From an uncultured virus (IMG/VR IMGVR_UViG_2061766007_000148) (lineage: Duplodnaviria; Heunggongvirae; Uroviricota; Caudoviricetes): a stretch of DNA of 64,000 bases. The notes beneath the pieces were generated by a model that worked only from the letters and a program-made list of their open reading frames with translations, searched no databases and was not told the origin of the DNA. Of the stretch, positions 1-64,000 are shown one piece after another; position 1 is the first letter of the stretch, and every line of letters starts with the position of its first letter. The stretch is taken from the IMG/VR virus record IMGVR_UViG_2061766007_000148. One strand, given 5' to 3'. A program made the translations under genes and the position numbers.

Positions 1-87
1 AATGCCTTAATCTGCTGTGCCATTTCTCTAAGTTCAGTTATCGTTTTCATGATATCTCCTAAAATCTAACGGCAATTTATATCGTCG

Positions 88-357
88 TCACTCTTGCGGG
101 TCTTTTTTGTATGTTTTGTCGAGTATTGACATATCGGACTGATATAGGGCAGGGGTGTCCGCGATTCTGCCGACGTTGCGGTACATTACCAACATTTCAC
201 CGTGTAAAATGTACAATCCCTCTTCGGTAATATCGGGGTCGTCGTGATAAAATTGCTTTAATTCCTTTAAACCCCGCTTTGCATGGTTAAAATCTTTACA
301 GATTATTTCGATCATTTTGTCTATGTCGGAAATCAGGTGCTCTTTTTTGTTCATCAT
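88..357 (-). CDS. small helical hypothetical protein
   Basis: ORF in the tightly packed minus-strand array; GAGGTG RBS upstream. Confidence 0.7.
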   Translation of the reverse strand: MMNKKEHLISDIDKMIEIICKDFNHAKRGLKELKQFYHDDPDITEEGLYILHGEMLVMYRNVGRIADTPALYQSDMSILDKTYKKDPQE

Positions 358-630
358 TTACACCTCAGTTGTATCGTTGTCACCCTGTTTAATCAGACTG
401 GCTCTGATTTTCTCAACATCCTCTTCCGACATGTATGTGAGTGTCGGTCTGTCCGAGTTATCTATATGCTTTACAGGGTAGTATGCGGCAATTACGGTCA
501 GCAGTCCTACGATTGCCGCAAGGTATGTGTTTGTAAGGGTATTTAACAGGAGAAACACTGCAAAACCTAACCAAAGACCGACCAGAAATCCGGTCTTTGA
601 GAAATACGGCAGTTCATATACGGTTACCAT
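358..630 (-). CDS. small 2-TM membrane protein
   Basis: two hydrophobic segments; TAATG coupling to the upstream gene. Confidence 0.7.
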   Translation of the reverse strand: MVTVYELPYFSKTGFLVGLWLGFAVFLLLNTLTNTYLAAIVGLLTVIAAYYPVKHIDNSDRPTLTYMSEEDVEKIRASLIKQGDNDTTEV

Positions 631-944
631 TACAGATGCCTCCCGATGTTCAGTACAGGATCGCCGAGAACTGCCTCTGCAATCAATTTCTGTTGCAGTT
701 TACGGTATTCCTGAATCTTTGCCCATCTTTTGTCGTGCTCTTCGGCAGGCACAACTCCTCCGTATTCCGAGAGGATGTAATTATATACATCCTCATCGAT
801 TTTCTGAACCGTTATTTCTCCTTTTGTTATCGGTAAATTTGATGAGGCAAAAAATTCAATTGCTTTTCCGATTGCCTCTCCCTCGGTTTTACCTACTCCG
901 AAGATTCCCTCATTCGGAACCGTTGCGGCATAAAAATCTGTCAT
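630..944 (-). CDS. HicB-N-like alpha/beta protein (family F3)
   Basis: IFGVGKTEGEAIGKA motif; similar motifs in 41033, 45786, 54102 and 55440. Confidence 0.55.
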   Translation of the reverse strand: MTDFYAATVPNEGIFGVGKTEGEAIGKAIEFFASSNLPITKGEITVQKIDEDVYNYILSEYGGVVPAEEHDKRWAKIQEYRKLQQKLIAEAVLGDPVLNIGRHL

Positions 945-1168
945 TACTCTTCACTTCCTGTTGTTGATTGATAATAATACCCTATCCCCAATATTTCTGC
1001 AAGGATCCACATACCAAAATATGATAATATCCCAAAGATTATTGCAAAAGGAATCCACATCCCAATTTCACAGATTATAAGGGATGTAACTATTGCGACA
1101 CTTATACATACTGCAAATCGTTCCTCTCCGTAGTAGATTTTATGCATGAATTTATCGGGTGTTGTCAT
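944..1168 (-). CDS. small 2-TM membrane protein
   Basis: hydrophobic hairpin; start/stop overlaps with neighbours. Confidence 0.7.
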   Translation of the reverse strand: MTTPDKFMHKIYYGEERFAVCISVAIVTSLIICEIGMWIPFAIIFGILSYFGMWILAEILGIGYYYQSTTGSEE

Positions 1169-1389
1169 TGTTTCACCTCTTCACTTTGTTCAGGGTTGTA
1201 AGGGACAGTAATTTTGCCCCATCCCATGAATTCTATAAGACCATACACTGCGATGAATGAGACGATGCCGAGGAGAACCGTCACGATGATGTCCGTGCGG
1301 ACACTCATCAACGCGAATGAAATCACCGTTCCGATAATCGCACTCATCATAATCTGCTCAGGGATGTTGCGGAATACCATTTCAGTCAT
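1165..1389 (-). CDS. small 2-TM membrane protein
   Basis: hydrophobic hairpin; ATGA overlap. Confidence 0.7.
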   Translation of the reverse strand: MTEMVFRNIPEQIMMSAIIGTVISFALMSVRTDIIVTVLLGIVSFIAVYGLIEFMGWGKITVPYNPEQSEEVKQ

Positions 1390-1744
1390 TGTCTGAATCT
1401 CCGTGGTTTTTTTCGCAGAACTCTGCCAATTCCGATAACCTGTTCTCGATATTGTTTAAACGTTCATTGAGGCATTTATGATGGTTTTCGATGTGATCTT
1501 CCATATGCTCTGCCGCAAATTCATTTGCCAAACTTATCATATTGGTTTTGACATCCTCATAGAGCTTAGGCACCGTTTCCAAATCGACTTTTGATGATAG
1601 CGTATAGTAATCCGTCCGGTATCGGATATGTGCCGTTTCAAGGCTTTGTATCCTACGTTCTATACTCTGAATAAGGGAGTATATTTTCAGAGATTCTTTT
1701 GTTGCATCGGCATTGACTGTCTTTGCAGAGTCGGGTTCGGTCAT
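1382..1744 (-). CDS. coiled-coil hypothetical protein
   Basis: heptad-rich; ATGA overlap; GAGGT RBS. Confidence 0.7.
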   Translation of the reverse strand: MTEPDSAKTVNADATKESLKIYSLIQSIERRIQSLETAHIRYRTDYYTLSSKVDLETVPKLYEDVKTNMISLANEFAAEHMEDHIENHHKCLNERLNNIENRLSELAEFCEKNHGDSDND

Positions 1745-2094
1745 TTTACCTCACTCTCCTCTTTGTCCCTCTTCTCCCAAACCAGAATCTTTTTTCTGAG
1801 TTGTAATGTGTGATAGGTCGTGTATGCAAACATCGTCAGACACAGGGCAAAAATGTACCAATAGGCAAATAATGTATCCTCTTCTGTTGTGCTCGGATCA
1901 TAAAAATCTAAGACTTCATACACTGCGGGGCAATACATATTGCATAATTCCATACCGAATACAACCACGCCTATAAAATACAGCCCTGAAAACCACACAA
2001 AATACCATTGCGGGTTTTCAAAGAATGCTGCGTATAATTGATGAACAATACCTTTTTTCGGCTCTTTTTTCTGATCGTTTTTAATTATATCCAT
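1741..2094 (-). CDS. 2-TM membrane protein (family F5)
   Basis: two TM segments, a YCP loop and a KILVWEK tail resembling 36289 and 44818. Confidence 0.7.
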   Translation of the reverse strand: MDIIKNDQKKEPKKGIVHQLYAAFFENPQWYFVWFSGLYFIGVVVFGMELCNMYCPAVYEVLDFYDPSTTEEDTLFAYWYIFALCLTMFAYTTYHTLQLRKKILVWEKRDKEESEVK

Positions 2095-2097
2095 AAC

Positions 2098-2469
2098 TTA
2101 TTCCTCCTTTGATTTATCTTCCGGCTTTTCCAATCTTGTATATGCGGCAACACGGTCACAAAACGTCGAATAATTCAAACAGATGTCATGCAAATGTTGA
2201 CAGCTCATCCCCATCATACCCAAAGCGGCTTTTTTTAAGAGAAAATACAAATCCAAATCACCCTGTGTAAGAGTAATTTTCTCCTTATATTTCTCAAGTT
2301 CTTCTTTTTTGATTTTCACATCCATCTGATGATAGTTCTTATAAATCAAATCAGTTACTTCCATGTAATCTGAAAGCAAGTCATCAAACTTATTGCTGAT
2401 ATCAGACATTGCAACCTGTTCGGCAATCTGCTGTCCGAACGGGCTTAGTGTTCTGTCATCGGTTATCAT
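2098..2469 (-). CDS. helical paralogue family F4 protein
   Basis: LSPFGQQIAEQV and LTQGDLDLYFLL motifs; ATGA overlap sets the start at 2469. Confidence 0.75.
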   Translation of the reverse strand: MITDDRTLSPFGQQIAEQVAMSDISNKFDDLLSDYMEVTDLIYKNYHQMDVKIKKEELEKYKEKITLTQGDLDLYFLLKKAALGMMGMSCQHLHDICLNYSTFCDRVAAYTRLEKPEDKSKEE

Positions 2470-2834
2470 TCTGACTCCCACCATTGATCCGGATCTGTGT
2501 ATTTGTCTATGAAATTGTTGAGTTCATTGTCGGCATTTTGCAGTTTTTTTGCGTATGCCTCCAGTTCTTTCTGCGAATAATTTACAGGCTCAAATTGCGA
2601 ATCTCTGAAATACTTGCTTAGTTTCGCCGATGTATGTTCAAGCCCTTCAAGAAGACTCACGATCTCCCGAATAAGATTCTCTGTTTTTTCGGACATCGGT
2701 TCGGGTTTTGGAATATCGGATCCTCTTATTACTCTTACATCCCCGAACCTTTTCAGTTGATTTACGATATCCTGAAGATATTCTTCGGCATTTTCGGGCA
2801 TTTGTTCTTTTTTCGGGTTGTCTGAATCAGTCAT
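2466..2834 (-). CDS. helical hypothetical protein
   Basis: coupled ORF with GGAGG RBS. Confidence 0.7.
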   Translation of the reverse strand: MTDSDNPKKEQMPENAEEYLQDIVNQLKRFGDVRVIRGSDIPKPEPMSEKTENLIREIVSLLEGLEHTSAKLSKYFRDSQFEPVNYSQKELEAYAKKLQNADNELNNFIDKYTDPDQWWESE

Positions 2835-3069
2835 CCTCTTCACACTCCGAAAAATTATCTTCATCTTCGGGCGGGTAATGCCAATATGTCCTGTAATTGC
2901 TCAACTCATACTCAAATTGCCGAAGGGCTTCGTAAAACTCTTCCTCGGTCATTAGACCCGATCTGATCAAAAGTGAGGATTTGTCGATTTCCTCACCGAT
3001 ATCATTCAAAAGACTGTGAATGCTTTTGATAACCAATTCCGTATTCTGTGATAATTCAGCCATCGTCAT
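2827..3069 (-). CDS. small acidic helical protein
   Basis: ATGA overlap; acidic tail. Confidence 0.65.
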   Translation of the reverse strand: MTMAELSQNTELVIKSIHSLLNDIGEEIDKSSLLIRSGLMTEEEFYEALRQFEYELSNYRTYWHYPPEDEDNFSECEEDD

Positions 3070-3602
3070 TCCTCCTCGTTGTCATCGTCACTGTCATCGT
3101 CACTGTCATCGGAATCCTCCTCTTCCTCCTCTGAGTCCTCACCAAGATATCTTTCGGCAATTTCCTTCCAAACCTCGCCGTCCTTTTTCATATCCTCAAC
3201 GTCCTGCATAATGGTGATGTAATCCGAGATGGCGTCTTCACACTGAATATAGCATCTCTTAAGATCCGACTCCATCTGTTTGAATATCTCAATCAGTTTC
3301 AAATCAGGTTTGGTGAACGGAGGCATTTCTTTTGAAAGCGATTCCAGATAACTGTGACCCATGAGTAATTCCCCGGATGCGTCATCAAGGATATGTAATA
3401 TATTTTCCAAACCCTCTGCATCAACGGATAAGATATGCCCCAAAATTCTTTTGGAAACAGGTAATATCCGTCCGTAAGAGTCCTTATCCCCGTTACAATC
3501 ATGAGTGCATTTGTCGCACCCGCAGTCTCCGTGGCGCACGCAGCTGTCTGTGCATTGATGTTTTTGATTTGTCTTCTTTTTTTGCGTTTTTTTATCGGTC
3601 AT
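3066..3602 (-). CDS. Cys/His-rich N-terminus plus F4 helical domain and acidic tail
   Basis: HQCTDSCVRHGDCGCDKCTHDC cluster; FTKPDLKLIEIF motif; D/E-rich C-terminus. Confidence 0.7.
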   Translation of the reverse strand: MTDKKTQKKKTNQKHQCTDSCVRHGDCGCDKCTHDCNGDKDSYGRILPVSKRILGHILSVDAEGLENILHILDDASGELLMGHSYLESLSKEMPPFTKPDLKLIEIFKQMESDLKRCYIQCEDAISDYITIMQDVEDMKKDGEVWKEIAERYLGEDSEEEEEDSDDSDDDSDDDNEEE

Positions 3603-3988
3603 GCTTTCTCCTCCGGCACGTATTTGTCCAGTTTTTCCGAACCGACTGTTTTGTGTATCGTTACAAAAAGTTCATTGTAAATCTTCCATGAATCCTCAAG
3701 ATTTTCGATAACTGTAAGCAAATTATCGCACGATTCCGTCAGATAAATAAATAGACGATCATCCTCACTGTTTACAATCCCTTTTGTCTCCTGATTGTCC
3801 AACTCTTTATTTAGCGAGATTGCCTTATCCAGTATGAATGTGTGTATTTTGCGTATCCTGTATCCCAACTCAGTGAAATCATTGCCTAAACAATACTCAT
3901 TTTTTAAATCCAGAAATTTGTGTGCGGATATGTCCTTAACGATGTTAAGTGCAAAAGGACTCAGGAAGGCATTCTCTATGTGAGTCAT
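3599..3988 (-). CDS. helical paralogue family F4 protein
   Basis: LSPFALNIVKDI and SEDDRLFIYL motifs. Confidence 0.75.
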   Translation of the reverse strand: MTHIENAFLSPFALNIVKDISAHKFLDLKNEYCLGNDFTELGYRIRKIHTFILDKAISLNKELDNQETKGIVNSEDDRLFIYLTESCDNLLTVIENLEDSWKIYNELFVTIHKTVGSEKLDKYVPEEKA

Positions 3989-4356
3989 ACGTTACCTCCC
4001 TTGGGCGGAGTCAATATCTCCGGCACCGTTACTTTTTTCAGCGAGTTGTAGAAATCCCTGTATTCCGTAATGTTATAAGATAACGGTTCATACATACTCA
4101 TAAACTTAAATGTGGATTTTTCAAGGAAATTATGCAGTATTTTGTCGCCGCGGGTGAGTTTTACCGTCTCCGAACAACCGTGACAATCTTCTTTTTTAAA
4201 CTCGTTGTCGAGTTCAAGATATGAGTGATAGACCAAATCTGAGATTTGCCTGAATAATTTCATGAATTGTTCCAGACTCTCATTGTTCTCGGATTGTGCG
4301 ATTTTTTCCGCGATTTTCTTCCCTATCGGGCTTAATTCGTAAGTTTCTTCAATCAT
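3985..4356 (-). CDS. helical paralogue family F4 protein
   Basis: LSPIGKKIAEKI and LTRGDKILHNFL motifs; AGGGGGA RBS. Confidence 0.75.
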   Translation of the reverse strand: MIEETYELSPIGKKIAEKIAQSENNESLEQFMKLFRQISDLVYHSYLELDNEFKKEDCHGCSETVKLTRGDKILHNFLEKSTFKFMSMYEPLSYNITEYRDFYNSLKKVTVPEILTPPKGGNV

Positions 4357-4371
4357 GTGTATATTTCCCCC

Positions 4372-4812
4372 TTATTGACTTTTTTCGTAATCATCCGTCT
4401 TTGGCGCAGTCATTTCGCCGTATGTTCCGACCTCGGATAATTTGTCACGGAGTAGTTTGTATTCCGCGATAGCGGATTTCACTGAATAATATGCGGCATC
4501 CATCTTTCCGTGACCTATGCCGAGGACGTACATAAGGTCATAATCCCCCCGTGTAATCACTTTTTTAGATGCCTCACAGTGACGTTCACGTGTGAATTCC
4601 TCCTTGAGGTCAACGTATTTGTGCTGAATTAACACAGTGTACTTTCTGAATCTTTCCTCAAGACTTTCCAAATCTTCAAGGAGGTCGAAATCATCTATCT
4701 CTTTGGAGACTTTCCGTCCGATTTTACTTAATTTTAAAGAATCCTCTATCATTTTATCATCTCTTTCAGATGGTTTTGTGTTGTTTTTGTCAAACGGTTT
4801 AATTTTCTTCAT
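4372..4812 (-). CDS. helical paralogue family F4 protein
   Basis: LSKIGRKVSKEI and ITRGDYDLMYVL motifs; start uncertain. Confidence 0.7.
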   Translation of the reverse strand: MKKIKPFDKNNTKPSERDDKMIEDSLKLSKIGRKVSKEIDDFDLLEDLESLEERFRKYTVLIQHKYVDLKEEFTRERHCEASKKVITRGDYDLMYVLGIGHGKMDAAYYSVKSAIAEYKLLRDKLSEVGTYGEMTAPKTDDYEKSQ

Positions 4813-5452
4813 ATTTTGAAATCCAATACTGTGAGTCATCACTTCCCCACTGCACCGCCATTGCATGTGCGATGCCGTGAAAAGTTTTTGACCGGATTTG
4901 CCATTTCATAAGATTTGTGCCCTTTACGGAACATCCCTCCGTGAAGTGAATCGCTTTTTTCTTGCCCCCCGTCTGAATGTATAACGGTTCGGGTATCTGC
5001 GGATATGAGATACTCCAGTAAAGTTTCGGGAGATTCTTTAACCACAGACACGTTCTTTTCATTACACAGTCTCCGAACATCCACGGATGTATCGTCTGAT
5101 CTGGTCTCCTGAAATGAGAGTTGAGATACCCTTGCGGGTTTTCCATACAGATTTTCGGAATGTCCGCATTGTAAAGACGCATTGCAAACTCGAATGCTCT
5201 CTCCCTCTCCCTCTCTCTGGTCGGATTATTTCGGAAATGCCTGTTGCCCGCCGTTGTGAGATATGTACACGGCGGGTGCGCTATCATTAAATCCCATTTT
5301 TCACCGTTTATCACATCGAGAACATCGCCCTGAATGTGACGCCCCTTATCGGATTGTGAAGGCAGAAGGTCGCATGATACCGCATCGTGACCCAAATTCA
5401 GGAATTCATCCCGGACGGTTCCCGAAAATTCACACGCAACAAGTACTTTCAT
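4799..5452 (-). CDS. phage-type DNA (cytosine-5) methyltransferase, orphan
   Basis: KVLVACEFSG (SAM motif I), AHPPC (catalytic PC, motif IV), ENP (motif VI), KRTCLW and RSKTF..GIA.AMA.QW, typical of short viral C5-MTases. Confidence 0.85.
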   Translation of the reverse strand: MKVLVACEFSGTVRDEFLNLGHDAVSCDLLPSQSDKGRHIQGDVLDVINGEKWDLMIAHPPCTYLTTAGNRHFRNNPTRERERERAFEFAMRLYNADIPKICMENPQGYLNSHFRRPDQTIHPWMFGDCVMKRTCLWLKNLPKLYWSISYPQIPEPLYIQTGGKKKAIHFTEGCSVKGTNLMKWQIRSKTFHGIAHAMAVQWGSDDSQYWISKYEEN

Positions 5453-5454
5453 GT

Positions 5455-5691
5455 TCAATCATCCTCTGTATAGTTGAAATGCTCTCTTAATGCTGTCAGA
5501 GTTACACTGAGGAGTACCAACTGTCCGTTGAGCAGTTTTAAATCGGTAAAATCATACTCTTTAGATGCTTCTCTATGTTTTACGAGAGATTTCATAAGTT
5601 TATGAACGTCAACTTCAATACTGAAGAGGAGATCATTGATTGAGGTTCTTAAATCATCCTCATCAATGATATTCGGGCTGTCAGAAGACAT
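5455..5691 (-). CDS. small helical hypothetical protein
   Basis: coupled ORF. Confidence 0.65.
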   Translation of the reverse strand: MSSDSPNIIDEDDLRTSINDLLFSIEVDVHKLMKSLVKHREASKEYDFTDLKLLNGQLVLLSVTLTALREHFNYTEDD

Positions 5692-5693
5692 AT

Positions 5694-5864
5694 TCAGGAG
5701 TGCGCCTCCTGTGCCGTCTTTTCAGCTGTCTTTTCAAGTGCGGCGATGCGTTTTTCCAACTCTCTGATTTTGGAGTTTATGTCATCAATGTCGTCTCTCA
5801 GATAGAAATGGTCATCCTTGATGTGATCTTTGAGCTGATCCGCAAGTTCTTTTACATCGGTCAT
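5694..5864 (-). CDS. small coiled-coil protein
   Basis: IRELEKRIAALEK heptads; ATGA overlap. Confidence 0.65.
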   Translation of the reverse strand: MTDVKELADQLKDHIKDDHFYLRDDIDDINSKIRELEKRIAALEKTAEKTAQEAHS

Positions 5865-6112
5865 GCTATCGTTTCCCAATCATCCTCATCAATCATCACA
5901 CATCTGAACATATTCAAAATGAATTCCCCTTTAACCAAATCATCATAAATAGGCTCCAATTCCTGAATTGTAAGCCCGTCCGTATCGGCTTGGTCAGGAC
6001 AACACTTTTGAATACGCTCAAGCATGTAATTTATATCGATTATTTTGATTCTGATTTTTTCAATTAACTCATTTCTTCGGTCTGTTTCAGAGTTTGTGAT
6101 TTCCTGTGTCAT
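5861..6112 (-). CDS. small helical hypothetical protein
   Basis: ATGA overlap gives an MTQEIT start. Confidence 0.65.
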   Translation of the reverse strand: MTQEITNSETDRRNELIEKIRIKIIDINYMLERIQKCCPDQADTDGLTIQELEPIYDDLVKGEFILNMFRCVMIDEDDWETIA

Positions 6113-6609
6113 ATTCCACCTAATCCTTCGGGATGTATCGTAATTGTGGTCGTAAACGATATCGTGATTGTGCGGATGCCGTTTTTGTAATCCTCGGATT
6201 CTTTCCGGGGTCTGCACCTGTAAACATTAGAGGATATCCATTTCCCCTCGTTATTCATCGGCAAACCCGTTTTTTTGGAGAGCTGTTTCATAGCCTCCCA
6301 ATAGATGTCTGTCCAGTCATTGCATGACTCCGGCATATCTCTGACGCGGATAAGCCTCTCCTTTTCCCTAACGAATCGGATACGTTTACCGTTGCGGTCG
6401 GAAGACTCGATGTCCATATAGACCTCGACGAAATATGCCCTTGCCCCTGTGTCGTAATAACTCTCACATCCGGCATCGATCTCATTGTCGCGGATTGCCT
6501 GATGAGTAATTGCGCAAATGTCCCCGGATGAAACCGTGTAATCTTTGCTTTTCAAAGTTCTGATTCCGTAGGTGCCTATACAGTTTTGACAGTGGTTCGG
6601 TGATATCAT
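6109..6609 (-). CDS. hypothetical protein with N-terminal Cys cluster; resembles 10706-11092
   Basis: CQNC...C...C; P.....W.D.Y..A motif shared with 10706-11092; GGAGG RBS. Confidence 0.7.
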   Translation of the reverse strand: MISPNHCQNCIGTYGIRTLKSKDYTVSSGDICAITHQAIRDNEIDAGCESYYDTGARAYFVEVYMDIESSDRNGKRIRFVREKERLIRVRDMPESCNDWTDIYWEAMKQLSKKTGLPMNNEGKWISSNVYRCRPRKESEDYKNGIRTITISFTTTITIHPEGLGGI

Positions 6610-6627
6610 ACGTATGTTGCCTCCAAA

Positions 6628-6882
6628 TTAACACTCATCCTTACTTATGATCATAAGGATGAACGCTATTGCCAACCCCGTACCGATTGCGAAACCCCAA
6701 CAGAACGATTCCGCNNNNNNNNNNNNNNNNNNNNNNNNNNNNNNNNNNNNNNCTCCAAATAATGAACAAAGCCCCGCACAGATAAATCCGGGAATGGACA
6801 TCATGATTAAGAACGTACATGCGTTGTGTAGATTCCAAAGTCCGTCTTTATAGGGGTCGCCTAAAATTATACGGGCTATCAA
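6628..6882 (-). CDS. small membrane protein (spans an N gap)
   Basis: two hydrophobic segments. Confidence 0.55.
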   Translation of the reverse strand: MIARIILGDPYKDGLWNLHNACTFLIMMSIPGFICAGLCSLFGXXXXXXXXXXXXXAESFCWGFAIGTGLAIAFILMIISKDEC

Positions 6883-7265
6883 TCTTCTTTCGCCTCCTTA
6901 TCAAGAATATTCTTTAAGTGCTGTTTACCTGAAACCCATGTGTTATCTACTGCTTCCAAAGAATAGGTCATATCCCGAATATTCTGTGAATATTTCGATG
7001 AGTTTTTCAGTAATATCGATACCAGTTCTAACTGACCGAACAGACGATCCAAGAACATAGTCATTCCGATAATATCTTCCGTCAAGCTGCGGCTGTCTGT
7101 TTTATCGGGGTCGTCGATATATTTATCAATCTCTCCGAGTCTGTATGTCACGGATTGTTGGCGATGTTTGATTTCGTTCAAAAGATCTTCATTTTTCTTT
7201 AATCCGTCAAATACAAGACCAGTCTTTTTGGATATATCGAGATTGTAGGTCAGTGTTTCAATCAT
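6879..7265 (-). CDS. helical hypothetical protein
   Basis: coupled ORF. Confidence 0.7.
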   Translation of the reverse strand: MIETLTYNLDISKKTGLVFDGLKKNEDLLNEIKHRQQSVTYRLGEIDKYIDDPDKTDSRSLTEDIIGMTMFLDRLFGQLELVSILLKNSSKYSQNIRDMTYSLEAVDNTWVSGKQHLKNILDKEAKED

Positions 7266-7833
7266 TTATGACCCTCTCCGGTAATTTGTGTGTACTTAAG
7301 TATTCAGGTACGCATTTTTTAGCGATTACATCCCCAATTTCATAGTCAATGAATGTGTATATTTCCAAAAGTTTCTCCAATTTTAAAGACAATGTGTGGT
7401 TTTTTCGGATGATATAGTCCAAATACGGGTCTAATTCCCCATATGTCATTCTTGTTTCTTTGTCATTCCTGTTCAGACAGTATCCTTTTCCGTCAAGGTG
7501 CTCTTTGATGAAAATCATGTCCTGTTTTGAGTTGTAAAGATAGCTTTCGAGACGTTTTGTTGTCTCTATTTCAGTCTGAACTCTCTGAATCATACTTTGA
7601 ATACTTTCGGTGAAATCCGATTTATCGGAATTATTCGCAGTTTCCTGTTCAATCAGTCTTTTAATTTCGTCTTCTGGGTAACGATTTACCCAATGTTTAA
7701 GGTATTCCGGGGTATTTTTAAAATCAACATTCAATTGATGTTTTTTGTCCAATTTTCTGTTGTAATATCCTTCAACGATACCCCAGAAGACGCCGATTCC
7801 GAATCCGAGTGTGCCTATAAATATCAGTGACAT
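7258..7833 (-). CDS. membrane-anchored helical protein
   Basis: N-terminal TM segment followed by a coiled-coil. Confidence 0.7.
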   Translation of the reverse strand: MSLIFIGTLGFGIGVFWGIVEGYYNRKLDKKHQLNVDFKNTPEYLKHWVNRYPEDEIKRLIEQETANNSDKSDFTESIQSMIQRVQTEIETTKRLESYLYNSKQDMIFIKEHLDGKGYCLNRNDKETRMTYGELDPYLDYIIRKNHTLSLKLEKLLEIYTFIDYEIGDVIAKKCVPEYLSTHKLPERVIND

Positions 7834-7935
7834 TGCTCAGCACCCCTTTTCCAAAGATACAGATAATACCCGACAAATCCGACGGTTACTCCGAGTAGAA
7901 ACGTGTATGCGAACGTGACCACTTCGAGGTATGTC

Positions 7936-8520
7936 TCAAGCATTGTTTTCCTCCGCGGCTGTCTCCGGGACAGGTTCGCACGACCGGGTTTGCTGCACGG
8001 TCGGGTCTTCGGTCGGGGTCATCTTACTCAAGTCCACATAATGATCGATTATCCACTCAATCCGCGATTCGTCATCACGATATCCGTACAGAAGTGTCGA
8101 TAATTCAGCAGGGCTTGAGACTTCATGGATTCTGTCAATTACAAAGCCGTAATATGTCCATGCGCCGTCAATGATATCCAAAAGGGTTTGCTTCTCTTTT
8201 TCGACATCTTTGCGGAGTTTGGTTGTTTCGCCGTGACCTAATTTTGAGAGTGAATTCTTCACGGTCAAGGTCATTTGAGAGCACTTGCCGATGAGCTCAT
8301 ATTTTTTGAGATTGTCCAGAAACATGAAATCATCGCTGTTAACTTCTCCGAGTTTGTCCGAGACCTCGGTAAAACGTTCGCGGATGAAGGTGAGTTCATC
8401 TTTCGAGTCGGAATCGACCTTATACTCACTGAACCATTCGTAAAGGGTCTCCAAATCCGCCTGAATGTCATATACTTTCTCGCAGATTTCATTGCGGAGT
8501 TTGTATGCGCTTTGGGTCAT
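7936..8520 (-). CDS. helical hypothetical protein
   Basis: GGAGGT RBS; ATGA overlap. Confidence 0.7.
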   Translation of the reverse strand: MTQSAYKLRNEICEKVYDIQADLETLYEWFSEYKVDSDSKDELTFIRERFTEVSDKLGEVNSDDFMFLDNLKKYELIGKCSQMTLTVKNSLSKLGHGETTKLRKDVEKEKQTLLDIIDGAWTYYGFVIDRIHEVSSPAELSTLLYGYRDDESRIEWIIDHYVDLSKMTPTEDPTVQQTRSCEPVPETAAEENNA

Positions 8521-8921
8521 ATCTCTACCTCCCATTTACAGGTATCAATGAGATTTTCATCAAATCCGCCGTCCTCGACGATTTCACCGAGATCCAACAT
8601 AATCTGTTCGTAGACTTCTAAGAGGTCTGTTATTTTCGCATAACAATCCTCTATACCGGATTTTGCATACTCAAGAACTTCGATGAGTTTTGTTTCGGTA
8701 TCTGCGTCGGGGGCATTCTTTGCGCCTGCCGCGAGGTCGTTTTTCAGCTGTCGGAGATTTTCTTCGAGCGTACCCAAAGTTACATCAAATTTTGAATACG
8801 TAGGGTTCCAATCCCAACATCCGTGTCTGAGGATGTCCCGAACGGTTTCCTGTAATGACTCTCCGATGAGGACTGTTTTGTTTTCGTCGTCGCTGTCGGC
8901 GGGGTTTGTAAATACTGTCAT
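8517..8921 (-). CDS. helical protein, probable F4
   Basis: DTETKLIEVLEYA motif; ATGA overlaps. Confidence 0.7.
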   Translation of the reverse strand: MTVFTNPADSDDENKTVLIGESLQETVRDILRHGCWDWNPTYSKFDVTLGTLEENLRQLKNDLAAGAKNAPDADTETKLIEVLEYAKSGIEDCYAKITDLLEVYEQIMLDLGEIVEDGGFDENLIDTCKWEVEI

Positions 8922-9331
8922 TGTTTTTCCTCCGTATTTTGCGGGATATTTACGTTGGCAGCGGTCTGCGGGATTGTCTTTTTGTAGTTTATCTGTACGA
9001 GTCCTGTTCTGACCTCTCTGATAGTGTCCTCACATTTTGTCAGAATGTCTTCACACGGTTGAAGTGTGTCCTCTATACGCTCAAGATACAGAATGAGATT
9101 TATGTCATCAACGTTCTGTTTGAGTTGTGCGGCAATTGCCGGGTCTTCAAGGTTGTTGCGAAGCGCTCTCAGAAGATTGCCGACACCCGCCATACTTTGA
9201 GATATCCTTACCGCGGCATCGTAGAGTAACCATCCGTCTGAGTGAACTTTGTCAATCTTCAGGAGTTCAGGCTCCACGAGTTGATTTTCTGGATGTGGGT
9301 ATAATGTTGCCATCTTATTTTCCCCATTCAA
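8918..9331 (-). CDS. helical protein, probable F4
   Basis: DDINLILYLERI motif. Confidence 0.7.
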   Translation of the reverse strand: MNGENKMATLYPHPENQLVEPELLKIDKVHSDGWLLYDAAVRISQSMAGVGNLLRALRNNLEDPAIAAQLKQNVDDINLILYLERIEDTLQPCEDILTKCEDTIREVRTGLVQINYKKTIPQTAANVNIPQNTEEKQ

Positions 9332-9630
9332 TTTTTCTCAACTTTGCGTGCCAAGGCAATGGTCATTCCGTCGGAGAGGAGTGCATACAGCTGTTTGGAT
9401 TTCAGGTATGTGTAGACTGTCAGAACTCCGAGTATCGGCAGAATTGTGAATTCCGCGTAATCATAGGGGTATGTCAGAAGCGGTTCGGGGTGCAGAAATA
9501 ATCTTCCTATGAGTGCGAGGAACATTACTGTTGCAAGCGTAAGGGACGTGCCAAGCGAAAAAAGCGCTTTGGAGTATGCGTCAAATTCGTTGTCTTTTTC
9601 AATATTGTCAAAAAATTCTTTAATTTTCAT
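9328..9630 (-). CDS. 2-TM membrane protein
   Basis: two TM segments; GGAGGT RBS. Confidence 0.7.
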   Translation of the reverse strand: MKIKEFFDNIEKDNEFDAYSKALFSLGTSLTLATVMFLALIGRLFLHPEPLLTYPYDYAEFTILPILGVLTVYTYLKSKQLYALLSDGMTIALARKVEKN

Positions 9631-9644
9631 TTTAATAACCTCCG

Positions 9645-10019
9645 TTATGCATGGTTGCCTGTGGGAATTTGTGCGGGGATCTGGCTGTTGTCGTAAATTC
9701 TGTACAGGGGTTCCATGATTTTACAGTATATTTCATATGCCGTGTTCAGATGTTCCGATATCTCGGCAAACGACGATTCCGAGTGTTCAAGCAAAGCCAA
9801 CAGTTTTCGGTCGGTTTCGGAGAAATGATCTGGTGATTCAGTCATCTCAAACCTCAAACCATGTTTGAGATTTTCGGTGAAACATGATAATTCGGCGCGT
9901 TTTTCCATGATGTTACTGATTGCAAGAAACATGTCATGTGAGGCTCCGGTCATGCTCAGGAATTTTCTCAAATGTTCCGCCGAATACAGACTCAGTGTGT
10001 CCATCGAAATATCATTCAT
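9645..10019 (-). CDS. helical paralogue family F4 protein
   Basis: TLSLYSAEHL and FSETDRKLLALL motifs. Confidence 0.7.
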   Translation of the reverse strand: MNDISMDTLSLYSAEHLRKFLSMTGASHDMFLAISNIMEKRAELSCFTENLKHGLRFEMTESPDHFSETDRKLLALLEHSESSFAEISEHLNTAYEIYCKIMEPLYRIYDNSQIPAQIPTGNHA

Positions 10020-10461
10020 ACCGATACTCCGTTTTTTCCTTGTTTTGAGGTATATCAATCGAGATTGTTCTGCCTTTGCTCAGCGCTTCAAGCGCATCAA
10101 GGTATGCTTCCCTTTTTGCACGCATATACATGAATCCGTCAATTGTTTTTGTGTAAATGTCCCAAACATCATCAAGACGTTCATATGCGGATCTCATGCA
10201 GATTTCCGCGGATTCCAAAGATTTCAGAAGTTTTTCGTCTTCGGCGGTAACTCCTTTTTCAACTCTCAGGATGTCGCTTTCGACGGCATATGCGAGTTTT
10301 GAACGGGCATTTTCGATTGCCTTGAGTTTGCTGTAAACAAGGTATCTCGGTAAAGGTAAATCCGCGGGTTCACTGTCGGAGACAATTTCACCCAAAAGTC
10401 CGAATCCGTAAGGACTGATATGTTTCTCCGCATCGTTGTTTACGGTCTGGTTATCGGGCAT
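10012..10461 (-). CDS. helical paralogue family F4 protein
   Basis: ISPYGFGLLGEI and VTAEDEKLLKSL motifs; TAATG coupling. Confidence 0.7.
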   Translation of the reverse strand: MPDNQTVNNDAEKHISPYGFGLLGEIVSDSEPADLPLPRYLVYSKLKAIENARSKLAYAVESDILRVEKGVTAEDEKLLKSLESAEICMRSAYERLDDVWDIYTKTIDGFMYMRAKREAYLDALEALSKGRTISIDIPQNKEKTEYRYE

Positions 10462-10709
10462 TATGCCGCCTCCGGCATCATGTAAATCGTGCGGTTGCTG
10501 ATACGAATCAGCGAGAATTTGTTGTTGAGGACTCTTCCGATTCTTTGCGAAGTTCTCCGCGAAAAATACCATCTGTTGTAGAGGCAGATGTCCTTGTGAG
10601 ATATATAATTCGAACCGTCATCCCTTATCATCTCCACGGCTTTGAGAACTGAGGTCTCAAAATCGTAGGGGTCTTCGGGCGGTTCCGTGAATCCTCTTGT
10701 CCACTTCAT
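10461..10709 (-). CDS. small basic protein, possible winged-helix DNA binder
   Basis: ISHKDIC...TSQRIGRVL helix pattern followed by a beta hairpin. Confidence 0.5.
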   Translation of the reverse strand: MKWTRGFTEPPEDPYDFETSVLKAVEMIRDDGSNYISHKDICLYNRWYFSRRTSQRIGRVLNNKFSLIRISNRTIYMMPEAA

Positions 10710-11092
10710 GAGTTCTCAACTCCGTGAATGGGTTCGACGTGCGTCATAAATCCTACCCGGATAAATTTTACATTGCGGGGGTCTCCGTGTCTCTTTGTGA
10801 GCGGTCTGAATTTACAGATATTTGCGTAAATCCAAATGATTTTCCCCTCTATACCCAATTCCAATTTTTCGTTCCTCATATGCAGAGCTTGCAGATATGC
10901 ATCGCGCCATCCCGTAAACTCTGTGGGAAGGTTGTCGTTCCAGACTATCTGATCGGTAAATCCTTCGCGTCCGCGTATATTGCCGAGCCAATCACAATAT
11001 TCATACGTGCTTGTCACGTCAATGGTATATGCGGGAGTGTCGGAGTTTGGCGATCCTGTCATCACTGTATCATCACATAATGTATCGTTCAT
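10706..11092 (-). CDS. hypothetical protein resembling 6109-6609
   Basis: LPTEFTGWRDAYLQA motif. Confidence 0.7.
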   Translation of the reverse strand: MNDTLCDDTVMTGSPNSDTPAYTIDVTSTYEYCDWLGNIRGREGFTDQIVWNDNLPTEFTGWRDAYLQALHMRNEKLELGIEGKIIWIYANICKFRPLTKRHGDPRNVKFIRVGFMTHVEPIHGVENS

Positions 11093-11119
11093 TTTATCTC
11101 TCCGAATTGTTATTCGGGG

Positions 11120-11368
11120 TCAGTTTTCAACATTTTCAACAATACAACCGTTGAAGTTTTTGCGCATTGCGGTGTAGTCCACATCCTGCGTCCTTTCCCA
11201 ACTGTCCACAATCAGTTTCCAGATATAATTTGATCGGGTGCGCAGTTCTTTTTCGGCGCGCCTGTCAATCTCGATTACGAGTTCTTCAGGTAATCTGACT
11301 GTGATGGTTGTAGTTTTCAGAAGTTTCTGCTCATCGTTTTGAGCTGTTAAATCGTTTTTTTGTACCAT
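11120..11368 (-). CDS. ribbon-helix-helix (CopG/Arc/MetJ-type) regulator
   Basis: TITVRLPEELVIEIDRRAEKELRTRSNYIWKLI is a classic RHH signature; GGTGA RBS before ATG 11368. Confidence 0.85.
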   Translation of the reverse strand: MVQKNDLTAQNDEQKLLKTTTITVRLPEELVIEIDRRAEKELRTRSNYIWKLIVDSWERTQDVDYTAMRKNFNGCIVENVEN

Positions 11369-11529
11369 GATTATCACCACATAATCCGAACGGTCGTGAA
11401 CTGTCTTAGACATATACACAAATTCAGACAACTGTGATTAAATGTATATTATTGTTGTAAGTATATATTACTATTGCATACATTTGATGCTGCGTGTTAT
11501 CAATTTGATATATATATCTACACATAAAT
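11369..11529. promoter_or_regulatory. divergent promoter region between two RHH genes
   Basis: AT-rich, with TATA-like runs and inverted repeats AAATGTAT/ATACATTT and TATCAA-T-TTGATA. Confidence 0.55.
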
Positions 11530-11838
11530 ATGCTATGCATGGAAAAAGATTGCAGAATGGTGTTTCGTGTGTCTAAAAGTTTGTACGACCAGTGTTTTTC
11601 CTTAGCAAAGGAGAATTCTCAGACACTTGCTGGATGGACTCGGCAGGCAATGAAAGAGAAAGCCGAACGTGAGTTATCTCAGAAAAATGCGATAGATAAA
11701 ATCTCTTATGTCCTGAAGACCGAGGAATCGGATACATCCGAGGATTTGAATCTCGTTAAGGATGCCGAGCTGATTAAACTGATTTATAATAATCTGATTG
11801 ATCAGAAAATTGAGGAATTGAGGAAATCCAAAAAATAA
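11530..11838 (+). CDS. RHH-type regulator
   Basis: RMVFRVSKSLYDQCFSLAKENSQTLAGWTRQAMKE shows a beta-alpha-alpha pattern. Confidence 0.7.
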   Translation: MLCMEKDCRMVFRVSKSLYDQCFSLAKENSQTLAGWTRQAMKEKAERELSQKNAIDKISYVLKTEESDTSEDLNLVKDAELIKLIYNNLIDQKIEELRKSKK

Positions 11839-11856
11839 TTATCGTTAAGCAGATTT

Positions 11857-11891
11857 TGAACTGTTGCATTTTTTGCAACAGTTCATTTTTT
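11857..11891. terminator. hairpin between convergent genes
   Basis: perfect 12-bp inverted repeat TGAACTGTTGCA/TGCAACAGTTCA with a 5-nt loop, followed by a T-run. Confidence 0.6.
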
Positions 11892-11900
11892 GCGGGAAGG

Positions 11901-12470
11901 CTATGCTTTCAGGAACATCATTATTTCCGCGTCCAGTCCTTCCGCGATGTAGGATGCGACATCTCCGTAACCGCGGACGGTCACCGTTAAATTATTGAAA
12001 TCATTGTGGTTTATGAATTCCGCGGGGGATTTCTCCGCGAGTTGTACATATTTTTCAGGCGGATTGATTGCGAATTTTATAACCGCGTTTCCCTTCTTTG
12101 TGCTGACCTTGTAGATAGTGGATCCGTCTTCGCACTCATCACCCCAACCAATTCCAAATTTCTTCATGAGATAATCCATGAATTTTTGAATGGTCGGGAT
12201 TTTGAGTGAGGTAGTGTATCTCAGGGTTTTAACCTTCTCCGGGATGTCGGCTGCGTAGATGTCTGCGGCAAACACGGTCACTCCTTCCGTACCCCTATTC
12301 AGACGCGAGTACAGGTCGCCGAGGAATTCATCCGCGTTATCTCCATTGAATCTCAGGACGGCGCCGCGGGGTTTTTCTATCTCCGCGCGGTCTTTCCATC
12401 GTTCGATTGTGTAATCTATGCGTTTTCGTTCGGCATCGTTTTCGTAGTCAATGACAATTATGTATTCCAT
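11901..12470 (-). CDS. archaeal-type conserved hypothetical protein
   Basis: VIDYENDAERKRIDY N-terminus resembles euryarchaeal hypotheticals; own TATA-like promoter near 12495. Confidence 0.7.
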   Translation of the reverse strand: MEYIIVIDYENDAERKRIDYTIERWKDRAEIEKPRGAVLRFNGDNADEFLGDLYSRLNRGTEGVTVFAADIYAADIPEKVKTLRYTTSLKIPTIQKFMDYLMKKFGIGWGDECEDGSTIYKVSTKKGNAVIKFAINPPEKYVQLAEKSPAEFINHNDFNNLTVTVRGYGDVASYIAEGLDAEIMMFLKA

Positions 12471-12738
12471 GGTCTATTGTATGTGTTCGGAGAATATATA
12501 ATTATCTCCGTTTTGGATGAATTATTGTTTGAGATGNNNNNNNNNNNNNNNNNNNNNNNNNNNTTATGGGGGTCTCAGACGGCGCCTCCGAGGTTAAAGA
12601 AAGAGAGAGAAAAGCGGCGCAAAAGAGAGAGAAAGAAATTCTATCTTTTCGGGCTGTGATACATCTTTGTCGGCATTTCAGTTTAGGCATTTTTTGCCCC
12701 GACTCAATTTCACAAATCCGGGTTTGATGTATCCCGAA

Positions 12739-12764
12739 TTATAATGTATTTTTATTAATTCCCT
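12739..12764 (+). promoter_or_regulatory. conserved virus promoter, copy 1
   Basis: TTATAATGTATTTTTATTAATTCCCT upstream of 12809. Confidence 0.8.
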
Positions 12765-12808
12765 GTTTCTAACATATATTTCGGAATAATTGTTCCAAGG
12801 GGGAAAAT

Positions 12809-13255
12809 ATGCCTAATTACAATAAAGCAAATCAAAATGTAAAATCACAGAGGGTTAGAAAAGTTATAGAAACTACTTTTTATGGATACCCTTGCTATAA
12901 ACTCGGAGATTGGAAAATAATTAAAAATATAAGGTCTTTTTGGGGGGATGTGTTTTCACTTGTATCATACCAAAATAATTTTAAGTATCTGACACACAAT
13001 GGTGATAGTAATGAGGTATATATTATTTATGGTAATCCAAACGATCCGGGTTCAAGAGATATTGGATATTTAGGGGTGTCTCCAAGACGAATTATAAAAC
13101 TACTTACTACACCAATATCTCCAAAAGAAAAGTATTGGTATATACTTGAGAATGATCCCAAGATCGAAGCAAGATCTGAGCGTATTGTTCCAAACGTGTA
13201 TAGACAGAGATTGCCTGATGAGTTAAGTAAGTATCTTTTAAAAAGGACATATTAA
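12809..13255 (+). CDS. family F1 small basic protein
   Basis: GDWKI, LTHNG and LGVSPRRIIKLL motifs; GGGGGA RBS. Confidence 0.75.
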   Translation: MPNYNKANQNVKSQRVRKVIETTFYGYPCYKLGDWKIIKNIRSFWGDVFSLVSYQNNFKYLTHNGDSNEVYIIYGNPNDPGSRDIGYLGVSPRRIIKLLTTPISPKEKYWYILENDPKIEARSERIVPNVYRQRLPDELSKYLLKRTY

Positions 13256-13274
13256 CAAAAGGGGGGAATTTAAA

Positions 13275-13487
13275 ATGATGCATAACAAAATTGAGAAAAT
13301 GATTAGTACTTTGGAATCGACCAATGAACTTATTCGGCGGTTTTACAGCCATACTTATCATATGACAAAAGAAGAAAAAGATTTGCAGAAAATATATGAG
13401 AAAAATTTAACTAAATTAGATAAAGAGATTACGAAATTTCACTTCAAAGTTTTTGATGACTATATGTCAAAGAAATACAGATTCTAA
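13275..13487 (+). CDS. small helical basic protein
   Basis: GGGGGGA RBS; T8 run downstream. Confidence 0.65.
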   Translation: MMHNKIEKMISTLESTNELIRRFYSHTYHMTKEEKDLQKIYEKNLTKLDKEITKFHFKVFDDYMSKKYRF

Positions 13488-13595
13488 ACACTTTTTTTTG
13501 CAGACGATACATTTATTACTTTTGATGTTTATAGAATCTCATCAACTATGCTTGACGATAACATTGATCAAAGATGTCTCCCCGGTGGATGCTAC

Positions 13596-13730
13596 ATGAA
13601 TACTCAGGTAGATCCGACGGATGTTGAGGTTGAGGAAGAACCGGATGACTGGTTTTCGAGAAACAAACTGTTTGTATTCATCGGATGTCTCATATTTGTG
13701 AGATGGTTATGGGGATACATGGGCTGGTAA
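13596..13730 (+). CDS. small tail-anchored membrane peptide
   Basis: acidic N-terminus and C-terminal TM segment; start uncertain. Confidence 0.45.
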   Translation: MNTQVDPTDVEVEEEPDDWFSRNKLFVFIGCLIFVRWLWGYMGW

Positions 13731-13741
13731 TTATGAACTCT

Positions 13742-13769
13742 GATACTATCAATATAATTTGATAGTATC
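13742..13769. repeat. perfect 11-6-11 inverted repeat
   Basis: GATACTATCAA-TATAAT-TTGATAGTATC. Confidence 0.8.
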
Positions 13770-13772
13770 TTT

Positions 13773-14213
13773 TTGAATACTTTTATTGACTTTAAGAGCT
13801 GTTTTTCTATGGTTTTTTCAAAATCAAATATGATTTATTCATATTGCAGATGGATTGAGTCTGAGATAACTCAGTCGGATGTTAACGGTTGGCTTGAGAT
13901 AACCACTCCGTTTCTTGATTGCGATAATGACTGTATTTCGGTTTATGTCAAAATAGAGTCTGACAAAATAATACTATCAGATTTTTCTGAATGTATCGAC
14001 AGTCTGCTTTTTTCGGGGTGTGATATTGAGAATGAGCATTTCAGAAAATGCATAGAGATTACCGCAAATCGGTTTGGCATCCGTTTTAGTGAGGATTATG
14101 ATCTGACTGCCGAGGTAACTCTTGACAAATTCCCGCAAAAGTTCAATGATCTGGTACAGTGTGTGGCTGCGATAAGCAATTACCGTATTTTCGCATGGGA
14201 ACCGAGCGATTAA
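13773..14213 (+). CDS. DUF1828-like protein
   Basis: EITTPFLD.DND.I.VYV....IILSD motif characteristic of DUF1828; true start probably 13809-13830. Confidence 0.75.
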   Translation: MNTFIDFKSCFSMVFSKSNMIYSYCRWIESEITQSDVNGWLEITTPFLDCDNDCISVYVKIESDKIILSDFSECIDSLLFSGCDIENEHFRKCIEITANRFGIRFSEDYDLTAEVTLDKFPQKFNDLVQCVAAISNYRIFAWEPSD

Positions 14214-14225
14214 AAAAAAGAATTT

Positions 14226-17200
14226 TTAGAATTTGAAGTCTATCGGAACATCAAACGGATTATACAACTTCTTTTTTGTGGCGGGTTTTTGCTTTTTTGC
14301 GGATTGTTTACCCGTCGGGGTTTTGGCGCCCGTCGGGGATAAAAACTCCCCGAAACTCGGAAGATTCAGGTTATTCAAATTGAATAAATCATCTCCCTTA
14401 AGGGGATTTTTATCACGTTTCTTATTTCCTTTTACATTCGCTGTTTTCTTCTTATTCGGTGTTCCCGGCTTGCGCGTTGTAAGCGTGTTGCCGTACTGGT
14501 AGAATGTCTGCTTGTTTGCAGGCAGCNNNNNNNNNNNNNNNNNCCCGTCAGAGCCTCGAAACCGCGGACAATCGGGATTTCCGTGTTCTCCAGATTGAAG
14601 ATGTTATAATCCATACGACGCTTTTTGTCTTGCGGGTTATCCCAAGGAATTCTTTTGGGTGTCTTCTTCTTTGTCGGCGGTGTTTTCGTCGTTGGAGGCA
14701 CAATTACCGGAGGTTTGGATGGCGGTATTTTTGTCGGCGGTCTTGTCGGTACCGATGGCGGTGATTTCGTCGTCGGAGGTTTTGACGGCACAGATGGTGT
14801 TGATGGTACCGATGGTATGGACGGTCTTGACGGTACCGATGGCACAGATGGTCTTGACGGTATCGATGGCGGCGGTGACTTTTTCGTTGGCGGTGTTGAT
14901 GTCAGAGATGTTAATATTGACGGCACGGACGGCGGGGATTTCTTTGTCGGGGGTTTTGATACCTGTGTTGTCGTTTTTGTTATGGACGGTGTGGATGTTG
15001 TTTTTGTTGTGCCTTTTTTTGAATATCTGCCGAAGATATCCCCAGACTCTATTTTCTTTGGACTGCGTGGTGAGAAGAAATCCGGCAAATTATACTCAAA
15101 GTTGAATGGATTTTGGGATGTTTCTTTAGATTTATCCTCAGACTTTGCCGAATATAACGGGCTTGCCATGAGAGGATTACCTGATTTTGATCTGGTNNNN
15201 NNNNNNNNNNNNNNNNNNNAAATTGATAATTTATTTCAAAAAAATCTTTCTCTGCTTTATCGAGATATCTATACATATCATTTAATTCATTTATGACATA
15301 ATTCAGATCATCTTTAAGTTCATCAGGGATATTTTTTTGATAAGATTTACTATTTAATTGATTCAGCTTGCTACGTACTCTCTGTTTTAACACAGATGGA
15401 TCACCCAAATTAATTATATTAAAAGCATTTAATCCACCATTTTCTGTAAGATCTTTCTTTACAGCATAAAATTTGGTAAAAATATCTCTTAGTTTATCAT
15501 CTTCTGCAATGTCATATTTAGATGGAGTATATCCTTTATTAATTACAGATAATTTGACATCCGTATGCTTTTTACCTTTTGGAATTGTTCCTACTGTATT
15601 TACCGCAACCCTCTTTCCATTGAGTATGGTATAACCTGTATCGTCAAGTATTTCAAATTCTAAGCCGGGTCTTGCAGTAATTTCATCTTCTGCTAATATG
15701 GGTGCTTGTTTTGCGGTTTTTGCGGATACCGCGGCATATTGATCGGGGCTTAGATTTTTGTGCAGATACTCGGCGGTTTTCTTCTCCCCCATACCTAAAG
15801 GTACCTCTCCCAATTCCCGAGTACTCAATATATTCATTATTTCGGGTGGTTCGTAATAATCAGGTATCATATTCCAAGAAAATTCCTTATCCGTATATTT
15901 GTTCTTATCAAGGTATGTTCTTGCAAATCTTACAGATCCTGATGCCGCTGCCGATCCTGAGTATGCCTCATCTTCTTTATATTGAGTCCCTCGAACTTTA
16001 GAAATTCCTTTACGAATTTCTGTGGGTGGTTTGCTCTGTACACGTATTGCATGTGTTATGGCATTCGGGGATTCAAGACCCTGTGCAAGCATTCTAAGTT
16101 GGGCTTCCCCTCCCTTTTTATATGCGTCAACATATTCCTTTATATTCAAAGGATCAGCCGGATTGTAGTATCTGAGCGGGAATCTTACATCTCCACTAAT
16201 CACATCTGGATGTGCAATTATTGTGGGTGGTATGTATCTGTCACGCTTACTGAAAGCATTCCATTCATAAAATTTATTCAAACTCTTTCCGCTGAGTTTT
16301 GCACCTACAAGCATCGGCGCGATTTCCTTAGACAGAACCTCTTGCGGTGTTGTTTCATTATTTGCAATCCTTGTCGCAACGGATTGAATGTATGTTGCTG
16401 TCATGAACAGACCTAACGGGACACCTACAACGGTATTGGAATTCAGATTCTCACGGATTTTTTCAAGAATGTCCACAACCTGTGGGTCTTTCTTGAATTT
16501 CTTTGCCGTTGCTTTGATTGCTTTCTCTCCCTGTTCCGGTGAGGAGTTTATGCCGAATTTATCAATACGGATAACATCCCCCTTAAAGGGTTTGGTTGTG
16601 CCGCCGTGTAACTTCTTGAATTGTTCGTAATTCGCCATAATTGTCTCATATGCCTCATCTCCGTAGGATTTCAGGAATTTTTGGAATGTCTTTAATGCTT
16701 TCAGACCTTCTTTCCTTTCTTTTGCATTAGGTGAGAGCAACATCTGATTAATCTGATCCATTGTTCCGAATGAAAAGTCCTGTAAATCTTTTGCACGGTC
16801 TTCTTTACGCGGCTGTAACCATCCGACACCGGGCTTTCCCTCTCCAAATGCTTCCGGGTATTTTGAATACGCTTTAGGGGGCGTAAAGTTAAATAATGCT
16901 GTTTCTTTGTTTATATTCTGTTGTGACATTGTTGTGGTAGTTATTTCAGAACCACGAATTTTTGCGGGTAACTCTGTCTTTACACCCATACCTGAGAAAA
17001 TACCGTCACTTCCAAACTGACCCATGGAGTGTGCATCAAAAAATTCTTCTCCTGTATCTTTAAACAGAATTTTATTCCCCTTGACGTACACAATTTCTCG
17101 TCCTTCTATCTCATTGATTCTCTTTGCAAGAGTTTCTACAAAGTCTTTTGGGTTTTCGACGAATAAATCAAAGTCATTCGGGTTTCTCGCCAATCCGCCT

Positions 17201-20200
17201 CCACCTAATTCCCAACCCTGACCGAATTGTGTAAGTGATGATTGTGAATGAGCTTTAAATTCATTCATTGTCTTAACAATCGCTTTACTGACTTTTTCAG
17301 GGAATTTAAAGATGTTTTTGGCAGTTACTACTTTTCTTACATGCGGCTCAAAAGATTGTATCACAACGGGGCTTGCGTATTGCATATGTTTATTTAACTC
17401 TGTAATGTATTTGAGTCTGGTGAGCGCATTTTGAAGTGATTTCTGGTAGGATTCTTTGTCTTTAAATCCCAACCCCCAAATCTGATTACCATTTTTTTTG
17501 CTATCTTTGAGAAGATTTTGAATCGCACCCTTAACATATGAGGTTTCAACCGCGGATTTTGGAATGTATCCCTCTATGTTTTTACGGGCAGTTTGATCAT
17601 ATATTAGCAATCCGGGGGCAAATTTCGGGGTGCCTAAATAAACCTTATCTGCAAAGCCCATATTTGAATTACTGACTTTAGTAATCAATGGTTGAGCAAT
17701 ATCAAGGTTTTTCACATGCCTGACTAAAGATAACGATTTAGCCGTACCGCCCGGAAGGTTAACGACAGTATATTGAAGCCCAACCGGACTCTTGGGAAGG
17801 TTATCAGTCAGACTTTCGAGGTATTTCAGGCTTTTCTGCTTTAATGCAGAGTTATTAAGCGGATCTATGACTGTATGATATACTCTCGGCGCCGCTTTGC
17901 TTCCGGCTCTGAATGCCGCACCGATACCGCCTGTCAGGGCATATGATGCTAAATATTGAGCGCCGTAACTTGCGGGGTCTTTGTAAAATTCGTCATAATC
18001 AAAAAGACTGTATGCTAACGGCGGGCTGTCGTATAGTTTTTCTCNNNNNNNNNNNNNNNNNNTTAGGAGTCTCCCCCCATAGTTGACCCCATGCATCTCC
18101 CAATTTATCTTGAGATCTGCGAATCGGTAATGTGACGGGGTTTATATAATCTAATGTGTTTAATGCGGGTTTGATATATTTGGGATCGGGCAATACGGTG
18201 TGCACTATTTCTTTTGCCCCATGTGGGATACCGCCGTAGATATCCTTATCCAACTGCTCTTTTTCTTTGTGTTTTTCGGTGAGTTTTTTGTATTCGGCAT
18301 TCAAATCCTCCGAGGCTTTGTTCATGTCGGTTTCGACCTGCTTAAAGCGATCCATGATGTCCGGGGTTGCTCTCGAAGACCATCTCAGATTTGTGTATGC
18401 GTCTATGTTTTTGTCGGGATTTTCCGCGTCCGAATAGAGTGTTTCGCGTTTGTTCCCGTCGGCAATCAGGGCGCCGCTGCCGACAAGCTCATCCACGGTC
18501 TCGGCATACTTTTTTGTACTCGGATACAGACCGGCAACGGCTCTGCCGCTGTCGTCGGTGCCGCCTTCGGAAAGAAGACCGATTCTGGAATATATATCGT
18601 TTAACTCCTTATCCAGATTCATCTGGTCGAAGATTGATTTTGTCCGCTCTTTCGGGGTGTGGTCACGTTCCGTGTATTTCGGCACCGATGACAGGTCTTT
18701 GTCCTTAAGAGCGAACATGTCACGGGATGTCTGCGCCGCCGACATAAACGGCGATCCTGTCTCCGTGAAAGTCGGCTTTACCGACGGTGCGGGTGTGCTT
18801 TCAAAGTCCGCAAAAGGTTCGGATGACTCATCGATATCGGTTTTGGATGTGAATTCGACATTATCTCCGAAATCTTTGGGAGTTTTACCGAATGCGCCGC
18901 CGAAAAGGTTTTTGCCGCCGAAACTCTCTGCGGGTTTTTCGCCGAAATCATCCCCTTCGGGGATTTCCTCGGCAAAGTCTTCTCCCTCGCCGTCCGCGTC
19001 CGCAAATTCTCCCTCATCGTAATCGCCCTCATCAAAGCCCTCATCGTCGATGTTGCCCCCCGCATAACCGCCGTNNNNNNNNNNNNNNNNNNNNNNNNNN
19101 NNNNNNNNNNNNNNNNNNNNNNNNNNNNNNNNNNNNNNNNNNNNNNNNNNNNNNNNNNNNNNNNNNNNNNNNNNNNNNNNNNCCAAACCCGCCTCGGCTC
19201 TCATGCGGTTAACCGTCGAAAGGAACCCTTCCTGATCCTTATCCGTATAGCCCTCAAAACGCTGTTGACGAGCCATCGCGGATTTATCCGCGGGGGGGGN
19301 NNNNNNNNNNNNNNNNNNNNNNNNNNNNNNNNNNNNNNNNNNNNNNNNNNNNNNNNNNNNNNNNNNNNNNNNNNNNNNNNNNNNNNNNNNNNNNNNNNNN
19401 NNNNNNNNNNNNNNNNNNNNNNNNNNNNNNNNNNNNNNNNNNNNNNNNNNGGTTGAATGTTTCCTCGTTAAACGGCACATCGAGTTTCTTAAGCGCCGAC
19501 GGAAGCCCTTCGGCATTATCCCCGGACGCGACGATATCCCCCGCCCATCCGTAGATTGCAAACCTGCCGCCGCGGTCACTCGTGCGGAGTGTGTAACGCT
19601 GTTTTCCGTCACGGGAAATCAGAATGTACTCATCGGTTGCGGTATCGGGTGCGGCTTTGAAACGGCTGTATGACGATGAATCTCTTCCCTCCATCATTGC
19701 TCTGTTTGCGGTTTCTCCCCCCGCGCTTGTCCAGTCAGTGTTGCCGTATTCCTTTTCCGTTGCCGCCTGTTCTCTGAAGAATGCGTCTGATGACAGGTCA
19801 AGTTTGTTGCCGTCGCCGACTTTCAGAATTGATTCGACATAGTTTGGATTGTTATTCAACTGTGCCTGAACCTCAGCGTTTTGTCTCGCAAACAATCTCT
19901 CATTTGCCTCACGCTGACGTTCTTCTTCGGGGTCTACCGAGTATTGGACAAGATTTCCGTTTTTATCCGGTCTGAATTTCCCAAAATTCGGATCGTTCTC
20001 ATCCTCGACAACATATCCCGTAACACCTACATCCCCCGCTTCAAGAGCGTTTAATCTTGCTTTTCGCAGTGTGTCCAATGCCTCTGTGCCGCCAGACTGA
20101 TTTGCGGCAATTGCCGCACGGGTTTTGGCATCAAGATCACTTGATTTATCTTTTGCCTGAAGTTCAGTTTTTACGGTTCTGTTTTCCTCTATTGCCCTTG

Positions 20201-21185
20201 TACTGGTGGTGTCGGGTTGAATATCATAAACAGATCCTCTGCTTCTGTCGAGGAATGCCTGATTATTCTTGTTGTATTGTGAGACATAGATGGCGTCCGC
20301 GGATTTGTTGAAATCTTCTTTGCCGACGGTTGATCCAATCTCTCCGAGATAATCAAATGCAAACTTTTTTGCTTCTTTCGGTGCGGTCGATGAAAGCGCG
20401 ATATTCATAAGTTTTGTCTGGTCACCTTCGGTGACGTAACCTCGGTGTGAATCATCAATTTTAATATCATCTATCAAATGCTGTCTGGTTTCGGCATCCG
20501 TGTTGGGATTTTCAATGAGATTTAAGTGTGCCGCACGTGCCTCTTCAGACATGGGGGTGTATATAGGGGTATTGCTTGTAGACCCCCGTGATATCGCTTC
20601 TGCTTGTATTGCTCCTGCAATTCTTTTATTTTCATCTATTTCTGTATCTAACATCTTGGTTACAGATCCAGTAAGTTTTTGGAGACCTTCATATGCCACA
20701 TTTGGACTGGTATCTACCCCTCCAGATCTATCAATTGAGATATATTGAGTTAGTTCATTCGGTGTGGTTACAGGGTCTGATTCCCCTTGTAAATTTCCTT
20801 TTAAATAATCATATACTGATATCTCTTTTGTTTCAGGTTTGTAATATTTCCCTTCTGAAGGTACAAAGTAACCATGTGTTTCAAATTTTAAAATTCTTTT
20901 TTCTGCATTTTCTTTTCTCACTTTAGCTCTTTCGTTGGCTTGCTGTTCCACCTCACGAAGTCTTCTATATTCTTTTTCCACTTCGGCACGCTGTACATTT
21001 GCCGCCAAACTCTGACGTTTGCGTGCCTCTTTTTCCGCGTTTGCTCTGCGCCTTCTGTCGGCATTTGATTGACTGATAATTGTCGGTGTCGTTGAACCCG
21101 CACTCTGCGGTGAAAGGGTTTTCGGACTCATTGTGTTCGTATTCGTTACCGCTGAACCTGTATTAGGTGTTATATCCTGTACCAT
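14226..21185 (-). CDS. giant putative virion-associated protein (about 2300 codons, broken by 5 N gaps) with an NTase-like domain and a Pro/Ser/Thr/Lys-rich tail
   Basis: open frames (track ORFs 19284-21185, 17999-19612, 15049-18096, 14432-15169) change only at N gaps; GGGGGGA RBS at the start; TAA at 14226; may be two genes. Confidence 0.6.
14700..14990 (-). repeat. coding repeats PSVPS/PSIPS/PPTKK
   Basis: imperfect short tandem repeats in the giant ORF tail. Confidence 0.75.
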
Positions 21186-21220
21186 TTTGTTTTCCCCCCA
21201 AAATGAATTTCAATATTTTA

Positions 21221-21748
21221 TTACGCAGTAATTGCGTACATGTTGTCTAACCTCAATGCCGCCAGTTTATAGCAGAAATCATATTTTTCAATACGGTTTT
21301 GATACAAACTGTCAATGTATTTTTTTACATCATCATCCTTTATCGTATTTGGACGTTGCGGAGAGTGATGAAGGTAATCTATAACCGACAAGAACTTTGC
21401 CCACTCCGTTTCATCGACCCCTACCGATTTGGGATTTACCAATACACTGTTACATGCCTCAAATGCGACCTGATTTTCCGCGTCCGAAAGTTTGTACCAT
21501 GAATAATCATGATACCCGGCATCGAGTGAGGATTTCAGGTCATAATAAACATCCCGTAAATCTCTCGAATACGGCATATTGTTGTTCCATTTGAATTCAT
21601 AGTTCAACCCTACACCGCAACACTGAAGCAAATAGATTATATTTTGCACGTATTGCCAATGCGGAGTGTATATCCCATCATCTGTCTTCTTAGGAGTTAA
21701 TCTCAATTTGTTCAGAATGAGATATAACTGGATTTCCTGATTTCTCAT
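21221..21748 (-). CDS. Panacea/SocA(YwgA)-like wHTH antitoxin-fold protein; paralogue of 56062
   Basis: QNIIYLLQCCG.....F.W....PYSRDL and FLSVIDYL motifs. Confidence 0.6.
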   Translation of the reverse strand: MRNQEIQLYLILNKLRLTPKKTDDGIYTPHWQYVQNIIYLLQCCGVGLNYEFKWNNNMPYSRDLRDVYYDLKSSLDAGYHDYSWYKLSDAENQVAFEACNSVLVNPKSVGVDETEWAKFLSVIDYLHHSPQRPNTIKDDDVKKYIDSLYQNRIEKYDFCYKLAALRLDNMYAITA

Positions 21749-21777
21749 TTGTCATCTCCTTTGTGTCTTTTCTTTCT

Positions 21778-21945
21778 TTACCAGAATTTTGTTATTAAAT
21801 CCGCCCGGCTGTACGTGCCGAGTCTGACTGTTTTGTCTTTGATCATGGTATATGCTCTGATCAGTTCTTCGGTTTCCATAAGACGTATATCGTCTTTAGA
21901 TAGTTTATTGCCTTTACAGTCCGTGAATATAAAATCTGTTTTCAT
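21778..21945 (-). CDS. small hypothetical protein
   Basis: AAGGGGGGA RBS before MKTDFIF. Confidence 0.55.
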   Translation of the reverse strand: MKTDFIFTDCKGNKLSKDDIRLMETEELIRAYTMIKDKTVRLGTYSRADLITKFW

Positions 21946-21959
21946 TTTTCCCCCTTTAA

Positions 21960-22451
21960 TTACCTGTCTAACATGTATTTTGCGACCAGTGCGGCAATAC
22001 CTATGCCGAACATGACCGTCCAGACCATCACAGCCTCCTGTGGGATTAATACCCCCCAGATTGTGGAAGTTAGCAGTCCTAAGACTATGGGCATTGTGAT
22101 ATTGCCGGTTCTCTCGTATGAACGATATATAATTGCCGACCACATGATGACGAAGAACCACGCACCGAAAATTGTGGTAAACGGTGCGATGAGACTGTAT
22201 GCAAATCCGAATCCGTCAAATTCATGTGTGTCCGGGTGGAACCAGTACTGAGTGTAGGTGCCGTAATTGAAGTCCGGGATTGTGATGTTTTCAAGATTTA
22301 TCGCCGAAACACAGATTATTTGTAAGACTGCCATTATAATTACGGCAGTCAAAAGTAATCTGAGCTGAAGATGCGGGTTTGCATCGTCAAATCTCAGATG
22401 ACTCATGTATTTTTTGCAAATTTCGGTGAATGTGTCTTTTAGATTTTCCAT
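21960..22451 (-). CDS. multi-TM membrane protein
   Basis: four hydrophobic segments; AAGGGGGA RBS. Confidence 0.75.
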   Translation of the reverse strand: MENLKDTFTEICKKYMSHLRFDDANPHLQLRLLLTAVIIMAVLQIICVSAINLENITIPDFNYGTYTQYWFHPDTHEFDGFGFAYSLIAPFTTIFGAWFFVIMWSAIIYRSYERTGNITMPIVLGLLTSTIWGVLIPQEAVMVWTVMFGIGIAALVAKYMLDR

Positions 22452-22479
22452 TTTTCCCCCTTGGATATATTATCGATAA

Positions 22480-22902
22480 TCAGTCCTCAAAGATTACGCC
22501 ACGCACGATTTGCAGAACCGCCGCACCGTAGGCAAACCATACGGGCGCGGTGAGCAGTGCGGATAACCCGGTCGGAATTCCGAGCGACATAAGGAACCAC
22601 GGCAAATATGCCGTGCTGTTATACAGAGCTCTGCCGAACATCACCAATACATCCAGAATTGATGCCTCATCAAGCCCCACCATCTGGAAATCCGAATAAT
22701 TGACCGTTAAAGGCAATCCGTCATCGGTTGCGAGGTAGTAATTGTTTGTCGTGCTGTCATAGGTATAAGTCCAATTCCCGCTGAAATTAGATGAGAATTG
22801 CAGGTCGGGGTATCCCGACCCGAACAATGCCATCTCATTCATGAGCGCTACGGAAAGACTGAGAATAAACAGAAACATTGCAATTTTGTAACCCATTATC
22901 AT
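22480..22902 (-). CDS. membrane protein with signal/TM segment and N-glycosylation sequons
   Basis: N-terminal hydrophobic segment, NFS/NWT/NYS/NST sequons, C-terminal TMs. Confidence 0.75.
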   Translation of the reverse strand: MIMGYKIAMFLFILSLSVALMNEMALFGSGYPDLQFSSNFSGNWTYTYDSTTNNYYLATDDGLPLTVNYSDFQMVGLDEASILDVLVMFGRALYNSTAYLPWFLMSLGIPTGLSALLTAPVWFAYGAAVLQIVRGVIFED

Positions 22903-22903
22903 G

Positions 22904-25900
22904 TTATCCCCTCCTCTGTGTAAATCCGGCAACGATGGCTATAACTATCGCTATTATGAGCCAATGCCACGGTATTGTGAGCCATCCGAGATAGACAAAC
23001 AGTGTTGCCGAAAATGCCACAACCAAAGCCCCTCTAATTGCCGACATATAGCTGAACAGCCCCGCAAGTACAATCAGGAAACATGAGAATAATACATTCT
23101 TAATGTTCTGGTCAAGCGGAATCGGAATAATGTCTCTCGACGAAGACAGCACAAAAGAATTCCTTGATGTGCCGCTGACTCTGTTTGCGGAGAACTGCAC
23201 CTTATAAGATGTCGTGTCATCCACAATCGGGAGTTGTTCATCGATATTTTGCGTATCCGTGAAAGTCTGTTCGTACACGGTTTCCCATGTGTCCGTTCTT
23301 TGGACTTTGACGGTAACGGAGTTTGTCTGCCCCGAATTATCGTTGTATTTTAAATCAATTCCGTTGATTTCTTCATTCCATACCGCTTTGTAGGATATTG
23401 CCTCTGAAATAGGGCTTGTATGGATATTGACAGTTTGTGACTGAACACTTGGTGATGCCATAACGACCACAACTTTCTGACCGTTGCCGACATCAAACTT
23501 ATATGTCTGTCCCGCCGTCAGCTGCACGACATATTTCCCCGCGGAATCCGTCAAACCCTGTGCAAAAGAGTTCCACTGATTGCCAGAATACACCGAGACG
23601 TTAACCGCGGCATTCCTGTATGAATCGGAATCCTTGTATGCATACAGCGTAAACCAAAAATCAGTCTGAACAACCTCCGGGGTATTCGTCTGATACAACG
23701 TCAGTGAATTAGTGCGTCCGGCAAGAATATACTCGCCGCGTGCGGACATCCTAAGCGATGTGATGGGATTTTCCGAATCCGAACTGTATTCAAGATACCA
23801 ATTAGAACTTGCGTCTTTGCTGAAAATATAGACTTTGCCGTCCTCTCCGCCGCTTGCCGCCCAAAGTGCGTTTTTATCGGCTATGTCGACATGAATCACG
23901 GCACCGCCCGCCNNNNNNNNNNNACTCATGGAGTAGATATCGGTAATTTGTCCCTGTCCGAGTATTGACATTGCCGCGCTGTTAGCTGTCGCTATATCGT
24001 AGACTGTACCAGTACTATCTAATGCCGCAGAGTATTCCGTACCAAATCCGGCATTTGTAATCTGATCATGATACAAATTTGTTGTTGTTGCCGAACCTAA
24101 CCAATCTCCTCTGTCAGATAACGAAATCGCTTGTATATTGCCGGTCAGTGTTTTAGTACTCTGAAGACTGTATATACTCAATAATGGTTTTGTTTGCAGA
24201 CTATATGTGCCGCTGAAATCAACGGCATTATTGTATGTAGTTTGTGTGTGCTGTGGATTTGTGCCTGTGAAATTGTAGAAGACATACGTTGTACCACTGC
24301 TTGCAGGTTGTATTTTTAAATATGTATTCGTTGAACACCAGACATCAGTATAATATGTTGCTCCCGCACGACCCCCTGCGATCCACATTGTGCCATCATA
24401 TACCCATGAACTCGCGCCATATCGTGCATCCCATCCAGCCGCACTTGTTGCCCTTGTCCATGTAATTCCGTCCGAAGATGACCAGACATCATTATAATAT
24501 GTTGATCCCGCTTGACCGCTTGCAATCCACATTTTGCCGTTGAATACCCCCGAACTCGCTGTTCTTCTCACAGACCACCCAGCCGCACTTGTTACCTGTG
24601 TCCATGTAATTCCGTCCGAAGATGACCAGACATCATTATAATTTGTTGATGCTGAGTTTGTACCCCCACCCGCAATCCACATTTTGCCGTTGAATACCCA
24701 CGAACTCGCTCCTCTTCTCGCAGACCATCCCGCCGCATTTGTTGCCTGAGTCCATGTAATCCCGTCCGAAGAACTCCAGACATCATGACTAACAGATCCT
24801 CCATTACTGCCGCCTGCAATCCACATTTTGCCGTTGAACACCCATGAACTGGCTTCAAGTCGTGCATCCCATCCAGCCGCACTTGTTACCTGTGTCCATG
24901 TAATCCCGTCCGAAGATGACCAGACATCATTATAATTACTACCTCCCGTACGACCGCCTGCAATCCACATTTTGCCGTTGAACACCCATGAACTCGCACC
25001 AAATCGTGCACCCCATCCAGCCGCACTTGTTACCTGTGTCCATGTAATTCCGTCCGAAGAAGACCAGACATCATTATATACTGTGTTTCCCGTAAGACCG
25101 CCTGCAAGCCACATCTTGCCGTCAAAAACCCATGTCGATGCCCCCGTCCGACCGCTCCAACCCACAGATGCATTTATTTTAGACCACTCAATACCTATTG
25201 GATCGTAATAGTTATACGCCCCCGTTGTTGTCAGAGATGGATCCGAAACAGCAATCCCCGTTGTGATTTGTTCCCAAATATCCTCATCAAAATTATCTTT
25301 TGATATAATTATTGCATTTGTTTGTGACGGATCTGTGTATAATATCAGTAAATTTTGATAATTTACAAATGCTNNNNNNNNNNNNNNNNNNNATTTTTCC
25401 CCAATACTGATTTGTTGTTGACAGAATGTATTTTTGAAGATTTGAATTGCCGCTTTGCACAATTGCAAATTCATCATTAGGATCGATTACACCAAGACTG
25501 AATGTGCCGCTTGCTGAATCATACTCAACTGTTCCGTCTGAGAGATATTTGTGAAAAATTGTGCCCTCTACAATCAGCACGTTGCCGACATTTGAGATAT
25601 CAATATCAGTTATTGCCGAAAAGGATTGAGTCCATGTGATTGCGCCGTTATTGATGTAATAAACGGTATTGGAATCTGTATATAATGCCGCTTTACTTCC
25701 GTCATCCGTGCAGACTATCTGCTTGATATTGCCGGAGATACTGAATGTATTCTGTTGAACTCCCGCACTGTCATATACAAAAATTTGAGAGCCGACTGCG
25801 GCATAGATTACAGACCCGTCCTCGCTCATATCCGCCGCGGTTACGTCGCCGATGTCCTTTGTCCACGCTACCGATGTGTCCGCCGCGGCTGTGCCGATGA

Positions 25901-25967
25901 CGGCTGAAAGGATAATCAAAGATAATGCAAATATTGCAAAGATGTGTTTTATGTCGGATTTATTCAT
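22904..25967 (-). CDS. membrane-anchored beta-propeller adhesin/spike with a Kelch-like repeat insert (copy A)
   Basis: signal peptide (AAA-D), WD40/PQQ-like blades, Kelch-like repeats, Ig-like region and 3 C-terminal TMs; frame change coincides with N gap 25374-25392; homologous to 62410. Confidence 0.75.
24330..25190 (-). repeat. six tandem ~147-bp Kelch-like coding repeats
   Basis: WTQVTSAAGWxxRxxASSWVFNGKMWIAGGxxxxxYNDVWSSSDGIT units. Confidence 0.9.
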
Positions 25968-25968
25968 A

Positions 25969-26247
25969 TTATTGCCCCCTTGTGAGTTCTTTTATAAGAT
26001 TTTGATATTCCGCATACTCTGCCGCGATTTGTTCTTCATTTTCGTCAGGTAAAATAGACCAAACATATCCGCCAATAATCCCAATCGGCAAAATACTTGC
26101 AAAAGCACCACCCAATATTATCTTGAATAATGCCTCTGACTGAATTACTTGGAAATTATACATTAATGCCGCAAGAAAAATACACACGTATGCCGCATCG
26201 AAAATAGGGAATAGTTTATCAAATAATTGTTTTGTGAGTTTTATCAT
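25969..26247 (-). CDS. small 2-TM protein (variable array)
   Basis: KLTKQ start, 2 TMs, LPDE motif. Confidence 0.65.
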   Translation of the reverse strand: MIKLTKQLFDKLFPIFDAAYVCIFLAALMYNFQVIQSEALFKIILGGAFASILPIGIIGGYVWSILPDENEEQIAAEYAEYQNLIKELTRGQ

Positions 26248-26248
26248 G

Positions 26249-26431
26249 TTATCCCCGTACCCTCGGATTATTAAGATCTGCGCCATATCTGCCGGACTGC
26301 ACGCGGACAGAGCGTCGCCGACAGGGCATAATTATGCCGGGTATTTCATCCGTGAATATCATCCTTCGGAAATGCTCTTCATCATTAATGATGAATCTAT
26401 TCGTGTGCCTCGACTTTTGAAAGATTTTCAT
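26249..26431 (-). CDS. small protein, possibly a frameshifted homologue of 62235-62405
   Basis: MKIFQKSRHTNRFIINDEEH aligns with MKILSPKRYENMFYIDDEGH, but there is no in-frame TM. Confidence 0.35.
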   Translation of the reverse strand: MKIFQKSRHTNRFIINDEEHFRRMIFTDEIPGIIMPCRRRSVRVQSGRYGADLNNPRVRG

Positions 26432-26666
26432 TTATTCTGTCACCACTCAATAAATGAGACACAATAATTGTCAAAATACCCATCGTGAGGATTATAAACA
26501 TAGTACAAAACATAATTGTAGTAATCTCACTACTGCTTGGATCAATACAGATATTTATCACTAAACCTAATGATGACCCAAGCATCGCCGATAGGTAAAT
26601 CAGCATTGCAGTTTTCAGTTGCTCTTTAGTCTGTCCGTAATCAATCCATTTTTTAAGAATGCTCAT
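26397..26666 (-). CDS. small 2-TM protein; counterpart of 61221
   Basis: WIDYGQTKEQLKTAM vs WKEFGKTKEDMKTAL; GGAGGT RBS. Confidence 0.7.
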   Translation of the reverse strand: MSILKKWIDYGQTKEQLKTAMLIYLSAMLGSSLGLVINICIDPSSSEITTIMFCTMFIILTMGILTIIVSHLLSGDRINENLSKVEAHE

Positions 26667-26726
26667 AATAACCTCCTAAATATATTCCTACGCTGTTTCT
26701 AACTGTCCGAATCCGTGTAAAACCTA

Positions 26727-27005
26727 TTACAGATACACTTTGTCATTGCTTTTATCCTCGTCTCCCAGATAAAAGATATACCCTATAATATCAAAGATCA
26801 ATGCTATCGTAAGGAGTGCCCACATCGACAAATAAGCGATTATTATAAGCAACATCACCTCAATTTCATAAGGTGAGCAGAAGATATACGCAAGAAACAA
26901 ATATACCAAACCGAATACTGAAAATATCCCCAGATATTTTCCGTAGTTTCTAATACCTTCTTTTAATGTGCTTAAGTCTCTTTTTTTAAAATATATTTTG
27001 GTCAT
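26727..27005 (-). CDS. small 2-TM protein (variable array)
   Basis: 2 TMs; YLGDE tail. Confidence 0.7.
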   Translation of the reverse strand: MTKIYFKKRDLSTLKEGIRNYGKYLGIFSVFGLVYLFLAYIFCSPYEIEVMLLIIIAYLSMWALLTIALIFDIIGYIFYLGDEDKSNDKVYL

Positions 27006-27278
27006 TTATATCCCCTCTGAAGTTTTTATATCGTGTTTTGCAACCTCGATACCTGTAATATCTCTCTCATCCGGCAGACTCCCTCTGAGAACAATCACCC
27101 AGATAAACATAAACTCGTATGCAAGAAACATGCATGTAAGATTCAGGATATTATCATTTGTAGGAGCCTGTCTGAGTACTTCCAAAACAAGCACCATTAG
27201 TGTTGCCGTGACTGCGGGTTGTAAGTACATCATTAAGAAATCTAATCTTTGTTTGGTCATTTTCTTTATATTTATCAT
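27006..27278 (-). CDS. small 2-TM protein (variable array)
   Basis: KMTKQ start, 2 TMs, LPDER motif; ATGA overlap. Confidence 0.7.
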   Translation of the reverse strand: MINIKKMTKQRLDFLMMYLQPAVTATLMVLVLEVLRQAPTNDNILNLTCMFLAYEFMFIWVIVLRGSLPDERDITGIEVAKHDIKTSEGI

Positions 27279-27712
27279 TTTATTGCCTCTTTTGCAGATT
27301 GTAATAATTTTTCGTATTCTTTGCGGCATTCGACAGTTCTCTCATCGGGCAGATGAATCCAGATTATGACCTCAACGGCAATTAATGCAAGGACTGAACC
27401 CGTCCACAGGACTCCGAGGACGACAAGCGCCGACAGACTCTCTCTGAACACAATCAGAAGAATCACAAACATGATTATCATGTATATCGGAATCGTGCGA
27501 ATACAGACTATTGAGAAATACTCTCTCGTAATCGGTGATTTTGTGTACAGCCCTTTGATGAGCTCATCAAGAGGAATGTACTTTGCGGGATTCTCTTTAT
27601 GCGGTGTACTGCGGATATTGCCGTTAATTAAATCCTCACGGTAAAGGTCATCCGCGGATATTTCCGCGGATTTTGAGACCTGTATTCCCGACTCGGTATC
27701 GTAATCGGACAA
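27275..27712 (-). CDS. 2-TM protein (variable array)
   Basis: 2 TMs; LPDER motif; start uncertain. Confidence 0.65.
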   Translation of the reverse strand: MSDYDTESGIQVSKSAEISADDLYREDLINGNIRSTPHKENPAKYIPLDELIKGLYTKSPITREYFSIVCIRTIPIYMIIMFVILLIVFRESLSALVVLGVLWTGSVLALIAVEVIIWIHLPDERTVECRKEYEKLLQSAKEAIK

Positions 27713-27738
27713 TATCCGTGCCTTGAAGTCATTGAAGT

Positions 27739-27918
27739 TTATGTTATCATCCCCTGACTATACAGGCTGTAATGGACAAATCCTATGATTGCCGCCGCAT
27801 ACAGCACATAGAACACGGCATCACAAAACATCATGGTGTATGTGTAGTGTGTCAGATTGCCGTGGCGGTCTGCGAAGTAATACGGCGAATACGGGAGTCT
27901 GTCCCGCAGATTTTCCAT
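27739..27918 (-). CDS. small 1-TM protein
   Basis: TGATG coupling gives an MENLRD start; C-terminal TM. Confidence 0.55.
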   Translation of the reverse strand: MENLRDRLPYSPYYFADRHGNLTHYTYTMMFCDAVFYVLYAAAIIGFVHYSLYSQGMIT

Positions 27919-28169
27919 CAATAGCTTGACCCCCCTGAAATTGTGGCTGTATATATAAGCCATATGAAGCAGCAGAAAACGAAGGGCACCGGGAACCAAA
28001 TCCAACACAACAACAGGTTTTGTATCAGATAATCAGGCACCCCCGAATTTACCGCCATATCATAGAGCGTTATCGTAATCAAATCATACAGTGCGGTATA
28101 TACGAACATTACCGCCGCTATCGCAAAGATAACGGTAATTCCTGAGTATGCAACGTCTTTTAGTGTCAT
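27918..28169 (-). CDS. small 2-TM putative virion protein (paralogue of 60957)
   Basis: near-identical to 60957-61208. Confidence 0.8.
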   Translation of the reverse strand: MTLKDVAYSGITVIFAIAAVMFVYTALYDLITITLYDMAVNSGVPDYLIQNLLLCWIWFPVPFVFCCFIWLIYTATISGGSSY

Positions 28170-28438
28170 ATGCGGTCACCATCCTCATCATCGGCATTCC
28201 CTAAGTAAATCCATAACAGTGGTGCAAATATGCACAGGACAAACAGGAACATGATGGTTGACAAGCCCATTCCGAAGAGTTCATAGATCGCAGTGTGGTA
28301 TGTGAGCCATGCTCCCGAAAGGGATGACGGGTCTAAGGCGCCGTGAACCGAGTAGAAAACGATGGCGCCCACGTAAAGAGTAATCATCAATGCGATTACC
28401 GTTACTATTACACTGCTGACCGATCTTAATGCTCCCAT
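28166..28438 (-). CDS. small 2-TM putative virion protein (paralogue of 60688)
   Basis: hydrophobic hairpin; conserved in the second module. Confidence 0.8.
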   Translation of the reverse strand: MGALRSVSSVIVTVIALMITLYVGAIVFYSVHGALDPSSLSGAWLTYHTAIYELFGMGLSTIMFLFVLCIFAPLLWIYLGNADDEDGDRI

Positions 28439-28478
28439 TTAAACCATCCCCATTATGTATTCTCTGTGATTTGCCGTG

Positions 28479-29213
28479 TTATTTTAACAGCATTATACCC
28501 GCTCCGAGTAACAGACCCGCACCAAAACAGATGATGGGCAGATAGTTTGTCGTCGGACTCTGTGCTTTTTCGTCGTTGACCTTCTTCATTGCCTCCTGAT
28601 ATCCTGTTAAATCGGATGCCGTGAGGTTACGCGGGTAATATCTCTGAAGGTCGTATATCGGTACGTAAGAGAATGCTTTGATGCGGATTTCGGCATCCGC
28701 GGGGCATTTCTCGATTGCTGCATAGAGCGTGTCAAAGTTAGTAATCGGCGCTCTGTTTGCTTTTTTCGGCAGCCACGTGAAATCCGGTTCAAACATGAAT
28801 TCAGGTTCGTCATCCGAATTCCAAGCCTTGATGAAATCAAGTGTTGCAATATTGATCTTCGGGTCAAGGGTCAATCCCCAGTAATCGGCAAGCAGTTCTG
28901 CACTGCAATCTCCGAAGAGATGATGTTCGGTCTTTTTTGCCGTCCACGTCATTCCGAGAGCGCTGAATACGCCGCTGAAATACCTGAGACGTTTGAAAGA
29001 CACTCTGTGATTCTGGAAAATAATTCCTATGTCTTTGTCAGACCCGGAACCGAACATTGCCGTCCAGAAATATCCCTCGACCGGACCTAAACGACTGTAT
29101 CCCAAATACATGACAAATCCCATGACCATACATACAAGCAACAGGAAAATGATTACCCATGTGCTTGTACCGAGACCTAAAAAGCTCTGTTCATAAACTG
29201 TAATATATCCCAT
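28479..29213 (-). CDS. membrane protein with N- and C-terminal TMs (paralogue of 59916)
   Basis: same length (244 aa) and highly similar to 59916-60650. Confidence 0.85.
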   Translation of the reverse strand: MGYITVYEQSFLGLGTSTWVIIFLLLVCMVMGFVMYLGYSRLGPVEGYFWTAMFGSGSDKDIGIIFQNHRVSFKRLRYFSGVFSALGMTWTAKKTEHHLFGDCSAELLADYWGLTLDPKINIATLDFIKAWNSDDEPEFMFEPDFTWLPKKANRAPITNFDTLYAAIEKCPADAEIRIKAFSYVPIYDLQRYYPRNLTASDLTGYQEAMKKVNDEKAQSPTTNYLPIICFGAGLLLGAGIMLLK

Positions 29214-29284
29214 ATTTTCCCCTCTTTATGATTTATTTTGAGTTTGTGTGTTTTCGTATCATTTTGCCGACCCCGACAAAATGA

Positions 29285-29963
29285 TCAGTTACGTTTCAGG
29301 AAACTGAAAAATCCCCCTTCTTTTGATGTTTTCTTGACATCGGGTACTCTGTGCAGAGCGTCAACTAAACCCGGATTGAGTGTTCTGCCGAGGATTGTAG
29401 CGTCACGGAGTCCGTCGCCCTCGTAGGTAGTACTTCTTGCGATTAAGTTACGTGCCCAGTGATGGAGTTGGATGTAATCCGCGGGTGTCATTTCACGTGC
29501 TACACGGCTGTCGGCAAGCGCCGCGATGATTGATGCGTGCATTAAGTCCATCGCCTTTTTTTGCTGTTCGGCATTGGATGTATTCGTCATTGCTTGGTGA
29601 ATTCCGCCGTCGAACATTATCCAAAGCGCGTCCTGAATGCATTTCTTTGTCTGCGGCAAAGCGAAGGTTGTCTCTTTTTTGATGAGTGTTTCACTCAGCC
29701 CCTCGCTTCCGCCGTAGGGTGTCGGAGACATGTCATCTGACAGGTCTGACATGTCCGGCATATCATCCGGTATGTCCGCGTCATCGGGGAGTCCCCCGTC
29801 ATCGGGCATATCCGGTATGTCGGGCGCGGCATCGGCATAGTCTTCGGGCACCCCTTCGGGCATCCCTTCGGGTGCGCCNNNNNNNNNNNNNNNNNNNNNN
29901 NNNNNNNNNNNNNNNNNNNNNNNNNNNNTCTCCCGTTTCCTCATCGAGTAATAGATTTCTCAT
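29285..29963 (-). CDS. acidic PDM-repeat protein (paralogue of 59177)
   Basis: MRNLLLDEE start, N gap, PDM repeats, conserved C-terminal domain ending GFFSFLKRN. Confidence 0.8.
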
Positions 29964-30026
29964 TTTTCCCCCTTTCTTTATAGTTATTTGATTTTTGTTC
30001 GGTGTTGTCGCGAATGCGCGCACAAA

Positions 30027-30533
30027 TTATCTTCTGCGCGGCATTCCCGTTGAAATCAGTGTCCCTATGTGTATTCTGTAAACGTTGACGACACCTACAA
30101 AGAGCATCATCGCGGTTATCAGAACCAACCATGGCGGCTGTGAATAGACTACGGGCATAAGGTAAACTTGTGCGGACTCGTTGAGCTGAACGGTAACGAC
30201 TTCATATGTCCAAGACTGGACATTGAATGCCGTTAAGGTCAGAAATCCGAATATGATTGTGCTTATGCCCGCCAATATATCGGAACCGTTCTTAAGTGTC
30301 CATTTGAGTGAAGCAAGGAACAGAACAAATCCGAGTATAAAGAGTATCCACCATGCGGTTTCGGAGACGTGAATTGTATCGGCTCCGAGGTAGGTTACCG
30401 GTTGCTGACTGAATTGTACGTCCCACGATATGCTTTCGCCGCCCGATTCCCCCGCGTATGCGGGAGTTATCGTTAATACCGCCAACACGATTAGAAGAGT
30501 TGTGATTACCCGTGTTGCGAATCTGGAATACAT
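30027..30533 (-). CDS. signal peptide plus 3-TM membrane protein (paralogue of 58640)
   Basis: GGGGTGA RBS; conserved in the second module. Confidence 0.8.
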   Translation of the reverse strand: MYSRFATRVITTLLIVLAVLTITPAYAGESGGESISWDVQFSQQPVTYLGADTIHVSETAWWILFILGFVLFLASLKWTLKNGSDILAGISTIIFGFLTLTAFNVQSWTYEVVTVQLNESAQVYLMPVVYSQPPWLVLITAMMLFVGVVNVYRIHIGTLISTGMPRRR

Positions 30534-30537
30534 TTTC

Positions 30538-30681
30538 TCACCCCGCGCGGTTTATGAAATCAACCTTTACAAAACCCGCCTTGGACGTGGTTTTGAGTGA
30601 GTTTTGTAATTCCGAATACGGCTTTGAGTTTGCCGGTAAAAGAAGACTGGATTTTCCTGAAAGAATTAAGTTGGAGGTCAT
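30538..30681 (-). CDS. 47-aa truncated capsid-protein paralogue lacking the TM segment
   Basis: AAGGAGG RBS; MTSNLILSGKSSLLLPANSKPYSELQNSLKTTSKAGF... matches the PYxxLQNSxETT motif; not in the ORF track. Confidence 0.55.
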   Translation of the reverse strand: MTSNLILSGKSSLLLPANSKPYSELQNSLKTTSKAGFVKVDFINRAG

Positions 30682-30694
30682 AAGTCCTCCTTAC

Positions 30695-31087
30695 TTAATC
30701 CTGTCCGCCACGACGAATCAGACCGATTGCACCCATGATTGCCGCTGCTGCAACAATTATGATTACAATTGCGATAAGACCGTAACCGGATGCGGTTGTG
30801 GTCTCAATCGAGTTCTGAAGACCGTAGTAGGGCGAGCTTTCGTTGACAGCGGGCATTGCCTGCTGAACACTTGACAGAATGATAACACCGATGGAAATCA
30901 CGATGGCAAGTGCAATGAATGATGTTACGACACTGCCGAGCAGGTCAGCAAAACCATTCTCATTAAGTCCGAGTGTGGTTGAGGTCTCCTTGCGAAGTCC
31001 TGCAAATACACTCTCCCCCGATCCATATGACATAGCTCTGCGGGCGACGATGCCGCCTACCGAGCTGAGCTTTTCTTTAAGACTCAT
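30695..31087 (-). CDS. putative major capsid protein (spindle-virus/pilin-like two-helix hairpin), copy A
   Basis: hydrophilic leader ending NENG-F, two long hydrophobic helices with an NES sequon in the linker, basic tail; first gene after the conserved promoter. Confidence 0.6.
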   Translation of the reverse strand: MSLKEKLSSVGGIVARRAMSYGSGESVFAGLRKETSTTLGLNENGFADLLGSVVTSFIALAIVISIGVIILSSVQQAMPAVNESSPYYGLQNSIETTTASGYGLIAIVIIIVAAAAIMGAIGLIRRGGQD

Positions 31088-31122
31088 AACTAATATTTTC
31101 CTCCCAATCTATGATTGTACAT

Positions 31123-31148
31123 AGGGAATATATAAAAATACATTATAA
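31123..31148 (-). promoter_or_regulatory. conserved virus promoter (capsid operon A)
   Basis: TTATAATGTATTTTTATATATTCCCT on the minus strand. Confidence 0.85.
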
Positions 31149-31228
31149 TCGGGGCTTTGCCCCCCTGTCCGGCAGCCGATTTTGGTTTCATCAACACATA
31201 TCGCGGCATTCATAAAATCATCCACGCA

Positions 31229-31254
31229 TTGTAATGTATTGTTAAATATACCCG
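31229..31254 (+). promoter_or_regulatory. conserved virus promoter
   Basis: TTGTAATGTATTGTTAAATATACCCG. Confidence 0.75.
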
Positions 31255-31276
31255 TCTACATAAATATCCTGTTAAG

Positions 31277-31693
31277 GTGAAATATATGCAAAAAGTAAAG
31301 AAAGCGCAAAATGTAAAGGATATTTACTGTGTATCTCCACCAGTTATAATCGATAGAGAAAATAATTGGGTCTTGTATCAGTGTCAACTCCCCGATTATG
31401 AAATGTTACCTCTCTATCTCATAGTTCATAACAACAAAGTTGTTTGCGGGATAATGAATAAGATGTACTTAGCAGTTATAGAACGTGATAATACACATGA
31501 TGTTGAGAAAATTGGGAAATTATCTCCAAAAGCAACCATATCAGGGATATCTACAACAATACAATATTATAATGCAAAGAAAATACCCCAAAAACCACAT
31601 TTGGATTTTTCTTATAAAACGCAGTCTTGGGCGGCAAGTCTGTTGCCTAAAAAAATTTGGGATTATCTAAAAGCACACAAAATAATCTTATAA
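31277..31693 (+). CDS. family F1 small basic protein
   Basis: LIVHNNKVV and IGKLSPK motifs. Confidence 0.75.
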   Translation: MKYMQKVKKAQNVKDIYCVSPPVIIDRENNWVLYQCQLPDYEMLPLYLIVHNNKVVCGIMNKMYLAVIERDNTHDVEKIGKLSPKATISGISTTIQYYNAKKIPQKPHLDFSYKTQSWAASLLPKKIWDYLKAHKIIL

Positions 31694-31738
31694 ATACTCT
31701 TTTTTCACATTCTACAATCATCTAATTTTAAGGTTGAG

Positions 31739-31764
31739 TTATAATGTATCTTTAAGAATACCCT
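31739..31764 (+). promoter_or_regulatory. conserved virus promoter
   Basis: TTATAATGTATCTTTAAGAATACCCT. Confidence 0.8.
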
Positions 31765-31792
31765 ATGATCATACATTTCTCCGGGGATAATC

Positions 31793-32197
31793 ATGTATTA
31801 TACAACTAAAAAGTCACAAAAAAGAGTTGCAAATTTAGGATACGGATGGGCAATTAATCATGCCAAGATTTCAGCCAATCACGGTGCCGATCACGGTGCC
31901 GATCACGGTGTCGATCACGGTGTGATGAATATCTATTTTATCACACATAATTCAAAGATATTTTGTGCTCTTATAAATGGAGGATGTTACAAAGTAATTT
32001 CTCCGTACGGTGATGACATGACTGAAAGAATTTCACCGAATCAGTTCTTAGACGGTTTTGGTGTGGATAGGAACGGTCGATTTATCGGTATGTCTTTTGA
32101 TAAAGTACCTATGACTTTTGCCAAAAAGAATTTGCCCGAAACCGTTTATAAGAAAATGTCTGAGTTCTCAAGATTTCAGAACAGCTACGGGTATTAA
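31793..32197 (+). CDS. family F1 protein; homologue of 57049
   Basis: LGYGWAI, ITHNSKI and ERISPNQF motifs. Confidence 0.8.
   Translation: MYYTTKKSQKRVANLGYGWAINHAKISANHGADHGADHGVDHGVMNIYFITHNSKIFCALINGGCYKVISPYGDDMTERISPNQFLDGFGVDRNGRFIGMSFDKVPMTFAKKNLPETVYKKMSEFSRFQNSYGY
31878..31925 (+). repeat. 4 x 12-bp coding tandem repeat (DHGA/DHGV)
   Basis: ATCACGGTGCCG-type units. Confidence 0.85.
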
Positions 32198-32259
32198 TCA
32201 TAACCCGCTTTCCTTTTTTTAAATCTATTCTGTGTCAGGTTTTCAATATATTGTCCTGA

Positions 32260-32285
32260 TTATAATGTATCTTTAAGAATACCCT
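32260..32285 (+). promoter_or_regulatory. conserved virus promoter
   Basis: TTATAATGTATCTTTAAGAATACCCT, identical to the 31739 copy. Confidence 0.8.
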
Positions 32286-32328
32286 TTGAGAATACATATT
32301 ACACAATCCCAAATTTTGGGGTGATATC

Positions 32329-32724
32329 ATGGTATCGAGGCATTCAAAAACAAGATCTAAATCCGTCGCCGCAAGGGAAATCCCTTCGGGATGGTCTGTT
32401 GAGTATTACAAACCGAGGAATTCTGACGGCAGAGTAAATGTCGGTCTGGTAGTCCATAACAACAGGGTAATTATCGGGTTCGATTTTGCTCACTTTATGA
32501 AGTTTAAGGCAGTCTATCCGAAATTTGCTTTGGATATGCCCAAGTCTGTGAGAAAAGACATTACGGGCAAGATTACGCCTGACAATTTCATTGCCATGGA
32601 CTTTGTGAATGAGATTGAGGCATATGAGATATCCGATGATGCCGCAAAGAGACTCATTCCCGACACGCTCTACAAAAGAATTAAAGCCGGGTTTGAACCG
32701 ACGGTTACAATTTCGGTTCGCTGA
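32329..32724 (+). CDS. family F1 protein
   Basis: VVHNNRVI and ITGKITPDNF motifs. Confidence 0.8.
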   Translation: MVSRHSKTRSKSVAAREIPSGWSVEYYKPRNSDGRVNVGLVVHNNRVIIGFDFAHFMKFKAVYPKFALDMPKSVRKDITGKITPDNFIAMDFVNEIEAYEISDDAAKRLIPDTLYKRIKAGFEPTVTISVR

Positions 32725-32743
32725 AACATAAGGGGGAAATAAT

Positions 32744-33121
32744 ATGGTACACTTATTAGATGGAACATGGGCAGCCATAACAGTTAATAACAGACCCGCG
32801 TTTTTTGAGATCCCGCCGATAACAAGTCCGTGGACATTCATATTTAAAAACGATAAGTTACGTTATGTAGTTATTCGTGGAGGTCTCTATGTTTTATTTG
32901 TCAACGGATTAAATCTCTATTCGGGGAAAATCACGAAGTCTCCGCAAGAACAAGTGGGTTCTATAATTGATTCTTTTATAATGAACCCTCATGACTTTGA
33001 TTTACTTCGTGAGATACACGATCCCATAAAAACATTAAAAGAAATGGGTGCCCCCACATCTTTTATTAATGAATTAGGTCTTAAGAAAACCACTTCACGC
33101 ACTGTAAGGATAAGGAAGTGA
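32744..33121 (+). CDS. F1-related protein
   Basis: PWTFIFKNDKLRYV motif shared with 33715 and 37801. Confidence 0.75.
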   Translation: MVHLLDGTWAAITVNNRPAFFEIPPITSPWTFIFKNDKLRYVVIRGGLYVLFVNGLNLYSGKITKSPQEQVGSIIDSFIMNPHDFDLLREIHDPIKTLKEMGAPTSFINELGLKKTTSRTVRIRK

Positions 33122-33127
33122 TGCCAG

Positions 33128-33718
33128 ATGGAGTTTTACAGGTCAAAACCAAAATTAACTAAAAAAGAATTGAATAAATGGTATAAGGAAGATTATATAC
33201 AGATTGTAAATAACCCTGTTAAAACCGTTGGGGAATGGAGTCTTATAACAGTAACCTCCCCCTATTCGTCGTCAAAATCTGATTGGTATCCCCATAAGTA
33301 TGTATTGCGTAATAACAAGGTAATGTTTAGTATAGGTTGGGCATCATATACCAATACACCTGATAGAGGTGGAAATTCATGGAGTGCATATAACCCAAAA
33401 ACTGATAAATGGGTAGATGTGGCAGGTAAATACACTTTAAAATCATTTTTACAAAAAGCCTACAATCAAGAAATCATTCAGGATATTAAACCTTTAACAA
33501 GCACGGATTTATGGAATAAATATAAAATCCCTCTGTCTGTATTGAATAAATTTGGGTATGTTACAAAACCATCGCCAGCAACGCAAACACTGTATCAAAA
33601 ATCCGCATTTGCTAAGGATCAATATAAATGGTGGGTAGATGATATAAAAACTGCAAGGAAAAGAGGATACAAATACAACAATAAAGACAAGTGGGTTCCG
33701 GGGTGGATGAGGATATGA
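33128..33718 (+). CDS. family F1 protein; paralogue of 34671
   Basis: VLRNNKVM and VAGKYTLK motifs. Confidence 0.8.
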   Translation: MEFYRSKPKLTKKELNKWYKEDYIQIVNNPVKTVGEWSLITVTSPYSSSKSDWYPHKYVLRNNKVMFSIGWASYTNTPDRGGNSWSAYNPKTDKWVDVAGKYTLKSFLQKAYNQEIIQDIKPLTSTDLWNKYKIPLSVLNKFGYVTKPSPATQTLYQKSAFAKDQYKWWVDDIKTARKRGYKYNNKDKWVPGWMRI

Positions 33719-34099
33719 CAAAAAGAATCACGTCCAGAAAGGCAAAAAATGTATATGGGGATTGGGAAGTTGTTACATTAAATCCGGGGGGATTCAGATT
33801 CTCATTCCCATGGAAATTTGTATTTCTGGATAATATATTGAGATTTGTGCTTATTAAGGGAAAAATGTACTCATTAATAGTTGATGATCCAATGTTAGGT
33901 GTTTTAATTAATTATGGGCATATATCCCCTAAAAAACTGATTCAAGATGTTTATGATGCTATTCAATACGGGGAGTATGAATTGCATCGTATAAAAGAAC
34001 TGGNNNNNNNNNNNNNNNNNNNNNNNNNNGTCATTAGACATTGAGGGGACGCCGCTGTTAGAAAATAAGGAATTACCCGGACGCAATAAAAGGAGATGA
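33715..34099 (+). CDS. F1-related protein; paralogue of 37801 (spans an N gap)
   Basis: ITSRKAKN.YGDWEVVT; frame after the gap ends LPGRNKRR, like 37801. Confidence 0.7.
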
Positions 34100-34524
34100 T
34101 TAAAATGCCAACTAAAAGTTCAAAAAATACGAAGTATAACTGGAATCCCAAAACAGACCTTATGCAGATTCATCCGGTTATGGTCATCGGAGATTATGCA
34201 TTCGTGGATGTATTTGCCCGTTATGGAACCGAATATATCCTCCCGCGCAGATATTTCCTACACAAAAATAAAGTGGTTTTAGTCTATGATAGATCCAAAT
34301 TTAAAAAATTGTATTTAACATCGACAGACAGCAGAGGTAATCGTAAGATAAAGTATTCTGCAACGGGTAGATACACACTGAACTCACTTTTGGATAAAGA
34401 AGCCAAGGGTTTGATCTATATGGAGAACATACCTGACATTGAAGTTCTGAATTACATCCCGCTATACGTGATGGAAAGGTTCGGATATGTGATGATTGAT
34501 CGGGTCTGGACGTTCAGGCATTAA
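34096..34524 (+). CDS. family F1 protein; near-duplicate of 38232
   Basis: LHKNKVV and ATGRYTLN motifs. Confidence 0.8.
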   Translation: MIKMPTKSSKNTKYNWNPKTDLMQIHPVMVIGDYAFVDVFARYGTEYILPRRYFLHKNKVVLVYDRSKFKKLYLTSTDSRGNRKIKYSATGRYTLNSLLDKEAKGLIYMENIPDIEVLNYIPLYVMERFGYVMIDRVWTFRH

Positions 34525-34600
34525 GCAGTAATCATCAAAAGGTGCTTTGCACCATCCTATTTTTTATATTCAGTCAGATTCTTGTCCGAAATGCCCTTCT

Positions 34601-34626
34601 TTATAATGTATTTTTATCAATACCCT
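34601..34626 (+). promoter_or_regulatory. conserved virus promoter
   Basis: TTATAATGTATTTTTATCAATACCCT. Confidence 0.8.
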
Positions 34627-34670
34627 TTGGGAATACATATTACATAATCCCAAATAATGGGGGGGATTTT

Positions 34671-35237
34671 ATGAGACCGAATTTAACTAAAAAAGAGTTA
34701 AGTAAGTGGTATAGGGACGAGTACATGAAGATTGCAAGTCACCCTGTACAAACAGTCGGGGAATGGAGCCTCGTGAAAGTGACATCTCCCTATGTACATA
34801 AGCCAATTTACAACAAGCGTGACTTTTATCTATCTACTTTCGTATTGCGTAATAATAAAGTGATGTTCAGTATTGATAACAGCCCAGAACTGGAATCTGA
34901 GAGAAGGGGTAGTTCATGGTATGCATTTAACTTTAATACGGATAAATGGGTAGATGTTGCGGGGAAATACACCTTAAAAACATTTATAAAAAAAGCCTAT
35001 AATCAAGAAGTCTTCAGAGGAGCAACGAATCTGACAGCTACGGACTTATGGAACAGATATAAAATACCTCTATCTGTATTGAACAAATTCGGATTTGTCA
35101 CCATTCCTATGGCAAGCTCAAGTTATCTGTATCAAAAATCCGCATTTACAGATGATGTGTATGATCTGTGGCGTGAAAATTTAAGAGATGCAAGAAAAGC
35201 CGGACTCAAATACAATAACAAAGACAGGTGGGTATAG
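34671..35237 (+). CDS. family F1 protein; paralogue of 33128
   Basis: G7 RBS before ATG 34671; VLRNNKVM and VAGKYTLK motifs. Confidence 0.8.
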   Translation: MRPNLTKKELSKWYRDEYMKIASHPVQTVGEWSLVKVTSPYVHKPIYNKRDFYLSTFVLRNNKVMFSIDNSPELESERRGSSWYAFNFNTDKWVDVAGKYTLKTFIKKAYNQEVFRGATNLTATDLWNRYKIPLSVLNKFGFVTIPMASSSYLYQKSAFTDDVYDLWRENLRDARKAGLKYNNKDRWV

Positions 35238-35248
35238 GAGGTATTAAA

Positions 35249-35668
35249 ATGGTAAAAATAAACAACAACATTCGTGGACTAAAATTAAATCATAGTGGGG
35301 GCAATGACCCGTATGATAGGTATAAGAGAAAACATACTAACAAAGGTTACACATATATTTTGGATGATAATAACCGTGTAATTTTTATTGTATTGGATTC
35401 TGAGCCATACATTCTATATACATATGAGGCAGTCAATCCATTTGGGGGAACGGATGAAGTAGAGGTTCCCTATACTGTATATATGTTTGAGAAAAAATTA
35501 AACGCGGGTCAAATCAGGCTCTCATACATGGGGCGACCCCCAATGAGATTTACTATGAATAACCCCGCACGAAATCTGTACACAGGTTATCAAAGCAGAA
35601 AGAAGAGTAATCAGATGATTAAGTGGTATTATGATCCTGCTTATAAAGCAAGGAACAAGAGGAGATGA
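35249..35668 (+). CDS. F1-related protein
   Basis: YILDDNNRVI motif; GGAGG RBS. Confidence 0.7.
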   Translation: MVKINNNIRGLKLNHSGGNDPYDRYKRKHTNKGYTYILDDNNRVIFIVLDSEPYILYTYEAVNPFGGTDEVEVPYTVYMFEKKLNAGQIRLSYMGRPPMRFTMNNPARNLYTGYQSRKKSNQMIKWYYDPAYKARNKRR

Positions 35669-36054
35669 TTAAATTGTCAAAAACACATGAAGTATTAGGG
35701 GCATTCAACTTGTTTTTCGGCATCGGATCGGACAACAAGGTGCATTATATTAGACCTTTATCATCTTATGAAAAAATGTTTCCTGAGAAGATAGTTCATA
35801 CCCCGCAAGGTAAGTTTTTATCGCCATGTTCCGGGGAATATACTCAAAAACAAATAACTAATAAGATATATAAGCATGAAATTGTTTTGGTAGGGAATAA
35901 TGGGGTAATTATTTTCCCCCCTAAAAATGCCAAAAAACTGTATCATTTATTTAGAGGTACTAATGGAGGATTAGTGCATTACCCGGACAAATCGGGTCTG
36001 GCTAAGACTATAAATTTACCCCCGCATATAAATCGAGAACAGGTTTTTGATAAG
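35665..36054 (+). CDS. family F1 protein, 3' end lost in N gap; paralogue of 52029
   Basis: PCSGEYTQKQITNKIYK motif. Confidence 0.7.
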
Positions 36055-36237
36055 NNNNNNNNNNNNNNNNNNNNNNNNNNNNNNNNNNNNNNNNNNNNNN
36101 NNNNNNNNNNNNNNNNNNNNNNNNNNNNNNNNNNNNNNNNNNNNNNNNNNNNNNNNNNNNNNNNNNNNNNNNNNNNNNNNTTTTCTTTTTTTGTCACATG
36201 CTCTTTAATCTGTGTAAAATTCTCAGATCCCCGTTGA

Positions 36238-36263
36238 TTATAATGTATTTTTATTAATACCCT
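36238..36263 (+). promoter_or_regulatory. conserved virus promoter
   Basis: TTATAATGTATTTTTATTAATACCCT. Confidence 0.8.
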
Positions 36264-36288
36264 CTATAAAAAATATATGTGATTAAAA

Positions 36289-36618
36289 ATGATATCTACC
36301 GAAAACTCACAGAGTATATTTCAGAAAATATATCGCAGATTGACAACCCCGTGTATTGGGGCTGTGTATGTCGTCGGGGGATTATGCATGATGTTTGTGT
36401 ATGTGACGATAAGTATTGTTCAGCTGAATTGTCCTGAGCTTTTGAATACCGTAACTGATTATTATAAAGCGGTATCTGATTTCAGCACACTGTGTCTTAT
36501 GTCGATGTTCCTGACGGCATGGTATTATCGTGAAAAATCCATGTCAAAAAGATATATCTCGGATGTTAAAGTCTGGAAAGAGTTCTATCAGGAACACTCC
36601 GGTGAGGTTACGGATTAA
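36289..36618 (+). CDS. 2-TM membrane protein F5; homologue of 44818
   Basis: 2 TMs; VKVWKEFYQEH tail. Confidence 0.75.
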   Translation: MISTENSQSIFQKIYRRLTTPCIGAVYVVGGLCMMFVYVTISIVQLNCPELLNTVTDYYKAVSDFSTLCLMSMFLTAWYYREKSMSKRYISDVKVWKEFYQEHSGEVTD

Positions 36619-36651
36619 TCGGAAATATTAACCAAATAAGGATTTGAAAAC

Positions 36652-37032
36652 ATGTCATTACTCGAAAAGATGTCTAATGTCTATAACAACGTAGTTGAGT
36701 GTTGGAACAAACCGACAATGCATAACGTATTCAGATTGGGGATGTTATGGTGTATATTATACGTTATTGTTGCCTCTCTGATAATTATCCTTGCTGCCGC
36801 ATCATTCCCTCAGAACTTTATTATCGTAACCGATGATACGGAGGTCATCACGGATTCCCCGATTGTTATTGACCTGAGATTTTTGGGCGTGTGGTCTATG
36901 TACGGTCTGTACGGGTTGGATGCCGCGATATTAATCATGATTGCATATTTCGCCAGACTGTCTTTGAGATACAGGGAGACGGTCAAAAAGTGGAAAGCAT
37001 TCTATGATGAGCATCATCCGCAGAATGCCTGA
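36652..37032 (+). CDS. 2-TM membrane protein F5; homologue of 44440
   Basis: 2 TMs; VKKWKAFYDEH tail. Confidence 0.75.
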   Translation: MSLLEKMSNVYNNVVECWNKPTMHNVFRLGMLWCILYVIVASLIIILAAASFPQNFIIVTDDTEVITDSPIVIDLRFLGVWSMYGLYGLDAAILIMIAYFARLSLRYRETVKKWKAFYDEHHPQNA

Positions 37033-37088
37033 AAAATATCTTTTTTTTTACAAATTATTCGGTTAAATTTCAGCTTAAAAAAGAATTT

Positions 37089-37517
37089 TTAAAGATGTTT
37101 CAGAATTTCCTGCCAAGGTGCTTTGTATTCGTAATTGTCCTTGGGTTTTTTGCCGCGGCTGCGTGAGCTCTTCGGTGCCGAAGACGGAGATTTGCGCAAC
37201 GCGGTTTTAATTATCTCCTCGCGTATCCTGTCACGACGTTGATCGGGTGTCGCATACGGAATTTCACGGTCAACCTTTTCCGTGATGTGTTTCATCTCCG
37301 CATTATCCGTCGGCACCACACGAATTGACCGATTGTGTGCCTGACGTTCGCGTTCGTTACGGAAATAAAATCTGCCGAGGATTTCCTCTTCGGGAGAGAT
37401 ATACATCCTTTTGTAGGCATCGTCGTATGAATATCCCCAATCGAGGAGATATTCATGCCTGAGACCCCGACGTTCGGGATGAAGTCTCTTGGCAATTACT
37501 ATGTAACTTTGCGGTGA
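37089..37517 (-). CDS. basic protein, near-duplicate of the 43377/44005-44407 gene (5' end in N gap)
   Basis: SPQSYIVIAKRLHPERR...KAPWQEILKHL. Confidence 0.7.
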   Translation of the reverse strand, partial: SPQSYIVIAKRLHPERRGLRHEYLLDWGYSYDDAYKRMYISPEEEILGRFYFRNERERQAHNRSIRVVPTDNAEMKHITEKVDREIPYATPDQRRDRIREEIIKTALRKSPSSAPKSSRSRGKKPKDNYEYKAPWQEILKHL

Positions 37518-37800
37518 NNNNNNNNNNNNNNNNNNNNNNNNNNNNNNNNNNNNNNNNNNNNNNNNNNNNNNNNNNNNNNNNNNNNNNNNNNNNNNNNNNN
37601 NNNNCCCACCATGCGGAGAGTTGTTTGTTTTTTGATAAAGATATTTTTTAACACCCGAATCATCAATTACTGAGATTACATTTCCTTTTTTATCCAGAAT
37701 GTAATCAAAATAATCAAATCCCAAACNNNNNNNNNNGAGAGATGCAAGAAAAGCCGGACTCAAGTACAATAATAAAGACAGGTGGGAATAGGGGGAAAAA

Positions 37801-38235
37801 ATGACAATAAAAATCACATCAAGAAAGGCAAAAAACAATTATGGTGATTGGGAAGTTGTTACCGTGTCTTCCGACGGCAAAGTAAAATATAAACCATATC
37901 AGGACGGTAAACCGTTTAACGGAGAATATCGGTTCAATGATCCTTGGAAACTTGTTTTTTATAAGAACAGGTTAAGATATGTAGTTTGGGAGAAAGGTAG
38001 TTTGTTTATTATAGATGTGCCGTATTTGGTATTAGATTCAAGGATGCCTGCTAAAAAACAGGTTCAACAGATGATCCCTTATATTACAGACTATCAGGAT
38101 AATTGTATGTTATATCGTATGAATGATCTTGGTCTTTTAAAATATGCCCCCGTCGCGTTAATTAAGTCTTTGGGGATTACTGGTGCGCCAATGTGGGAAA
38201 TTAACGGGTTACCGGGAAGCAATAAGAAGAGATGA
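37801..38235 (+). CDS. F1-related protein; paralogue of 33715
   Basis: PWKLVFYKNRLRYV motif; GGGGGA RBS. Confidence 0.8.
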   Translation: MTIKITSRKAKNNYGDWEVVTVSSDGKVKYKPYQDGKPFNGEYRFNDPWKLVFYKNRLRYVVWEKGSLFIIDVPYLVLDSRMPAKKQVQQMIPYITDYQDNCMLYRMNDLGLLKYAPVALIKSLGITGAPMWEINGLPGSNKKR

Positions 38236-38681
38236 TTAAAATGCCAACTAAAAGCTCTAAAACTACTAAGTATAACTGGAATCCCAAAACTGACCTTATG
38301 CAAATTCATCCGGTTAAGGTCATCGGAGATTATGCAATCGTGGATGTATTAGCCCGTTATGGTACCGAATATATCCTTCCATGGAGATATTTCCTGCACA
38401 GAAATAAAGTGATATTAGTATTTGACGGATTAAAATTTAAAAAATTGTATTTAACATCGACAGACAGCAGAGGCAATCGTAAGATTAAGAGTTCTGTAAC
38501 GGGTAAATACACACTGACATCACTTTTGGATAAAGAAGCCAAGGGTTTGATCTATATGGAGAATATACCTGATATTGAAGTTCTGAAATACATCCCGCCA
38601 TACGTGATGGAAGGGTTTGGGTATAGTATCCCCTCGGTTACGAAGGGAATGCCTTTCATAATATGTCGTCTTTGGGGGTGA
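38232..38681 (+). CDS. family F1 protein; near-duplicate of 34096
   Basis: LHRNKVI and VTGKYTLT motifs. Confidence 0.8.
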   Translation: MIKMPTKSSKTTKYNWNPKTDLMQIHPVKVIGDYAIVDVLARYGTEYILPWRYFLHRNKVILVFDGLKFKKLYLTSTDSRGNRKIKSSVTGKYTLTSLLDKEAKGLIYMENIPDIEVLKYIPPYVMEGFGYSIPSVTKGMPFIICRLWG

Positions 38682-38686
38682 GAAAA

Positions 38687-39046
38687 ATGACAATCAAATA
38701 TAATCCTAAAGATACATGGAGCAAAACAAAAGGTATGCAGATCCGTTACAGAACGGGAATCTGGTCTTTTGTATTACGTAATAACAAAGTGTTTTGTGTT
38801 ATTTATAATGATTCTGACTCAGGTGATGTGTTATACAGATTGTATAGCAGAACCCCGAACCACGGGTCGGGCAGAGGATATACAAAAACGAGTGCAACGG
38901 GGAGGTATTCTCTTAATACCGTTCTTGAAAAACTGAGCTATACAGATTCACTGGGTATTGAACCGATGATGGACTCCGAGATTCCCGTACCTGTTTGGAA
39001 AGCTCTCGGTTACGATGTTTGGACAATTCATCCGAAAAGCAGGTAA
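38687..39046 (+). CDS. family F1 protein
   Basis: VLRNNKVF and ATGRYSLN motifs. Confidence 0.8.
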   Translation: MTIKYNPKDTWSKTKGMQIRYRTGIWSFVLRNNKVFCVIYNDSDSGDVLYRLYSRTPNHGSGRGYTKTSATGRYSLNTVLEKLSYTDSLGIEPMMDSEIPVPVWKALGYDVWTIHPKSR

Positions 39047-39114
39047 TTAGAAATATATATTTCTTTTTTCATTCGTTTTTACAATATATCTGTTTTTAAT
39101 CCATATCCTAAAAA

Positions 39115-39140
39115 TTGTAATGTATTTCTATATATTCCCT
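39115..39140 (+). promoter_or_regulatory. conserved virus promoter
   Basis: TTGTAATGTATTTCTATATATTCCCT. Confidence 0.85.
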
Positions 39141-39172
39141 CTTACAAATCTTAAAAATCAAAGGAGAAATTA

Positions 39173-39397
39173 ATGTCACGGTATGAAAACTGCGATTACG
39201 TCTGCGGTGCCTATGGGCATACTTTCGTAATCGACAAAAACGGTCGTGTTATCGGGGCATGGACTCCGAATGGTCAGAACTATAAACGACCATATAAGAC
39301 CATGCGCTATGTCGACGGTCTTGTGGACTGTGCGGGTGAATATACTCCTGAACAGGTTCGTGAAAAAATGTACAGAAAAACACTTTCATTCCTTTGA
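39173..39397 (+). CDS. minimal family F1 protein
   Basis: GAYG..FV.D.NGRVIGA...CAGEYTPEQVREKMY. Confidence 0.8.
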   Translation: MSRYENCDYVCGAYGHTFVIDKNGRVIGAWTPNGQNYKRPYKTMRYVDGLVDCAGEYTPEQVREKMYRKTLSFL

Positions 39398-39420
39398 AAG
39401 GAAATAAGGGGGAAAACAAA

Positions 39421-39663
39421 ATGGCAACAAGAAAATCAAAGAAAGAAGTTACAGGCGCATATGGGTGTGAATTTGTAACGAATGCTCGCGGATACGTTGT
39501 AGGGGCAATGTGTCCGCCGAGGTCATCTGCCGGAGAACTCGGCAGACAGTATCGTCATCCGTATAAGCCGTCAAAGTATGGTGGTCTCGACAACTGTGCC
39601 GGGGAATATACTCCTGAACAGGCTCGCCAGAAAATGTATAAGGGCACGCTGTCCTTCCACTGA
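39421..39663 (+). CDS. minimal family F1 protein
   Basis: MATRKSKK leader; CAGEYTPEQARQKMY motif. Confidence 0.8.
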   Translation: MATRKSKKEVTGAYGCEFVTNARGYVVGAMCPPRSSAGELGRQYRHPYKPSKYGGLDNCAGEYTPEQARQKMYKGTLSFH

Positions 39664-39684
39664 TTGATGATAGGGGGAATATCA

Positions 39685-40017
39685 ATGACTACTAAAAAAT
39701 TAAACTACTACGGACACTCTTTTCATGGAGATAATCATGATTCATACGAGTTTGCTGAGTTTTATAGCGATCCATATCTGAGTAAATTACGCAAGGTAAA
39801 GATTGTTCAAGAAAAATATTACAATCGTAATATGAATCTGCCATATTTTATTGTGGAATACAAAGGAGAAAGATATCAGGCAGTCAGAAATCCATTCCGA
39901 CAAAATGTGTTGGTTGTCAATGATCTCCGCAAAAGGAATTTCTTAAAAGATAGAATTCGATTGTATGATGAGGGTGTGCTCATGATGGATGTCAGATACG
40001 GTAGAGGGAATTGGTAA
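39685..40017 (+). CDS. small basic hypothetical protein
   Basis: MTTKK leader; GGGGGA RBS. Confidence 0.7.
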   Translation: MTTKKLNYYGHSFHGDNHDSYEFAEFYSDPYLSKLRKVKIVQEKYYNRNMNLPYFIVEYKGERYQAVRNPFRQNVLVVNDLRKRNFLKDRIRLYDEGVLMMDVRYGRGNW

Positions 40018-40048
40018 TTTTTACTAAAATTAAAGGAGAATTAATAAA

Positions 40049-40516
40049 ATGACAACAAGAAAATCAACAAAAAGAACTGTATCGCCGCCAAAGAGAATGT
40101 ATATAGATTATTCCCCGGATTTACAAATAAAAGAACCGGGGAAATATACACACTATGTACCTTTTGTAATTGAGGGTTATACTTCAAGGAAGCCCGTCTA
40201 TAATAACTATCTGGGGGATTCTGCACATTGGAATGTTGTGTATGATCGGAGAGGGCGTCCTTTAAATGAGTTCGATCTTATTGATAAACCACCAAGACAT
40301 TATGAGGTGTCTGTGCCAAGAGCAACATATGATAGAGCATATAAAAAAATACTTAAGATAGCGGAATTAAGGGATGAGGCAGATCGTATTAGGGGTATCT
40401 CTGGAGAAAACAAACCTTTTAACGTACGTGAAGTCTCTCGTGAAGTTATGGCAGATTTAGCCCGCAAAACCCGTGCGAGAAGGAGACGGTCTGGAAGAAC
40501 GTCATTAAGACGTTAA
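40049..40516 (+). CDS. family F2 basic protein (Arg-rich tail)
   Basis: YIDYSPDL, YEVSVP and LARKTRARRRRSGRTSLRR motifs. Confidence 0.8.
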   Translation: MTTRKSTKRTVSPPKRMYIDYSPDLQIKEPGKYTHYVPFVIEGYTSRKPVYNNYLGDSAHWNVVYDRRGRPLNEFDLIDKPPRHYEVSVPRATYDRAYKKILKIAELRDEADRIRGISGENKPFNVREVSREVMADLARKTRARRRRSGRTSLRR

Positions 40517-40544
40517 ATTCCATTTTTAAGAGGGGGAAACCAAA

Positions 40545-41006
40545 ATGGGTAAAAAAATATCTTATGATGATATGAGATTTGCGCCAATCTCTAAGAAAAC
40601 AAAAGTGTATATAACTACTTCACCGACTTTAAAGAAAGACATCTCTTTAACACGTGGGGAACCTTTTGTGTATCATTCAAGAGTTGTTCCTGAATATCCC
40701 AGAAATCGATATAGGGATAATTTAGAAAACTATATTGAGTATTGCTATCATGGGTTGGGAATACCCACAAATCAAATAAAAAAACACAGATTCTATACCA
40801 CATCTGTACCGCTAAGTTCTTTTAAAAAGGCTGAGAAGAGAGCCGTCCGAAATGCAGAGGATCGTATTGATTATGCGAGACGGAATCACGAACCTATCCC
40901 GACAGGCATATTTGTTGAGGAAAGGGATCGGGAATTGGCAAAATTGGCTCGTCACACTCGCATTAAAAGAAAGAGCAATAAAGGGAGAACGTCGTTACGA
41001 CGTTAA
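40545..41006 (+). CDS. family F2 basic protein
   Basis: YITTSPTL, YTTSVP and LARHTRIKRKSNKGRTSLRR motifs. Confidence 0.8.
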   Translation: MGKKISYDDMRFAPISKKTKVYITTSPTLKKDISLTRGEPFVYHSRVVPEYPRNRYRDNLENYIEYCYHGLGIPTNQIKKHRFYTTSVPLSSFKKAEKRAVRNAEDRIDYARRNHEPIPTGIFVEERDRELAKLARHTRIKRKSNKGRTSLRR

Positions 41007-41032
41007 ATAGATAAAAAATAGGGGGAAAGAAA

Positions 41033-41362
41033 ATGACACCGGAATACATAAAATTGGTAAGACACGGCTCAGGGAAACGGCAAAAGAGATTTGCCGTTGT
41101 CGATTACGAGGGATTAGCCATTTACGGCATCGGATCTACCAGACAGGGCGCTCTCGAAGACGCAATAGGCTACATAGAATATTCCCGCATACCGTGGAAA
41201 GGTTCGCGTGATGCAAAGGATTATCCCGACCGTCCTGTAAGGGGCATAGGTATCTACATCCGCGAGGTTCCCGGACGGGTGGCAAAGTATGTCGAGACCG
41301 TCAACAACGGCAGAGATGCCGTGGAATACATGTTCATTCAAGACATGAAACGTAGGAAATAA
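41033..41362 (+). CDS. family F3 (HicB-N-like) protein
   Basis: IYGIGSTRQGALEDA motif. Confidence 0.65.
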   Translation: MTPEYIKLVRHGSGKRQKRFAVVDYEGLAIYGIGSTRQGALEDAIGYIEYSRIPWKGSRDAKDYPDRPVRGIGIYIREVPGRVAKYVETVNNGRDAVEYMFIQDMKRRK

Positions 41363-41388
41363 TCTAAATTTAAGGGGGGAATATTGAG

Positions 41389-41724
41389 ATGGTTACAAAG
41401 AAAACAAGTAAAAAACAATCGGATTCTCTTACGAACAGAGAAAAAATTGGAAAGGCATGGCGGGCAAGTGACGGCAGTATCAGGTACTACGTCAACGACT
41501 GGAAGGACATGATCGGACTGAGGGTCAGTTACTACAATACAGGCAACGTCAGCAGTGTCAGTTTCCAGAATTATCCGATGAGCAATTCCCACTACAACAA
41601 ATACATTTCCGGCACCAAAGTCTGGATTGACGAGAACGACGGGATCCATGTAGATTATTGTAGAGACGATGAGATTAAGTCCGCCATTATCAAGGCGGTC
41701 AGCAAAGAACTCAAGAAAAAATAA
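41389..41724 (+). CDS. phage-type hypothetical protein
   Basis: RYYVN...GL.VSYYNTGNVSS...SNS...KVWID pattern; MVTKKTSKK leader. Confidence 0.75.
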   Translation: MVTKKTSKKQSDSLTNREKIGKAWRASDGSIRYYVNDWKDMIGLRVSYYNTGNVSSVSFQNYPMSNSHYNKYISGTKVWIDENDGIHVDYCRDDEIKSAIIKAVSKELKKK

Positions 41725-41737
41725 GGGGGAAAAGAAT

Positions 41738-42244
41738 ATGACAAAATATGTAGCAAGTATATATGCGGGATACACTTACCGTTTAAATAACAATGGTTTA
41801 GTAACCCGTATTTATTATCACCCACGGGCGGGAAAAACAAGTAATTTCCCGGACAAAGTATTGGAAATAGTTCCATGGTTTACTTATGATGGAATAAGTA
41901 CAAATATTGCTAAAAAAGCAATTGGAGAATACACACCCAAAGAAGTTGATCAACTCCTTTATAATGGGTATCTCTGTATGTTTGAAACAAAATGGGTAAA
42001 TGCAAATTCTTTAAAAATATCGCAAAAGAAAATGACTGTTCCTAAAAATAGGTTTTTGTCCAATTATTCAGATAGTTGGAAGAAATATTTACCTTATCGT
42101 AATGATGCGAGAGCTTGGATGCCTCAAGAATTAGAACTCAAGCAAGATTATAATCGATATCGAATAAATAATCCTGTTGAAACTCCTCAGAATAAAGCTA
42201 AGAGAGGGAAACGCTCGCAAAGACCTGCATTTTATGTGGAGTGA
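41738..42244 (+). CDS. family F1 protein
   Basis: YRLNNNGLV and IGEYTPKEV motifs. Confidence 0.75.
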   Translation: MTKYVASIYAGYTYRLNNNGLVTRIYYHPRAGKTSNFPDKVLEIVPWFTYDGISTNIAKKAIGEYTPKEVDQLLYNGYLCMFETKWVNANSLKISQKKMTVPKNRFLSNYSDSWKKYLPYRNDARAWMPQELELKQDYNRYRINNPVETPQNKAKRGKRSQRPAFYVE

Positions 42245-42335
42245 TTATAAGGAGATGTAATATGTCAGAACTTGATATTGATTAATTTAACAGAATATTT
42301 TGACAGACACTCAAACTATAAACGGAGAGATAAGG

Positions 42336-42845
42336 ATGGTTACAAAAAATAGATCTAAAAAACAGGCTAAATCAAACATATCATGTAAGACTCGTCAAGA
42401 GTGGTATGATTGGTATGATGAATTTGTTCCCGATTGGAGCAAAAAACCATATTATGAGGCGGTATATGCACGCGATCCCAAAACACGTAAGTGGGTACGT
42501 CTTGAGGAGTGGGATACTCATTCAATTGGAATATTTGAACCAAAAAGTACACAGTTGAAAGCACGCAAAATACCTCCGTATGATTCTTTGCCGGACTATG
42601 CCAAAGATTTTGTGGGTAGGGAATATCATATCTATTCCGAGAAAGATCGCCAAATGTTCAACAGGTCAATTGTAGCATTACCAATGACTCTTTCAAAAAA
42701 ATGGAATTATACTCAAGAAGTCTTAAAGAAAGCCCCAAAATTAAGATATTCGCGCGACGTGATCTATTCAGAGACATTATTAGATCACTTAATGAGGGAA
42801 AGGGAACGGCGCAACCGCTCAAAACATCCTTTACTGAGGAGATAA
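42336..42845 (+). CDS. F2-like basic protein
   Basis: MVTKNRSKK leader; EKDRQMFNRSIVALP resembles ERQAHNRSIRVVP of 37089/44066; Arg-rich tail. Confidence 0.75.
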   Translation: MVTKNRSKKQAKSNISCKTRQEWYDWYDEFVPDWSKKPYYEAVYARDPKTRKWVRLEEWDTHSIGIFEPKSTQLKARKIPPYDSLPDYAKDFVGREYHIYSEKDRQMFNRSIVALPMTLSKKWNYTQEVLKKAPKLRYSRDVIYSETLLDHLMRERERRNRSKHPLLRR

Positions 42846-42875
42846 TTATAAAATCAATTATTAAAGGGGGAAAAA

Positions 42876-43349
42876 ATGGTAAAAATTATTGACGGTATCA
42901 ACGGTTACAAATATCATTTAGATAGTAAAGGGAAAGTGGTCAAATTAACTAATCAGGAACAATTCTTTTATGGAATGAAATATCGTCCTGTTAATTACAT
43001 CCCTTGTGAATACACCCGTTACGGGCTTGAAGATGTCAGCGGGAAATATACGCCCAAACAATTAACAGAACGAATGTATGCAAGGAAAGTTGTGCCGTAT
43101 CATCCATATGGTAGATTAGGTTTTGGTCGCGTTGATGATCATGCCGCAGAAGGTTTGGGATTTGATTATTTTGATTACATTCTGGATAAAAAAGGAAATG
43201 TAGTCTCAGTAATTGATGATTCGGGTGTTAAAAAATATCCTTATCAAAAAACAAACAACTCTCCGCATGGTGGTGTAAATGTTTCCGGCAAGTATTATCC
43301 TTCGGCGCTCATGAACAGATATTATAGGCGGGAAATTTATTTTAAATAA
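42876..43349 (+). CDS. tandem two-domain family F1 protein
   Basis: two repeats: YHLDSKGKV..VSGKYTPKQL and YILDKKGNV..VSGKYYPSAL. Confidence 0.8.
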   Translation: MVKIIDGINGYKYHLDSKGKVVKLTNQEQFFYGMKYRPVNYIPCEYTRYGLEDVSGKYTPKQLTERMYARKVVPYHPYGRLGFGRVDDHAAEGLGFDYFDYILDKKGNVVSVIDDSGVKKYPYQKTNNSPHGGVNVSGKYYPSALMNRYYRREIYFK

Positions 43350-43376
43350 TTTTAAGTGATTTATGAGGTAAAAGCA

Positions 43377-44407
43377 ATGTTCAAATCACCGCAAAGTTAC
43401 ATAGTAATTGCCAAGAGACTTCATCCCGAACGTCGNNNNNNNNNNAAGGGGGAATAAGAAATGGTAAAAATTTTTGACGGTATCAACGGTTACAAATATC
43501 ATTTAGATAGTAAAGGGAAAGTGNNNNNNNNNNNNNNNNNNNNNNNNNNNNNNNNNNNNNNNNNNNNNNNNNNNNNNNNNNNNNNNNNNNNNNNNNNNNN
43601 NNNNNNNNNNNNNNNNNNNNNNNNNNNNNNNNNNNNNNNNNNNNNNNNNNNNNNNNNNNNNNNNNNNNNNNNNNNNNNNNNNNNNNNNNNNNNNNNNNNN
43701 NNNNNNNNNNNNNNNNNNNNNNNNNNNNNNNNNNNNNNNNNNNNNNNNNNNNNNNNNNNNNNNNNNNNNNNNNNNNNNNNNNNNNNNNNNNNNNNNNNNN
43801 NNNNNNNNNNNNNNNNNNNNNNNNNNNNNNNNNNNNNNNNNNNNNNNNNNNNNNNNNNNNNNNNNNNNNNNNNNNNNNNNNNNNNNNNNNNNNNNNNNNN
43901 NNNNNNNNNNNNNNNNNNNNNNNNNNNNNNNNNNNNNNNNNNNNNNNNNNNNNNNNNNNNNNNNNNNNNNNNNNNNNNNNNNNNNNNNNNNNNNNNNNNN
44001 NNNNCGGTGTTGGCAATCAATATCTCCTCGATTGGGGATATTCATACGACGATGCCTACAAAAAAATGTATATTGCACCCGATGAAGGTATCTACGGCAG
44101 GTATTCCATCCGCAACGAACGTGAACGTCAGGCACACAATCGGTCAATCCGTGTGGTGCCGACGGATAATGCGGAGATGAAACACATCACGGAAAAGGTT
44201 GACCGTGAAATTCCGTATGCGGCACCCGATCAACGTCGTGACCGGATACGCGAGGAGATAATTAAAACCGCGTTGCGCAAATCTCCGGCAAACAGATACG
44301 CAAAACGCAAAGAAAAGACAAAATCTCCGATGCCTAAAGTTCAGGACTATGGCGAAGGATATGTTTACAAAGCACCTTGGCAGGAAATTCTGAAACACAT
44401 CTGGTAA
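43377..44407 (+). CDS. basic protein MFKSPQSY...KAPWQEILKHIW, broken by gaps with a duplicate 42876 start inserted
   Basis: N-terminus at 43377 and C-terminus at 44005-44407; near-identical to 37089-37517 on the other strand; the two ends may belong to different copies. Confidence 0.55.
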
Positions 44408-44439
44408 CAATTCTTTTTTTTGAGAAAAAAAGTAAAAAT

Positions 44440-44787
44440 TTAATTATTTTCCGTTTTTATATTCAATTTGTGTTCTTCGTAGAATGCTTTCCACTTTTTT
44501 ACCTTCGCATTATAATCTAAAGATTTTATCACATCGAAGATAAATAATGCAAGTATTACAATCCACATTCCATACAGATACGTCATTGTATTCTCGCCGA
44601 GAATAGTCTTTGAAACTTCCAAAGTCTGCGGCATATGGACAAATATGTTGATAATTACTATTGAACCGACTATCAGGAACAGCATCATAAACCATGCGCC
44701 CATGAAAAATGGGTTTCCAATCGTCGGTCTGTTGAATTCGGTTATGAAATTTTTCCAGTGTGTTGATAATTTTTCTTTAAATGACAT
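44440..44787 (-). CDS. 2-TM membrane protein F5
   Basis: MSFKEKLS start; VKKWKAFYEEH tail. Confidence 0.75.
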   Translation of the reverse strand: MSFKEKLSTHWKNFITEFNRPTIGNPFFMGAWFMMLFLIVGSIVIINIFVHMPQTLEVSKTILGENTMTYLYGMWIVILALFIFDVIKSLDYNAKVKKWKAFYEEHKLNIKTENN

Positions 44788-44817
44788 GTTAATCATCCTG
44801 AATCCTGTTTGATTGAT

Positions 44818-45147
44818 TCAATCGGCAATCTCCTTATTGTGTTCTTTATAATATGCTTTCCACTCCTTGACAGCCGCGACAAATTCCTTTGTTTTTCGGC
44901 GATTGTATATGATCTCCGCGGCACAAATCAAAACGATTCCGAATAAGATAGTATACAGAATGTTTATGTCATCCGTAAGGATTACGGCATTGGGAATATC
45001 CGGGAAATTGAGCATAATTATCCACAGAGTAGTCCAATATAGCATCATAGAACACATCCCCGTATGTACAACATCGTGAAGGCACGATACAGTCAGTTTG
45101 CGATGCACTTTCCGGAAAAAATTTGTGGTGGTTTGTGTAGTTGTCAT
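44818..45147 (-). CDS. 2-TM membrane protein F5
   Basis: VKEWKAYYKEH tail. Confidence 0.75.
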   Translation of the reverse strand: MTTTQTTTNFFRKVHRKLTVSCLHDVVHTGMCSMMLYWTTLWIIMLNFPDIPNAVILTDDINILYTILFGIVLICAAEIIYNRRKTKEFVAAVKEWKAYYKEHNKEIAD

Positions 45148-45171
45148 TATTTAATCTCCAAATTTAATTTT

Positions 45172-45543
45172 TTAGTTTTTTATTGCCTCGATTACCGATT
45201 TCGGCAGAATATGAGTTATCTCATCTTTAAGAATCGGACTTCCGAAACCTAATCGACGGTTTTTGGGCGGGTTATACATATAGTATATTGCGGATTCCGG
45301 GGTTAGCCTGCCGATGGAGTCTTTGTAACTGAAATTACCTTCACCAAAATACCCCAAAGAATTACCGTAATATCCGATTCTGGAATATGTTTTCCTTTTC
45401 GGATTATACACACAAACAACTTTGTTGTTGCGGGTGATGAAAGTGATCGGATAATCGGTATATGGTGTACGTATTCCGCGGATTATCTCATATCTCCCTT
45501 TATCGGGAGTTCTTTTTGATTGTTTTGCAAAACCTAATAACAT
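45172..45543 (-). CDS. family F1 protein
   Basis: ITRNNKVV and IGRLTPESA motifs; AAGGGGGA RBS. Confidence 0.8.
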   Translation of the reverse strand: MLLGFAKQSKRTPDKGRYEIIRGIRTPYTDYPITFITRNNKVVCVYNPKRKTYSRIGYYGNSLGYFGEGNFSYKDSIGRLTPESAIYYMYNPPKNRRLGFGSPILKDEITHILPKSVIEAIKN

Positions 45544-45583
45544 AATTTCCCCCTTTTAAGATTACAAATATAATTTTTCAATA

Positions 45584-45609
45584 AAGGAATATATAAAAAT
45601 ACATTACAA
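45584..45609 (-). promoter_or_regulatory. conserved virus promoter
   Basis: TTGTAATGTATTTTTATATATTCCTT on the minus strand. Confidence 0.85.
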
Positions 45610-45658
45610 ATTTTGTTTTTTATCCGTATTTTTTAAAACAGTACAAAATCCACGAGAT

Positions 45659-45684
45659 TTGTAATGTATTATTATATATTGTGT
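45659..45684 (+). promoter_or_regulatory. conserved virus promoter
   Basis: TTGTAATGTATTATTATATATTGTGT. Confidence 0.8.
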
Positions 45685-45785
45685 CTTACAAAATCTGATT
45701 CAGTAATTATATCCGTCGGGGATATCGCGATGTATGAATTCCCGACAGAGATTTACGTAAATCAATCCGAAAAGGGGGATTAAAA

Positions 45786-46178
45786 ATGCCATGTAGCACA
45801 AAGAAAACAACAAAATCACGCACAGTGAAAAGCAAAACACCCACAAATGCAATGTCCGGTAGAAAATACTATGGTTTAATCTATGATAATATGGTTTTCG
45901 GGATTGGTTCAAGCCCGCAGTCCGCTGTGAATGATGCGCATAGACAGTGGGGAGATCATTTTAACGGATCATATAATGCAAATGATTATCCGAGAGGATA
46001 TGTCAGGAATTCTTTTTACATAAGTGCTATACCTGCGGATCTGTATTTTGATGTAAAAAATACCAATGGTGCTGATATCGACAGGTTTTGGAAATTAACT
46101 AACGGGAATTTCACCAAGAAACCCGGACGAAATACAACAATAAATGAATTACGCAGAATGGGATATTATAGGCGGTAA
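45786..46178 (+). CDS. family F3 (HicB-N-like) protein
   Basis: VFGIGSSPQSAVNDA motif; basic leader. Confidence 0.65.
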   Translation: MPCSTKKTTKSRTVKSKTPTNAMSGRKYYGLIYDNMVFGIGSSPQSAVNDAHRQWGDHFNGSYNANDYPRGYVRNSFYISAIPADLYFDVKNTNGADIDRFWKLTNGNFTKKPGRNTTINELRRMGYYRR

Positions 46179-46193
46179 AAAGGGGGTTTAAAA

Positions 46194-46778
46194 ATGCCAA
46201 CTGTAAAATCTAAGAAAAAATCCGTAAAAAGGAAGCCATATGGCGGGATTGCCTTTATTCCATCAATAAAGACACATAGACCGTATTATCCTGATCAATA
46301 TTCTGAGAAATATGAGGAATATTTTGAGGATCTTGACCCATACTACCCGATAGTTTTCCATAATACTTCAATAATGCCGGGAAAGACACAAGCGGATGAA
46401 CGTAAATCTATATCTCGCACAATTCGGCGGGTAGCATCAAAGCATCCCGAAAGGGATTATTTTGGACGGGATAATAAATCTATAATTAGTCCAAAAGAAA
46501 TCTCAAAACAGAGAGTTCACATTGTACCCATGTCTGAAAAAACAAGATTTCGGGCTTGGATGAAGGCTCATGCTAAAGCAGGCAAACTCACGAGAGATAT
46601 TAAAAATAGACTTATTAATTCTGAGGAATTGGTACCTATCACTCGTTCTCTTGACAGAGTGGAATCGAGATATGGGGAATCAATCGTTTATAAAGAGTTG
46701 GAACGTTCTGCCATACACACCCGTGCAAGGAAAAGAAAAGAACATGGATCTTTGAGACATTATATTCCGAGACGTTAA
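46194..46778 (+). CDS. family F2 basic protein
   Basis: IAFIPSI, HIVPMS and HTRARKRK motifs. Confidence 0.8.
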   Translation: MPTVKSKKKSVKRKPYGGIAFIPSIKTHRPYYPDQYSEKYEEYFEDLDPYYPIVFHNTSIMPGKTQADERKSISRTIRRVASKHPERDYFGRDNKSIISPKEISKQRVHIVPMSEKTRFRAWMKAHAKAGKLTRDIKNRLINSEELVPITRSLDRVESRYGESIVYKELERSAIHTRARKRKEHGSLRHYIPRR

Positions 46779-46798
46779 TTTAAATTGAGGTATCAAAA

Positions 46799-47263
46799 AT
46801 GCCTGAAAAAACTAAGAAAAAAGCAATACCGCGTTCATCAAGAGTAAAGGCAGTCCGTGTACCTATACGAACAAAAGCACGGTTATTTGTTGCATACACC
46901 AATTATGGTTATTACCCAAATCGGAACAGAGAATCGGACATATATAAGGTTCCTGTATCTATTGATATTATTCCGGGGTATGATATTCCTGAAAAATACC
47001 AAAAAGCGCAAAAAGCGCAGTATCAGTTAATAAATGCGCATTATCCTATGTTTTCAGAAAAAAAGGCTCCAAGAATATTTGGTTATACAGGTATCCCGAA
47101 GAATAAACTGGAAAGGGTTTTAGTAAAACATGAAAACATTGAGAAAAATCTCAATAAATCAAATCCAAATTATGATAGATCGAGTGTTAATGCCAATTAT
47201 GAAATCGGCAGATATGCACGTCACAAAAGAGTAACTAAGGGTAAAAAATCTTACCGGTCATAA
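46799..47263 (+). CDS. family F2-like basic protein
   Basis: FVAYTNY motif; YARHKRVTKGKKSYRS tail. Confidence 0.75.
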   Translation: MPEKTKKKAIPRSSRVKAVRVPIRTKARLFVAYTNYGYYPNRNRESDIYKVPVSIDIIPGYDIPEKYQKAQKAQYQLINAHYPMFSEKKAPRIFGYTGIPKNKLERVLVKHENIEKNLNKSNPNYDRSSVNANYEIGRYARHKRVTKGKKSYRS

Positions 47264-47289
47264 TTAAATCAAAAAAAGGGGGAAAATCA

Positions 47290-47724
47290 ATGACAACAAC
47301 AAGAAAAACTACAAAAAAGAACAGTAATCAGGTTTACAATCATCCGGTTTACAAAGATGGATATTATGAGATAATTACGGATGTTCCATCACTGGATATC
47401 CTGCCTGTCATATCTGAAAATGGTATTGTCAGTCTTATTACATATAAAGGGAAAGTCATCAATGTTGCAGGTCGCACTTCGGGAAGAAATGTTCCGTGGG
47501 TTGCTTTTTTAGAGTATGTTCAATACAGTCCAAAATATGGTGTATATTCCGAACCCGCAACAGGCAGATTCAGTCCGAAAACCGTAATTAAATTATTAAA
47601 CACACCTCGTAATCAGTATCCGCATTTAAAGATTCATTCCGCTCCTGATATTTACGATGCATTACCTGCATCCGTAATGATGAGGTTAGGTTTCAGGAGA
47701 GAGATGTGGTCTCGCAAGAGATAA
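47290..47724 (+). CDS. family F1 protein
   Basis: ITYKGKVI and ATGRFSPKTVIKLL motifs. Confidence 0.8.
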   Translation: MTTTRKTTKKNSNQVYNHPVYKDGYYEIITDVPSLDILPVISENGIVSLITYKGKVINVAGRTSGRNVPWVAFLEYVQYSPKYGVYSEPATGRFSPKTVIKLLNTPRNQYPHLKIHSAPDIYDALPASVMMRLGFRREMWSRKR

Positions 47725-47748
47725 TATGTAAAAAAAAGGAGTTAAAAA

Positions 47749-48075
47749 ATGCCACACATATTTGAGAGTAAATATTACGGGCGCGTTCTTGCCGGTGGAG
47801 ACATCATACCATCACCCGGATTTGCGTATGTAATTAATAAAAATAATAAAATTGTCTTGGGATTGGATTTCATGGCAAGAAAACCATACAATTATGCCGA
47901 ATATATCCCTTTAAGAAGAAATCGCCGCAAAGAATGGGTAAATTGTTCCGGGGAATATACATGGGGGGAGTTCAAAAGAAAATTGTTAGACGAGGGTATT
48001 AGGTTCAAACTCAAAGGTACAAAAAGTAAAAGTATTTTGATAAATGATGAGGCTTACTTCGTTGATAAGTATTAA
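47749..48075 (+). CDS. family F1 protein
   Basis: YVINKNNKIV and CSGEYTW motifs. Confidence 0.8.
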   Translation: MPHIFESKYYGRVLAGGDIIPSPGFAYVINKNNKIVLGLDFMARKPYNYAEYIPLRRNRRKEWVNCSGEYTWGEFKRKLLDEGIRFKLKGTKSKSILINDEAYFVDKY

Positions 48076-48114
48076 TCATAAATCAAAATTTGTTCAAAAA
48101 TAGGGGAAAATACA

Positions 48115-49062
48115 ATGGCATCGTTACACAAAGAAAAACAGAAACAATGGCGAAAAGAGCGTAGGGAGAGGATGATTAAGAATCTTATCTCCGATATCAA
48201 ATCAATCCCTACAAGCATCGACATCGCAGTTTCAAACACAAAACGTGCAATTCGCCGAAAGCGTATCGAACACAGATTAAATCAGCTTGAACGTCAGCGT
48301 GCCGAAAATGACAAAATCAGGGCACGTGTGGATGAAGAATATTTCTACGAACCTGAAGAAGATGACGTGGAAGAATTCGAGGAGTCCGATTATGAGGACT
48401 ACAAACCGCGTCCGAGAGCTGAACACAGAGGAAGCGGTGCGGCATCACGCGGCAGGACTCCGTATCCGTCATCGGGTTACACAACGGCGCCGAGGGGGAG
48501 ATCATCTTCGGGACACTCGAAGAGCCGTCCGGCATCTTACGGAGGGGGAAAGCGATCAGGCGGTGCCGAGTCCGGCAGAGCTTACTATCGCGACGATGAC
48601 GGGAGACACAAACCGCGGTATCCCAAAACCGAAAGCCGCGGGGGAATCTACCCGGCATCAAGACCTATGAGAGCGGCGCCGAGACCTCAACCGAGACCGC
48701 AACCAAGACCTCAACCGCAACAGCCGTCCAAGAAATGGGAGTATGCGAAAAAAGCCGCGGCAGTAACCGGTCAAATCCTCAAAAACGTTGCAACAAATCT
48801 CACTACGGACATGTACCCGCAGTCGGGATCTCGGTCAGGCGGAGGCAGATCACCGTATCCGCCATCGGGAGGAAGCACACTTCAGTTCTGGGATAACGGT
48901 GCTCCGCCGTGGGCACAGCCGACCCGCGCTCCAAAACCGCGGGGCAGGAAAAGACAGCGCTCAGAACCTGACTTCGGATATCCTGAATTCGGATATCCTG
49001 AATTCGGATACCCGGACTTTTCGGGTTTCGGAGACGGAGATTCAGGGTTTGGCAGATGGTGA
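48115..49062 (+). CDS. low-complexity R/G/S/P-rich disordered protein
   Basis: coiled N-terminus, RGS-rich core, PQPR and FGYPE repeats, LQFWDNG.PPW motif. Confidence 0.75.
   Translation: MASLHKEKQKQWRKERRERMIKNLISDIKSIPTSIDIAVSNTKRAIRRKRIEHRLNQLERQRAENDKIRARVDEEYFYEPEEDDVEEFEESDYEDYKPRPRAEHRGSGAASRGRTPYPSSGYTTAPRGRSSSGHSKSRPASYGGGKRSGGAESGRAYYRDDDGRHKPRYPKTESRGGIYPASRPMRAAPRPQPRPQPRPQPQQPSKKWEYAKKAAAVTGQILKNVATNLTTDMYPQSGSRSGGGRSPYPPSGGSTLQFWDNGAPPWAQPTRAPKPRGRKRQRSEPDFGYPEFGYPEFGYPDFSGFGDGDSGFGRW
48964..49030 (+). repeat. 15-bp coding tandem repeat (FGYPE)
   Basis: TTCGGATATCCTGAA-type unit x3. Confidence 0.8.
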
Positions 49063-49101
49063 ACAAAAAAATATTAATTTTTAATTAAGGGGGAAAAGAA
49101 A

Positions 49102-49554
49102 ATGGCAACAAGTAAATCTATAAAAAAATCTTCAAGAAAACCAAGGGCGCAAATTGCGTATTCGCCACATTTAGAATATAGAGTTCGTGGTATGTCGGAT
49201 ACATATGAATACGTCCCATATATGTATGCTCAGCCTATGTCAATTGACTCACCCAAAAAAATTCGTAATGTGGCATATGAGTATGCAAAAGGTCATTTAA
49301 ATGATACAGTTAAGGGAAAGAGACTTCCAAAACGAATGCATGTGGTATCTGTACCGACGAATGTATATTTCAGGGTGTCACAAAAAAACAGACCAAAAAT
49401 AAAAGCAGATGCAGAGCCTTTGATATATTCGGATGATGATTTGTCAACTTTTAATGATAAATTAATGGGTATAATACAAAAACATTGGACTCAAGAAATG
49501 CGAAAAACAATCCATCATAAGCGTATGAGAGGAAGTCGTTCATCAAGATTATAA
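49102..49554 (+). CDS. family F2 basic protein
   Basis: IAYSPHL, HVVSVP and HHKRMRGSRSSRL motifs. Confidence 0.8.
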   Translation: MATSKSIKKSSRKPRAQIAYSPHLEYRVRGMSDTYEYVPYMYAQPMSIDSPKKIRNVAYEYAKGHLNDTVKGKRLPKRMHVVSVPTNVYFRVSQKNRPKIKADAEPLIYSDDDLSTFNDKLMGIIQKHWTQEMRKTIHHKRMRGSRSSRL

Positions 49555-49571
49555 TCTATGGGGGAATAACA

Positions 49572-50054
49572 ATGGCAAAGAAATCGTCCAAAAAGGAGAT
49601 TGTAAAGAAGATTGCATTATTCGGGGGACAACTTCTGCGAAATGTTGCATCGAATATGTCAAATTCTCAAGGCGGAGGTTCACTGCAATTCTGGGACAAC
49701 GGAATGCCGCCATGGGAGATGTCGCAACCTAAACCGAAACGCAAAACAAGGTCATCTTTATCATCCTCTTCATCATCGACATCAAGGAGCAGATCCAAAT
49801 CAACGTCGAAGAAGAGCGCACCGAGAGATAATGTCATAAGCGGATATGTCCTTGAGATTGCCCCGGACGGCACGGTAAGTTCAGCTTACAAGAACGGCAG
49901 GTATTACATACCTTACGCTCTTTTCAGATACACTGACGGAGAGTATTGGGAACCGTGTGTTGCAGAATACACTCCCGACGAAATCAGAGAATTCATCCGG
50001 CAGAAAGCGTTCAGATGGGTAGATGAAGAAAAATACAAAGGAAGGAGGAGATAA
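49572..50054 (+). CDS. chimeric protein: LQFWDNG motif plus F1 domain
   Basis: N-half resembles the 48115 C-terminus; C-half has CVAEYTPDEI. Confidence 0.75.
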   Translation: MAKKSSKKEIVKKIALFGGQLLRNVASNMSNSQGGGSLQFWDNGMPPWEMSQPKPKRKTRSSLSSSSSSTSRSRSKSTSKKSAPRDNVISGYVLEIAPDGTVSSAYKNGRYYIPYALFRYTDGEYWEPCVAEYTPDEIREFIRQKAFRWVDEEKYKGRRR

Positions 50055-50056
50055 TT

Positions 50057-50575
50057 ATGGCGGCAAAAAAGATTCAATCAAAAAAATTATTTAAATCATA
50101 TAGTACTATTGAATATATTCCCACATTACATCGTATTGAAGATGATCCATATACCGAGTGGGATCGCCAACCACATGACAGATACCCAGTTGTAAATTAT
50201 AACTTACATCCATCGGCAGAAGAGAGATCTGACGAACGTAGTCTCTTAAAAGATGTGAGAAAATTATCAGATGATGTTGGATATCATTACTATAATCAAA
50301 AAGGTGAGAGAGTTACCGGAGATGCTTTCTTAAAACACAAATCATATCAGGTTAGAGTACCGCGCTCATCTTTGGTAAGCTCTCTTTCAAAAGCGTATGA
50401 GACCGCAGAGAAACGTATCGCACATCGTAAAGATTTTTATGATGACTTTAACTATGGAAATCTATTTGATTATTGGCGTAATGTTGAAAATTCCAAAGAA
50501 GTGTATAAATTAGCCAGTAAAACTCATGCGAGACGGAGAAGATCCGGAAAATCATCACTGAGATTAAGACGTTAA
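50057..50575 (+). CDS. family F2 basic protein
   Basis: IEYIPTL, YQVRVP and KTHARRRRSGKSSLRLRR motifs. Confidence 0.8.
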   Translation: MAAKKIQSKKLFKSYSTIEYIPTLHRIEDDPYTEWDRQPHDRYPVVNYNLHPSAEERSDERSLLKDVRKLSDDVGYHYYNQKGERVTGDAFLKHKSYQVRVPRSSLVSSLSKAYETAEKRIAHRKDFYDDFNYGNLFDYWRNVENSKEVYKLASKTHARRRRSGKSSLRLRR

Positions 50576-50602
50576 ATTAGTAAATATAAGGGGGAAATTA
50601 AC

Positions 50603-51127
50603 ATGAAATCAAAGAAATCTATAAGGAAACAGACAGATTCTGAAGTGTATTATCCATCAATATACAATAATATATCGACTGGTAGAAAATATACTGATAA
50701 AAAATACATGTATGTAGCATATCCAATATTTGAGAAAGATAATTATGACACTCCAAAATACTATGATTATTATCTCCCCAATTGGGGTGCAGATAATATC
50801 CGAATTTCTCGCAAAAAAGCAAGAGATGGAGCAAATCGGTACGCAGGAGTAAGGGGGACGGTCAAAAAAATACATGTTATACCTGCAACACCGAGTCAAA
50901 TACGGAGAGCACGTGATAAGGCTGAAAAGAAATATTCCCGCCGTGATTGGCAGAATTCTCTTATCAATTATTACAGCCAAAATCGGGACAACGTTAGCCA
51001 TGGTGATCCTGATAAATTCAGAGGGGAAGTTGGTGAATTATTCCACTTGATAGACAGACAAACCCATGAATCTGTTATAACAGATCTCAGGAGAAAAGCA
51101 CGAAAAAGAGGAAAGAAGTTCTTTTAA
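50603..51127 (+). CDS. family F2 basic protein
   Basis: YVAYPIF, HVIPAT and LRRKARKRGKK motifs. Confidence 0.8.
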   Translation: MKSKKSIRKQTDSEVYYPSIYNNISTGRKYTDKKYMYVAYPIFEKDNYDTPKYYDYYLPNWGADNIRISRKKARDGANRYAGVRGTVKKIHVIPATPSQIRRARDKAEKKYSRRDWQNSLINYYSQNRDNVSHGDPDKFRGEVGELFHLIDRQTHESVITDLRRKARKRGKKFF

Positions 51128-51148
51128 AAATTAAAGGGGAAAATTAAC

Positions 51149-51679
51149 ATGGTAACAAAGAAAAATTCTAAAAAAATAAGAAAGAGTCCAAAGAGATCGG
51201 AAAAATATTATGTAGCATATTCACCGGACATATTGGAAAAATACTCTGATGATGATCAGATGTATGGTCACTCAGAGTATTACCCATATACTACAATCAT
51301 ACATCCACATCAACAAGACATTTATAAACCCGCTAAAATGGCTAAAATCTTTGTAGAATCTTCTGCAAAACGCTATAAAGATATTTATAATCCTTCAAAA
51401 AAGCATATTGATACAAAGGATCTTCAAAAAATTAAAATGTATGTTGTACCTGTGCCTAAAATCGCAGTAGACAAACTTAGAGATAGAGAATTTGAAGAAA
51501 GATTGGCAAAGTACAATTTGGTTAAAGATAAATTCCCTTACAGTGCAGGAAGGATATCTTCTGAAATAAGTGCTCGTGAAAATGCAAAACTCTTTGAGCG
51601 TACACGTCGTGGTCGTGCACGCAGGAGAACCGGCAGAATAACTCAGAAATATCGCAATACTTATAGAATGAAAGAATAA
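51149..51679 (+). CDS. family F2 basic protein
   Basis: YVAYSPDI, YVVPVP and RTRRGRARRRTGR motifs. Confidence 0.8.
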   Translation: MVTKKNSKKIRKSPKRSEKYYVAYSPDILEKYSDDDQMYGHSEYYPYTTIIHPHQQDIYKPAKMAKIFVESSAKRYKDIYNPSKKHIDTKDLQKIKMYVVPVPKIAVDKLRDREFEERLAKYNLVKDKFPYSAGRISSEISARENAKLFERTRRGRARRRTGRITQKYRNTYRMKE

Positions 51680-51721
51680 TTCCTTTTAGGAATTATTCGA
51701 TTGATATAGGGGGAAAATATC

Positions 51722-52036
51722 ATGTTTACAAACAAATCAGGTCTCGGCACGGTCGGTCGCATCGTGCCGCAGAAAAACGGACTGAATTATATCATTGGAT
51801 ATAACGAAAGAGTAATCGGGGCAGTAAGCTCAGATAATCCTGCTGAGCAGTATGTCCTTGAGTATTACAACACGAAAAAAGACCAATGGATTAAACCGTG
51901 GATGATGCCGAGGAATTATCATATTGCTGACATCAACAAAATGATCAAAGAAGGAACGGCAAGGTTCACGGAGTACACCGGCAATCCGGAGAATAACGGA
52001 TATGCCGTAAATAATAAGGAGGTCTACCATGCCTGA
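51722..52036 (+). CDS. F1-related protein (resembles 47749)
   Basis: YIIGYNERVIGA motif. Confidence 0.7.
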   Translation: MFTNKSGLGTVGRIVPQKNGLNYIIGYNERVIGAVSSDNPAEQYVLEYYNTKKDQWIKPWMMPRNYHIADINKMIKEGTARFTEYTGNPENNGYAVNNKEVYHA

Positions 52037-52343
52037 AGTAATTGGTGCACACAAAATTGTTTATGGGGTGAATTCGAGGGGCAACGTCATATATTTGCGT
52101 CCCCGATTATCCGACACAATCTACATCCCCGAAGAGATACATTCCGGCAACGGTTTGAGGGGTTGGGTGCCGTGTGCGGGAGAATACACACCCAAGCAGA
52201 TGAATGAAAAGATATATAAGCGCAAAATCAGGTTAAACTCAAAATATGAAAAAGAATACCTGTATGTAGCATCTCCGAGGGAGATGAAACAATACCCGAA
52301 TGCCGTATTCATCGGCATTCCTAAGAAATATTCAAACTCTTAA
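52029..52343 (+). CDS. family F1 protein
   Basis: PCAGEYTPKQMNEKIYKR motif. Confidence 0.8.
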   Translation: MPEVIGAHKIVYGVNSRGNVIYLRPRLSDTIYIPEEIHSGNGLRGWVPCAGEYTPKQMNEKIYKRKIRLNSKYEKEYLYVASPREMKQYPNAVFIGIPKKYSNS

Positions 52344-52385
52344 TCTCTTTTTAATTATCGCTCATTTCCGGGTAAAAATCTAAAG

Positions 52386-52411
52386 TTGTAATGTATTTTT
52401 ATGTATTCCTT
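52386..52411 (+). promoter_or_regulatory. conserved virus promoter
   Basis: TTGTAATGTATTTTTATGTATTCCTT. Confidence 0.85.
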
Positions 52412-52451
52412 AAAGGAATAGTTTATATTGTATTTTAAAGGGGGAAAAATT

Positions 52452-53048
52452 ATGAAATATTATAGAGTAAAAAAAGAATATGCCGATAAGCAGACATATA
52501 TACGGGATAAAAATAACTCTTGGAAGGTTGGAGAGCCGCTTTATGCGGATGCACTTTTCACACCTGCTGAAAGAGCAAAGATGTATCCTAATGTCAAAGA
52601 TTCTGTGTTTAGTGTAGTAGATATTCCTAAAAACAGAATATACTATTCTTTTGGACTAAGGTTTGCCAATCCTGATAATGAAGTAAATGCACGGTTATTG
52701 AATACTACTTGTTTAGGGTATCCATATCATAAATATGGTGCGGATGGTTTGATTACAGACATCCCACTATGGGGAAGTTCTCAAAAAATATACATACTTA
52801 CAGAGAATGATAAGTTTGTAAGTTTATGTATGAAGACTAAGGCATTCCATATCCCAAATGAATACTTATTAATATCAAATATTAATCATCAAGATTTAGG
52901 TGGGAAAATATCTCCTCAGAAGGCAATTAAAATACTTACAAATCCTAATTCAAAACATGAGTACTCAATTATAGTGAATATTGTACAGGGAAGATCAATT
53001 AACTTTGCGGCAAAATTACCGTATGAGTTACGCCCATATTATAATTAA
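52452..53048 (+). CDS. two-domain protein: MKYYRVK domain plus F1 domain
   Basis: LFTPAER..YYSFGLRF N-domain; ILTENDKFV..LGGKISPQKAI C-domain. Confidence 0.75.
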   Translation: MKYYRVKKEYADKQTYIRDKNNSWKVGEPLYADALFTPAERAKMYPNVKDSVFSVVDIPKNRIYYSFGLRFANPDNEVNARLLNTTCLGYPYHKYGADGLITDIPLWGSSQKIYILTENDKFVSLCMKTKAFHIPNEYLLISNINHQDLGGKISPQKAIKILTNPNSKHEYSIIVNIVQGRSINFAAKLPYELRPYYN

Positions 53049-53060
53049 GGAGAATTTGAA

Positions 53061-53520
53061 ATGGCAACAATACGTAAAACAACTCCAAAAAAGACATCCG
53101 CAAAGAAAGCATCCAAAAAACCGATTGACTTGGGNNNNNNNNNNNNNNNNNNNNNNNNNNNNNNNNNNNNNNNNNNNNNNNNNNNNNNGACTTGCATTGG
53201 TTTACAACGAAGGGGATATTCTTTGGTACGTTGATGAAAATACTTTACCGAGTAAGATAAGACATAAAATATTACAAAGATCACGGGATATGGTAAGAAA
53301 AAGGGAGGAACGATACCTTTCAGAAATTAATGCCCGTAAATCTCAGATGGACTGGTATGTACGTAACGGATTATTAACACCGGAAGAAGCGGACAGCCGC
53401 AGAAAATATGAACAGGCATGGGCGGATATCGGATATAAAAAAGAAAAGCAAAGATATCAGGATTACGTTTCAAAACGAGAAAAGGCAATCCACTCATACC
53501 CGGCAAAGCGCCGCAGATAA
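53061..53520 (+). CDS. basic protein (spans an N gap)
   Basis: AAGGAG RBS; MATIRKTTPKKTSAKKASKK leader. Confidence 0.65.
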
Positions 53521-53544
53521 CTAAAAAACAAAGGAGAGTAAAAC

Positions 53545-53667
53545 ATGATACGCTACATCCAATACGCAAATTCACAGAACAGTCCGGAAGTTCTCAAGGC
53601 AAAGGCTGAACTCAGAACTATCAAATTCAGCACACTCGCAAAATATCAAAGCAAGTTCAGGAGGTAA
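53545..53667 (+). CDS. 40-aa basic peptide
   Basis: AAGGAG RBS; MIRYIQYANSQNSPEVLKAKAELR...; below the track cutoff. Confidence 0.45.
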   Translation: MIRYIQYANSQNSPEVLKAKAELRTIKFSTLAKYQSKFRR

Positions 53668-53670
53668 TTG

Positions 53671-53838
53671 ATGCCTGCTAAGAGAAAGCGGAAAATCAGA
53701 ATACCTCATATAGAACTGAGTCCTGAATTTAAGAAAGATTTGAAGAGAGCCAAAGCACATGCAAAAATGGTAAAAAGAATCGGGCATAAATCGGAATCGA
53801 CCCGAAAAACAAAACCTAATAGAAAATCTTCTTTTTAA
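53671..53838 (+). CDS. 55-aa very basic peptide
   Basis: GGAGGT RBS; MPAKRKRKIRIPHIELSPEFKKDLKRAK... Confidence 0.5.
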   Translation: MPAKRKRKIRIPHIELSPEFKKDLKRAKAHAKMVKRIGHKSESTRKTKPNRKSSF

Positions 53839-54101
53839 AATACANNNNNNNNNNNNNNNNNNNNNNNNNNNNNNNNNNNNNNNNNNNNNNNNNNNNNNNN
53901 NNNNNNNNNNNNNNNNNNNNNNNNNNNNNNNNNNNNNNNNNNNNNNNNNNNNNNNNNNNNNNNNNNNNNNNNNNNNNNNNNNNNNNNNNNNNNNNNNNNN
54001 NNNNNNNNNNNNNNNNNNNNNNNNNNNNNNNNNNNNNGTTATATAATTTTATATAATATAACGATCATATAGGGATATGTGCAAAGCACAGGAGTTACAA
54101 A

Positions 54102-54854
54102 ATGAATTATGAAATGAAAATGATTAAAAAATGCGCAGATTCAGGTATCATCAAAGATATGCTGAAAGAATATGACACAAAATACGATTATGAAAAAGAT
54201 ATCAAAAATTGTATTGATGAAATAACCGATGTTTTGGATGATCTCAAAGAGCATTATTTCCCAGATCTTAAAAGAACTGGCAGGCACCTCGGATCAAATT
54301 ACCGTGCCAAATATTTACTGAAAGAGCTGTGTAATATATATGACACGCTATGGAATCTGACAAATGAACTCCACGAAATGGAATTTGATTATGGTGCAGA
54401 ACACGGTAGGGATTACACACAAATAAATGAACAAATTAATGCAGATTATTTGGACATCCATTATGCTGTGTTAGATAAACAAAACGAAATTTGCGTATAT
54501 GGTAAGACAGTTGAGGATACAAAAGCCAAAGCAAATGAATATTTTAAAACCTGTAAAAATAATCTGAACCCCGAAGAGATTCTATGCTGTGGATATACCT
54601 ATGAACAGGCAGTGAAAAAGGTCGAAAAAGACAGAGATTTATACAAATTGCATAATGAGAAGATATATGAAGACTACACAGAATATGCTAACATCGACGG
54701 GTATAAACTCATAGCCATACCCGATGAAGTTTGGAAAGAGTACATTTTACAGTTTGCGAATTATTGGATATATGATGATGCGGGGGGGTATGATAAATAT
54801 TATAATTTCTGGAAAAAATCACATAATCAACCCAAATCAATAGGATGTGAATAA
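54102..54854 (+). CDS. helical domain plus F3 (HicB-N-like) domain protein
   Basis: ICVYGKTVEDTKAKA...LIAIPDEVW; preceded by a plain TATA promoter near 54040-54060. Confidence 0.7.
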   Translation: MNYEMKMIKKCADSGIIKDMLKEYDTKYDYEKDIKNCIDEITDVLDDLKEHYFPDLKRTGRHLGSNYRAKYLLKELCNIYDTLWNLTNELHEMEFDYGAEHGRDYTQINEQINADYLDIHYAVLDKQNEICVYGKTVEDTKAKANEYFKTCKNNLNPEEILCCGYTYEQAVKKVEKDRDLYKLHNEKIYEDYTEYANIDGYKLIAIPDEVWKEYILQFANYWIYDDAGGYDKYYNFWKKSHNQPKSIGCE

Positions 54855-55221
54855 AATGCAAGAGAACTCGGATCTTGAAAAATTCTCAAAACTCACACAT
54901 CTTTTTATCGAGGCTATCTGTTCAAACATCCCCGACCCTGATTCAGGGGATTTTGCGGATGAACTCAAAGAGTTCACGACACTCATAAACCTAAACAGGC
55001 ATCGGATTAAAGATCATTATCTGCAAGGTCTCGGCAACCCCGAAGACCAAAAAGCAAACCTTTGTCTGATACACGCATATAACAGACTCATTGATTTGGA
55101 TACCAAAGATGAGGGATTTCGTGCGGAATACAACCTGATTGTATCAGAGCTGAGACAGATGAACGAAACCGCGCGGATCTCCGAAGAACTGTACAGAAAC
55201 GATTCAGAGAATAACCTATGA
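54847..55221 (+). CDS. helical protein, probable F4
   Basis: FSKLTHLFIEAI and PEDQKANLCL motifs. Confidence 0.65.
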   Translation: MNKMQENSDLEKFSKLTHLFIEAICSNIPDPDSGDFADELKEFTTLINLNRHRIKDHYLQGLGNPEDQKANLCLIHAYNRLIDLDTKDEGFRAEYNLIVSELRQMNETARISEELYRNDSENNL

Positions 55222-55406
55222 GACCGAAGTCCGCCGAAGAAAAAAAGATAATCACCGCGTATGTATCAACGGAATTGCTGACAAAAGCGCGTGAATACGG
55301 TATCAACATAAGCAAAGCCGCATCCGACGGCATAAAAGCCGCGGTAGAGCGTGAGGAAAAGATGAGAGAATTGTTCCCCGAAGAATTTCCCGGAGAAACG
55401 AAGTAA
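55218..55406 (+). CDS. RHH protein of CcdA/VapB antitoxin type
   Basis: ITAYVSTELLTKAREYGINISKAASDGIKAAV matches the archaeal L..A...GINIS antitoxin pattern. Confidence 0.7.
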   Translation: MRPKSAEEKKIITAYVSTELLTKAREYGINISKAASDGIKAAVEREEKMRELFPEEFPGETK

Positions 55407-55439
55407 GACACACTATTTCAAAAATACAGGAGACAGAAA

Positions 55440-56069
55440 ATGACCGAAAACACAGATGAATTCTACATCGCACCGGATCGCGATGCCAAGGACGCATTGA
55501 AACACTGGATGAATGACTCAACCGTAATGGTCTTGGATGAATATGCACAGTACAGCGGGTTCTATGTAAGCTCTCTGGAGTGCGGGGGATATCATATCGC
55601 ACAAAGAGCGGGGGTCACACCGAAAGAGGCTCTGGACGCGATTATAGAAGCGCGCAGACCCGACGGAATGCACATCAAGATATATTACATATCCAAAACA
55701 CAATACCAAAAAGAGCTTGAAGCACACAAAGCGCATCTGAAAGCAACACACGAATGGTCATATGTCATGATTTTCAGGTATAATCAGGATGTCTGCGGAT
55801 GGGGTGAGACGTTCGGCGATGCTTTGCGGATGGCAAGAGCCAATCACCCCGAAATCGAATACCCCGACAACCCCGATTCATACACGGATTACAGAATTGC
55901 AAATGACGGCGATATCACATACTCCGATGACGTTCAATACTATATGTATAAGAAGTTTGAATCCGGCAAAAATTACAGATTCAGAAGAACCACGGAATAT
56001 GATATTCGGGCAAATGCTCTTCAGTCAGCGGGAATACCCGTTCCGTTGGTAGGCATAATGATTGAATGA
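55440..56069 (+). CDS. tandem F3 (HicB-N-like) domain protein
   Basis: RAGVTPKEALDA and VCGWGETFGDALRMA motifs. Confidence 0.6.
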   Translation: MTENTDEFYIAPDRDAKDALKHWMNDSTVMVLDEYAQYSGFYVSSLECGGYHIAQRAGVTPKEALDAIIEARRPDGMHIKIYYISKTQYQKELEAHKAHLKATHEWSYVMIFRYNQDVCGWGETFGDALRMARANHPEIEYPDNPDSYTDYRIANDGDITYSDDVQYYMYKKFESGKNYRFRRTTEYDIRANALQSAGIPVPLVGIMIE

Positions 56070-56694
56070 CCAAAACATTCTGGGAAACAAATTAAATGAA
56101 CGGATACGGAACAGGAGCTATCAATCCATGAAACCGGAATCAATTCTCATATATCTTCTTCTTAAAAAGTTGGGAATCAGCTTTAACTACGAAACCAAAG
56201 CTGACAGGATGTATTATCAAAATATGGAGTATATGTTGCAGAGGTGCGGGGTATTCTTGGGATATCACTATTCATGGTATATCAGCCCGTATTCGAGGGA
56301 TTTGGCACATACACTCTATGACTTGGATTACAGCCTGAAACAGTATGAAAAGGACTATACGTGGTATAAACTCGATGATGAAGTGGAGGAGTTAACCAAC
56401 GGTCTTGAAAAATATCGGGCAATATCCGAAATTCCCGACGGAGTTCAGATTACCGACACGTCCAAACCTCAAAATGCCGTTTGGCTTGAGTTTGTCGCAT
56501 CCGTCGATTATCTGCACAACAGCCCGTCACGCCCGACTGCAATAAAAGAAGAAGATATCAGAGCATTCACCCAAAAAGAGAAAGGTACCATGTTCGGCAA
56601 TTTTGAACAAAGCTATGAAATTGCATTGAATGTCATCAACGGCGCCAATCTCACGGATGCCGACATTATGAATTATGGCAAATATGATTACTGA
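56062..56694 (+). CDS. Panacea/SocA(YwgA)-like antitoxin-fold protein; paralogue of 21221
   Basis: RMYYQNMEYMLQRCG...YSWYISPYSRDL and WLEFVASVDYL motifs. Confidence 0.65.
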   Translation: MNDQNILGNKLNERIRNRSYQSMKPESILIYLLLKKLGISFNYETKADRMYYQNMEYMLQRCGVFLGYHYSWYISPYSRDLAHTLYDLDYSLKQYEKDYTWYKLDDEVEELTNGLEKYRAISEIPDGVQITDTSKPQNAVWLEFVASVDYLHNSPSRPTAIKEEDIRAFTQKEKGTMFGNFEQSYEIALNVINGANLTDADIMNYGKYDY

Positions 56695-56721
56695 GAACAT
56701 TACAAACTGCGGAGACAGAGT

Positions 56722-56967
56722 ATGACAGACAGAAACCTCTATTATAGGGTTGCAAAACATTATGACAAAAAAACAAAGGAGATAGTTGTCGGAGAACCCA
56801 TACCATTTGGGACATATCTGCGATTATCGGATATTCCCGAAGGGTTTCAGGTAAATGTAAAGCAATATATCGTAATGGTATTCTATTTCATGGACAAAAG
56901 AAGCGCGATATCATTCTATAATACCACTCCGAGAGAACTGCCCGATTGGGAATGGGAAAGACTCTGA
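56722..56967 (+). CDS. small hypothetical protein
   Basis: YYRV.K.Y....VGEP resembles the 52452 N-terminus. Confidence 0.65.
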   Translation: MTDRNLYYRVAKHYDKKTKEIVVGEPIPFGTYLRLSDIPEGFQVNVKQYIVMVFYFMDKRSAISFYNTTPRELPDWEWERL

Positions 56968-56987
56968 AAAATCAAATGTAAACAGGA

Positions 56988-57010
56988 ATTGTATGATTAT
57001 ATCATACAAT
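56988..57010. terminator. inverted repeat between convergent units
   Basis: ATTGTATGAT-TAT-ATCATACAAT, perfect 10-bp arms. Confidence 0.5.
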
Positions 57011-57048
57011 CTCCTTAAAAAACGAGATAATTTTTTCAGCCGTACAAT

Positions 57049-57444
57049 TTATCTTTTGTAAGAATATTTCCTGTTAAACTTGGAGCTGTCCTCGAACGGG
57101 AAATTCTTATACTTCTGATAAACCGCGTTCGGCAACATCTTTCTGACAGATGCCGGGGTAACCGGATTGAAAAAGATGCTGTAATCTCCTGTGTTGTTAA
57201 TCTTAAAACGATTGATAAACTGATTGACGGATAACTTTGCCGTGAGATCTTCCCCGCTTTTACTAATTAACCTTAAAGGCTCTCCGTTTTCGACACAGAA
57301 GATTACTTTCCCTTTATGTGTTATCAGATAAAAGTTCAAAAGACCTTTATTTGCAACAATGATACTCGCATGGGCAATTCCCCAATCATATCCCAAAGAC
57401 CTGTTATCGGTCAAAAGATTATTTGTACTGTATTGATTACTCAT
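57049..57444 (-). CDS. family F1 protein; homologue of 31793
   Basis: LGYDWGI, ITHKGKVI and LTAKLSVNQF motifs. Confidence 0.8.
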   Translation of the reverse strand: MSNQYSTNNLLTDNRSLGYDWGIAHASIIVANKGLLNFYLITHKGKVIFCVENGEPLRLISKSGEDLTAKLSVNQFINRFKINNTGDYSIFFNPVTPASVRKMLPNAVYQKYKNFPFEDSSKFNRKYSYKR

Positions 57445-57462
57445 GATTATACTCCTTAAAAT

Positions 57463-57882
57463 TTAAAATAACCTTTCCTTTACATATTTAAAACACTCAT
57501 TAGTTTTCTGACTGACAGTATTGGGAACTATCTTATTAACATATGATGATGGTGCATCTAACAGTCCTGCTTTCATTTTCCCTGAAAGCCCAACACTGTA
57601 CAATCGATTCAATAATTCGAGAGGAGTGTATTTACCTGTCAAATTATCTCCTTTTTGAGAAACAAACATATAGTAATGCTTACCATCAGGGGTGGCAAAA
57701 ATTGCCTTTCCATTATGAATTATCATAAAAAAGATAGTGTCACTTTTATGTTCAAAAGATATCACAACTGGCGCAATTTCCCAACCCCATCCCACAGATA
57801 GTTTCTCAAGAATTCTTTTCTTTACAACCCCCATAGGATTACGATCTATGTGGAATTTATTAATCAACGTATTTCCCTCCAC
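57463..57882 (-). CDS. family F1 protein
   Basis: IIHNGKAI and LTGKYTPLEL motifs; start uncertain. Confidence 0.75.
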   Translation of the reverse strand: MEGNTLINKFHIDRNPMGVVKKRILEKLSVGWGWEIAPVVISFEHKSDTIFFMIIHNGKAIFATPDGKHYYMFVSQKGDNLTGKYTPLELLNRLYSVGLSGKMKAGLLDAPSSYVNKIVPNTVSQKTNECFKYVKERLF

Positions 57883-57897
57883 AATATGTTTTCTTCA

Positions 57898-57923
57898 ACC
57901 CAATATATGAAAATACATTACAA
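57898..57923 (-). promoter_or_regulatory. conserved virus promoter
   Basis: TTGTAATGTATTTTCATATATTGGGT on the minus strand. Confidence 0.8.
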
Positions 57924-57992
57924 TTTTCAAAATGCCGCGAAGACCGTTGATGAATCTCAAAATCCATGGTGATACGGAGGTCAAACCAAAAT

Positions 57993-58018
57993 TTGTAATG
58001 TATTTTTATATATTCCAT
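57993..58018 (+). promoter_or_regulatory. conserved virus promoter (capsid operon B)
   Basis: TTGTAATGTATTTTTATATATTCCAT. Confidence 0.85.
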
Positions 58019-58051
58019 CAAACAAATGACAGTATAGGAGGGAAATAAGTT

Positions 58052-58441
58052 ATGAGTCTTAAAGAAAAGCTCAGCCTTGCGGGCGGTCTTATCGCACGCA
58101 GAGCACAGGCATACAGAATGGGGGAGAGCGCTTTCTCAGGTCTTCGTGAGGAGACAAGAGAGACGCTTGGACTCAATGAGAATGGTTTTACGGATTGGAT
58201 TACCGGAATGGTTACATCGTTCATTGCACTGGCAATCGTCATCGCAATCGGTGTTATTATTCTCGCAAGCGTTCAGCAGGCAATGCCTGCCGTTAACGAG
58301 TCAAGTCCGTACTATGCACTCCAGAACTCACTTGAGACCACAACCGCATCCGGATACGGCTTAATCGCGATTGTAATCATCATTGTTGCAGCTGCGGCAA
58401 TCATGGCGGCAATCACGCTGATTCAGCGCAGACAGCAGTAG
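58052..58441 (+). CDS. putative major capsid protein (spindle-virus/pilin-like hairpin), copy B
   Basis: about 78% identical to 30695-31087 by manual count; NENG-F, two hydrophobic helices. Confidence 0.6.
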   Translation: MSLKEKLSLAGGLIARRAQAYRMGESAFSGLREETRETLGLNENGFTDWITGMVTSFIALAIVIAIGVIILASVQQAMPAVNESSPYYALQNSLETTTASGYGLIAIVIIIVAAAAIMAAITLIQRRQQ

Positions 58442-58455
58442 GTCAGAGGTACATC

Positions 58456-58635
58456 ATGACCTCTAACTTACTTTTTCAGAGCAATCTTATTTTAACGGAA
58501 ATATCTCCGTATTCAGGTTTACAGGATACAATCGAAAACACGGTAACATCGGGTTTCGGATTGTTCGGAATTCTTATTCTCGTATTGATAATTGCTGTAA
58601 TACTTGCGGTATTCAGTAAATTTAAGGCGGGGTGA
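58456..58635 (+). CDS. 59-aa capsid-protein paralogue (putative minor capsid protein)
   Basis: MTSNLLFQSNLILTEISPYSGLQDTIENTVTSGFGLFGILILVLIIAVILAVFSKFKAG aligns to the MCP C-half; GAGGT RBS; not in the track. Confidence 0.65.
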   Translation: MTSNLLFQSNLILTEISPYSGLQDTIENTVTSGFGLFGILILVLIIAVILAVFSKFKAG

Positions 58636-58639
58636 GAAG

Positions 58640-59146
58640 ATGTATTCCAAATTCGCAACACGGATAACAATTGCTTTTCTCATCGTGTTGACGGTATTTA
58701 TGATATCCCCCGCATCCGGGGAAGATGTCGGCAAGAGTATTCCGTGGGATGTGAAATTCAGTCAGCAACCCGTATTCAACTTGGGAAATGACTCGGTTCA
58801 CGTCTCAATGCTGTCATGGTGGGGAATTTTCGTAACCGCATTTGTGTTTTTCCTTGCATCGCTCAAGTGGACACTCAAAAACGGTTCGGATATAATTGCG
58901 ACAATAAGCACGGTAATGTTCGGATTTCTGTCAGTTACGGCATTCAACGTCCAATCTTGGTCATATGAAGTTGTCACCGTTCAGCTCAACGAGTCCGCAC
59001 AGGTCTACTTGATGCCTGTTGTGTACACTCAACCGCCATGGTTAATCTGGATAACCGTAATGATGCTCATCATCGGTGTAGTCAATGTGTACAGAATACA
59101 CATACAGAACTTGGCATCATCGGCATACTCAACCGCGGTGCGGTAA
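58640..59146 (+). CDS. signal peptide plus 3-TM membrane protein
   Basis: paralogue of 30027-30533. Confidence 0.8.
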   Translation: MYSKFATRITIAFLIVLTVFMISPASGEDVGKSIPWDVKFSQQPVFNLGNDSVHVSMLSWWGIFVTAFVFFLASLKWTLKNGSDIIATISTVMFGFLSVTAFNVQSWSYEVVTVQLNESAQVYLMPVVYTQPPWLIWITVMMLIIGVVNVYRIHIQNLASSAYSTAVR

Positions 59147-59176
59147 AACACCGAAATAAGATAAAGGGGGAATATA

Positions 59177-59860
59177 ATGAGAAATTTATTACTTGATGAA
59201 GAATCGGGGAACATCTTCATGGAAGACGGCACATGCCTCGGTTCAATAAATGATTTGTTAAACCGCGGGGGAACACCCGACGACGATTACGGCGAACAGC
59301 CCGATATGGGGGGATATGCAGACGATGCCGCACCCGACATGCCTGACATGCCCGAAGATGCCGATGACGGAGATATGCCGGACATGTCGGATATGCCCGA
59401 TATGTCGGATGACATGTCCCCGACACCTTACGGCGGAAGTGAGGGGCTGAGTGAAACGCTCATCAAGAAAGAAACGACTTTCACACTGCCGGCATCCAAG
59501 AAGTATATTCAGGACGCACTTTGGATAATGTTTGAAGGGGGAATTCACCAGACCATGACGAACACATCCAACGTCGAACAGCAGAAAAAAGCCATGGACT
59601 TGATGCACGCATCCATTATCGCGTCACTTGCGGACAGCAGGGTAGCGCGCGAAATGTCACCCACAGATTACATCCAATTGCATCATTGGGCGCGCAACCT
59701 CATAGCGAGGAGCACAACCTATGAAGGCGACGGATTAAGAGATGCAACCATCCTCGGCAGAACACTCAACCCCGGTGTCGTAGATGCCTTAAGGAGTGTC
59801 CCCGAAGAGAAAAAATCAAGTAAGTCCGGAGGATTTTTCAGTTTCCTGAAGAGGAATTAA
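59177..59860 (+). CDS. acidic PDM-repeat protein
   Basis: paralogue of 29285-29963. Confidence 0.8.
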   Translation: MRNLLLDEESGNIFMEDGTCLGSINDLLNRGGTPDDDYGEQPDMGGYADDAAPDMPDMPEDADDGDMPDMSDMPDMSDDMSPTPYGGSEGLSETLIKKETTFTLPASKKYIQDALWIMFEGGIHQTMTNTSNVEQQKKAMDLMHASIIASLADSRVAREMSPTDYIQLHHWARNLIARSTTYEGDGLRDATILGRTLNPGVVDALRSVPEEKKSSKSGGFFSFLKRN

Positions 59861-59915
59861 CCGACGGCGGACTGAATAAAAAACAAACAACACAAAATAA
59901 CAAAGGAGTCAAAAT

Positions 59916-60650
59916 ATGGCATATATCACAGTTTATGAGCAGAGCATTTTGGGAATCGGATTAAGCACGTGGGCAATAATCTTTCTGATTCTCGTAATCA
60001 TGGTCATGGGATTTGCAATGTATCTCGGATACAGCAAGTTAGGTCCGGTCGAAGGATATTTCTGGACGGCGCTATTCGGTGCGGGTGATGATAAAGATAT
60101 TGGAATTATATTCCAGAATCACCGTGTATCTTTCAAAAGGCTGAGATATTTCAGCGGAGTGTTCAGCGCACTCGGAATGACGTGGACGGCAAAAAAGACC
60201 GAACACCACTTATTCGGAGAATGTAACGCAGAACTCCTTGTAGATTACTGGGGATTGACACTTGACCCGAAAATCAACATCGCAACACTCGATTTCATAA
60301 ATGCATGGAATTCCGACGACGAACCTGAATTCATGTTTGAACCTGATTTCACGTGGTTACCGAAGAAAGCAGACCGTGCGCCGATTACAAACTTTGACAC
60401 ACTGTATGCGGCAATCGAAAAATGCCCGTCGGATGCCGAAATCCGCATGAGAGCATTCTCATATGTTCCCGTGTATGACTTGCAGAGATACTATCCGCGC
60501 AACCTCACGGCATCCGACCTGACGGGATATCAGGAAGCAATGAAAAAAGTCACCGATGAGAAAGCTCAGAGTCCGTCGACAAATTATCTGCCGATAATCT
60601 GCTTTATTGCGGGTGTTCTCCTCGGCGTGGGAATTATGTTCCTGAAATAA
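59916..60650 (+). CDS. membrane protein with terminal TMs
   Basis: paralogue of 28479-29213. Confidence 0.85.
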   Translation: MAYITVYEQSILGIGLSTWAIIFLILVIMVMGFAMYLGYSKLGPVEGYFWTALFGAGDDKDIGIIFQNHRVSFKRLRYFSGVFSALGMTWTAKKTEHHLFGECNAELLVDYWGLTLDPKINIATLDFINAWNSDDEPEFMFEPDFTWLPKKADRAPITNFDTLYAAIEKCPSDAEIRMRAFSYVPVYDLQRYYPRNLTASDLTGYQEAMKKVTDEKAQSPSTNYLPIICFIAGVLLGVGIMFLK

Positions 60651-60687
60651 AATTCACAAATACATCGTAAAACAGGAGGAATAAACA

Positions 60688-60960
60688 ATGGGAAGCGAAT
60701 TCAGATCGGTCAGCGGAGTTATAGCAACCGTAATCGGATTAACCGTAGTTATCTACGTAGGAGGAATTGTATTTTATTCGGTCTACGGCACGTTAGACTC
60801 AACATCCCTTTCTGACGTGTGGTTGACTTATTACACGGCAATCTATGATTTCTTCGGAATAGGGCTGTCCACGATGCTTTTCATCTTCATCCTGTGCATC
60901 ATCGCGCCCATACTTTGGATTTTCCTCGGTAATTCCGATGATGGGGAGGATAGAATATGA
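60688..60960 (+). CDS. small 2-TM putative virion protein
   Basis: paralogue of 28166-28438. Confidence 0.8.
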   Translation: MGSEFRSVSGVIATVIGLTVVIYVGGIVFYSVYGTLDSTSLSDVWLTYYTAIYDFFGIGLSTMLFIFILCIIAPILWIFLGNSDDGEDRI

Positions 60961-61208
60961 CATTAAGAGACGTAGCATACTCAGGAATTACCGTCGTTTT
61001 TGCGATAGCGGCGGTAATGTTCGTTTATACAGCACTTTATGATCTGGTCACGATTACACTCTATGATCTGGCTGTGAATTCGGGGGTGCCTGATTACATC
61101 ATACAGAACCTACTGCTGTGTTGGCAGTGGTTCCCGGTGCCGTTCATTATATGCTGTTTCATTTGGATGATTTACACCGCCACAATATCAGGCGGTGCAA
61201 GTTATTGA
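60957..61208 (+). CDS. small 2-TM putative virion protein
   Basis: paralogue of 27918-28169. Confidence 0.8.
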   Translation: MTLRDVAYSGITVVFAIAAVMFVYTALYDLVTITLYDLAVNSGVPDYIIQNLLLCWQWFPVPFIICCFIWMIYTATISGGASY

Positions 61209-61220
61209 AGAGGGAATATC

Positions 61221-61484
61221 ATGGGATTAATAGAGGATTGGAAGGAATTCGGTAAAACCAAAGAGGATATGAAAACCGCACTGTCAGCATATCTTGAAGG
61301 ATTGATTGGAATAACCTTTGCTTTAGGGGTTATTTCCGTCTGCAACCCTTCGGATATTTATTTAGGGATATATCTGTTTGTGCTTGAAATCCTCGGAATT
61401 TCGGGAGGATTCATGATGGTTATCGTGAAATATCTGAACGGGAAAGAACCGATGAACAACAAATACACTACAAAAACGGCATGA
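61221..61484 (+). CDS. small 2-TM protein (variable array)
   Basis: counterpart of 26397-26666. Confidence 0.7.
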   Translation: MGLIEDWKEFGKTKEDMKTALSAYLEGLIGITFALGVISVCNPSDIYLGIYLFVLEILGISGGFMMVIVKYLNGKEPMNNKYTTKTA

Positions 61485-61786
61485 TTAAATTAAGATTGAA
61501 GGGGATTACAATGAGATTACTGAATAGACCTTATAAATTGATAGATAAAGCGGATATGTTGAAATTTTTAAAAGACTGTCTCAAAATTTTGGAGATTGGC
61601 ATGGGATTTTATACAGCCGTTCATTTATTGGAATACTGTCTCGTAAATTCATTTGATTTTATGAGTTGGATTGTCGGAATGGCATTAATGTATTCAGCGT
61701 TCGTAACATCTCTGTTGGCAATGGTGATATACTATCTGTGTCAGGACGAGTTAGTCAAACCGGAAACCGCAACCGTGACGGTATAA
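61481..61786 (+). CDS. small 2-TM protein (variable array)
   Basis: 2 TMs; YLCQDE tail. Confidence 0.7.
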   Translation: MIKLRLKGITMRLLNRPYKLIDKADMLKFLKDCLKILEIGMGFYTAVHLLEYCLVNSFDFMSWIVGMALMYSAFVTSLLAMVIYYLCQDELVKPETATVTV

Positions 61787-61806
61787 TACTCAAAAGGGGG
61801 GCAATA

Positions 61807-62079
61807 ATGAAACTAAAACAGAATGTTACCAAAAAAGAACTTGTGTCGGTATTCAAAATATATATTTTGGGATGGTTGTGCTATTACATAGCGGCAATAC
61901 TCACACTTACGTTAAATTTCCATTTCAATTTCATAATCGACATCGAAAACTGGTGCCAAAACCTGTGTGTTTTGACCATGTATGGATTCATGATTACAAC
62001 AATACTGGTTATGAGTAATTTCCTATGTTATTTATGTCAGGAGAACACGACAAATGAGCGAATATGCGGGGCAGAATAA
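61807..62079 (+). CDS. small 2-TM protein (variable array)
   Basis: AAGGGGG RBS before MKLKQNVTKKEL; YLCQEN tail. Confidence 0.7.
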   Translation: MKLKQNVTKKELVSVFKIYILGWLCYYIAAILTLTLNFHFNFIIDIENWCQNLCVLTMYGFMITTILVMSNFLCYLCQENTTNERICGAE

Positions 62080-62263
62080 AATAGCAGAACTTGTATTCTG
62101 TATTATTTTATGGGTACTTCCGGCAATTGTAATGATACAGACGGTAACCGATCTCGGAATGTGCGTCTTTGCATTCACCTGTATAACAGGGATATGTTTT
62201 ACGGCAATGCAGATTATCTTGGGGGAAAAATCAAATGAAAATACTCAGCCCGAAACGATATGA
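62054..62263 (+). CDS. small 2-TM protein (variable array)
   Basis: 2 TMs. Confidence 0.6.
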   Translation: MSEYAGQNKIAELVFCIILWVLPAIVMIQTVTDLGMCVFAFTCITGICFTAMQIILGEKSNENTQPETI

Positions 62264-62405
62264 AAACATGTTTTACATAGATGACGAGGGACATCTTCAC
62301 GAGATGACCTTTGCGGATATACTCATCGACACAGTGTGTCAGGTCGGCGGCACATTCTGCGGTGCCGCACTGGTAGGAATGATATATGCCCTGATAGTTT
62401 GGTGA
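62235..62405 (+). CDS. 56-aa 1-TM protein
   Basis: GGGGGA RBS; MKILSPKRYENMFYIDDEGHLHEM...LVGMIYALIVW; not in the track. Confidence 0.55.
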   Translation: MKILSPKRYENMFYIDDEGHLHEMTFADILIDTVCQVGGTFCGAALVGMIYALIVW

Positions 62406-62409
62406 TATT

Positions 62410-64000
62410 ATGTATAAAAAAAAAGAATCAACAAAAATAACAACAACAGACAATAACTCTCTTTTTCACATCGCATTAGTCTGTATTTTGATTTTTGGCA
62501 TCGTCGGTATTGTTTCCGCGGACACATCGGTCGCATGGACAAAGGAGATCGGCGATGTCTTAGCAGCTGATATGGCTGAGGATGGGAGCATAATTTATGC
62601 GGCAATTGCTGACGGTGCGGACTCTACGCTGTATGTGTATGATTCACAGGGCACACAGCAAAACACATTCAGCATATCGGGAGCCGTTCAGGAAATTGTC
62701 TGCACAGCTGACGGGAGCAAAACGGCGCTTTATACTGATGGAAACGAGGTCTATTATATTGACGATGGGCAAATAACATGGACTGAACAGTTTACGGATA
62801 TCACGGATATTGATATCTCGGATGTCGGCAACGTGCTGATTGTAGAATCCGGCATATTTCATAAATATCTCTCAAATGGTAATCTTGATTACAATTCAAC
62901 TGCGGGCACATTTGATCTCGGAGTTATCGATCCTAATGATGATTATGCAATTGTTCAGTCAGGCACATCTAAACTTGACAAATATGTAATCACGACAACA
63001 GATGATTATTGGGCAGTTAATAATTATAATTCGTTTAATACAAATTTTGCGGATTTCCAAAACCTTTTGATTCTATATACCAATCCGGATCAGACTGAGG
63101 CAATTATACTATCAAATACAACTCTGGGAGATGAACTTTGGGAACAGGTTTATGACTATATTGCCGTTTCAGATTCATCATTGAATACAACAGGGGCATA
63201 TAATTATTTGGATACTTTAGGAGCAGTATGGACAGAACAAACAGCCTCGGCGGGATGGTCTGCAAGACAATCAGCATGTAGTTGGGTTATCGGAGATAAA
63301 TTATTTATTGGCGGCGGATCTACAGGCAGTACTTTAAATGATGTTTGGGTGTCTGAGGATTACGGTCAAACNNNNNNNNNNGAGAACAGGCAGTACTTTA
63401 AATGATGTTTGGGTGTCTGAGGATTACGGTCAAACATGGACTCAACAGACTGCCTCGGCGGGATGGTCTGCAAGACATTCAGCATGTAGTTGGGTTGTCG
63501 GAGATAAATTATTTATTGGCGGGGGNNNNNNNNNNCGGCATGTAGTTGGGTTGTCGGAGACAAATTATTTATTGGCGGCGGATCTACAGACAGTAATTTA
63601 AATGACGTTTGGGTGTCTGAGGATTTAGGTATTACATGGACTCAACAGACTGCCTCGGCGGGATGGGCGGCGCGATATGTGGCNNNNNNNNNNAAGAACA
63701 GGCAGTAATTATTTTAGGGATGTTTGGGTGTCTGAGGATTTAGGTATTACATGGACTCAACAAACAGCCTCGGCGAGATGGTCTGCAAGGCAATTAGCAT
63801 GTAGTTGGGTTGTCGGAGATAAATTATTTATTGGCGGGGGATTTTCAGGCGGTAATTTAAGAGATATTTGGGTGTCTGAGGATTTTGGTCAAACATGGAC
63901 TCAACAGACTGCCTCGGCGGGATGGGCGGCGCGATATGTGGCATGTAGTTGGGTTGTCGGAGACAAATTATTTATTGGCGGCGGATCTACAGGCAGTAAT
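62410..64000 (+). CDS. beta-propeller adhesin/spike with Kelch-like repeats (copy B), runs off the window
   Basis: signal peptide VSA-D; DTSVAWTK..GDV.AADM.EDGS colinear with the 25967 gene; frame breaks only at N gaps. Confidence 0.75.
63229..64000 (+). repeat. tandem ~144-bp Kelch-like coding repeats
   Basis: WTQQTASAGWxARxxACSWVVGDKLFIGGGxxGSxLNDVWVSEDxGxT units, nearly identical at DNA level, with three N gaps. Confidence 0.9.

Follow-up and report, generated by a model that had tools for sequence, protein, structure and literature searches.

A structural-looking gene module present twice, in opposite orientation, on a scaffold that very probably joins two related ruminant-gut genomes

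The window, by which we mean the whole 64,000-nt stretch of DNA analysed here, carries two diverged gene modules with the same gene order, module A on the minus strand and module B on the plus strand, and self-blastn together with protein pairing bears out the two oppositely oriented copies described in the initial annotation. The inverted matches found by self-blastn within the window are 27918–29834 with 61208–59323 (77.3%, 1929 columns, E 0), 30066–31148 with 59104–57993 (71.8%, E 1e-169) and 25400–25883 with 63013–62518 (68.8%), and the inverted homologues 27918–31148 and 57993–61208 have a DNA identity of 72–77%. At a larger scale, an A arm that runs leftward from about 37.7 kb mirrors a B arm that runs rightward from 43.15 kb, around a 5.7-kb segment X (37737–43435).

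Module A begins with an MCP-like protein of 130 aa (30695..31087, minus strand, as are all genes of this module), in which a hydrophilic N-terminal third is followed by two hydrophobic helices (segments 45–81 and 94–128 in the hydrophobicity scan). The next gene, a 47-aa mini-MCP remnant (30538..30681), retains its start (MTSNL) and a PYSxLQ motif, has zero hydrophobic segments left, the helix being gone, and looks decayed. It is followed by a signal plus 3-TM protein of 168 aa (30027..30533; four hydrophobic segments; paired with 58604–59146) and by an acidic PDM-rich protein (29285..29944; paired with 59177–59860), inside which an N gap (29879–29928) is bridged with 8 letters by a contig of sequencing run X5. 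The 244-aa protein (28479..29213), with hydrophobic segments at its N and C termini, is encoded by the family's best conserved gene, with 78 invariant columns in the family alignment, and its A lineage is distinct from lineages B and C. Two-TM proteins of 90 and 83 aa (27918..28438) that pair with B copies, five small two-TM proteins in a variable array (25969..27712, from the hydrophobicity scan) and an adhesin-like gene of about 1020 aa (22904..25967), split by a 19-N gap (25374–25392), complete the module.

In the A adhesin, a signal segment precedes a Kelch-repeat beta-propeller, and TM anchors (segments 756–801 of the C-terminal part) lie at the C terminus. The Kelch repeats lie above the curated Pfam thresholds, with 85.6 bits (E 4e-24, cutoff 50) for PF24681 and 56.1 bits (cutoff 20.1) for PF01344 in 22904–25372, and at the DNA level they form a tandem repeat with a 144-nt period. 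In the related metagenomic loci L001, L004, L005, L007 and L009, the adhesin is a single ORF of 1009–1062 aa. Beyond it, the A arm continues on the minus strand with genes for proteins of 150, 163, 175 and 633 aa and the start of a 1015-aa gene (17830..22932), all homologous to the sequence that follows module B in L001.

Module B has a core of seven plus-strand genes (58052..61208), which encode the MCP-like protein (58052–58441), the mini-MCP (58456–58635), the signal plus 3-TM protein (58604–59146), the PDM-rich protein (59177–59860) and the 244-aa (59916–60650), 90-aa (60688–60960) and 83-aa (60957–61208) proteins, all 97.8–100% identical to L001 proteins. A variable array of small TM proteins (61221..62405, from the hydrophobicity scan) follows, and then an adhesin-like gene (62410..64000) that leaves the window and has three 10-N gaps within its Kelch repeats; its full-size counterpart in L001 (12495–15614) encodes 1039 aa. 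The initial annotation listed a mini-MCP in both modules, which holds for the B copy, the A copy being the helix-less remnant described above.

Gene by gene, the A and B proteins are 78.3% identical over 129 aa for the MCP-like pair (about 78% had been counted by hand), 69.9% for the signal plus 3-TM pair, 84.1% for the PDM-rich pair, 88.9% for the 244-aa pair, 64.8% for the 90-aa pair and 88.0% for the 83-aa pair. In the 2-TM array, only 26397–26666 has a B counterpart (28.6%), and the adhesin N-termini are 53.8% identical over 106 aa. Homology into the divergent promoter spacer was likewise confirmed, as the alignment of 30066–31148 with 59104–57993 extends across the spacer in front of each MCP gene. 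A 23-nt TATA-containing motif, with 9 occurrences against 0 expected, is common to spacer A (31125..31252; at 31125–31147 on the minus and 31230–31252 on the plus strand) and spacer B (57900..58016; at 57994–58016 with 0 and at 57900–57922 with 3 mismatches). The homology reported for the F1 genes on the far side of the spacers (31793 against 57049) was recovered at 32.8% (E 7e-19).

The adhesin match that had closed the initial description is real, although the homology does not end there. With L001 taken as the continuation of B, it extends to 17830 on the A side, where L001 13716–20729 aligns to window 24784–17830 at 69–75% nt, with 64% protein identity over 828 aa for the adhesin, 83% for the 150-aa protein, 52% for the 175-aa protein and 72–75% in DNA for the 163-aa and 633-aa genes. 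It also extends inward. The A flank (31277..37032, plus strand) carries F1 genes (31277–32197), paralogous cassette genes, and then genes for 109 and 126 aa that pair with 44818–45147 and 44440–44796. The paralogue pairs identified are 33128/34542 (59%), 34096/38232 (87%), 36289/44818 (32%) and 36652/44440 (34%); the last two make up the inner-side match of 36289–37032 with 45147–44440 (32–34% aa). The A-specific end of the A arm with its 14-nt spacer (37077..37467) follows, where 37077–37456 matches B flank 44419–44016 at 82% nt, and finally 37468–37726 matches 43435–43153 at 98–100% nt. The B flank (44005..57882) comprises the inner gene (44016–44419), minus-strand genes (44144–45543) and minus-strand F1 genes (57049–57882), and also a plus-strand block (45786–56967) for which the A arm has no counterpart.

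We infer the labels 'MCP' and 'virion morphogenesis' from gene architecture, and the elements are putative viruses. Two hydrophobic helices separated by a short loop, as in SSV1/His1-type MCPs, are seen in the hydrophobicity scan (segments 46–81 and 94–127) and in the MCP-like protein of B as modelled by AF2 (helices 47–77 and 88–128, pLDDT 73.6). The adjacent gene encodes a shorter paralogue, 58456–58635 matching the C-terminal end of 58052–58441 at 38% over 47 aa, and the same pairing occurs in loci L006 and L007. Significant sequence or profile similarity to the SSV1/His1 capsid family was not found: the Pfam families PF06281 (VP1_VP3) and PF25665 (His1_capsid) matched none of ten family members at E up to 10, and hhalign against spindle-virus capsid proteins gave probabilities of 0.4%, 0.5%, 1.4% and 5.9%. 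A PDB sequence search with the MCP-like protein gave 0 hits, and Foldseek of its AF2 model against PDB gave none with an E of 0.001 or lower; its first-ranked hit, NINJ1 (E 1.3), was taken as chance. Two leads point towards virion proteins, namely the nearest named clusters in the ESM Atlas, VP1_VP3 and His1_capsid (score 0.84, a lead only), and phrog_16261, 'virion structural protein', which matches four of the ten family members (best E 6e-4). For the 244-aa protein, AF2 gave a model with pLDDT 51, too poor for a search.

Among 43 ORFs of the module regions and flanks, Pfam found only Kelch above its cutoffs, and among 82 other ORFs only DUF1828 (13773–14213); a weak RHH (11120–11431) and a DNA methyltransferase (phrog_757, E 1e-62, 4799–5458) lie further out in the A arm. 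Pfam and PHROGs recognised no replication, packaging or integration genes and no capsid, portal, terminase or polymerase families in the 43 + 82 ORFs, Pfam found no cellular hallmark among them, and 0 tRNA genes were found. This absence of viral families, together with an MCP assignment that failed every homology test and with contigs of 71–75 kb that far exceed the genomes of His1 (14.5 kb) and SSV1 (15.5 kb), is what one would expect if the elements were non-viral, i.e. plasmid-like or vesicle-forming archaeal elements, likewise brought together by a false join, whose modules encode surface or vesicle membrane proteins and an adhesin. We consider this unlikely, because conjugation or partition genes were likewise not seen in the ORFs scanned, the weak language-model and PHROGs leads both indicate virion proteins, and the layout matches the TM annotations of His1 ORF21–28 as well as the VP1–VP3 pairing of fuselloviruses.

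In the His1 record, ORF21 is a small 2-TM protein, ORF23 has N- and C-terminal TMs, ORF24 and ORF25 are 3-TM proteins, ORF26 and ORF27 have a signal plus a C-terminal anchor, and ORF28 is a 2-TM protein. The topology order here is similar, with a 2-helix protein, a 244-aa protein with terminal TMs, small multi-TM proteins, an anchored adhesin and TM proteins of 150 and 163 aa. We take His1 ORF21 to be the capsid protein VP21; the hhalign probability to it is only 0.4%, sequence or profile similarity to His1 is otherwise undetected, no protein-primed polymerase was found here, the spike here has Kelch repeats, and the contigs here measure 25–75 kb against the 14.5-kb His1 genome. The MCP-like protein (129–130 aa) resembles VP1 of the Fuselloviridae (144 aa in SSV1) in having a hydrophilic N-terminal part and then two hydrophobic helices, and its gene immediately precedes that of a shorter paralogue, as VP1 does VP3; VP1 is probably processed according to the SSVK1 record. 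It differs in profile probability (1.4%, and 5.9% over 27 columns, with PF06281 unmatched), and the elements differ in that no integrase or DnaA-like gene was found here, in a habitat that is the mesophilic ruminant gut rather than hot springs, and in size (71–75 kb contigs versus 15.5 kb for SSV1). Two uncultivated elements from anaerobic, methanogen-rich samples, the contigs C1359 and C1697 of spindle-shaped viruses of methanogens, were assigned to archaeal viruses via a small hydrophobic capsid-like protein, with profile probabilities to SSV1 or His1 capsid proteins of 94.9–98.8% (PMC9796341). The family described here reaches at most 5.9%.

Segment X (37737..43435, plus strand) is N-free, carries 12 small plus-strand genes and lies within the B genome, and its right end recurs near-identically in A. 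The A copy is inverted and consists of two pieces with 87 N between them (37468..37726), in which 37468–37517 equals the reverse complement of 43435–43386 (100%) and 37605–37726 resembles that of 43273–43153 (98%). The N-free A piece 36181–37517 terminates in the 50 nt concerned, and both arms join X at the same (right) end with the same 14-nt spacing. The sole link between the A and B halves is a 10-N join (37727..37736); similarity to the X right end stops after these 10 N, and the two sides of the join are unrelated there. On the B side, the scaffold places a gap (43436..44004; 10 N, a 78-nt piece and 481 N) that is spurious, as the 78-nt piece is a variant of 42864–42938 (a 93.6% direct repeat) and the real contigs run from 43435 through 14 nt directly into the B flank, as seen in the joint 37453<->43435 listed for runs X1 and X6 and in the same junction in X8 record 23. 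Listed as on 'opposite strands', that joint could be read as the A flank joined to X; we rejected this reading, since its contigs show B letters at 37229 and 37250 and it is therefore the B junction, placed on the A flank through the likeness of the two flanks.

Near-identical inverted repeats (37468–37726 and 43153–43435) do flank X in the window, as they would if X were an invertible segment that flips within one genome. We regard this as highly improbable: the left 'repeat' is two short scaffold pieces beside N gaps, it continues the A flank exactly as the X right end continues the B flank and is thus an orthologue from the other genome rather than a second copy, and inversion of X explains neither the two diverged arms nor the depth difference described below.

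Contig support was taken from Logan contigs of four runs placed on 25393–43435, from within the adhesin gene of module A to the right end of X, with a Logan depth being one mean per contig and not a copy number. The probable source run is X1, which holds 0.95 of the sampled words. Among the joints listed for the four runs (15 of 42), none is 37726|37737, whereas a duplicated operon on one molecule would call for contigs across every join between its copies. In X1, the mean depths of six A-arm contigs are 10.3, 11.5, 10.7, 9.3, 6.5 and 8.4, those of X contigs are 30.1 and 32.4, and those of the junction contigs at the X right end, which include B flank, are 27.1–29.8. At the X left end, a contig with a depth of 32.6 continues for 30 letters into F1-cassette sequence like 34836–35183. 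Judged by these contig means, the A arm (6.5–11.5) thus differs about 3-fold from X and its two junctions including B flank (27.1–32.6), although an extra B-only strain could raise B depth while a two-module molecule coexists. In X6 and X8, bins of module A (25393–31412) have a depth of 0–0.5 and X has 14–36, in which missing contig cover is not evidence.

To the left of X, runs X1 and X6 carry a cassette of F1 type in the A-flank orientation; the X6 cassette (record 17) is 87–89% identical to the A flank. A second module could lie further left in these two runs. In X8 record 23, a piece like 35227–35661 is fused directly to 38229, inside X. A contig of X5 (depth 10.3) joins 32313 to 41022 and would, if the joint is same-strand, place an A-like flank beside an X-like gene in the window orientation.

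Exact matches to 12 window proteins between 37801 and 61484 have as their longest contig one of 25,104 bp from another assembly, including those from 37801, 38232, 40049 and 40545 in segment X, and the protein at 54102–54854 is on record only there. Their equal size suggests that all 12 lie on one and the same contig. The span 37801–61484 and the roughly 1.9 kb from there to the Kelch gaps together fill 25,104 bp, so the contig must end near 37737; it represents X plus the B arm and stops approximately at the join. It bridges the gaps between 37737 and 61484, while three exact A-flank proteins occur only on contigs of at most 3.4 kb. The contig with L001 measures 75,318 bp and is 94–97% identical to window 48675–63084; a pattern scan found one 244-aa locus on it. 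This single-module reading rests on that scan and on a margin of about 2.6 kb, by which a contig colinear with the window would pass the A 244-aa gene. Two 244-aa loci occur on 0/9 family contigs, and loci L003–L009 show one module each in 4.2–20.7 kb of DNA each. Two proteins of one NCBI MAG, IKS74_02225 (MCP) and IKS74_06845 (244-aa), are separated by about 900 genes and could suggest two modules in one bin; since both belong to lineage C, it is simpler to assume a single module split between two contigs.

Taken at face value, the window would be one molecule, an archaeal virus of more than 64 kb from rumen Methanomicrobium in which some 30 kb had long ago been duplicated in inverted orientation and which would have two capsid and spike sets, a striking claim; if the join were real, one genome would give two particle or host-range types, or mosaic particles. 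In keeping with this, both modules are intact except for the mini-MCP, the existence of 71- and 75-kb contigs for the lineage means that the genomes may be big enough, the cassette left of X in runs X1 and X6, like the X5 joint 32313–41022, fits an A-like flank beside X, and runs X1–X4, probably the source sample, hold 0.85–0.95 of the words of 36201–46200 (a stretch with portions of A flank, X and B flank). We nevertheless consider a single molecule very unlikely. Its sole link is unsupported among the joints listed, the A arm enters X by the same end as the B arm, contig depths differ about 3-fold, the 25.1-kb contig terminates at the join, and the 75-kb B-like contig has a single 244-aa locus, with two on none of the nine family contigs. 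Moreover, protein identities of 28%–89% across the whole arms are those of two species of one genus and not of a duplicated operon. The initial annotation had preferred a single virus with two operons, which these observations do not support, and had offered two related viruses joined by scaffolding as the alternative, which we favour. The suspect join had been placed at gap 53845–54037, whose flanks are colinear in L001 and have exact proteins on both sides on the 25,104-bp contig; the false join is most likely the one at 37727–37736.

The window is thus very probably a chimeric scaffold of two related but distinct genomes rather than one two-particle virus. Genome A would span 1 to about 37726, with its module on the minus strand, and genome B 37737 to 64000, with its module on the plus strand, both sharing the order X, inner gene, small minus-strand genes, variable block, F1 genes, divergent promoter and structural module. 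Because A and B are 98–100% identical near the X right end, the assembler would have collapsed them there, and the scaffold path would have followed the A arm into the shared stretch, made a U-turn over the 10-N join and run out along the B genome, which would yield the back-to-back pair of orthologous modules. The real genomes most likely carry a single module each. It would be transcribed as one unit from a strong TATA promoter of archaeal type, with a small two-helix hydrophobic protein as its first product and presumptive major virion protein, then the short paralogue, a run of membrane proteins and, last, a membrane-anchored Kelch beta-propeller of about 1000 aa that may act as a receptor-binding spike. 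Chimeric metagenome scaffolds from co-occurring strains or species are known to behave similarly, with diverged orthologous halves meeting at a 98–100% shared stretch, short variant pieces between N gaps (here 37468–37517, 37605–37726 and 43446–43523), gap sizes contradicted by real contigs and unequal depth between halves. Unlike them, the U-turn gives an inverted, palindrome-like layout that resembles a biological inverted duplication.

The record should not serve as a single genome when size, gene number or taxonomy is at issue. Its remaining value lies in a conserved structural-looking module marking an unnamed family, in a host lead and in the three lineages A, B and C. That this module is the conserved core of an undescribed archaeal-element family, with contigs up to 75 kb and a capsid-like protein beyond current profiles, is more likely than a real join. 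No relatives were found among 185,579 species genomes (244-aa or MCP alignment), in a viral contig collection or, by tblastn, in phage records, and literature searches returned no published description of the family. The family most likely consists of uncharacterised ruminant-gut elements that are viruses of methanogenic archaea, with the rumen methanogen Methanomicrobium as a host lead. Its relatives (30 for the small protein, 10 for the 244-aa protein) are all from metagenomes, and the 20 runs listed as holding part of the stretch belong to 11 studies, with 18 of them organism-labelled as gut or manure metagenomes. The three lineages co-circulate, and their spikes and small membrane proteins are far more variable than the core.

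The inverted pair of modules that the initial annotation described is real, and a self-comparison by blastn matched module A, on the minus strand of the arm extending left from position 37.7 kb or so, to module B, on the plus strand of the arm extending right from position 43.15 kb, with E values of 1e-50 to 0. Identities were 77.3% between 27918-29834 and 61208-59323, 71.8% between 30066-31148 and 59104-57993, and 68.8% between 25400-25883 and 63013-62518. The gene order is common to both modules, as previously given, and the A and B proteins share 78.3% (MCP-like), 69.9% (signal peptide plus three transmembrane (TM) helices), 84.1% (PDM-rich), 88.9% (244-aa), 64.8% (90-aa) and 88.0% (83-aa) identity; in the small two-TM array one member pairs, at 28.6%, and the N-termini of the Kelch adhesins are 53.8% identical. 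The mini-MCP claimed for both modules is present in A (30538-30681), but this copy no longer has its hydrophobic helix. At 29879-29928, in module A's PDM-rich gene, the size of the 50-N gap is overestimated, because a contig from sequencing run X5 closes it with 8 letters. The Kelch repeats (24333-25134 and 63228-64000) recur in tandem in the DNA every 144 nt, with 76-83% identity in A, and their number in the B spike is unreliable in the window because three 10-N gaps break them.

Homology also reaches the F1 genes on the far side of the divergent promoters (31793 vs 57049, 32.8%) and the spacers that precede the two MCP genes, which are alignable and carry a common 23-nt motif, TGTAATGTATTTTTATATATTCC, with an archaeal-type TATA box. 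This motif heads transcription units at 12740, 31125, 31230, 39116, 45586, 45660, 52387, 57900 and 57994 (23 nt each), that is, at nine sites with at most 3 mismatches versus none in 100 shuffles, and it flanks three divergent junctions on both sides. Two related metagenome loci, L004 and L007, have a related form of it upstream of the MCP gene.

The pairing of the arms continues beyond the modules in both directions. A metagenome scan with an alignment of the 244-aa protein yielded nine loci, and one of them, L001, from a contig of 75,318 bp, matches window 48675-63084 at 94-97% identity and, past the window's end, is colinear with the A side from 24784 down to 17830 at 69-75% identity (adhesin 64% over 828 aa, 150-aa protein 83%, 175-aa protein 52%). 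On the inner side, 36289-36618 pairs with 44818-45147 and 36652-37032 with 44440-44796 (32-34% amino acid identity), 37077-37456 with 44419-44016 (82% nucleotide identity) and 37468-37726 with 43435-43153 (98-100%). Almost the whole window is therefore mirrored around the N-free segment X (37737-43435), each arm also having a block of its own: plus-strand genes at 45786-56967 in B and paralogous cassette genes at 32329-36237 in A. Protein divergence of 28-89% across tens of kilobases is typical of two related species and not of a duplicated operon. Cassette paralogues within 32329-39046 include 33128/34542 (59%), 33691/37801 (46%) and 34096/38232 (87%).

The ends of segment X indicate how the two arms came to be joined. 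When the B flank is reverse-complemented and aligned with the A flank, orthology extends to 37456 in A and 44016 in B; past 37456, the same N-free piece on the A side runs on for 14 nt, and its final 50 nt match 43386-43435 exactly in reverse complement. An 87-N gap separates this from a 122-nt piece with 98% identity to 43153-43273, again reverse-complemented, and beyond it come 10 N (37727-37736, the sole link between A and B) and then sequence unrelated to X's own at that place. Since these pieces are the reverse complement of X's right end, the A genome enters X through its right end, as B does, and the scaffold, having entered there from A, jumps to X's left end. On the other side, the 78-nt piece 43446-43523, a 93.6% variant of 42864-42938, is another stray allele put into a gap. 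It is most probable that the scaffold links two related genomes through a U-turn within a shared stretch that was collapsed in assembly, and the double module is most likely an artefact. The suggestion that two viruses were joined by scaffolding is thus favoured at the 10-N join, but not at gap 53845-54037, the place originally given as an example.

That gap is sound, as a 25,104-bp contig bridges it and L001 is colinear on both sides. For each of 12 window proteins from 37801 to 61484, an exact look-up returned this length as the longest contig with an exact copy, and the protein at 54102-54854 is recorded on the 25,104-bp contig alone. Window 37737-63371 minus N runs and the stray piece amounts to about 25.1 kb, so that the contig very probably begins at X's left end and reaches the Kelch repeats; gaps 43436-44004 and 53135-53188 are likewise bridged. 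For three A-flank proteins, exact copies occur on no contig above 3.4 kb; one of the three, at 36652-37032, is 700 bp away from the join. The 75-kb contig covers about 34 kb of window equivalent upstream of B's 244-aa gene, 2.6 kb past the expected place of the A copy, and has one 244-aa locus by the alignment scan. It holds members at ≥90% identity of three B-flank genes (44440, 45172 and 46194) and none at that level of the four X clusters and three A-flank clusters that were checked. The cluster of the 87-aa two-TM protein at 61221-61484 (+) has a member on this contig named 'disulfide bond formation protein DsbB' in its source.

Part of 36201-46200 is contained in 20 public runs from 11 studies, and the 18 organism-labelled runs are metagenomes of gut or manure; four runs from a single sample contain 0.85-0.95 of the sampled words, and this sample is probably the source. 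Logan contigs of runs X1, X5, X6 and X8 were aligned to 25393-43435. Contig depth, one mean per contig rather than a copy number, was used only as a 3-fold contrast within one run: in X1, mean depth is 6.5-11.5 for six A-arm contigs, 30.1 and 32.4 for two contigs of segment X, and 27.1-29.8 for the junction contigs at X's right end, B-flank ones included. The latter are recognisably B because they carry the B letters (G at 37229, C at 37250). The B flank follows 14 nt after X's right end among the listed joints of X1 and X6 and in X8 record 23, and the 481-N gap is therefore spurious. The proposal of one virus with both modules fares poorly here, the joint 37726|37737 being absent among the 15 of 42 joints listed for the four runs and the arms lying about 3-fold apart in X1 contig depth. 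In favour of both modules on one molecule, X's left neighbour in X1 and X6 is an A-flank-like cassette: X's left end runs into sequence resembling 34836-35183, over 30 letters in X1 (depth 32.6) and, in record 17 of X6, at 87-89% identity to the A flank. An X5 contig (depth 10.3) also links 32313 to 41022 with 3 letters between, setting an X-like gene beside an A-like F1 gene, a joint that the U-turn reading does not explain and that would point the same way if its two sides lie on one strand. The A-like arm in X5 is 96-98.5% identical at depth 10.5-12.6, with X-like contigs at 7.5-9.1, and in X8 record 23 a piece like 35227-35661 is joined directly to 38229, within X. In three runs the contigs show breaks or rearrangements at 39108-39110, 39405-39437 and 41381-42322; together with the cassette paralogues, these suggest strain-level shuffling at repeated intergenic motifs.

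Relatives of the module among 5.8 billion clusters (10 for the 244-aa protein, 30 for the small protein) are all metagenomic, and none carries a functional name. The close lineages are three, A, B and C, with C 91% identical to A and including proteins labelled 'MAG: ... [Methanomicrobium sp.]' at NCBI, a label that makes Methanomicrobium the sole lead to a host. Each related contig has one module in the same order, with a Kelch adhesin of about 1000-1060 aa followed by 150-aa and 163-aa membrane proteins. The MCP-like first protein has a hydrophilic N-terminal third, then two hydrophobic helices, and a short paralogue next to it, a layout that parallels VP1-VP3 of SSV1, while the module's membrane-topology order parallels that annotated for His1 ORF21-28. 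Pfam VP1_VP3 and His1_capsid matched 0 of 10 family members, hhalign against spindle-virus (SSV1/His1-type) capsid proteins gave probabilities of 0.4-5.9%, and the MCP-like protein had neither a sequence nor a fold match in the PDB. Methanogen spindle-virus contigs reach 94.9-98.8% profile probability to SSV1/His1 capsid proteins, according to a published account (PMC9796341). Two leads remain: the ESM Atlas scores clusters with VP1_VP3 and His1_capsid at 0.84, and 4 of 10 members match phrog_16261, 'virion structural protein' (best E 6e-4). Because the homology tests failed and these are leads only, the module is likened to, not placed in, the spindle- or pleomorphic-virus families; by this analogy it may well act like their structural block. 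A literature search found no description of the module's family, which as far as that search shows is undescribed.

The window (64,000 bases, 40.8% G+C, 21 N runs) is crowded with small ORFs and yielded no tRNA genes. Pfam and PHROGs searches of two ORF sets, 43 in and around both modules and 82 elsewhere, recognised only Kelch repeats, DUF1828, a weak ribbon-helix-helix and a DNA methyltransferase. The last, at 4799-5458 (-), matches phrog_757 (E 1e-62) and no Pfam family at E 0.01; in L005 and L009 homologues with 59% identity are found upstream of the module, a position consistent with a circular or permuted genome in these relatives. The ORFs at 15049-18096 (-) (1015 aa) and 19284-21185 (-) (633 aa), both with N runs, had no Pfam or PHROG match and are replication or structural candidates; the 633-aa protein has a 41% homologue downstream of the module in L009. 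The proteins at 21221-21748 (-) (175 aa) and 56062-56694 (+) (210 aa) are paralogues (35%), one downstream of module A and the other upstream of module B; L001 fills both positions, and L006 and L007 have one, upstream.

Follow-up and report, generated by a model that had tools for sequence, protein, structure and literature searches.

A hypervariable island of small basic protein genes in a probably archaeal virus-like element of cattle and sheep guts

Results

The window, by which we mean the whole analysed stretch of 64,000 nucleotides, belongs to an uncultured virus-like element whose source habitat is the guts of cattle and sheep. An island of approximately 22 kb consists of 46-47 short ORFs of 40-315 aa, of which four are encoded by the minus strand. 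Some stretches of the island are masked as N (e.g. 43524-44004). Nearly all ORFs are preceded by a GGGGG/GGAGG Shine-Dalgarno (SD) sequence located 3-11 nt 5' of the start, and they follow each other closely in head-to-tail order, each cassette consisting of SD sequence, ATG, ORF and stop codon. Since K+R exceeds D+E in 44 of the 46 scored proteins, with net charges of up to +23, the array of about 45 small basic proteins described in the original prediction is borne out. None of the 46 ORFs obtained a function match in Pfam, PHROGs, NCBIfam or PADLOC. In the following list, a leader denotes a basic N-terminus.

31229-53838 (no strand): whole island, about 46-47 small ORFs, about nine transcription units
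31286-31693 (+): family 1, BLAST cluster with 57463 (-)
31793-32197 (+): family 1, leader MYYTTKKSQKR, BLAST cluster
32329-32724 (+): family 1, leader MVSRHSKTRSKS, iterated profile only
32744-33121 (+): family A5, without leader
33128-33718 (+): family 1, core HMM E 3.6e-5
33715-34044 (+): family A5, leader MTKRITSRKAKN, 3' part N-masked
34105-34524 (+): family 1 (MPTKSSK...)
34671-35237 (+): family 1, core HMM E 6e-5
35249-35668 (+): family 1, core HMM E 3.4e-3
35665-36237 (+): family 1 seed member, 3' part N-masked
36289-36618 (+): small membrane-protein family, member 1 of 4
36652-37032 (+): small membrane-protein family, member 2 of 4
37089-37838 (-): partial copy of 42876-44407 in inverted orientation, with family-1 domain and C-terminal module, partly N-masked
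37801-38235 (+): family A5, leader MTIKITSRKAKN
38241-38681 (+): family 1 (MPTKSSK...)
38687-39046 (+): family 1
39173-39397 (+): family 1, minimal 74-aa form, modelled
39421-39663 (+): family 1, leader MATRKSKK; other cassettes stand here in L012
39685-40017 (+): singleton small basic protein
40049-40516 (+): family 2 core, leader MTTRKSTKR, tail ...RRRRSGRTSLRR
40545-41006 (+): family 2 core
41033-41362 (+): family A7, without leader
41389-41724 (+): singleton (MVTKKTSKK...)
41738-42244 (+): family 1, core HMM E 4.3e-6
42336-42845 (+): family-2-like architecture, statistically unjoined, leader MVTKNRSKK
42876-43349 (+): family 1, two tandem domains
43461-44407 (+): family-1 N-terminus plus C-terminal module, middle covered by N run 43524-44004
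44440-44796 (-): small membrane-protein family, member 3 of 4
44818-45147 (-): small membrane-protein family, member 4 of 4
45172-45543 (-): family 1
45786-46178 (+): family A7, leader MPCSTKKTTKSR
46194-46778 (+): family 2 core, leader MPTVKSKKK
46799-47263 (+): family-2-like architecture, leader MPEKTKKK
47290-47724 (+): family 1, leader MTTTRKTTKK, iterated profile only; deleted in a contig of run X5
47749-48075 (+): family 1, core HMM E 4.3e-9
48115-49062 (+): 315-aa basic Pro/Gly/Ser-rich protein, module in common with the N-half of 49572-50054
49102-49554 (+): family 2 core, leader MATSKSIKK; clean absence in L012, X12 and X17
49572-50054 (+): C-terminal family-1 domain (core HMM), leader MAKKSSKK
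50057-50575 (+): family 2 core, modelled, both tails disordered
50603-51127 (+): family-2-like architecture, leader MKSKKSIRK; deleted in an X5 contig
51149-51679 (+): family 2 core, leader MVTKKNSKK
51722-52036 (+): possible family 1 (weak)
52029-52343 (+): family 1 seed member
52452-53048 (+): family A6, paralog of 12809-13255; deleted in contigs of X12 and X17
53061-53520 (+): leader MATIRKTTPKK..., frame unclear across N run 53135-53188
53545-53667 (+): 40-aa basic ORF
53671-53838 (+): 55-aa very basic ORF (36% K+R), MPAKRKRKIR...

Expansions of a small number of orphan families, whose members are small and basic, make up the island, and the main ones are families 1 and 2. Approximately 21 array proteins possess one orphan, beta-rich domain of about 70 aa (family 1). 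BLASTP groups them into clusters of 10, 6 and 4, and a non-circular core HMM built from six proteins detected eight further window proteins with E-values from 1e-10 to 3e-3. The AF2 model of the 74-aa form has a pLDDT of 90.3, and small orphan proteins of gut phages possess the same fold (BFVD, TM 0.67-0.84, E about 8e-3). The family-1 profile matched 54 of 1.84 billion representatives, eight of which are long repeat proteins and probably spurious. Family 2, assembled by iterated HMM, comprises six alpha/beta proteins of about 150-190 aa with basic tails at the N- and C-terminus. Since residues 1-10 and the last block of its model (overall pLDDT 77.6) only reach 49 and 34, respectively, both tails are predicted to be disordered. 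A structural comparison of the kind proposed with the original prediction, carried out with the models of families 1 and 2, revealed no convincing PDB match for either of them (highest Z-scores in VIA 4.1 and 4.7; Foldseek E at least 0.27).

Two MCP-like genes are located outside the island:

30695-31087 (-): MCP-like gene 1, 130 aa, two hydrophobic helices
58052-58441 (+): MCP-like gene 2, 129 aa, sharing 78% identity with gene 1

Their designation as capsid genes in the original prediction has to be read as a lead. It is supported by a match to phrog_16261 (E 6e-4), by the two hydrophobic helices and by the Atlas neighbours, which are mostly archaeal (Methanobacteriota) or viral and include VP1_VP3 and His1_capsid as weak leads, whereas neither a Pfam match nor a PDB sequence match was obtained. 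The likely coat protein is of the spindle-virus type, a membrane protein with two helices.

When both strands of the window were scanned with a PWM, 13 copies of the 26-nt motif WTTRTAATGTATTTTTATATATTCCC reached at least 25 bits. Its core TTTATATA is a canonical archaeal TATA box and matches the archaeal consensus TTTAWATA as given in PMC11065993.

12738-12763 (+): 33.1 bits, with the TTTATATA TATA box, before 12809-13255, the paralog of array gene 52452-53048
31124-31149 (-): 35.0 bits, before MCP-like gene 1
31228-31253 (+): 32.1 bits, first array unit
31738-31763 (+): 25.2 bits
32259-32284 (+): 26.3 bits
34600-34625 (+): 29.3 bits
36237-36262 (+): 31.9 bits
39114-39139 (+): 35.1 bits, head of an operon of about 13 genes (39173-44407)
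45585-45610 (-): 33.7 bits, for the minus-strand trio from 45543 to 44440
45658-45683 (+): 27.5 bits, head of an operon of about 13 genes (45786-52343)
52385-52410 (+): 32.4 bits, last array unit
57899-57924 (-): 25.8 bits, before two extra-array family-1 genes (57463-57882 and 57049-57444, both minus)
57992-58017 (+): 33.7 bits, before MCP-like gene 2

Two of the 13 copies stand before MCP-like genes and the other 11 before genes of small proteins. As a strong and element-specific promoter motif, it heads each of about nine operons in the island. It had been proposed that the cassettes sit behind the same promoter as both capsid-like genes. This is correct insofar as a copy lies directly upstream of each MCP-like gene, but it does not apply to each cassette, since the island contains nine copies (eight on the plus and one on the minus strand) for about 46 genes, which implies operons of up to about 13 genes.

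Comparison of the window with a 75-kb relative (L012) revealed blocks of 88-97% nucleotide identity that are broken by replaced, inserted or missing genes, and one inserted gene has AGGGGGAAATACAATG on both sides. Contigs from three other studies (cattle, sheep and 'gut') exhibit six whole-gene deletion joints, both ends of which lie 1-14 nt upstream of start codons, and one 449-nt replacement. The ends of the cassette changes lie mostly in the SD-ATG spacer. Only one (window position 39443) is found 22 nt inside a leader, and exchange within leader DNA is therefore a minor contributor. These comparisons show that whole cassettes of the island are gained, lost and replaced via recombination in the near-identical SD-ATG junctions. 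With a pN/pS ratio of 0.19, calculated from 13 pairs of orthologs in the window and L012, the retained cassettes are under purifying selection. The idea of a diversified library of small basic proteins under the promoter motif of the MCP-like genes is supported, and this library differs from strain to strain in whole cassettes.

A leader with a net charge of at least +4 in residues 2-12 is present in 17 of 46 array genes compared to 4 of 71 other window genes (Fisher p = 2.4e-5; eight ORFs with doubtful starts or adjoining N runs were left out), and a charge of this level occurs in 3.4% of the internal 11-residue windows of the same proteins. The carriers belong to at least seven lineages that could not be joined by HMM and hhalign tests. 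To call these families otherwise unrelated is nevertheless an overstatement, considering the single domain of family 1 and the five of 17 leaders found in the six-member family 2. Close paralogs differ in its presence (e.g. 39421 vs 39173, 45786 vs 41033, 37801 vs 32744), which is the behaviour of an add-on module. The leader is a compositional bias towards K, R, T and S and not a conserved targeting sequence.

It is unlikely that the leader is functionless as a peptide, so that the N-terminal likeness would be a by-product of A-rich initiation regions, paralogy and junction recombination, and the array a set of fast-evolving dispensable ORFs. Codons 2-12 of the array genes contain 48% A, and the skew extends to synonymous positions: third-position A amounts to 50% in these codons vs 30% in gene bodies, ACA accounts for 63% vs 39% of the Thr codons and AGA for 61% vs 38% of the Arg codons. 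This suggests that the leader has its origin partly at the mRNA level. The other window genes show the same trend in a weaker form (third-position A 37% vs 28%), and the breakpoint inside a leader would also fit. With the composition of the start region as the sole factor, the chance of a leader increases from 4.5% to 16%. However, the observed 37% exceeds this value (p = 4e-4, calculated with genes treated as independent, which does not hold). Moreover, acidic residues are depleted despite the A-rich codon GAA (0.57 D/E per leader vs 0.85 expected), C-termini are basic, too (14 of 45 array proteins vs 7 of 76 others), and the pN/pS ratio argues against junk genes. The proposed shared leader is thus truly enriched, but A-rich composition explains a part of it. 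As shown in part by these data, the leader combines an A-rich, structure-poor start region with real selection for a basic disordered N-terminus and with inheritance as well as junction exchange between paralogs.

Discussion

The element is probably an archaeal virus or virus-like element of the spindle type that infects methanogens. The TATA box, the use of SD sequences and the Atlas neighbours (64% Archaea) point to Archaea as the host domain. HK97 capsid, portal, terminase and protease are absent among the window genes according to Pfam and PHROGs. Two inverted copies of a structural module flank the island, an arrangement that the left side of L012 does not have.

With moderate confidence, we regard the array as a hypervariable accessory island encoding probably nucleic-acid-binding host-interaction proteins of a probably archaeal virus. 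The gain, loss and swapping of single genes between strains suggests a host-interaction toolkit, and such variation is expected for host-interaction or counter-defence genes. The proteins might bind nucleic acid or acidic host targets via their basic tails and might act in host takeover or counter-defence. Recombination at the SD-ATG junctions swaps the cassettes, and the shared promoter motif would drive the operons together with the MCP-like genes. Small variable genes of archaeal viruses, including fuselloviruses, that are controlled by a common strong promoter motif have been predicted to serve in anti-defence, and two of them were validated (PMC11065993). However, the motif described there marks early genes, whereas the one presented here also precedes the MCP-like genes.

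It is quite unlikely that the array proteins form a viral chromatin, i.e. redundant DNA-condensing structural proteins by which the genome would be compacted or coated, either within the cell or within the particle. The model for such a role is VP2 of SSV1, a small basic DNA-binding virion protein. The predominance of net basic proteins, the disordered basic tails of family 2 and the motif shared with the MCP-like genes would be in line with it, but about 46 different genes of several families are more than a structural role requires, such a role gives no reason to expect that single genes are present in one strain and absent from another, and four members are membrane proteins.

There is a slim chance that the proteins are a virion-packaged payload. 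By means of the leader, or of basic tails in general, they would enter the particle on the DNA and, delivered together with it, be active from time zero like the T4 internal proteins, described as a diverse set with only a capsid-targeting sequence in common (PMC3012670). The promoter motif shared with the MCP-like genes, the excess of leaders over composition, their occurrence in several unjoined lineages and their add-on behaviour speak for this possibility. However, the leader represents a composition, probably in part of mRNA-level origin, and about 29 of the 46 array proteins do not possess it. In T4, the capsid-targeting sequence is read by prohead, scaffold core and maturation protease, whereas Pfam and PHROGs searches of the window identified no prohead protease, scaffold or HK97-type capsid. 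A T4-like N-terminal capsid-targeting tag, as originally proposed, is not supported.

Returning to the accessory island of an archaeal virus, only one family-1 homolog was found in another kind of element, namely a diverged one on a bacterial ICE-like contig (L013) beside integrase, relaxase, ArdC and coupling protein, i.e. in a context of bacterial-type conjugation. Although this homolog, the BFVD fold neighbours from bacterial phages, the weak MCP identity and the differing left flank of L012 (a chimera could join at the repeated promoter) might suggest a bacterial element (a phage or a conjugative one, from Bacillota of the rumen) or an assembly chimera of two related elements, and consequently a misread regulon with 'capsid' genes, this is very improbable, since the motif, as read from the sequence, fits an archaeal TATA promoter without sigma-70 spacing, the MCP-like protein has the mostly archaeal or viral neighbours mentioned above, and the island is colinear in L012 and in the contigs of other studies.

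Gene content of the array

The region 31229-53838 holds 46-47 short ORFs, four of them on the minus strand. The intergenic gaps are typically 13-40 nt, and almost all ORFs are preceded by a Shine-Dalgarno (SD) sequence (GGGGG/GGAGG) 3-11 nt upstream of the start; N-masked stretches, the longest at 43524-44004, leave one or two genes visible only in part. The original prediction of an array of small basic proteins was borne out by this count and by the charge of the products, as 44 of the 46 scored ORFs are net basic, with values up to +23. None of the 46 array ORFs has a match in Pfam, PHROGs, NCBIfam or PADLOC; a homolog of a known Acr was likewise not found in these four libraries, which may not hold archaeal Acrs.

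Very few of the 77 ORFs outside the array could be named by Pfam and PHROGs, and the window is almost wholly unannotatable.

Named proteins outside the array (Pfam/PHROGs)
4799-5458, minus strand: DNA methyltransferase (phrog_757, E 1e-62)
11120-11431, minus strand: CopG/RHH-type regulator
13773-14213: DUF1828 protein
22904-25477 (minus strand), 62410-63405 (plus strand) and 63677 onward: Kelch/BNR repeat proteins
55218-55406, plus strand: CcdA-like small protein

The methyltransferase, the CopG/RHH-type regulator and the CcdA-like protein are the sole recognisable non-structural genes of the window. The Kelch/BNR repeat proteins probably serve the element in receptor binding or as adhesin-like proteins.

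A promoter motif shared with the MCP-like genes

A position weight matrix was built from seven motif copies found by repeat search. Scanning both strands of the whole window with it yielded 13 sites that score 25-35 bits and have WTTRTAATGTATTTTTATATATTCCC as consensus and TTTATATA as core; by our own arithmetic, chance would give about 0.004 matches of 25 bits per 128 kb. Judged by its sequence, the core is an archaeal TATA box, for which the relevant passage of PMC11065993 gives the consensus TTTAWATA, and no sigma-70 spacing is present in the motif. From the end of the motif to the start codon there are 17-46 nt at 12 sites and 103 nt at one, which leaves room for a short SD-bearing leader RNA. 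The upstream half of the motif is conserved, and the CopG/RHH-type regulator is a candidate protein for binding it.

Nine of the 13 sites lie in the array. One is found upstream of 12809-13255, a paralog of the array gene 52452-53048, one upstream of two genes of family 1 (the largest family, see below) at 57049-57882 on the minus strand, and two precede the MCP-like, that is capsid-like, genes:

31124-31149, minus strand: motif before the MCP-like gene 30695-31087 (minus strand)
57992-58017, plus strand: motif before the MCP-like gene 58052-58441 (plus strand)

The idea that the cassettes stand behind the promoter of the capsid-like genes therefore holds for the promoter, which both MCP-like genes possess, but not for each cassette, since the motif heads operons of up to about 13 genes. 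The genes downstream of the motif belong to several families, and the motif may simply be the strongest promoter of the element.

The capsid identity of the MCP-like protein is a lead and not a finding. In its favour are two hydrophobic helices, conserved across 12 homologs, and a weak similarity to phrog_16261, a 'virion structural protein' (E 6e-4). The Atlas neighbours of the protein are mostly archaeal (Methanobacteriota) or viral, and the Atlas leads to VP1_VP3 and His1_capsid have a score of 0.84, below the trust bar of the tool. On the other side, VP1_VP3 (PF06281) and His1_capsid (PF25665) are absent from its Pfam matches even at E up to 10, and a sequence search of the PDB returned only KcsA at E>1, which is chance. 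Searching phages by tblastn gave nothing, and scans of IMG/VR with the protein and with the MCP alignment gave nothing usable; in metagenomes we found 16 clusters of unnamed MCP-like homologs.

The MCP-like gene, together with five downstream genes, occurs in two inverted copies on either side of the island (26397-31087 on the minus and 58052-61484 on the plus strand). BLASTP recovers six protein pairs, with 78% identity between the two MCP-like proteins; the Kelch-repeat proteins 22904-25477 (minus strand) and 62410-63405 (plus strand) are likewise paralogous. These modules could reflect a real duplication, the joining of two related elements, or an assembly chimera at the repeated promoter. 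In the related contig L012, the left flank differs from that of the window and the inverted structural module is not mirrored there.

Expanded orphan families

All-against-all BLASTP of the array proteins gave clusters of 10, 6, 4, 4 (membrane proteins), 3 and 3 members. An HMM of the family-1 core, built from six proteins only (seven domain copies), detected eight further window proteins at E 1e-10 to 3e-3 in a set of 125 sequences. When proteins linked by BLAST or by an iterated profile, which is partly circular, are included, family 1 comprises about 21 array proteins and two outside the array, all with one common domain of about 70 aa. This domain is characterized by a beta-hairpin 'h-h-x-N-N-K-V-h-h-h' and a helix beginning 'G-x-Y-T-P-x-x'. 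By eye, the pattern 'hhxNNKVhhh ... GxYTPxxh' had served as a basis for one joint family; the small families A5, A6 and A7 as well as family 2 were rejected as parts of family 1 at hhalign probabilities of ≤1.4%.

Family 2 has six members (iterated HMM) with a basic N-terminus, the motifs 'Y-x-P' and 'h-h-V-x-V-P', long helices and a basic tail, for example ...ARRRRSGRTSLRR; only 40545-41006 (MGKKISYDD) departs from this plan. The proteins starting at 42336, 46799 and 50603 have the same architecture and were not accepted as provable members, since hhalign does not join them to family 2.

The original prediction had proposed a structural comparison of the families, and this ended without a convincing solved relative for either model. 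AlphaFold2 predicts the minimal family-1 member (74 aa, 23-row paralog alignment) with a pLDDT of 90.3 as six short strands and one helix, for which Foldseek gave a best E of 0.6 and VIA-align a best Z of 4.1, the top match being OsmE (rmsd 2.2 over 52 residues). In BFVD, the model superposes on small uncharacterised gut-phage proteins (TM 0.67-0.84, rmsd 1.5-2.8) at E values of about 8e-3 to 3e-2, which is above the 0.001 line of the tool. The family-2 model (pLDDT 77.6) has two low-confidence, presumably disordered tails; it gave no fold match beyond helical hairpins and no usable match in the Atlas.

Some array proteins have composite or duplicated architectures. The 315-aa Pro/Gly/Ser/Arg-rich protein 48115-49062 and the N-terminal half of 49572-50054 have a module in common (...LQFWDNG.PPW...), and a metagenomic homolog of 241 aa (P0070) combines a similar basic, Pro-rich N-terminal half with the family-1 domain, which suggests domain shuffling within the island. 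The minus-strand ORF 37089-37838 stands amid plus-strand genes without a promoter copy of its own and is an inverted partial duplicate of 42876-44407 (family-1 domain plus C-terminal module); its match in L012 is 90.7% identical and in inverted orientation. Four paralogous small membrane proteins, 36289-36618 and 36652-37032 on the plus and 44440-44796 and 44818-45147 on the minus strand, each carry a conserved amphipathic motif at the C-terminus, approximately V-K-x-W-K-x-[FY]-Y-x-E-H.

Cassette turnover in natural populations

The JGI metagenome contig L012 (75 kb, of which 20 kb were compared) is a mosaic relative of the window, in which blocks of 88-97% nucleotide identity alternate with whole-gene differences.

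Whole-gene differences in L012, by window position
39443-40447: two different family-1 and two different family-2 genes in its place
40545-41006 and 49102-49554: absent
42876-44005: A7-type gene instead
before 48115: extra leader-bearing gene inserted

The end points at window positions 39443, 42868, 48096/48120 and 49108/49549 place the breaks in the SD-ATG region, and the inserted gene has AGGGGGAAATACAATG on both flanks. Contigs from sequencing runs of three further studies (X5, X12 and X17, the last from sheep) were compared over 44410-53100, where stretches without contig cover in some runs were not counted as absence.

Deletion joints in the three runs
47279 to 47744, X5: removes gene 47290-47724
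49088 to 49560, X12: removes gene 49102-49554
49100 to 49571, X17: removes gene 49102-49554
50590 to 51136, X5: removes gene 50603-51127
52439 to 53059, X12: removes gene 52452-53048
52447 to 53059, X17: removes gene 52452-53048

In all six joints both ends fall 1-14 nt before a start codon, and a microhomology of 7-8 nt is seen in several. Moreover, 46194-47216 is replaced by 449 nt in X17; other joints with short sides or unknown inserts were set aside. Across 13 ortholog pairs between the window and L012, pS is 0.064 and pN 0.012 (ratio 0.19), so that the retained cassettes are functional genes. Taken as a whole, the island is a set of small basic proteins that is defined by a promoter and drawn from expanded orphan families; purifying selection acts on these proteins, and natural populations re-assort them one cassette at a time. 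Its diversity arises mainly by re-dealing of cassettes and not by point mutation.

Basic N- and C-termini

It had also been proposed that many of the products have a basic N-terminal leader in common. Defined as a net charge of at least +4 in residues 2-12, such a leader is present in 17 of 46 array genes versus 4 of 71 genes elsewhere in the window (p=2.4e-5 by Fisher's test, after exclusion of eight ORFs whose starts were doubtful or masked), and this charge is reached in 3.4% of internal windows.

Leader-bearing genes by group
Family 1: 4 of about 21
Family 2, core: 5 of 6
Family-2-like: 3 of 3
A5: 2 of 3
A7: 1 of 2
Singletons: 2

The enrichment is clear, but it concerns a K/R/T/S bias and not a fixed sequence. 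Even close paralogs differ, since the genes starting at 39421, 45786 and 37801 have a leader and their counterparts at 39173, 41033 and 32744, respectively, do not.

A signal is also present in the nucleotide composition. Codons 2-12 of the array genes contain 48% A, and their third positions 50% A versus 30% in the gene bodies. The skew to A is also seen among synonymous codons (ACA makes up 63% of the Thr codons versus 39% in the bodies, AGA 61% of the Arg codons versus 38%), and the other genes of the window show the same trend in weaker form. With random codons drawn from the start-region composition, a +4 leader arises at a frequency of 16%, compared with 4.5% for the body composition, and the leader is therefore explained in part by the A-rich start region. 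However, the observed count exceeds the 16% (binomial p=4e-4, with paralogs that are not independent); composition explains roughly a third of the excess and not all of it. Basic C-termini are enriched as well (14 of 45 array versus 7 of 76 other genes, p=0.003). Reading them as the SD of the next gene in frame was rejected, since this fits only about four genes (gaps ≤6 nt).

Relatives outside the window

Public runs containing 44410-53100, labelled as bovine gut, sheep gut, manure and 'gut' metagenomes, come from about ten studies, and the window may derive from one of these samples. Word-indexed searches of 5.8 billion proteins returned near-identical strain variants only (15 of family 1 and six of family 2). 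Scanning 1.84 billion representatives with the family-1 HMM gave 54 matches at E ≤1e-3, of which we regard eight as spurious, namely long repeat proteins of the Ig-like, CarboxypepD_reg or other types. The remaining 46 are unnamed proteins of 66-241 aa, and the clearly diverged ones among them keep the motif '...W-D-N-C-x-G-x-Y-T-P-E-Q...'.

One diverged homolog of 72 aa (P0072), 43% identical to 39421-39663, is encoded at 7478-7696 on the plus strand of contig L013. Its gene belongs to a bacterial-type integrative conjugative or mobilisable element (context L013 1-17693): a tyrosine integrase and a MobA/VirD2 relaxase flank it, and the neighbourhood also encodes ArdC, DUF5688 and a TraG/VirD4 coupling protein. 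A tblastn search of plasmids and phages with P0072 found nothing, and IMG/VR scans with the back-translated pattern CxGEYTPEQ and with alignment A4 gave nothing usable. A pattern scan of genome contigs yielded 11 hits, none of which was a relative (they were GNAT acetyltransferases, a NuoF-like protein or out-of-frame matches).

Comparison with known systems

The passages on anti-defence gene (ADG) loci of archaeal viruses in Bhoobalan-Chitty et al. 2024 (PMC11065993) describe many small, unannotated and poorly conserved genes with unrelated coding sequences behind one highly conserved promoter, which consists of the TATA box TTTAWATA and an upstream element. There are 3-12 ADGs per virus, mostly single genes, and the spindle-shaped fuselloviruses have an ADG operon with a content that varies between viruses. 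The motif marks early genes, expressed immediately after infection, and small variable genes sharing the promoter are predicted to be anti-defence genes, two of which were validated (PMC11065993). Our island resembles these loci in its conserved promoter motif, with 13 copies before small genes of several families. However, it differs from them as described there in having about 46 genes in 22 kb arranged in long operons, in the dominance of two expanded orphan families, in the presence of the motif before the MCP-like genes as well, and in its host, which would be a rumen methanogen and not a member of the Sulfolobales.

With regard to the mode of turnover, T4-type phages are a close comparison, and their hyperplastic regions and PeSL cassettes were reportedly treated by Comeau et al. 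in 2014. According to the corresponding passages of Arbiol et al. 2010 (PMC2839356), non-essential orphan genes of these phages lie in variable hyperplastic regions, and among closely related phages the end points of indels and replacements fall in short repeated regulatory motifs flanking the genes (PeSL cassettes). The end points in the island also lie in short repeated motifs at gene flanks, but recombination uses the SD-ATG junction (16-30 nt) as its repeat and not a promoter-terminator stem-loop, and the element is probably archaeal and not tailed.

Multigene families are known from variable regions of large DNA viruses, such as the MGF of ASFV and the 'accordions' of poxviruses, and AcrID1 is a multi-copy family in rudiviruses and lipothrixviruses. 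As in these cases, paralogs dealing with the host expand in the island and their copy number varies between strains; in contrast to them, the families are unrelated and turnover takes place per cassette at translational junctions inside operons. AcrID1 homologs are placed at the termini of SIRV2 in the text of PMC11065993.

The parallel to the internal proteins of T4, put forward in the original prediction, extends to the diversity of the small basic proteins and at most loosely to their N-terminal feature; we regard a T4-like payload as an unlikely reading. The passages of PMC3012670 on T-even phages describe the N-terminal CTS as a defined sequence that is read by the scaffolding core of the prohead, and IPI* of T4 as counteracting a restriction system. 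The N-termini of the island proteins have only the K/R/T/S bias, and among the 77 + 46 ORFs of the 64-kb window neither Pfam nor PHROGs detects an HK97 capsid, a portal, a terminase, a scaffold or a protease.

Possible function of the island

Because of the hypervariability of the island, the family-1 homolog in the ICE-like contig and the promoter pattern published for ADG loci (in the passages of PMC11065993 on them), we infer that the island proteins interact with nucleic acids or with acidic host targets and serve as host-interaction factors in takeover or counter-defence. The host of the element would be archaeal, namely a rumen methanogen.

A far-reaching variant, which we consider rather improbable as a whole, is that of a spindle-type methanogen virus whose roughly 46 strain-specific basic proteins bind DNA, enter the particle and are injected as a first-strike counter-defence set. 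The library would be made from the same promoter as the coat protein, attach to the viral DNA by way of disordered basic tails and be carried along into the particle; each strain would inject its own set, re-dealt at SD-ATG junctions by recombination between strains. If this is true, a non-icosahedral archaeal virus would possess a protein-payload system that relies on charge and not on a scaffold-read tag.

Apart from such a payload, the island as a set of host-interaction proteins is of interest for several reasons. Methanogens matter for the methane output of livestock, and to our knowledge hardly any viruses that infect them in the rumen are known. One promoter-defined set of small proteins takes up about a third of the window and differs from herd to herd gene by gene, which is the signature of a host arms race. 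The island offers some 46 candidate host-interaction or anti-defence proteins, and its confidently modelled domain of about 70 aa also appears in a bacterial conjugative element and in gut phages. It also illustrates clearly how, in nature, cassettes inside operons are shuffled at ribosome-binding-site junctions, and it raises the question whether a strong consensus promoter in common with the coat gene marks delivered or merely abundant proteins. Our literature search found no account of such an array in a rumen spindle virus; the methanogen-virus compendium of Medvedeva et al. was outside this search.

Repeats and tRNA-like sequences

In the window, Rfam detects no RNA family and ARAGORN no tRNA. 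L012 contains, at 4979-7000, about five copies of a repeat of about 50 nt, visible as recurring 'FYLKRM..Y..VINT' ORF fragments, which surround two ARAGORN tRNA calls, Leu-CAA (5404-5479) and Met-CAT (5718-5793). As the 76-nt 'tRNA-Leu' does not have the expected long variable arm, these calls may be tRNA-like repeats and not working tRNAs.

Two further kinds of repeats lie in coding regions of the window. Tandem repeats of about 144 nt at 24333-25141 and 63188-63998 belong to the Kelch/BNR proteins (beta-propeller blades). At 14784-14869, seven tandem 9-nt units (GAYGGNNNN) encode a collagen-like or low-complexity (D-G-x)n stretch within the large minus-strand gene region 14432-18096, adjoining an ORF of 1015 aa.
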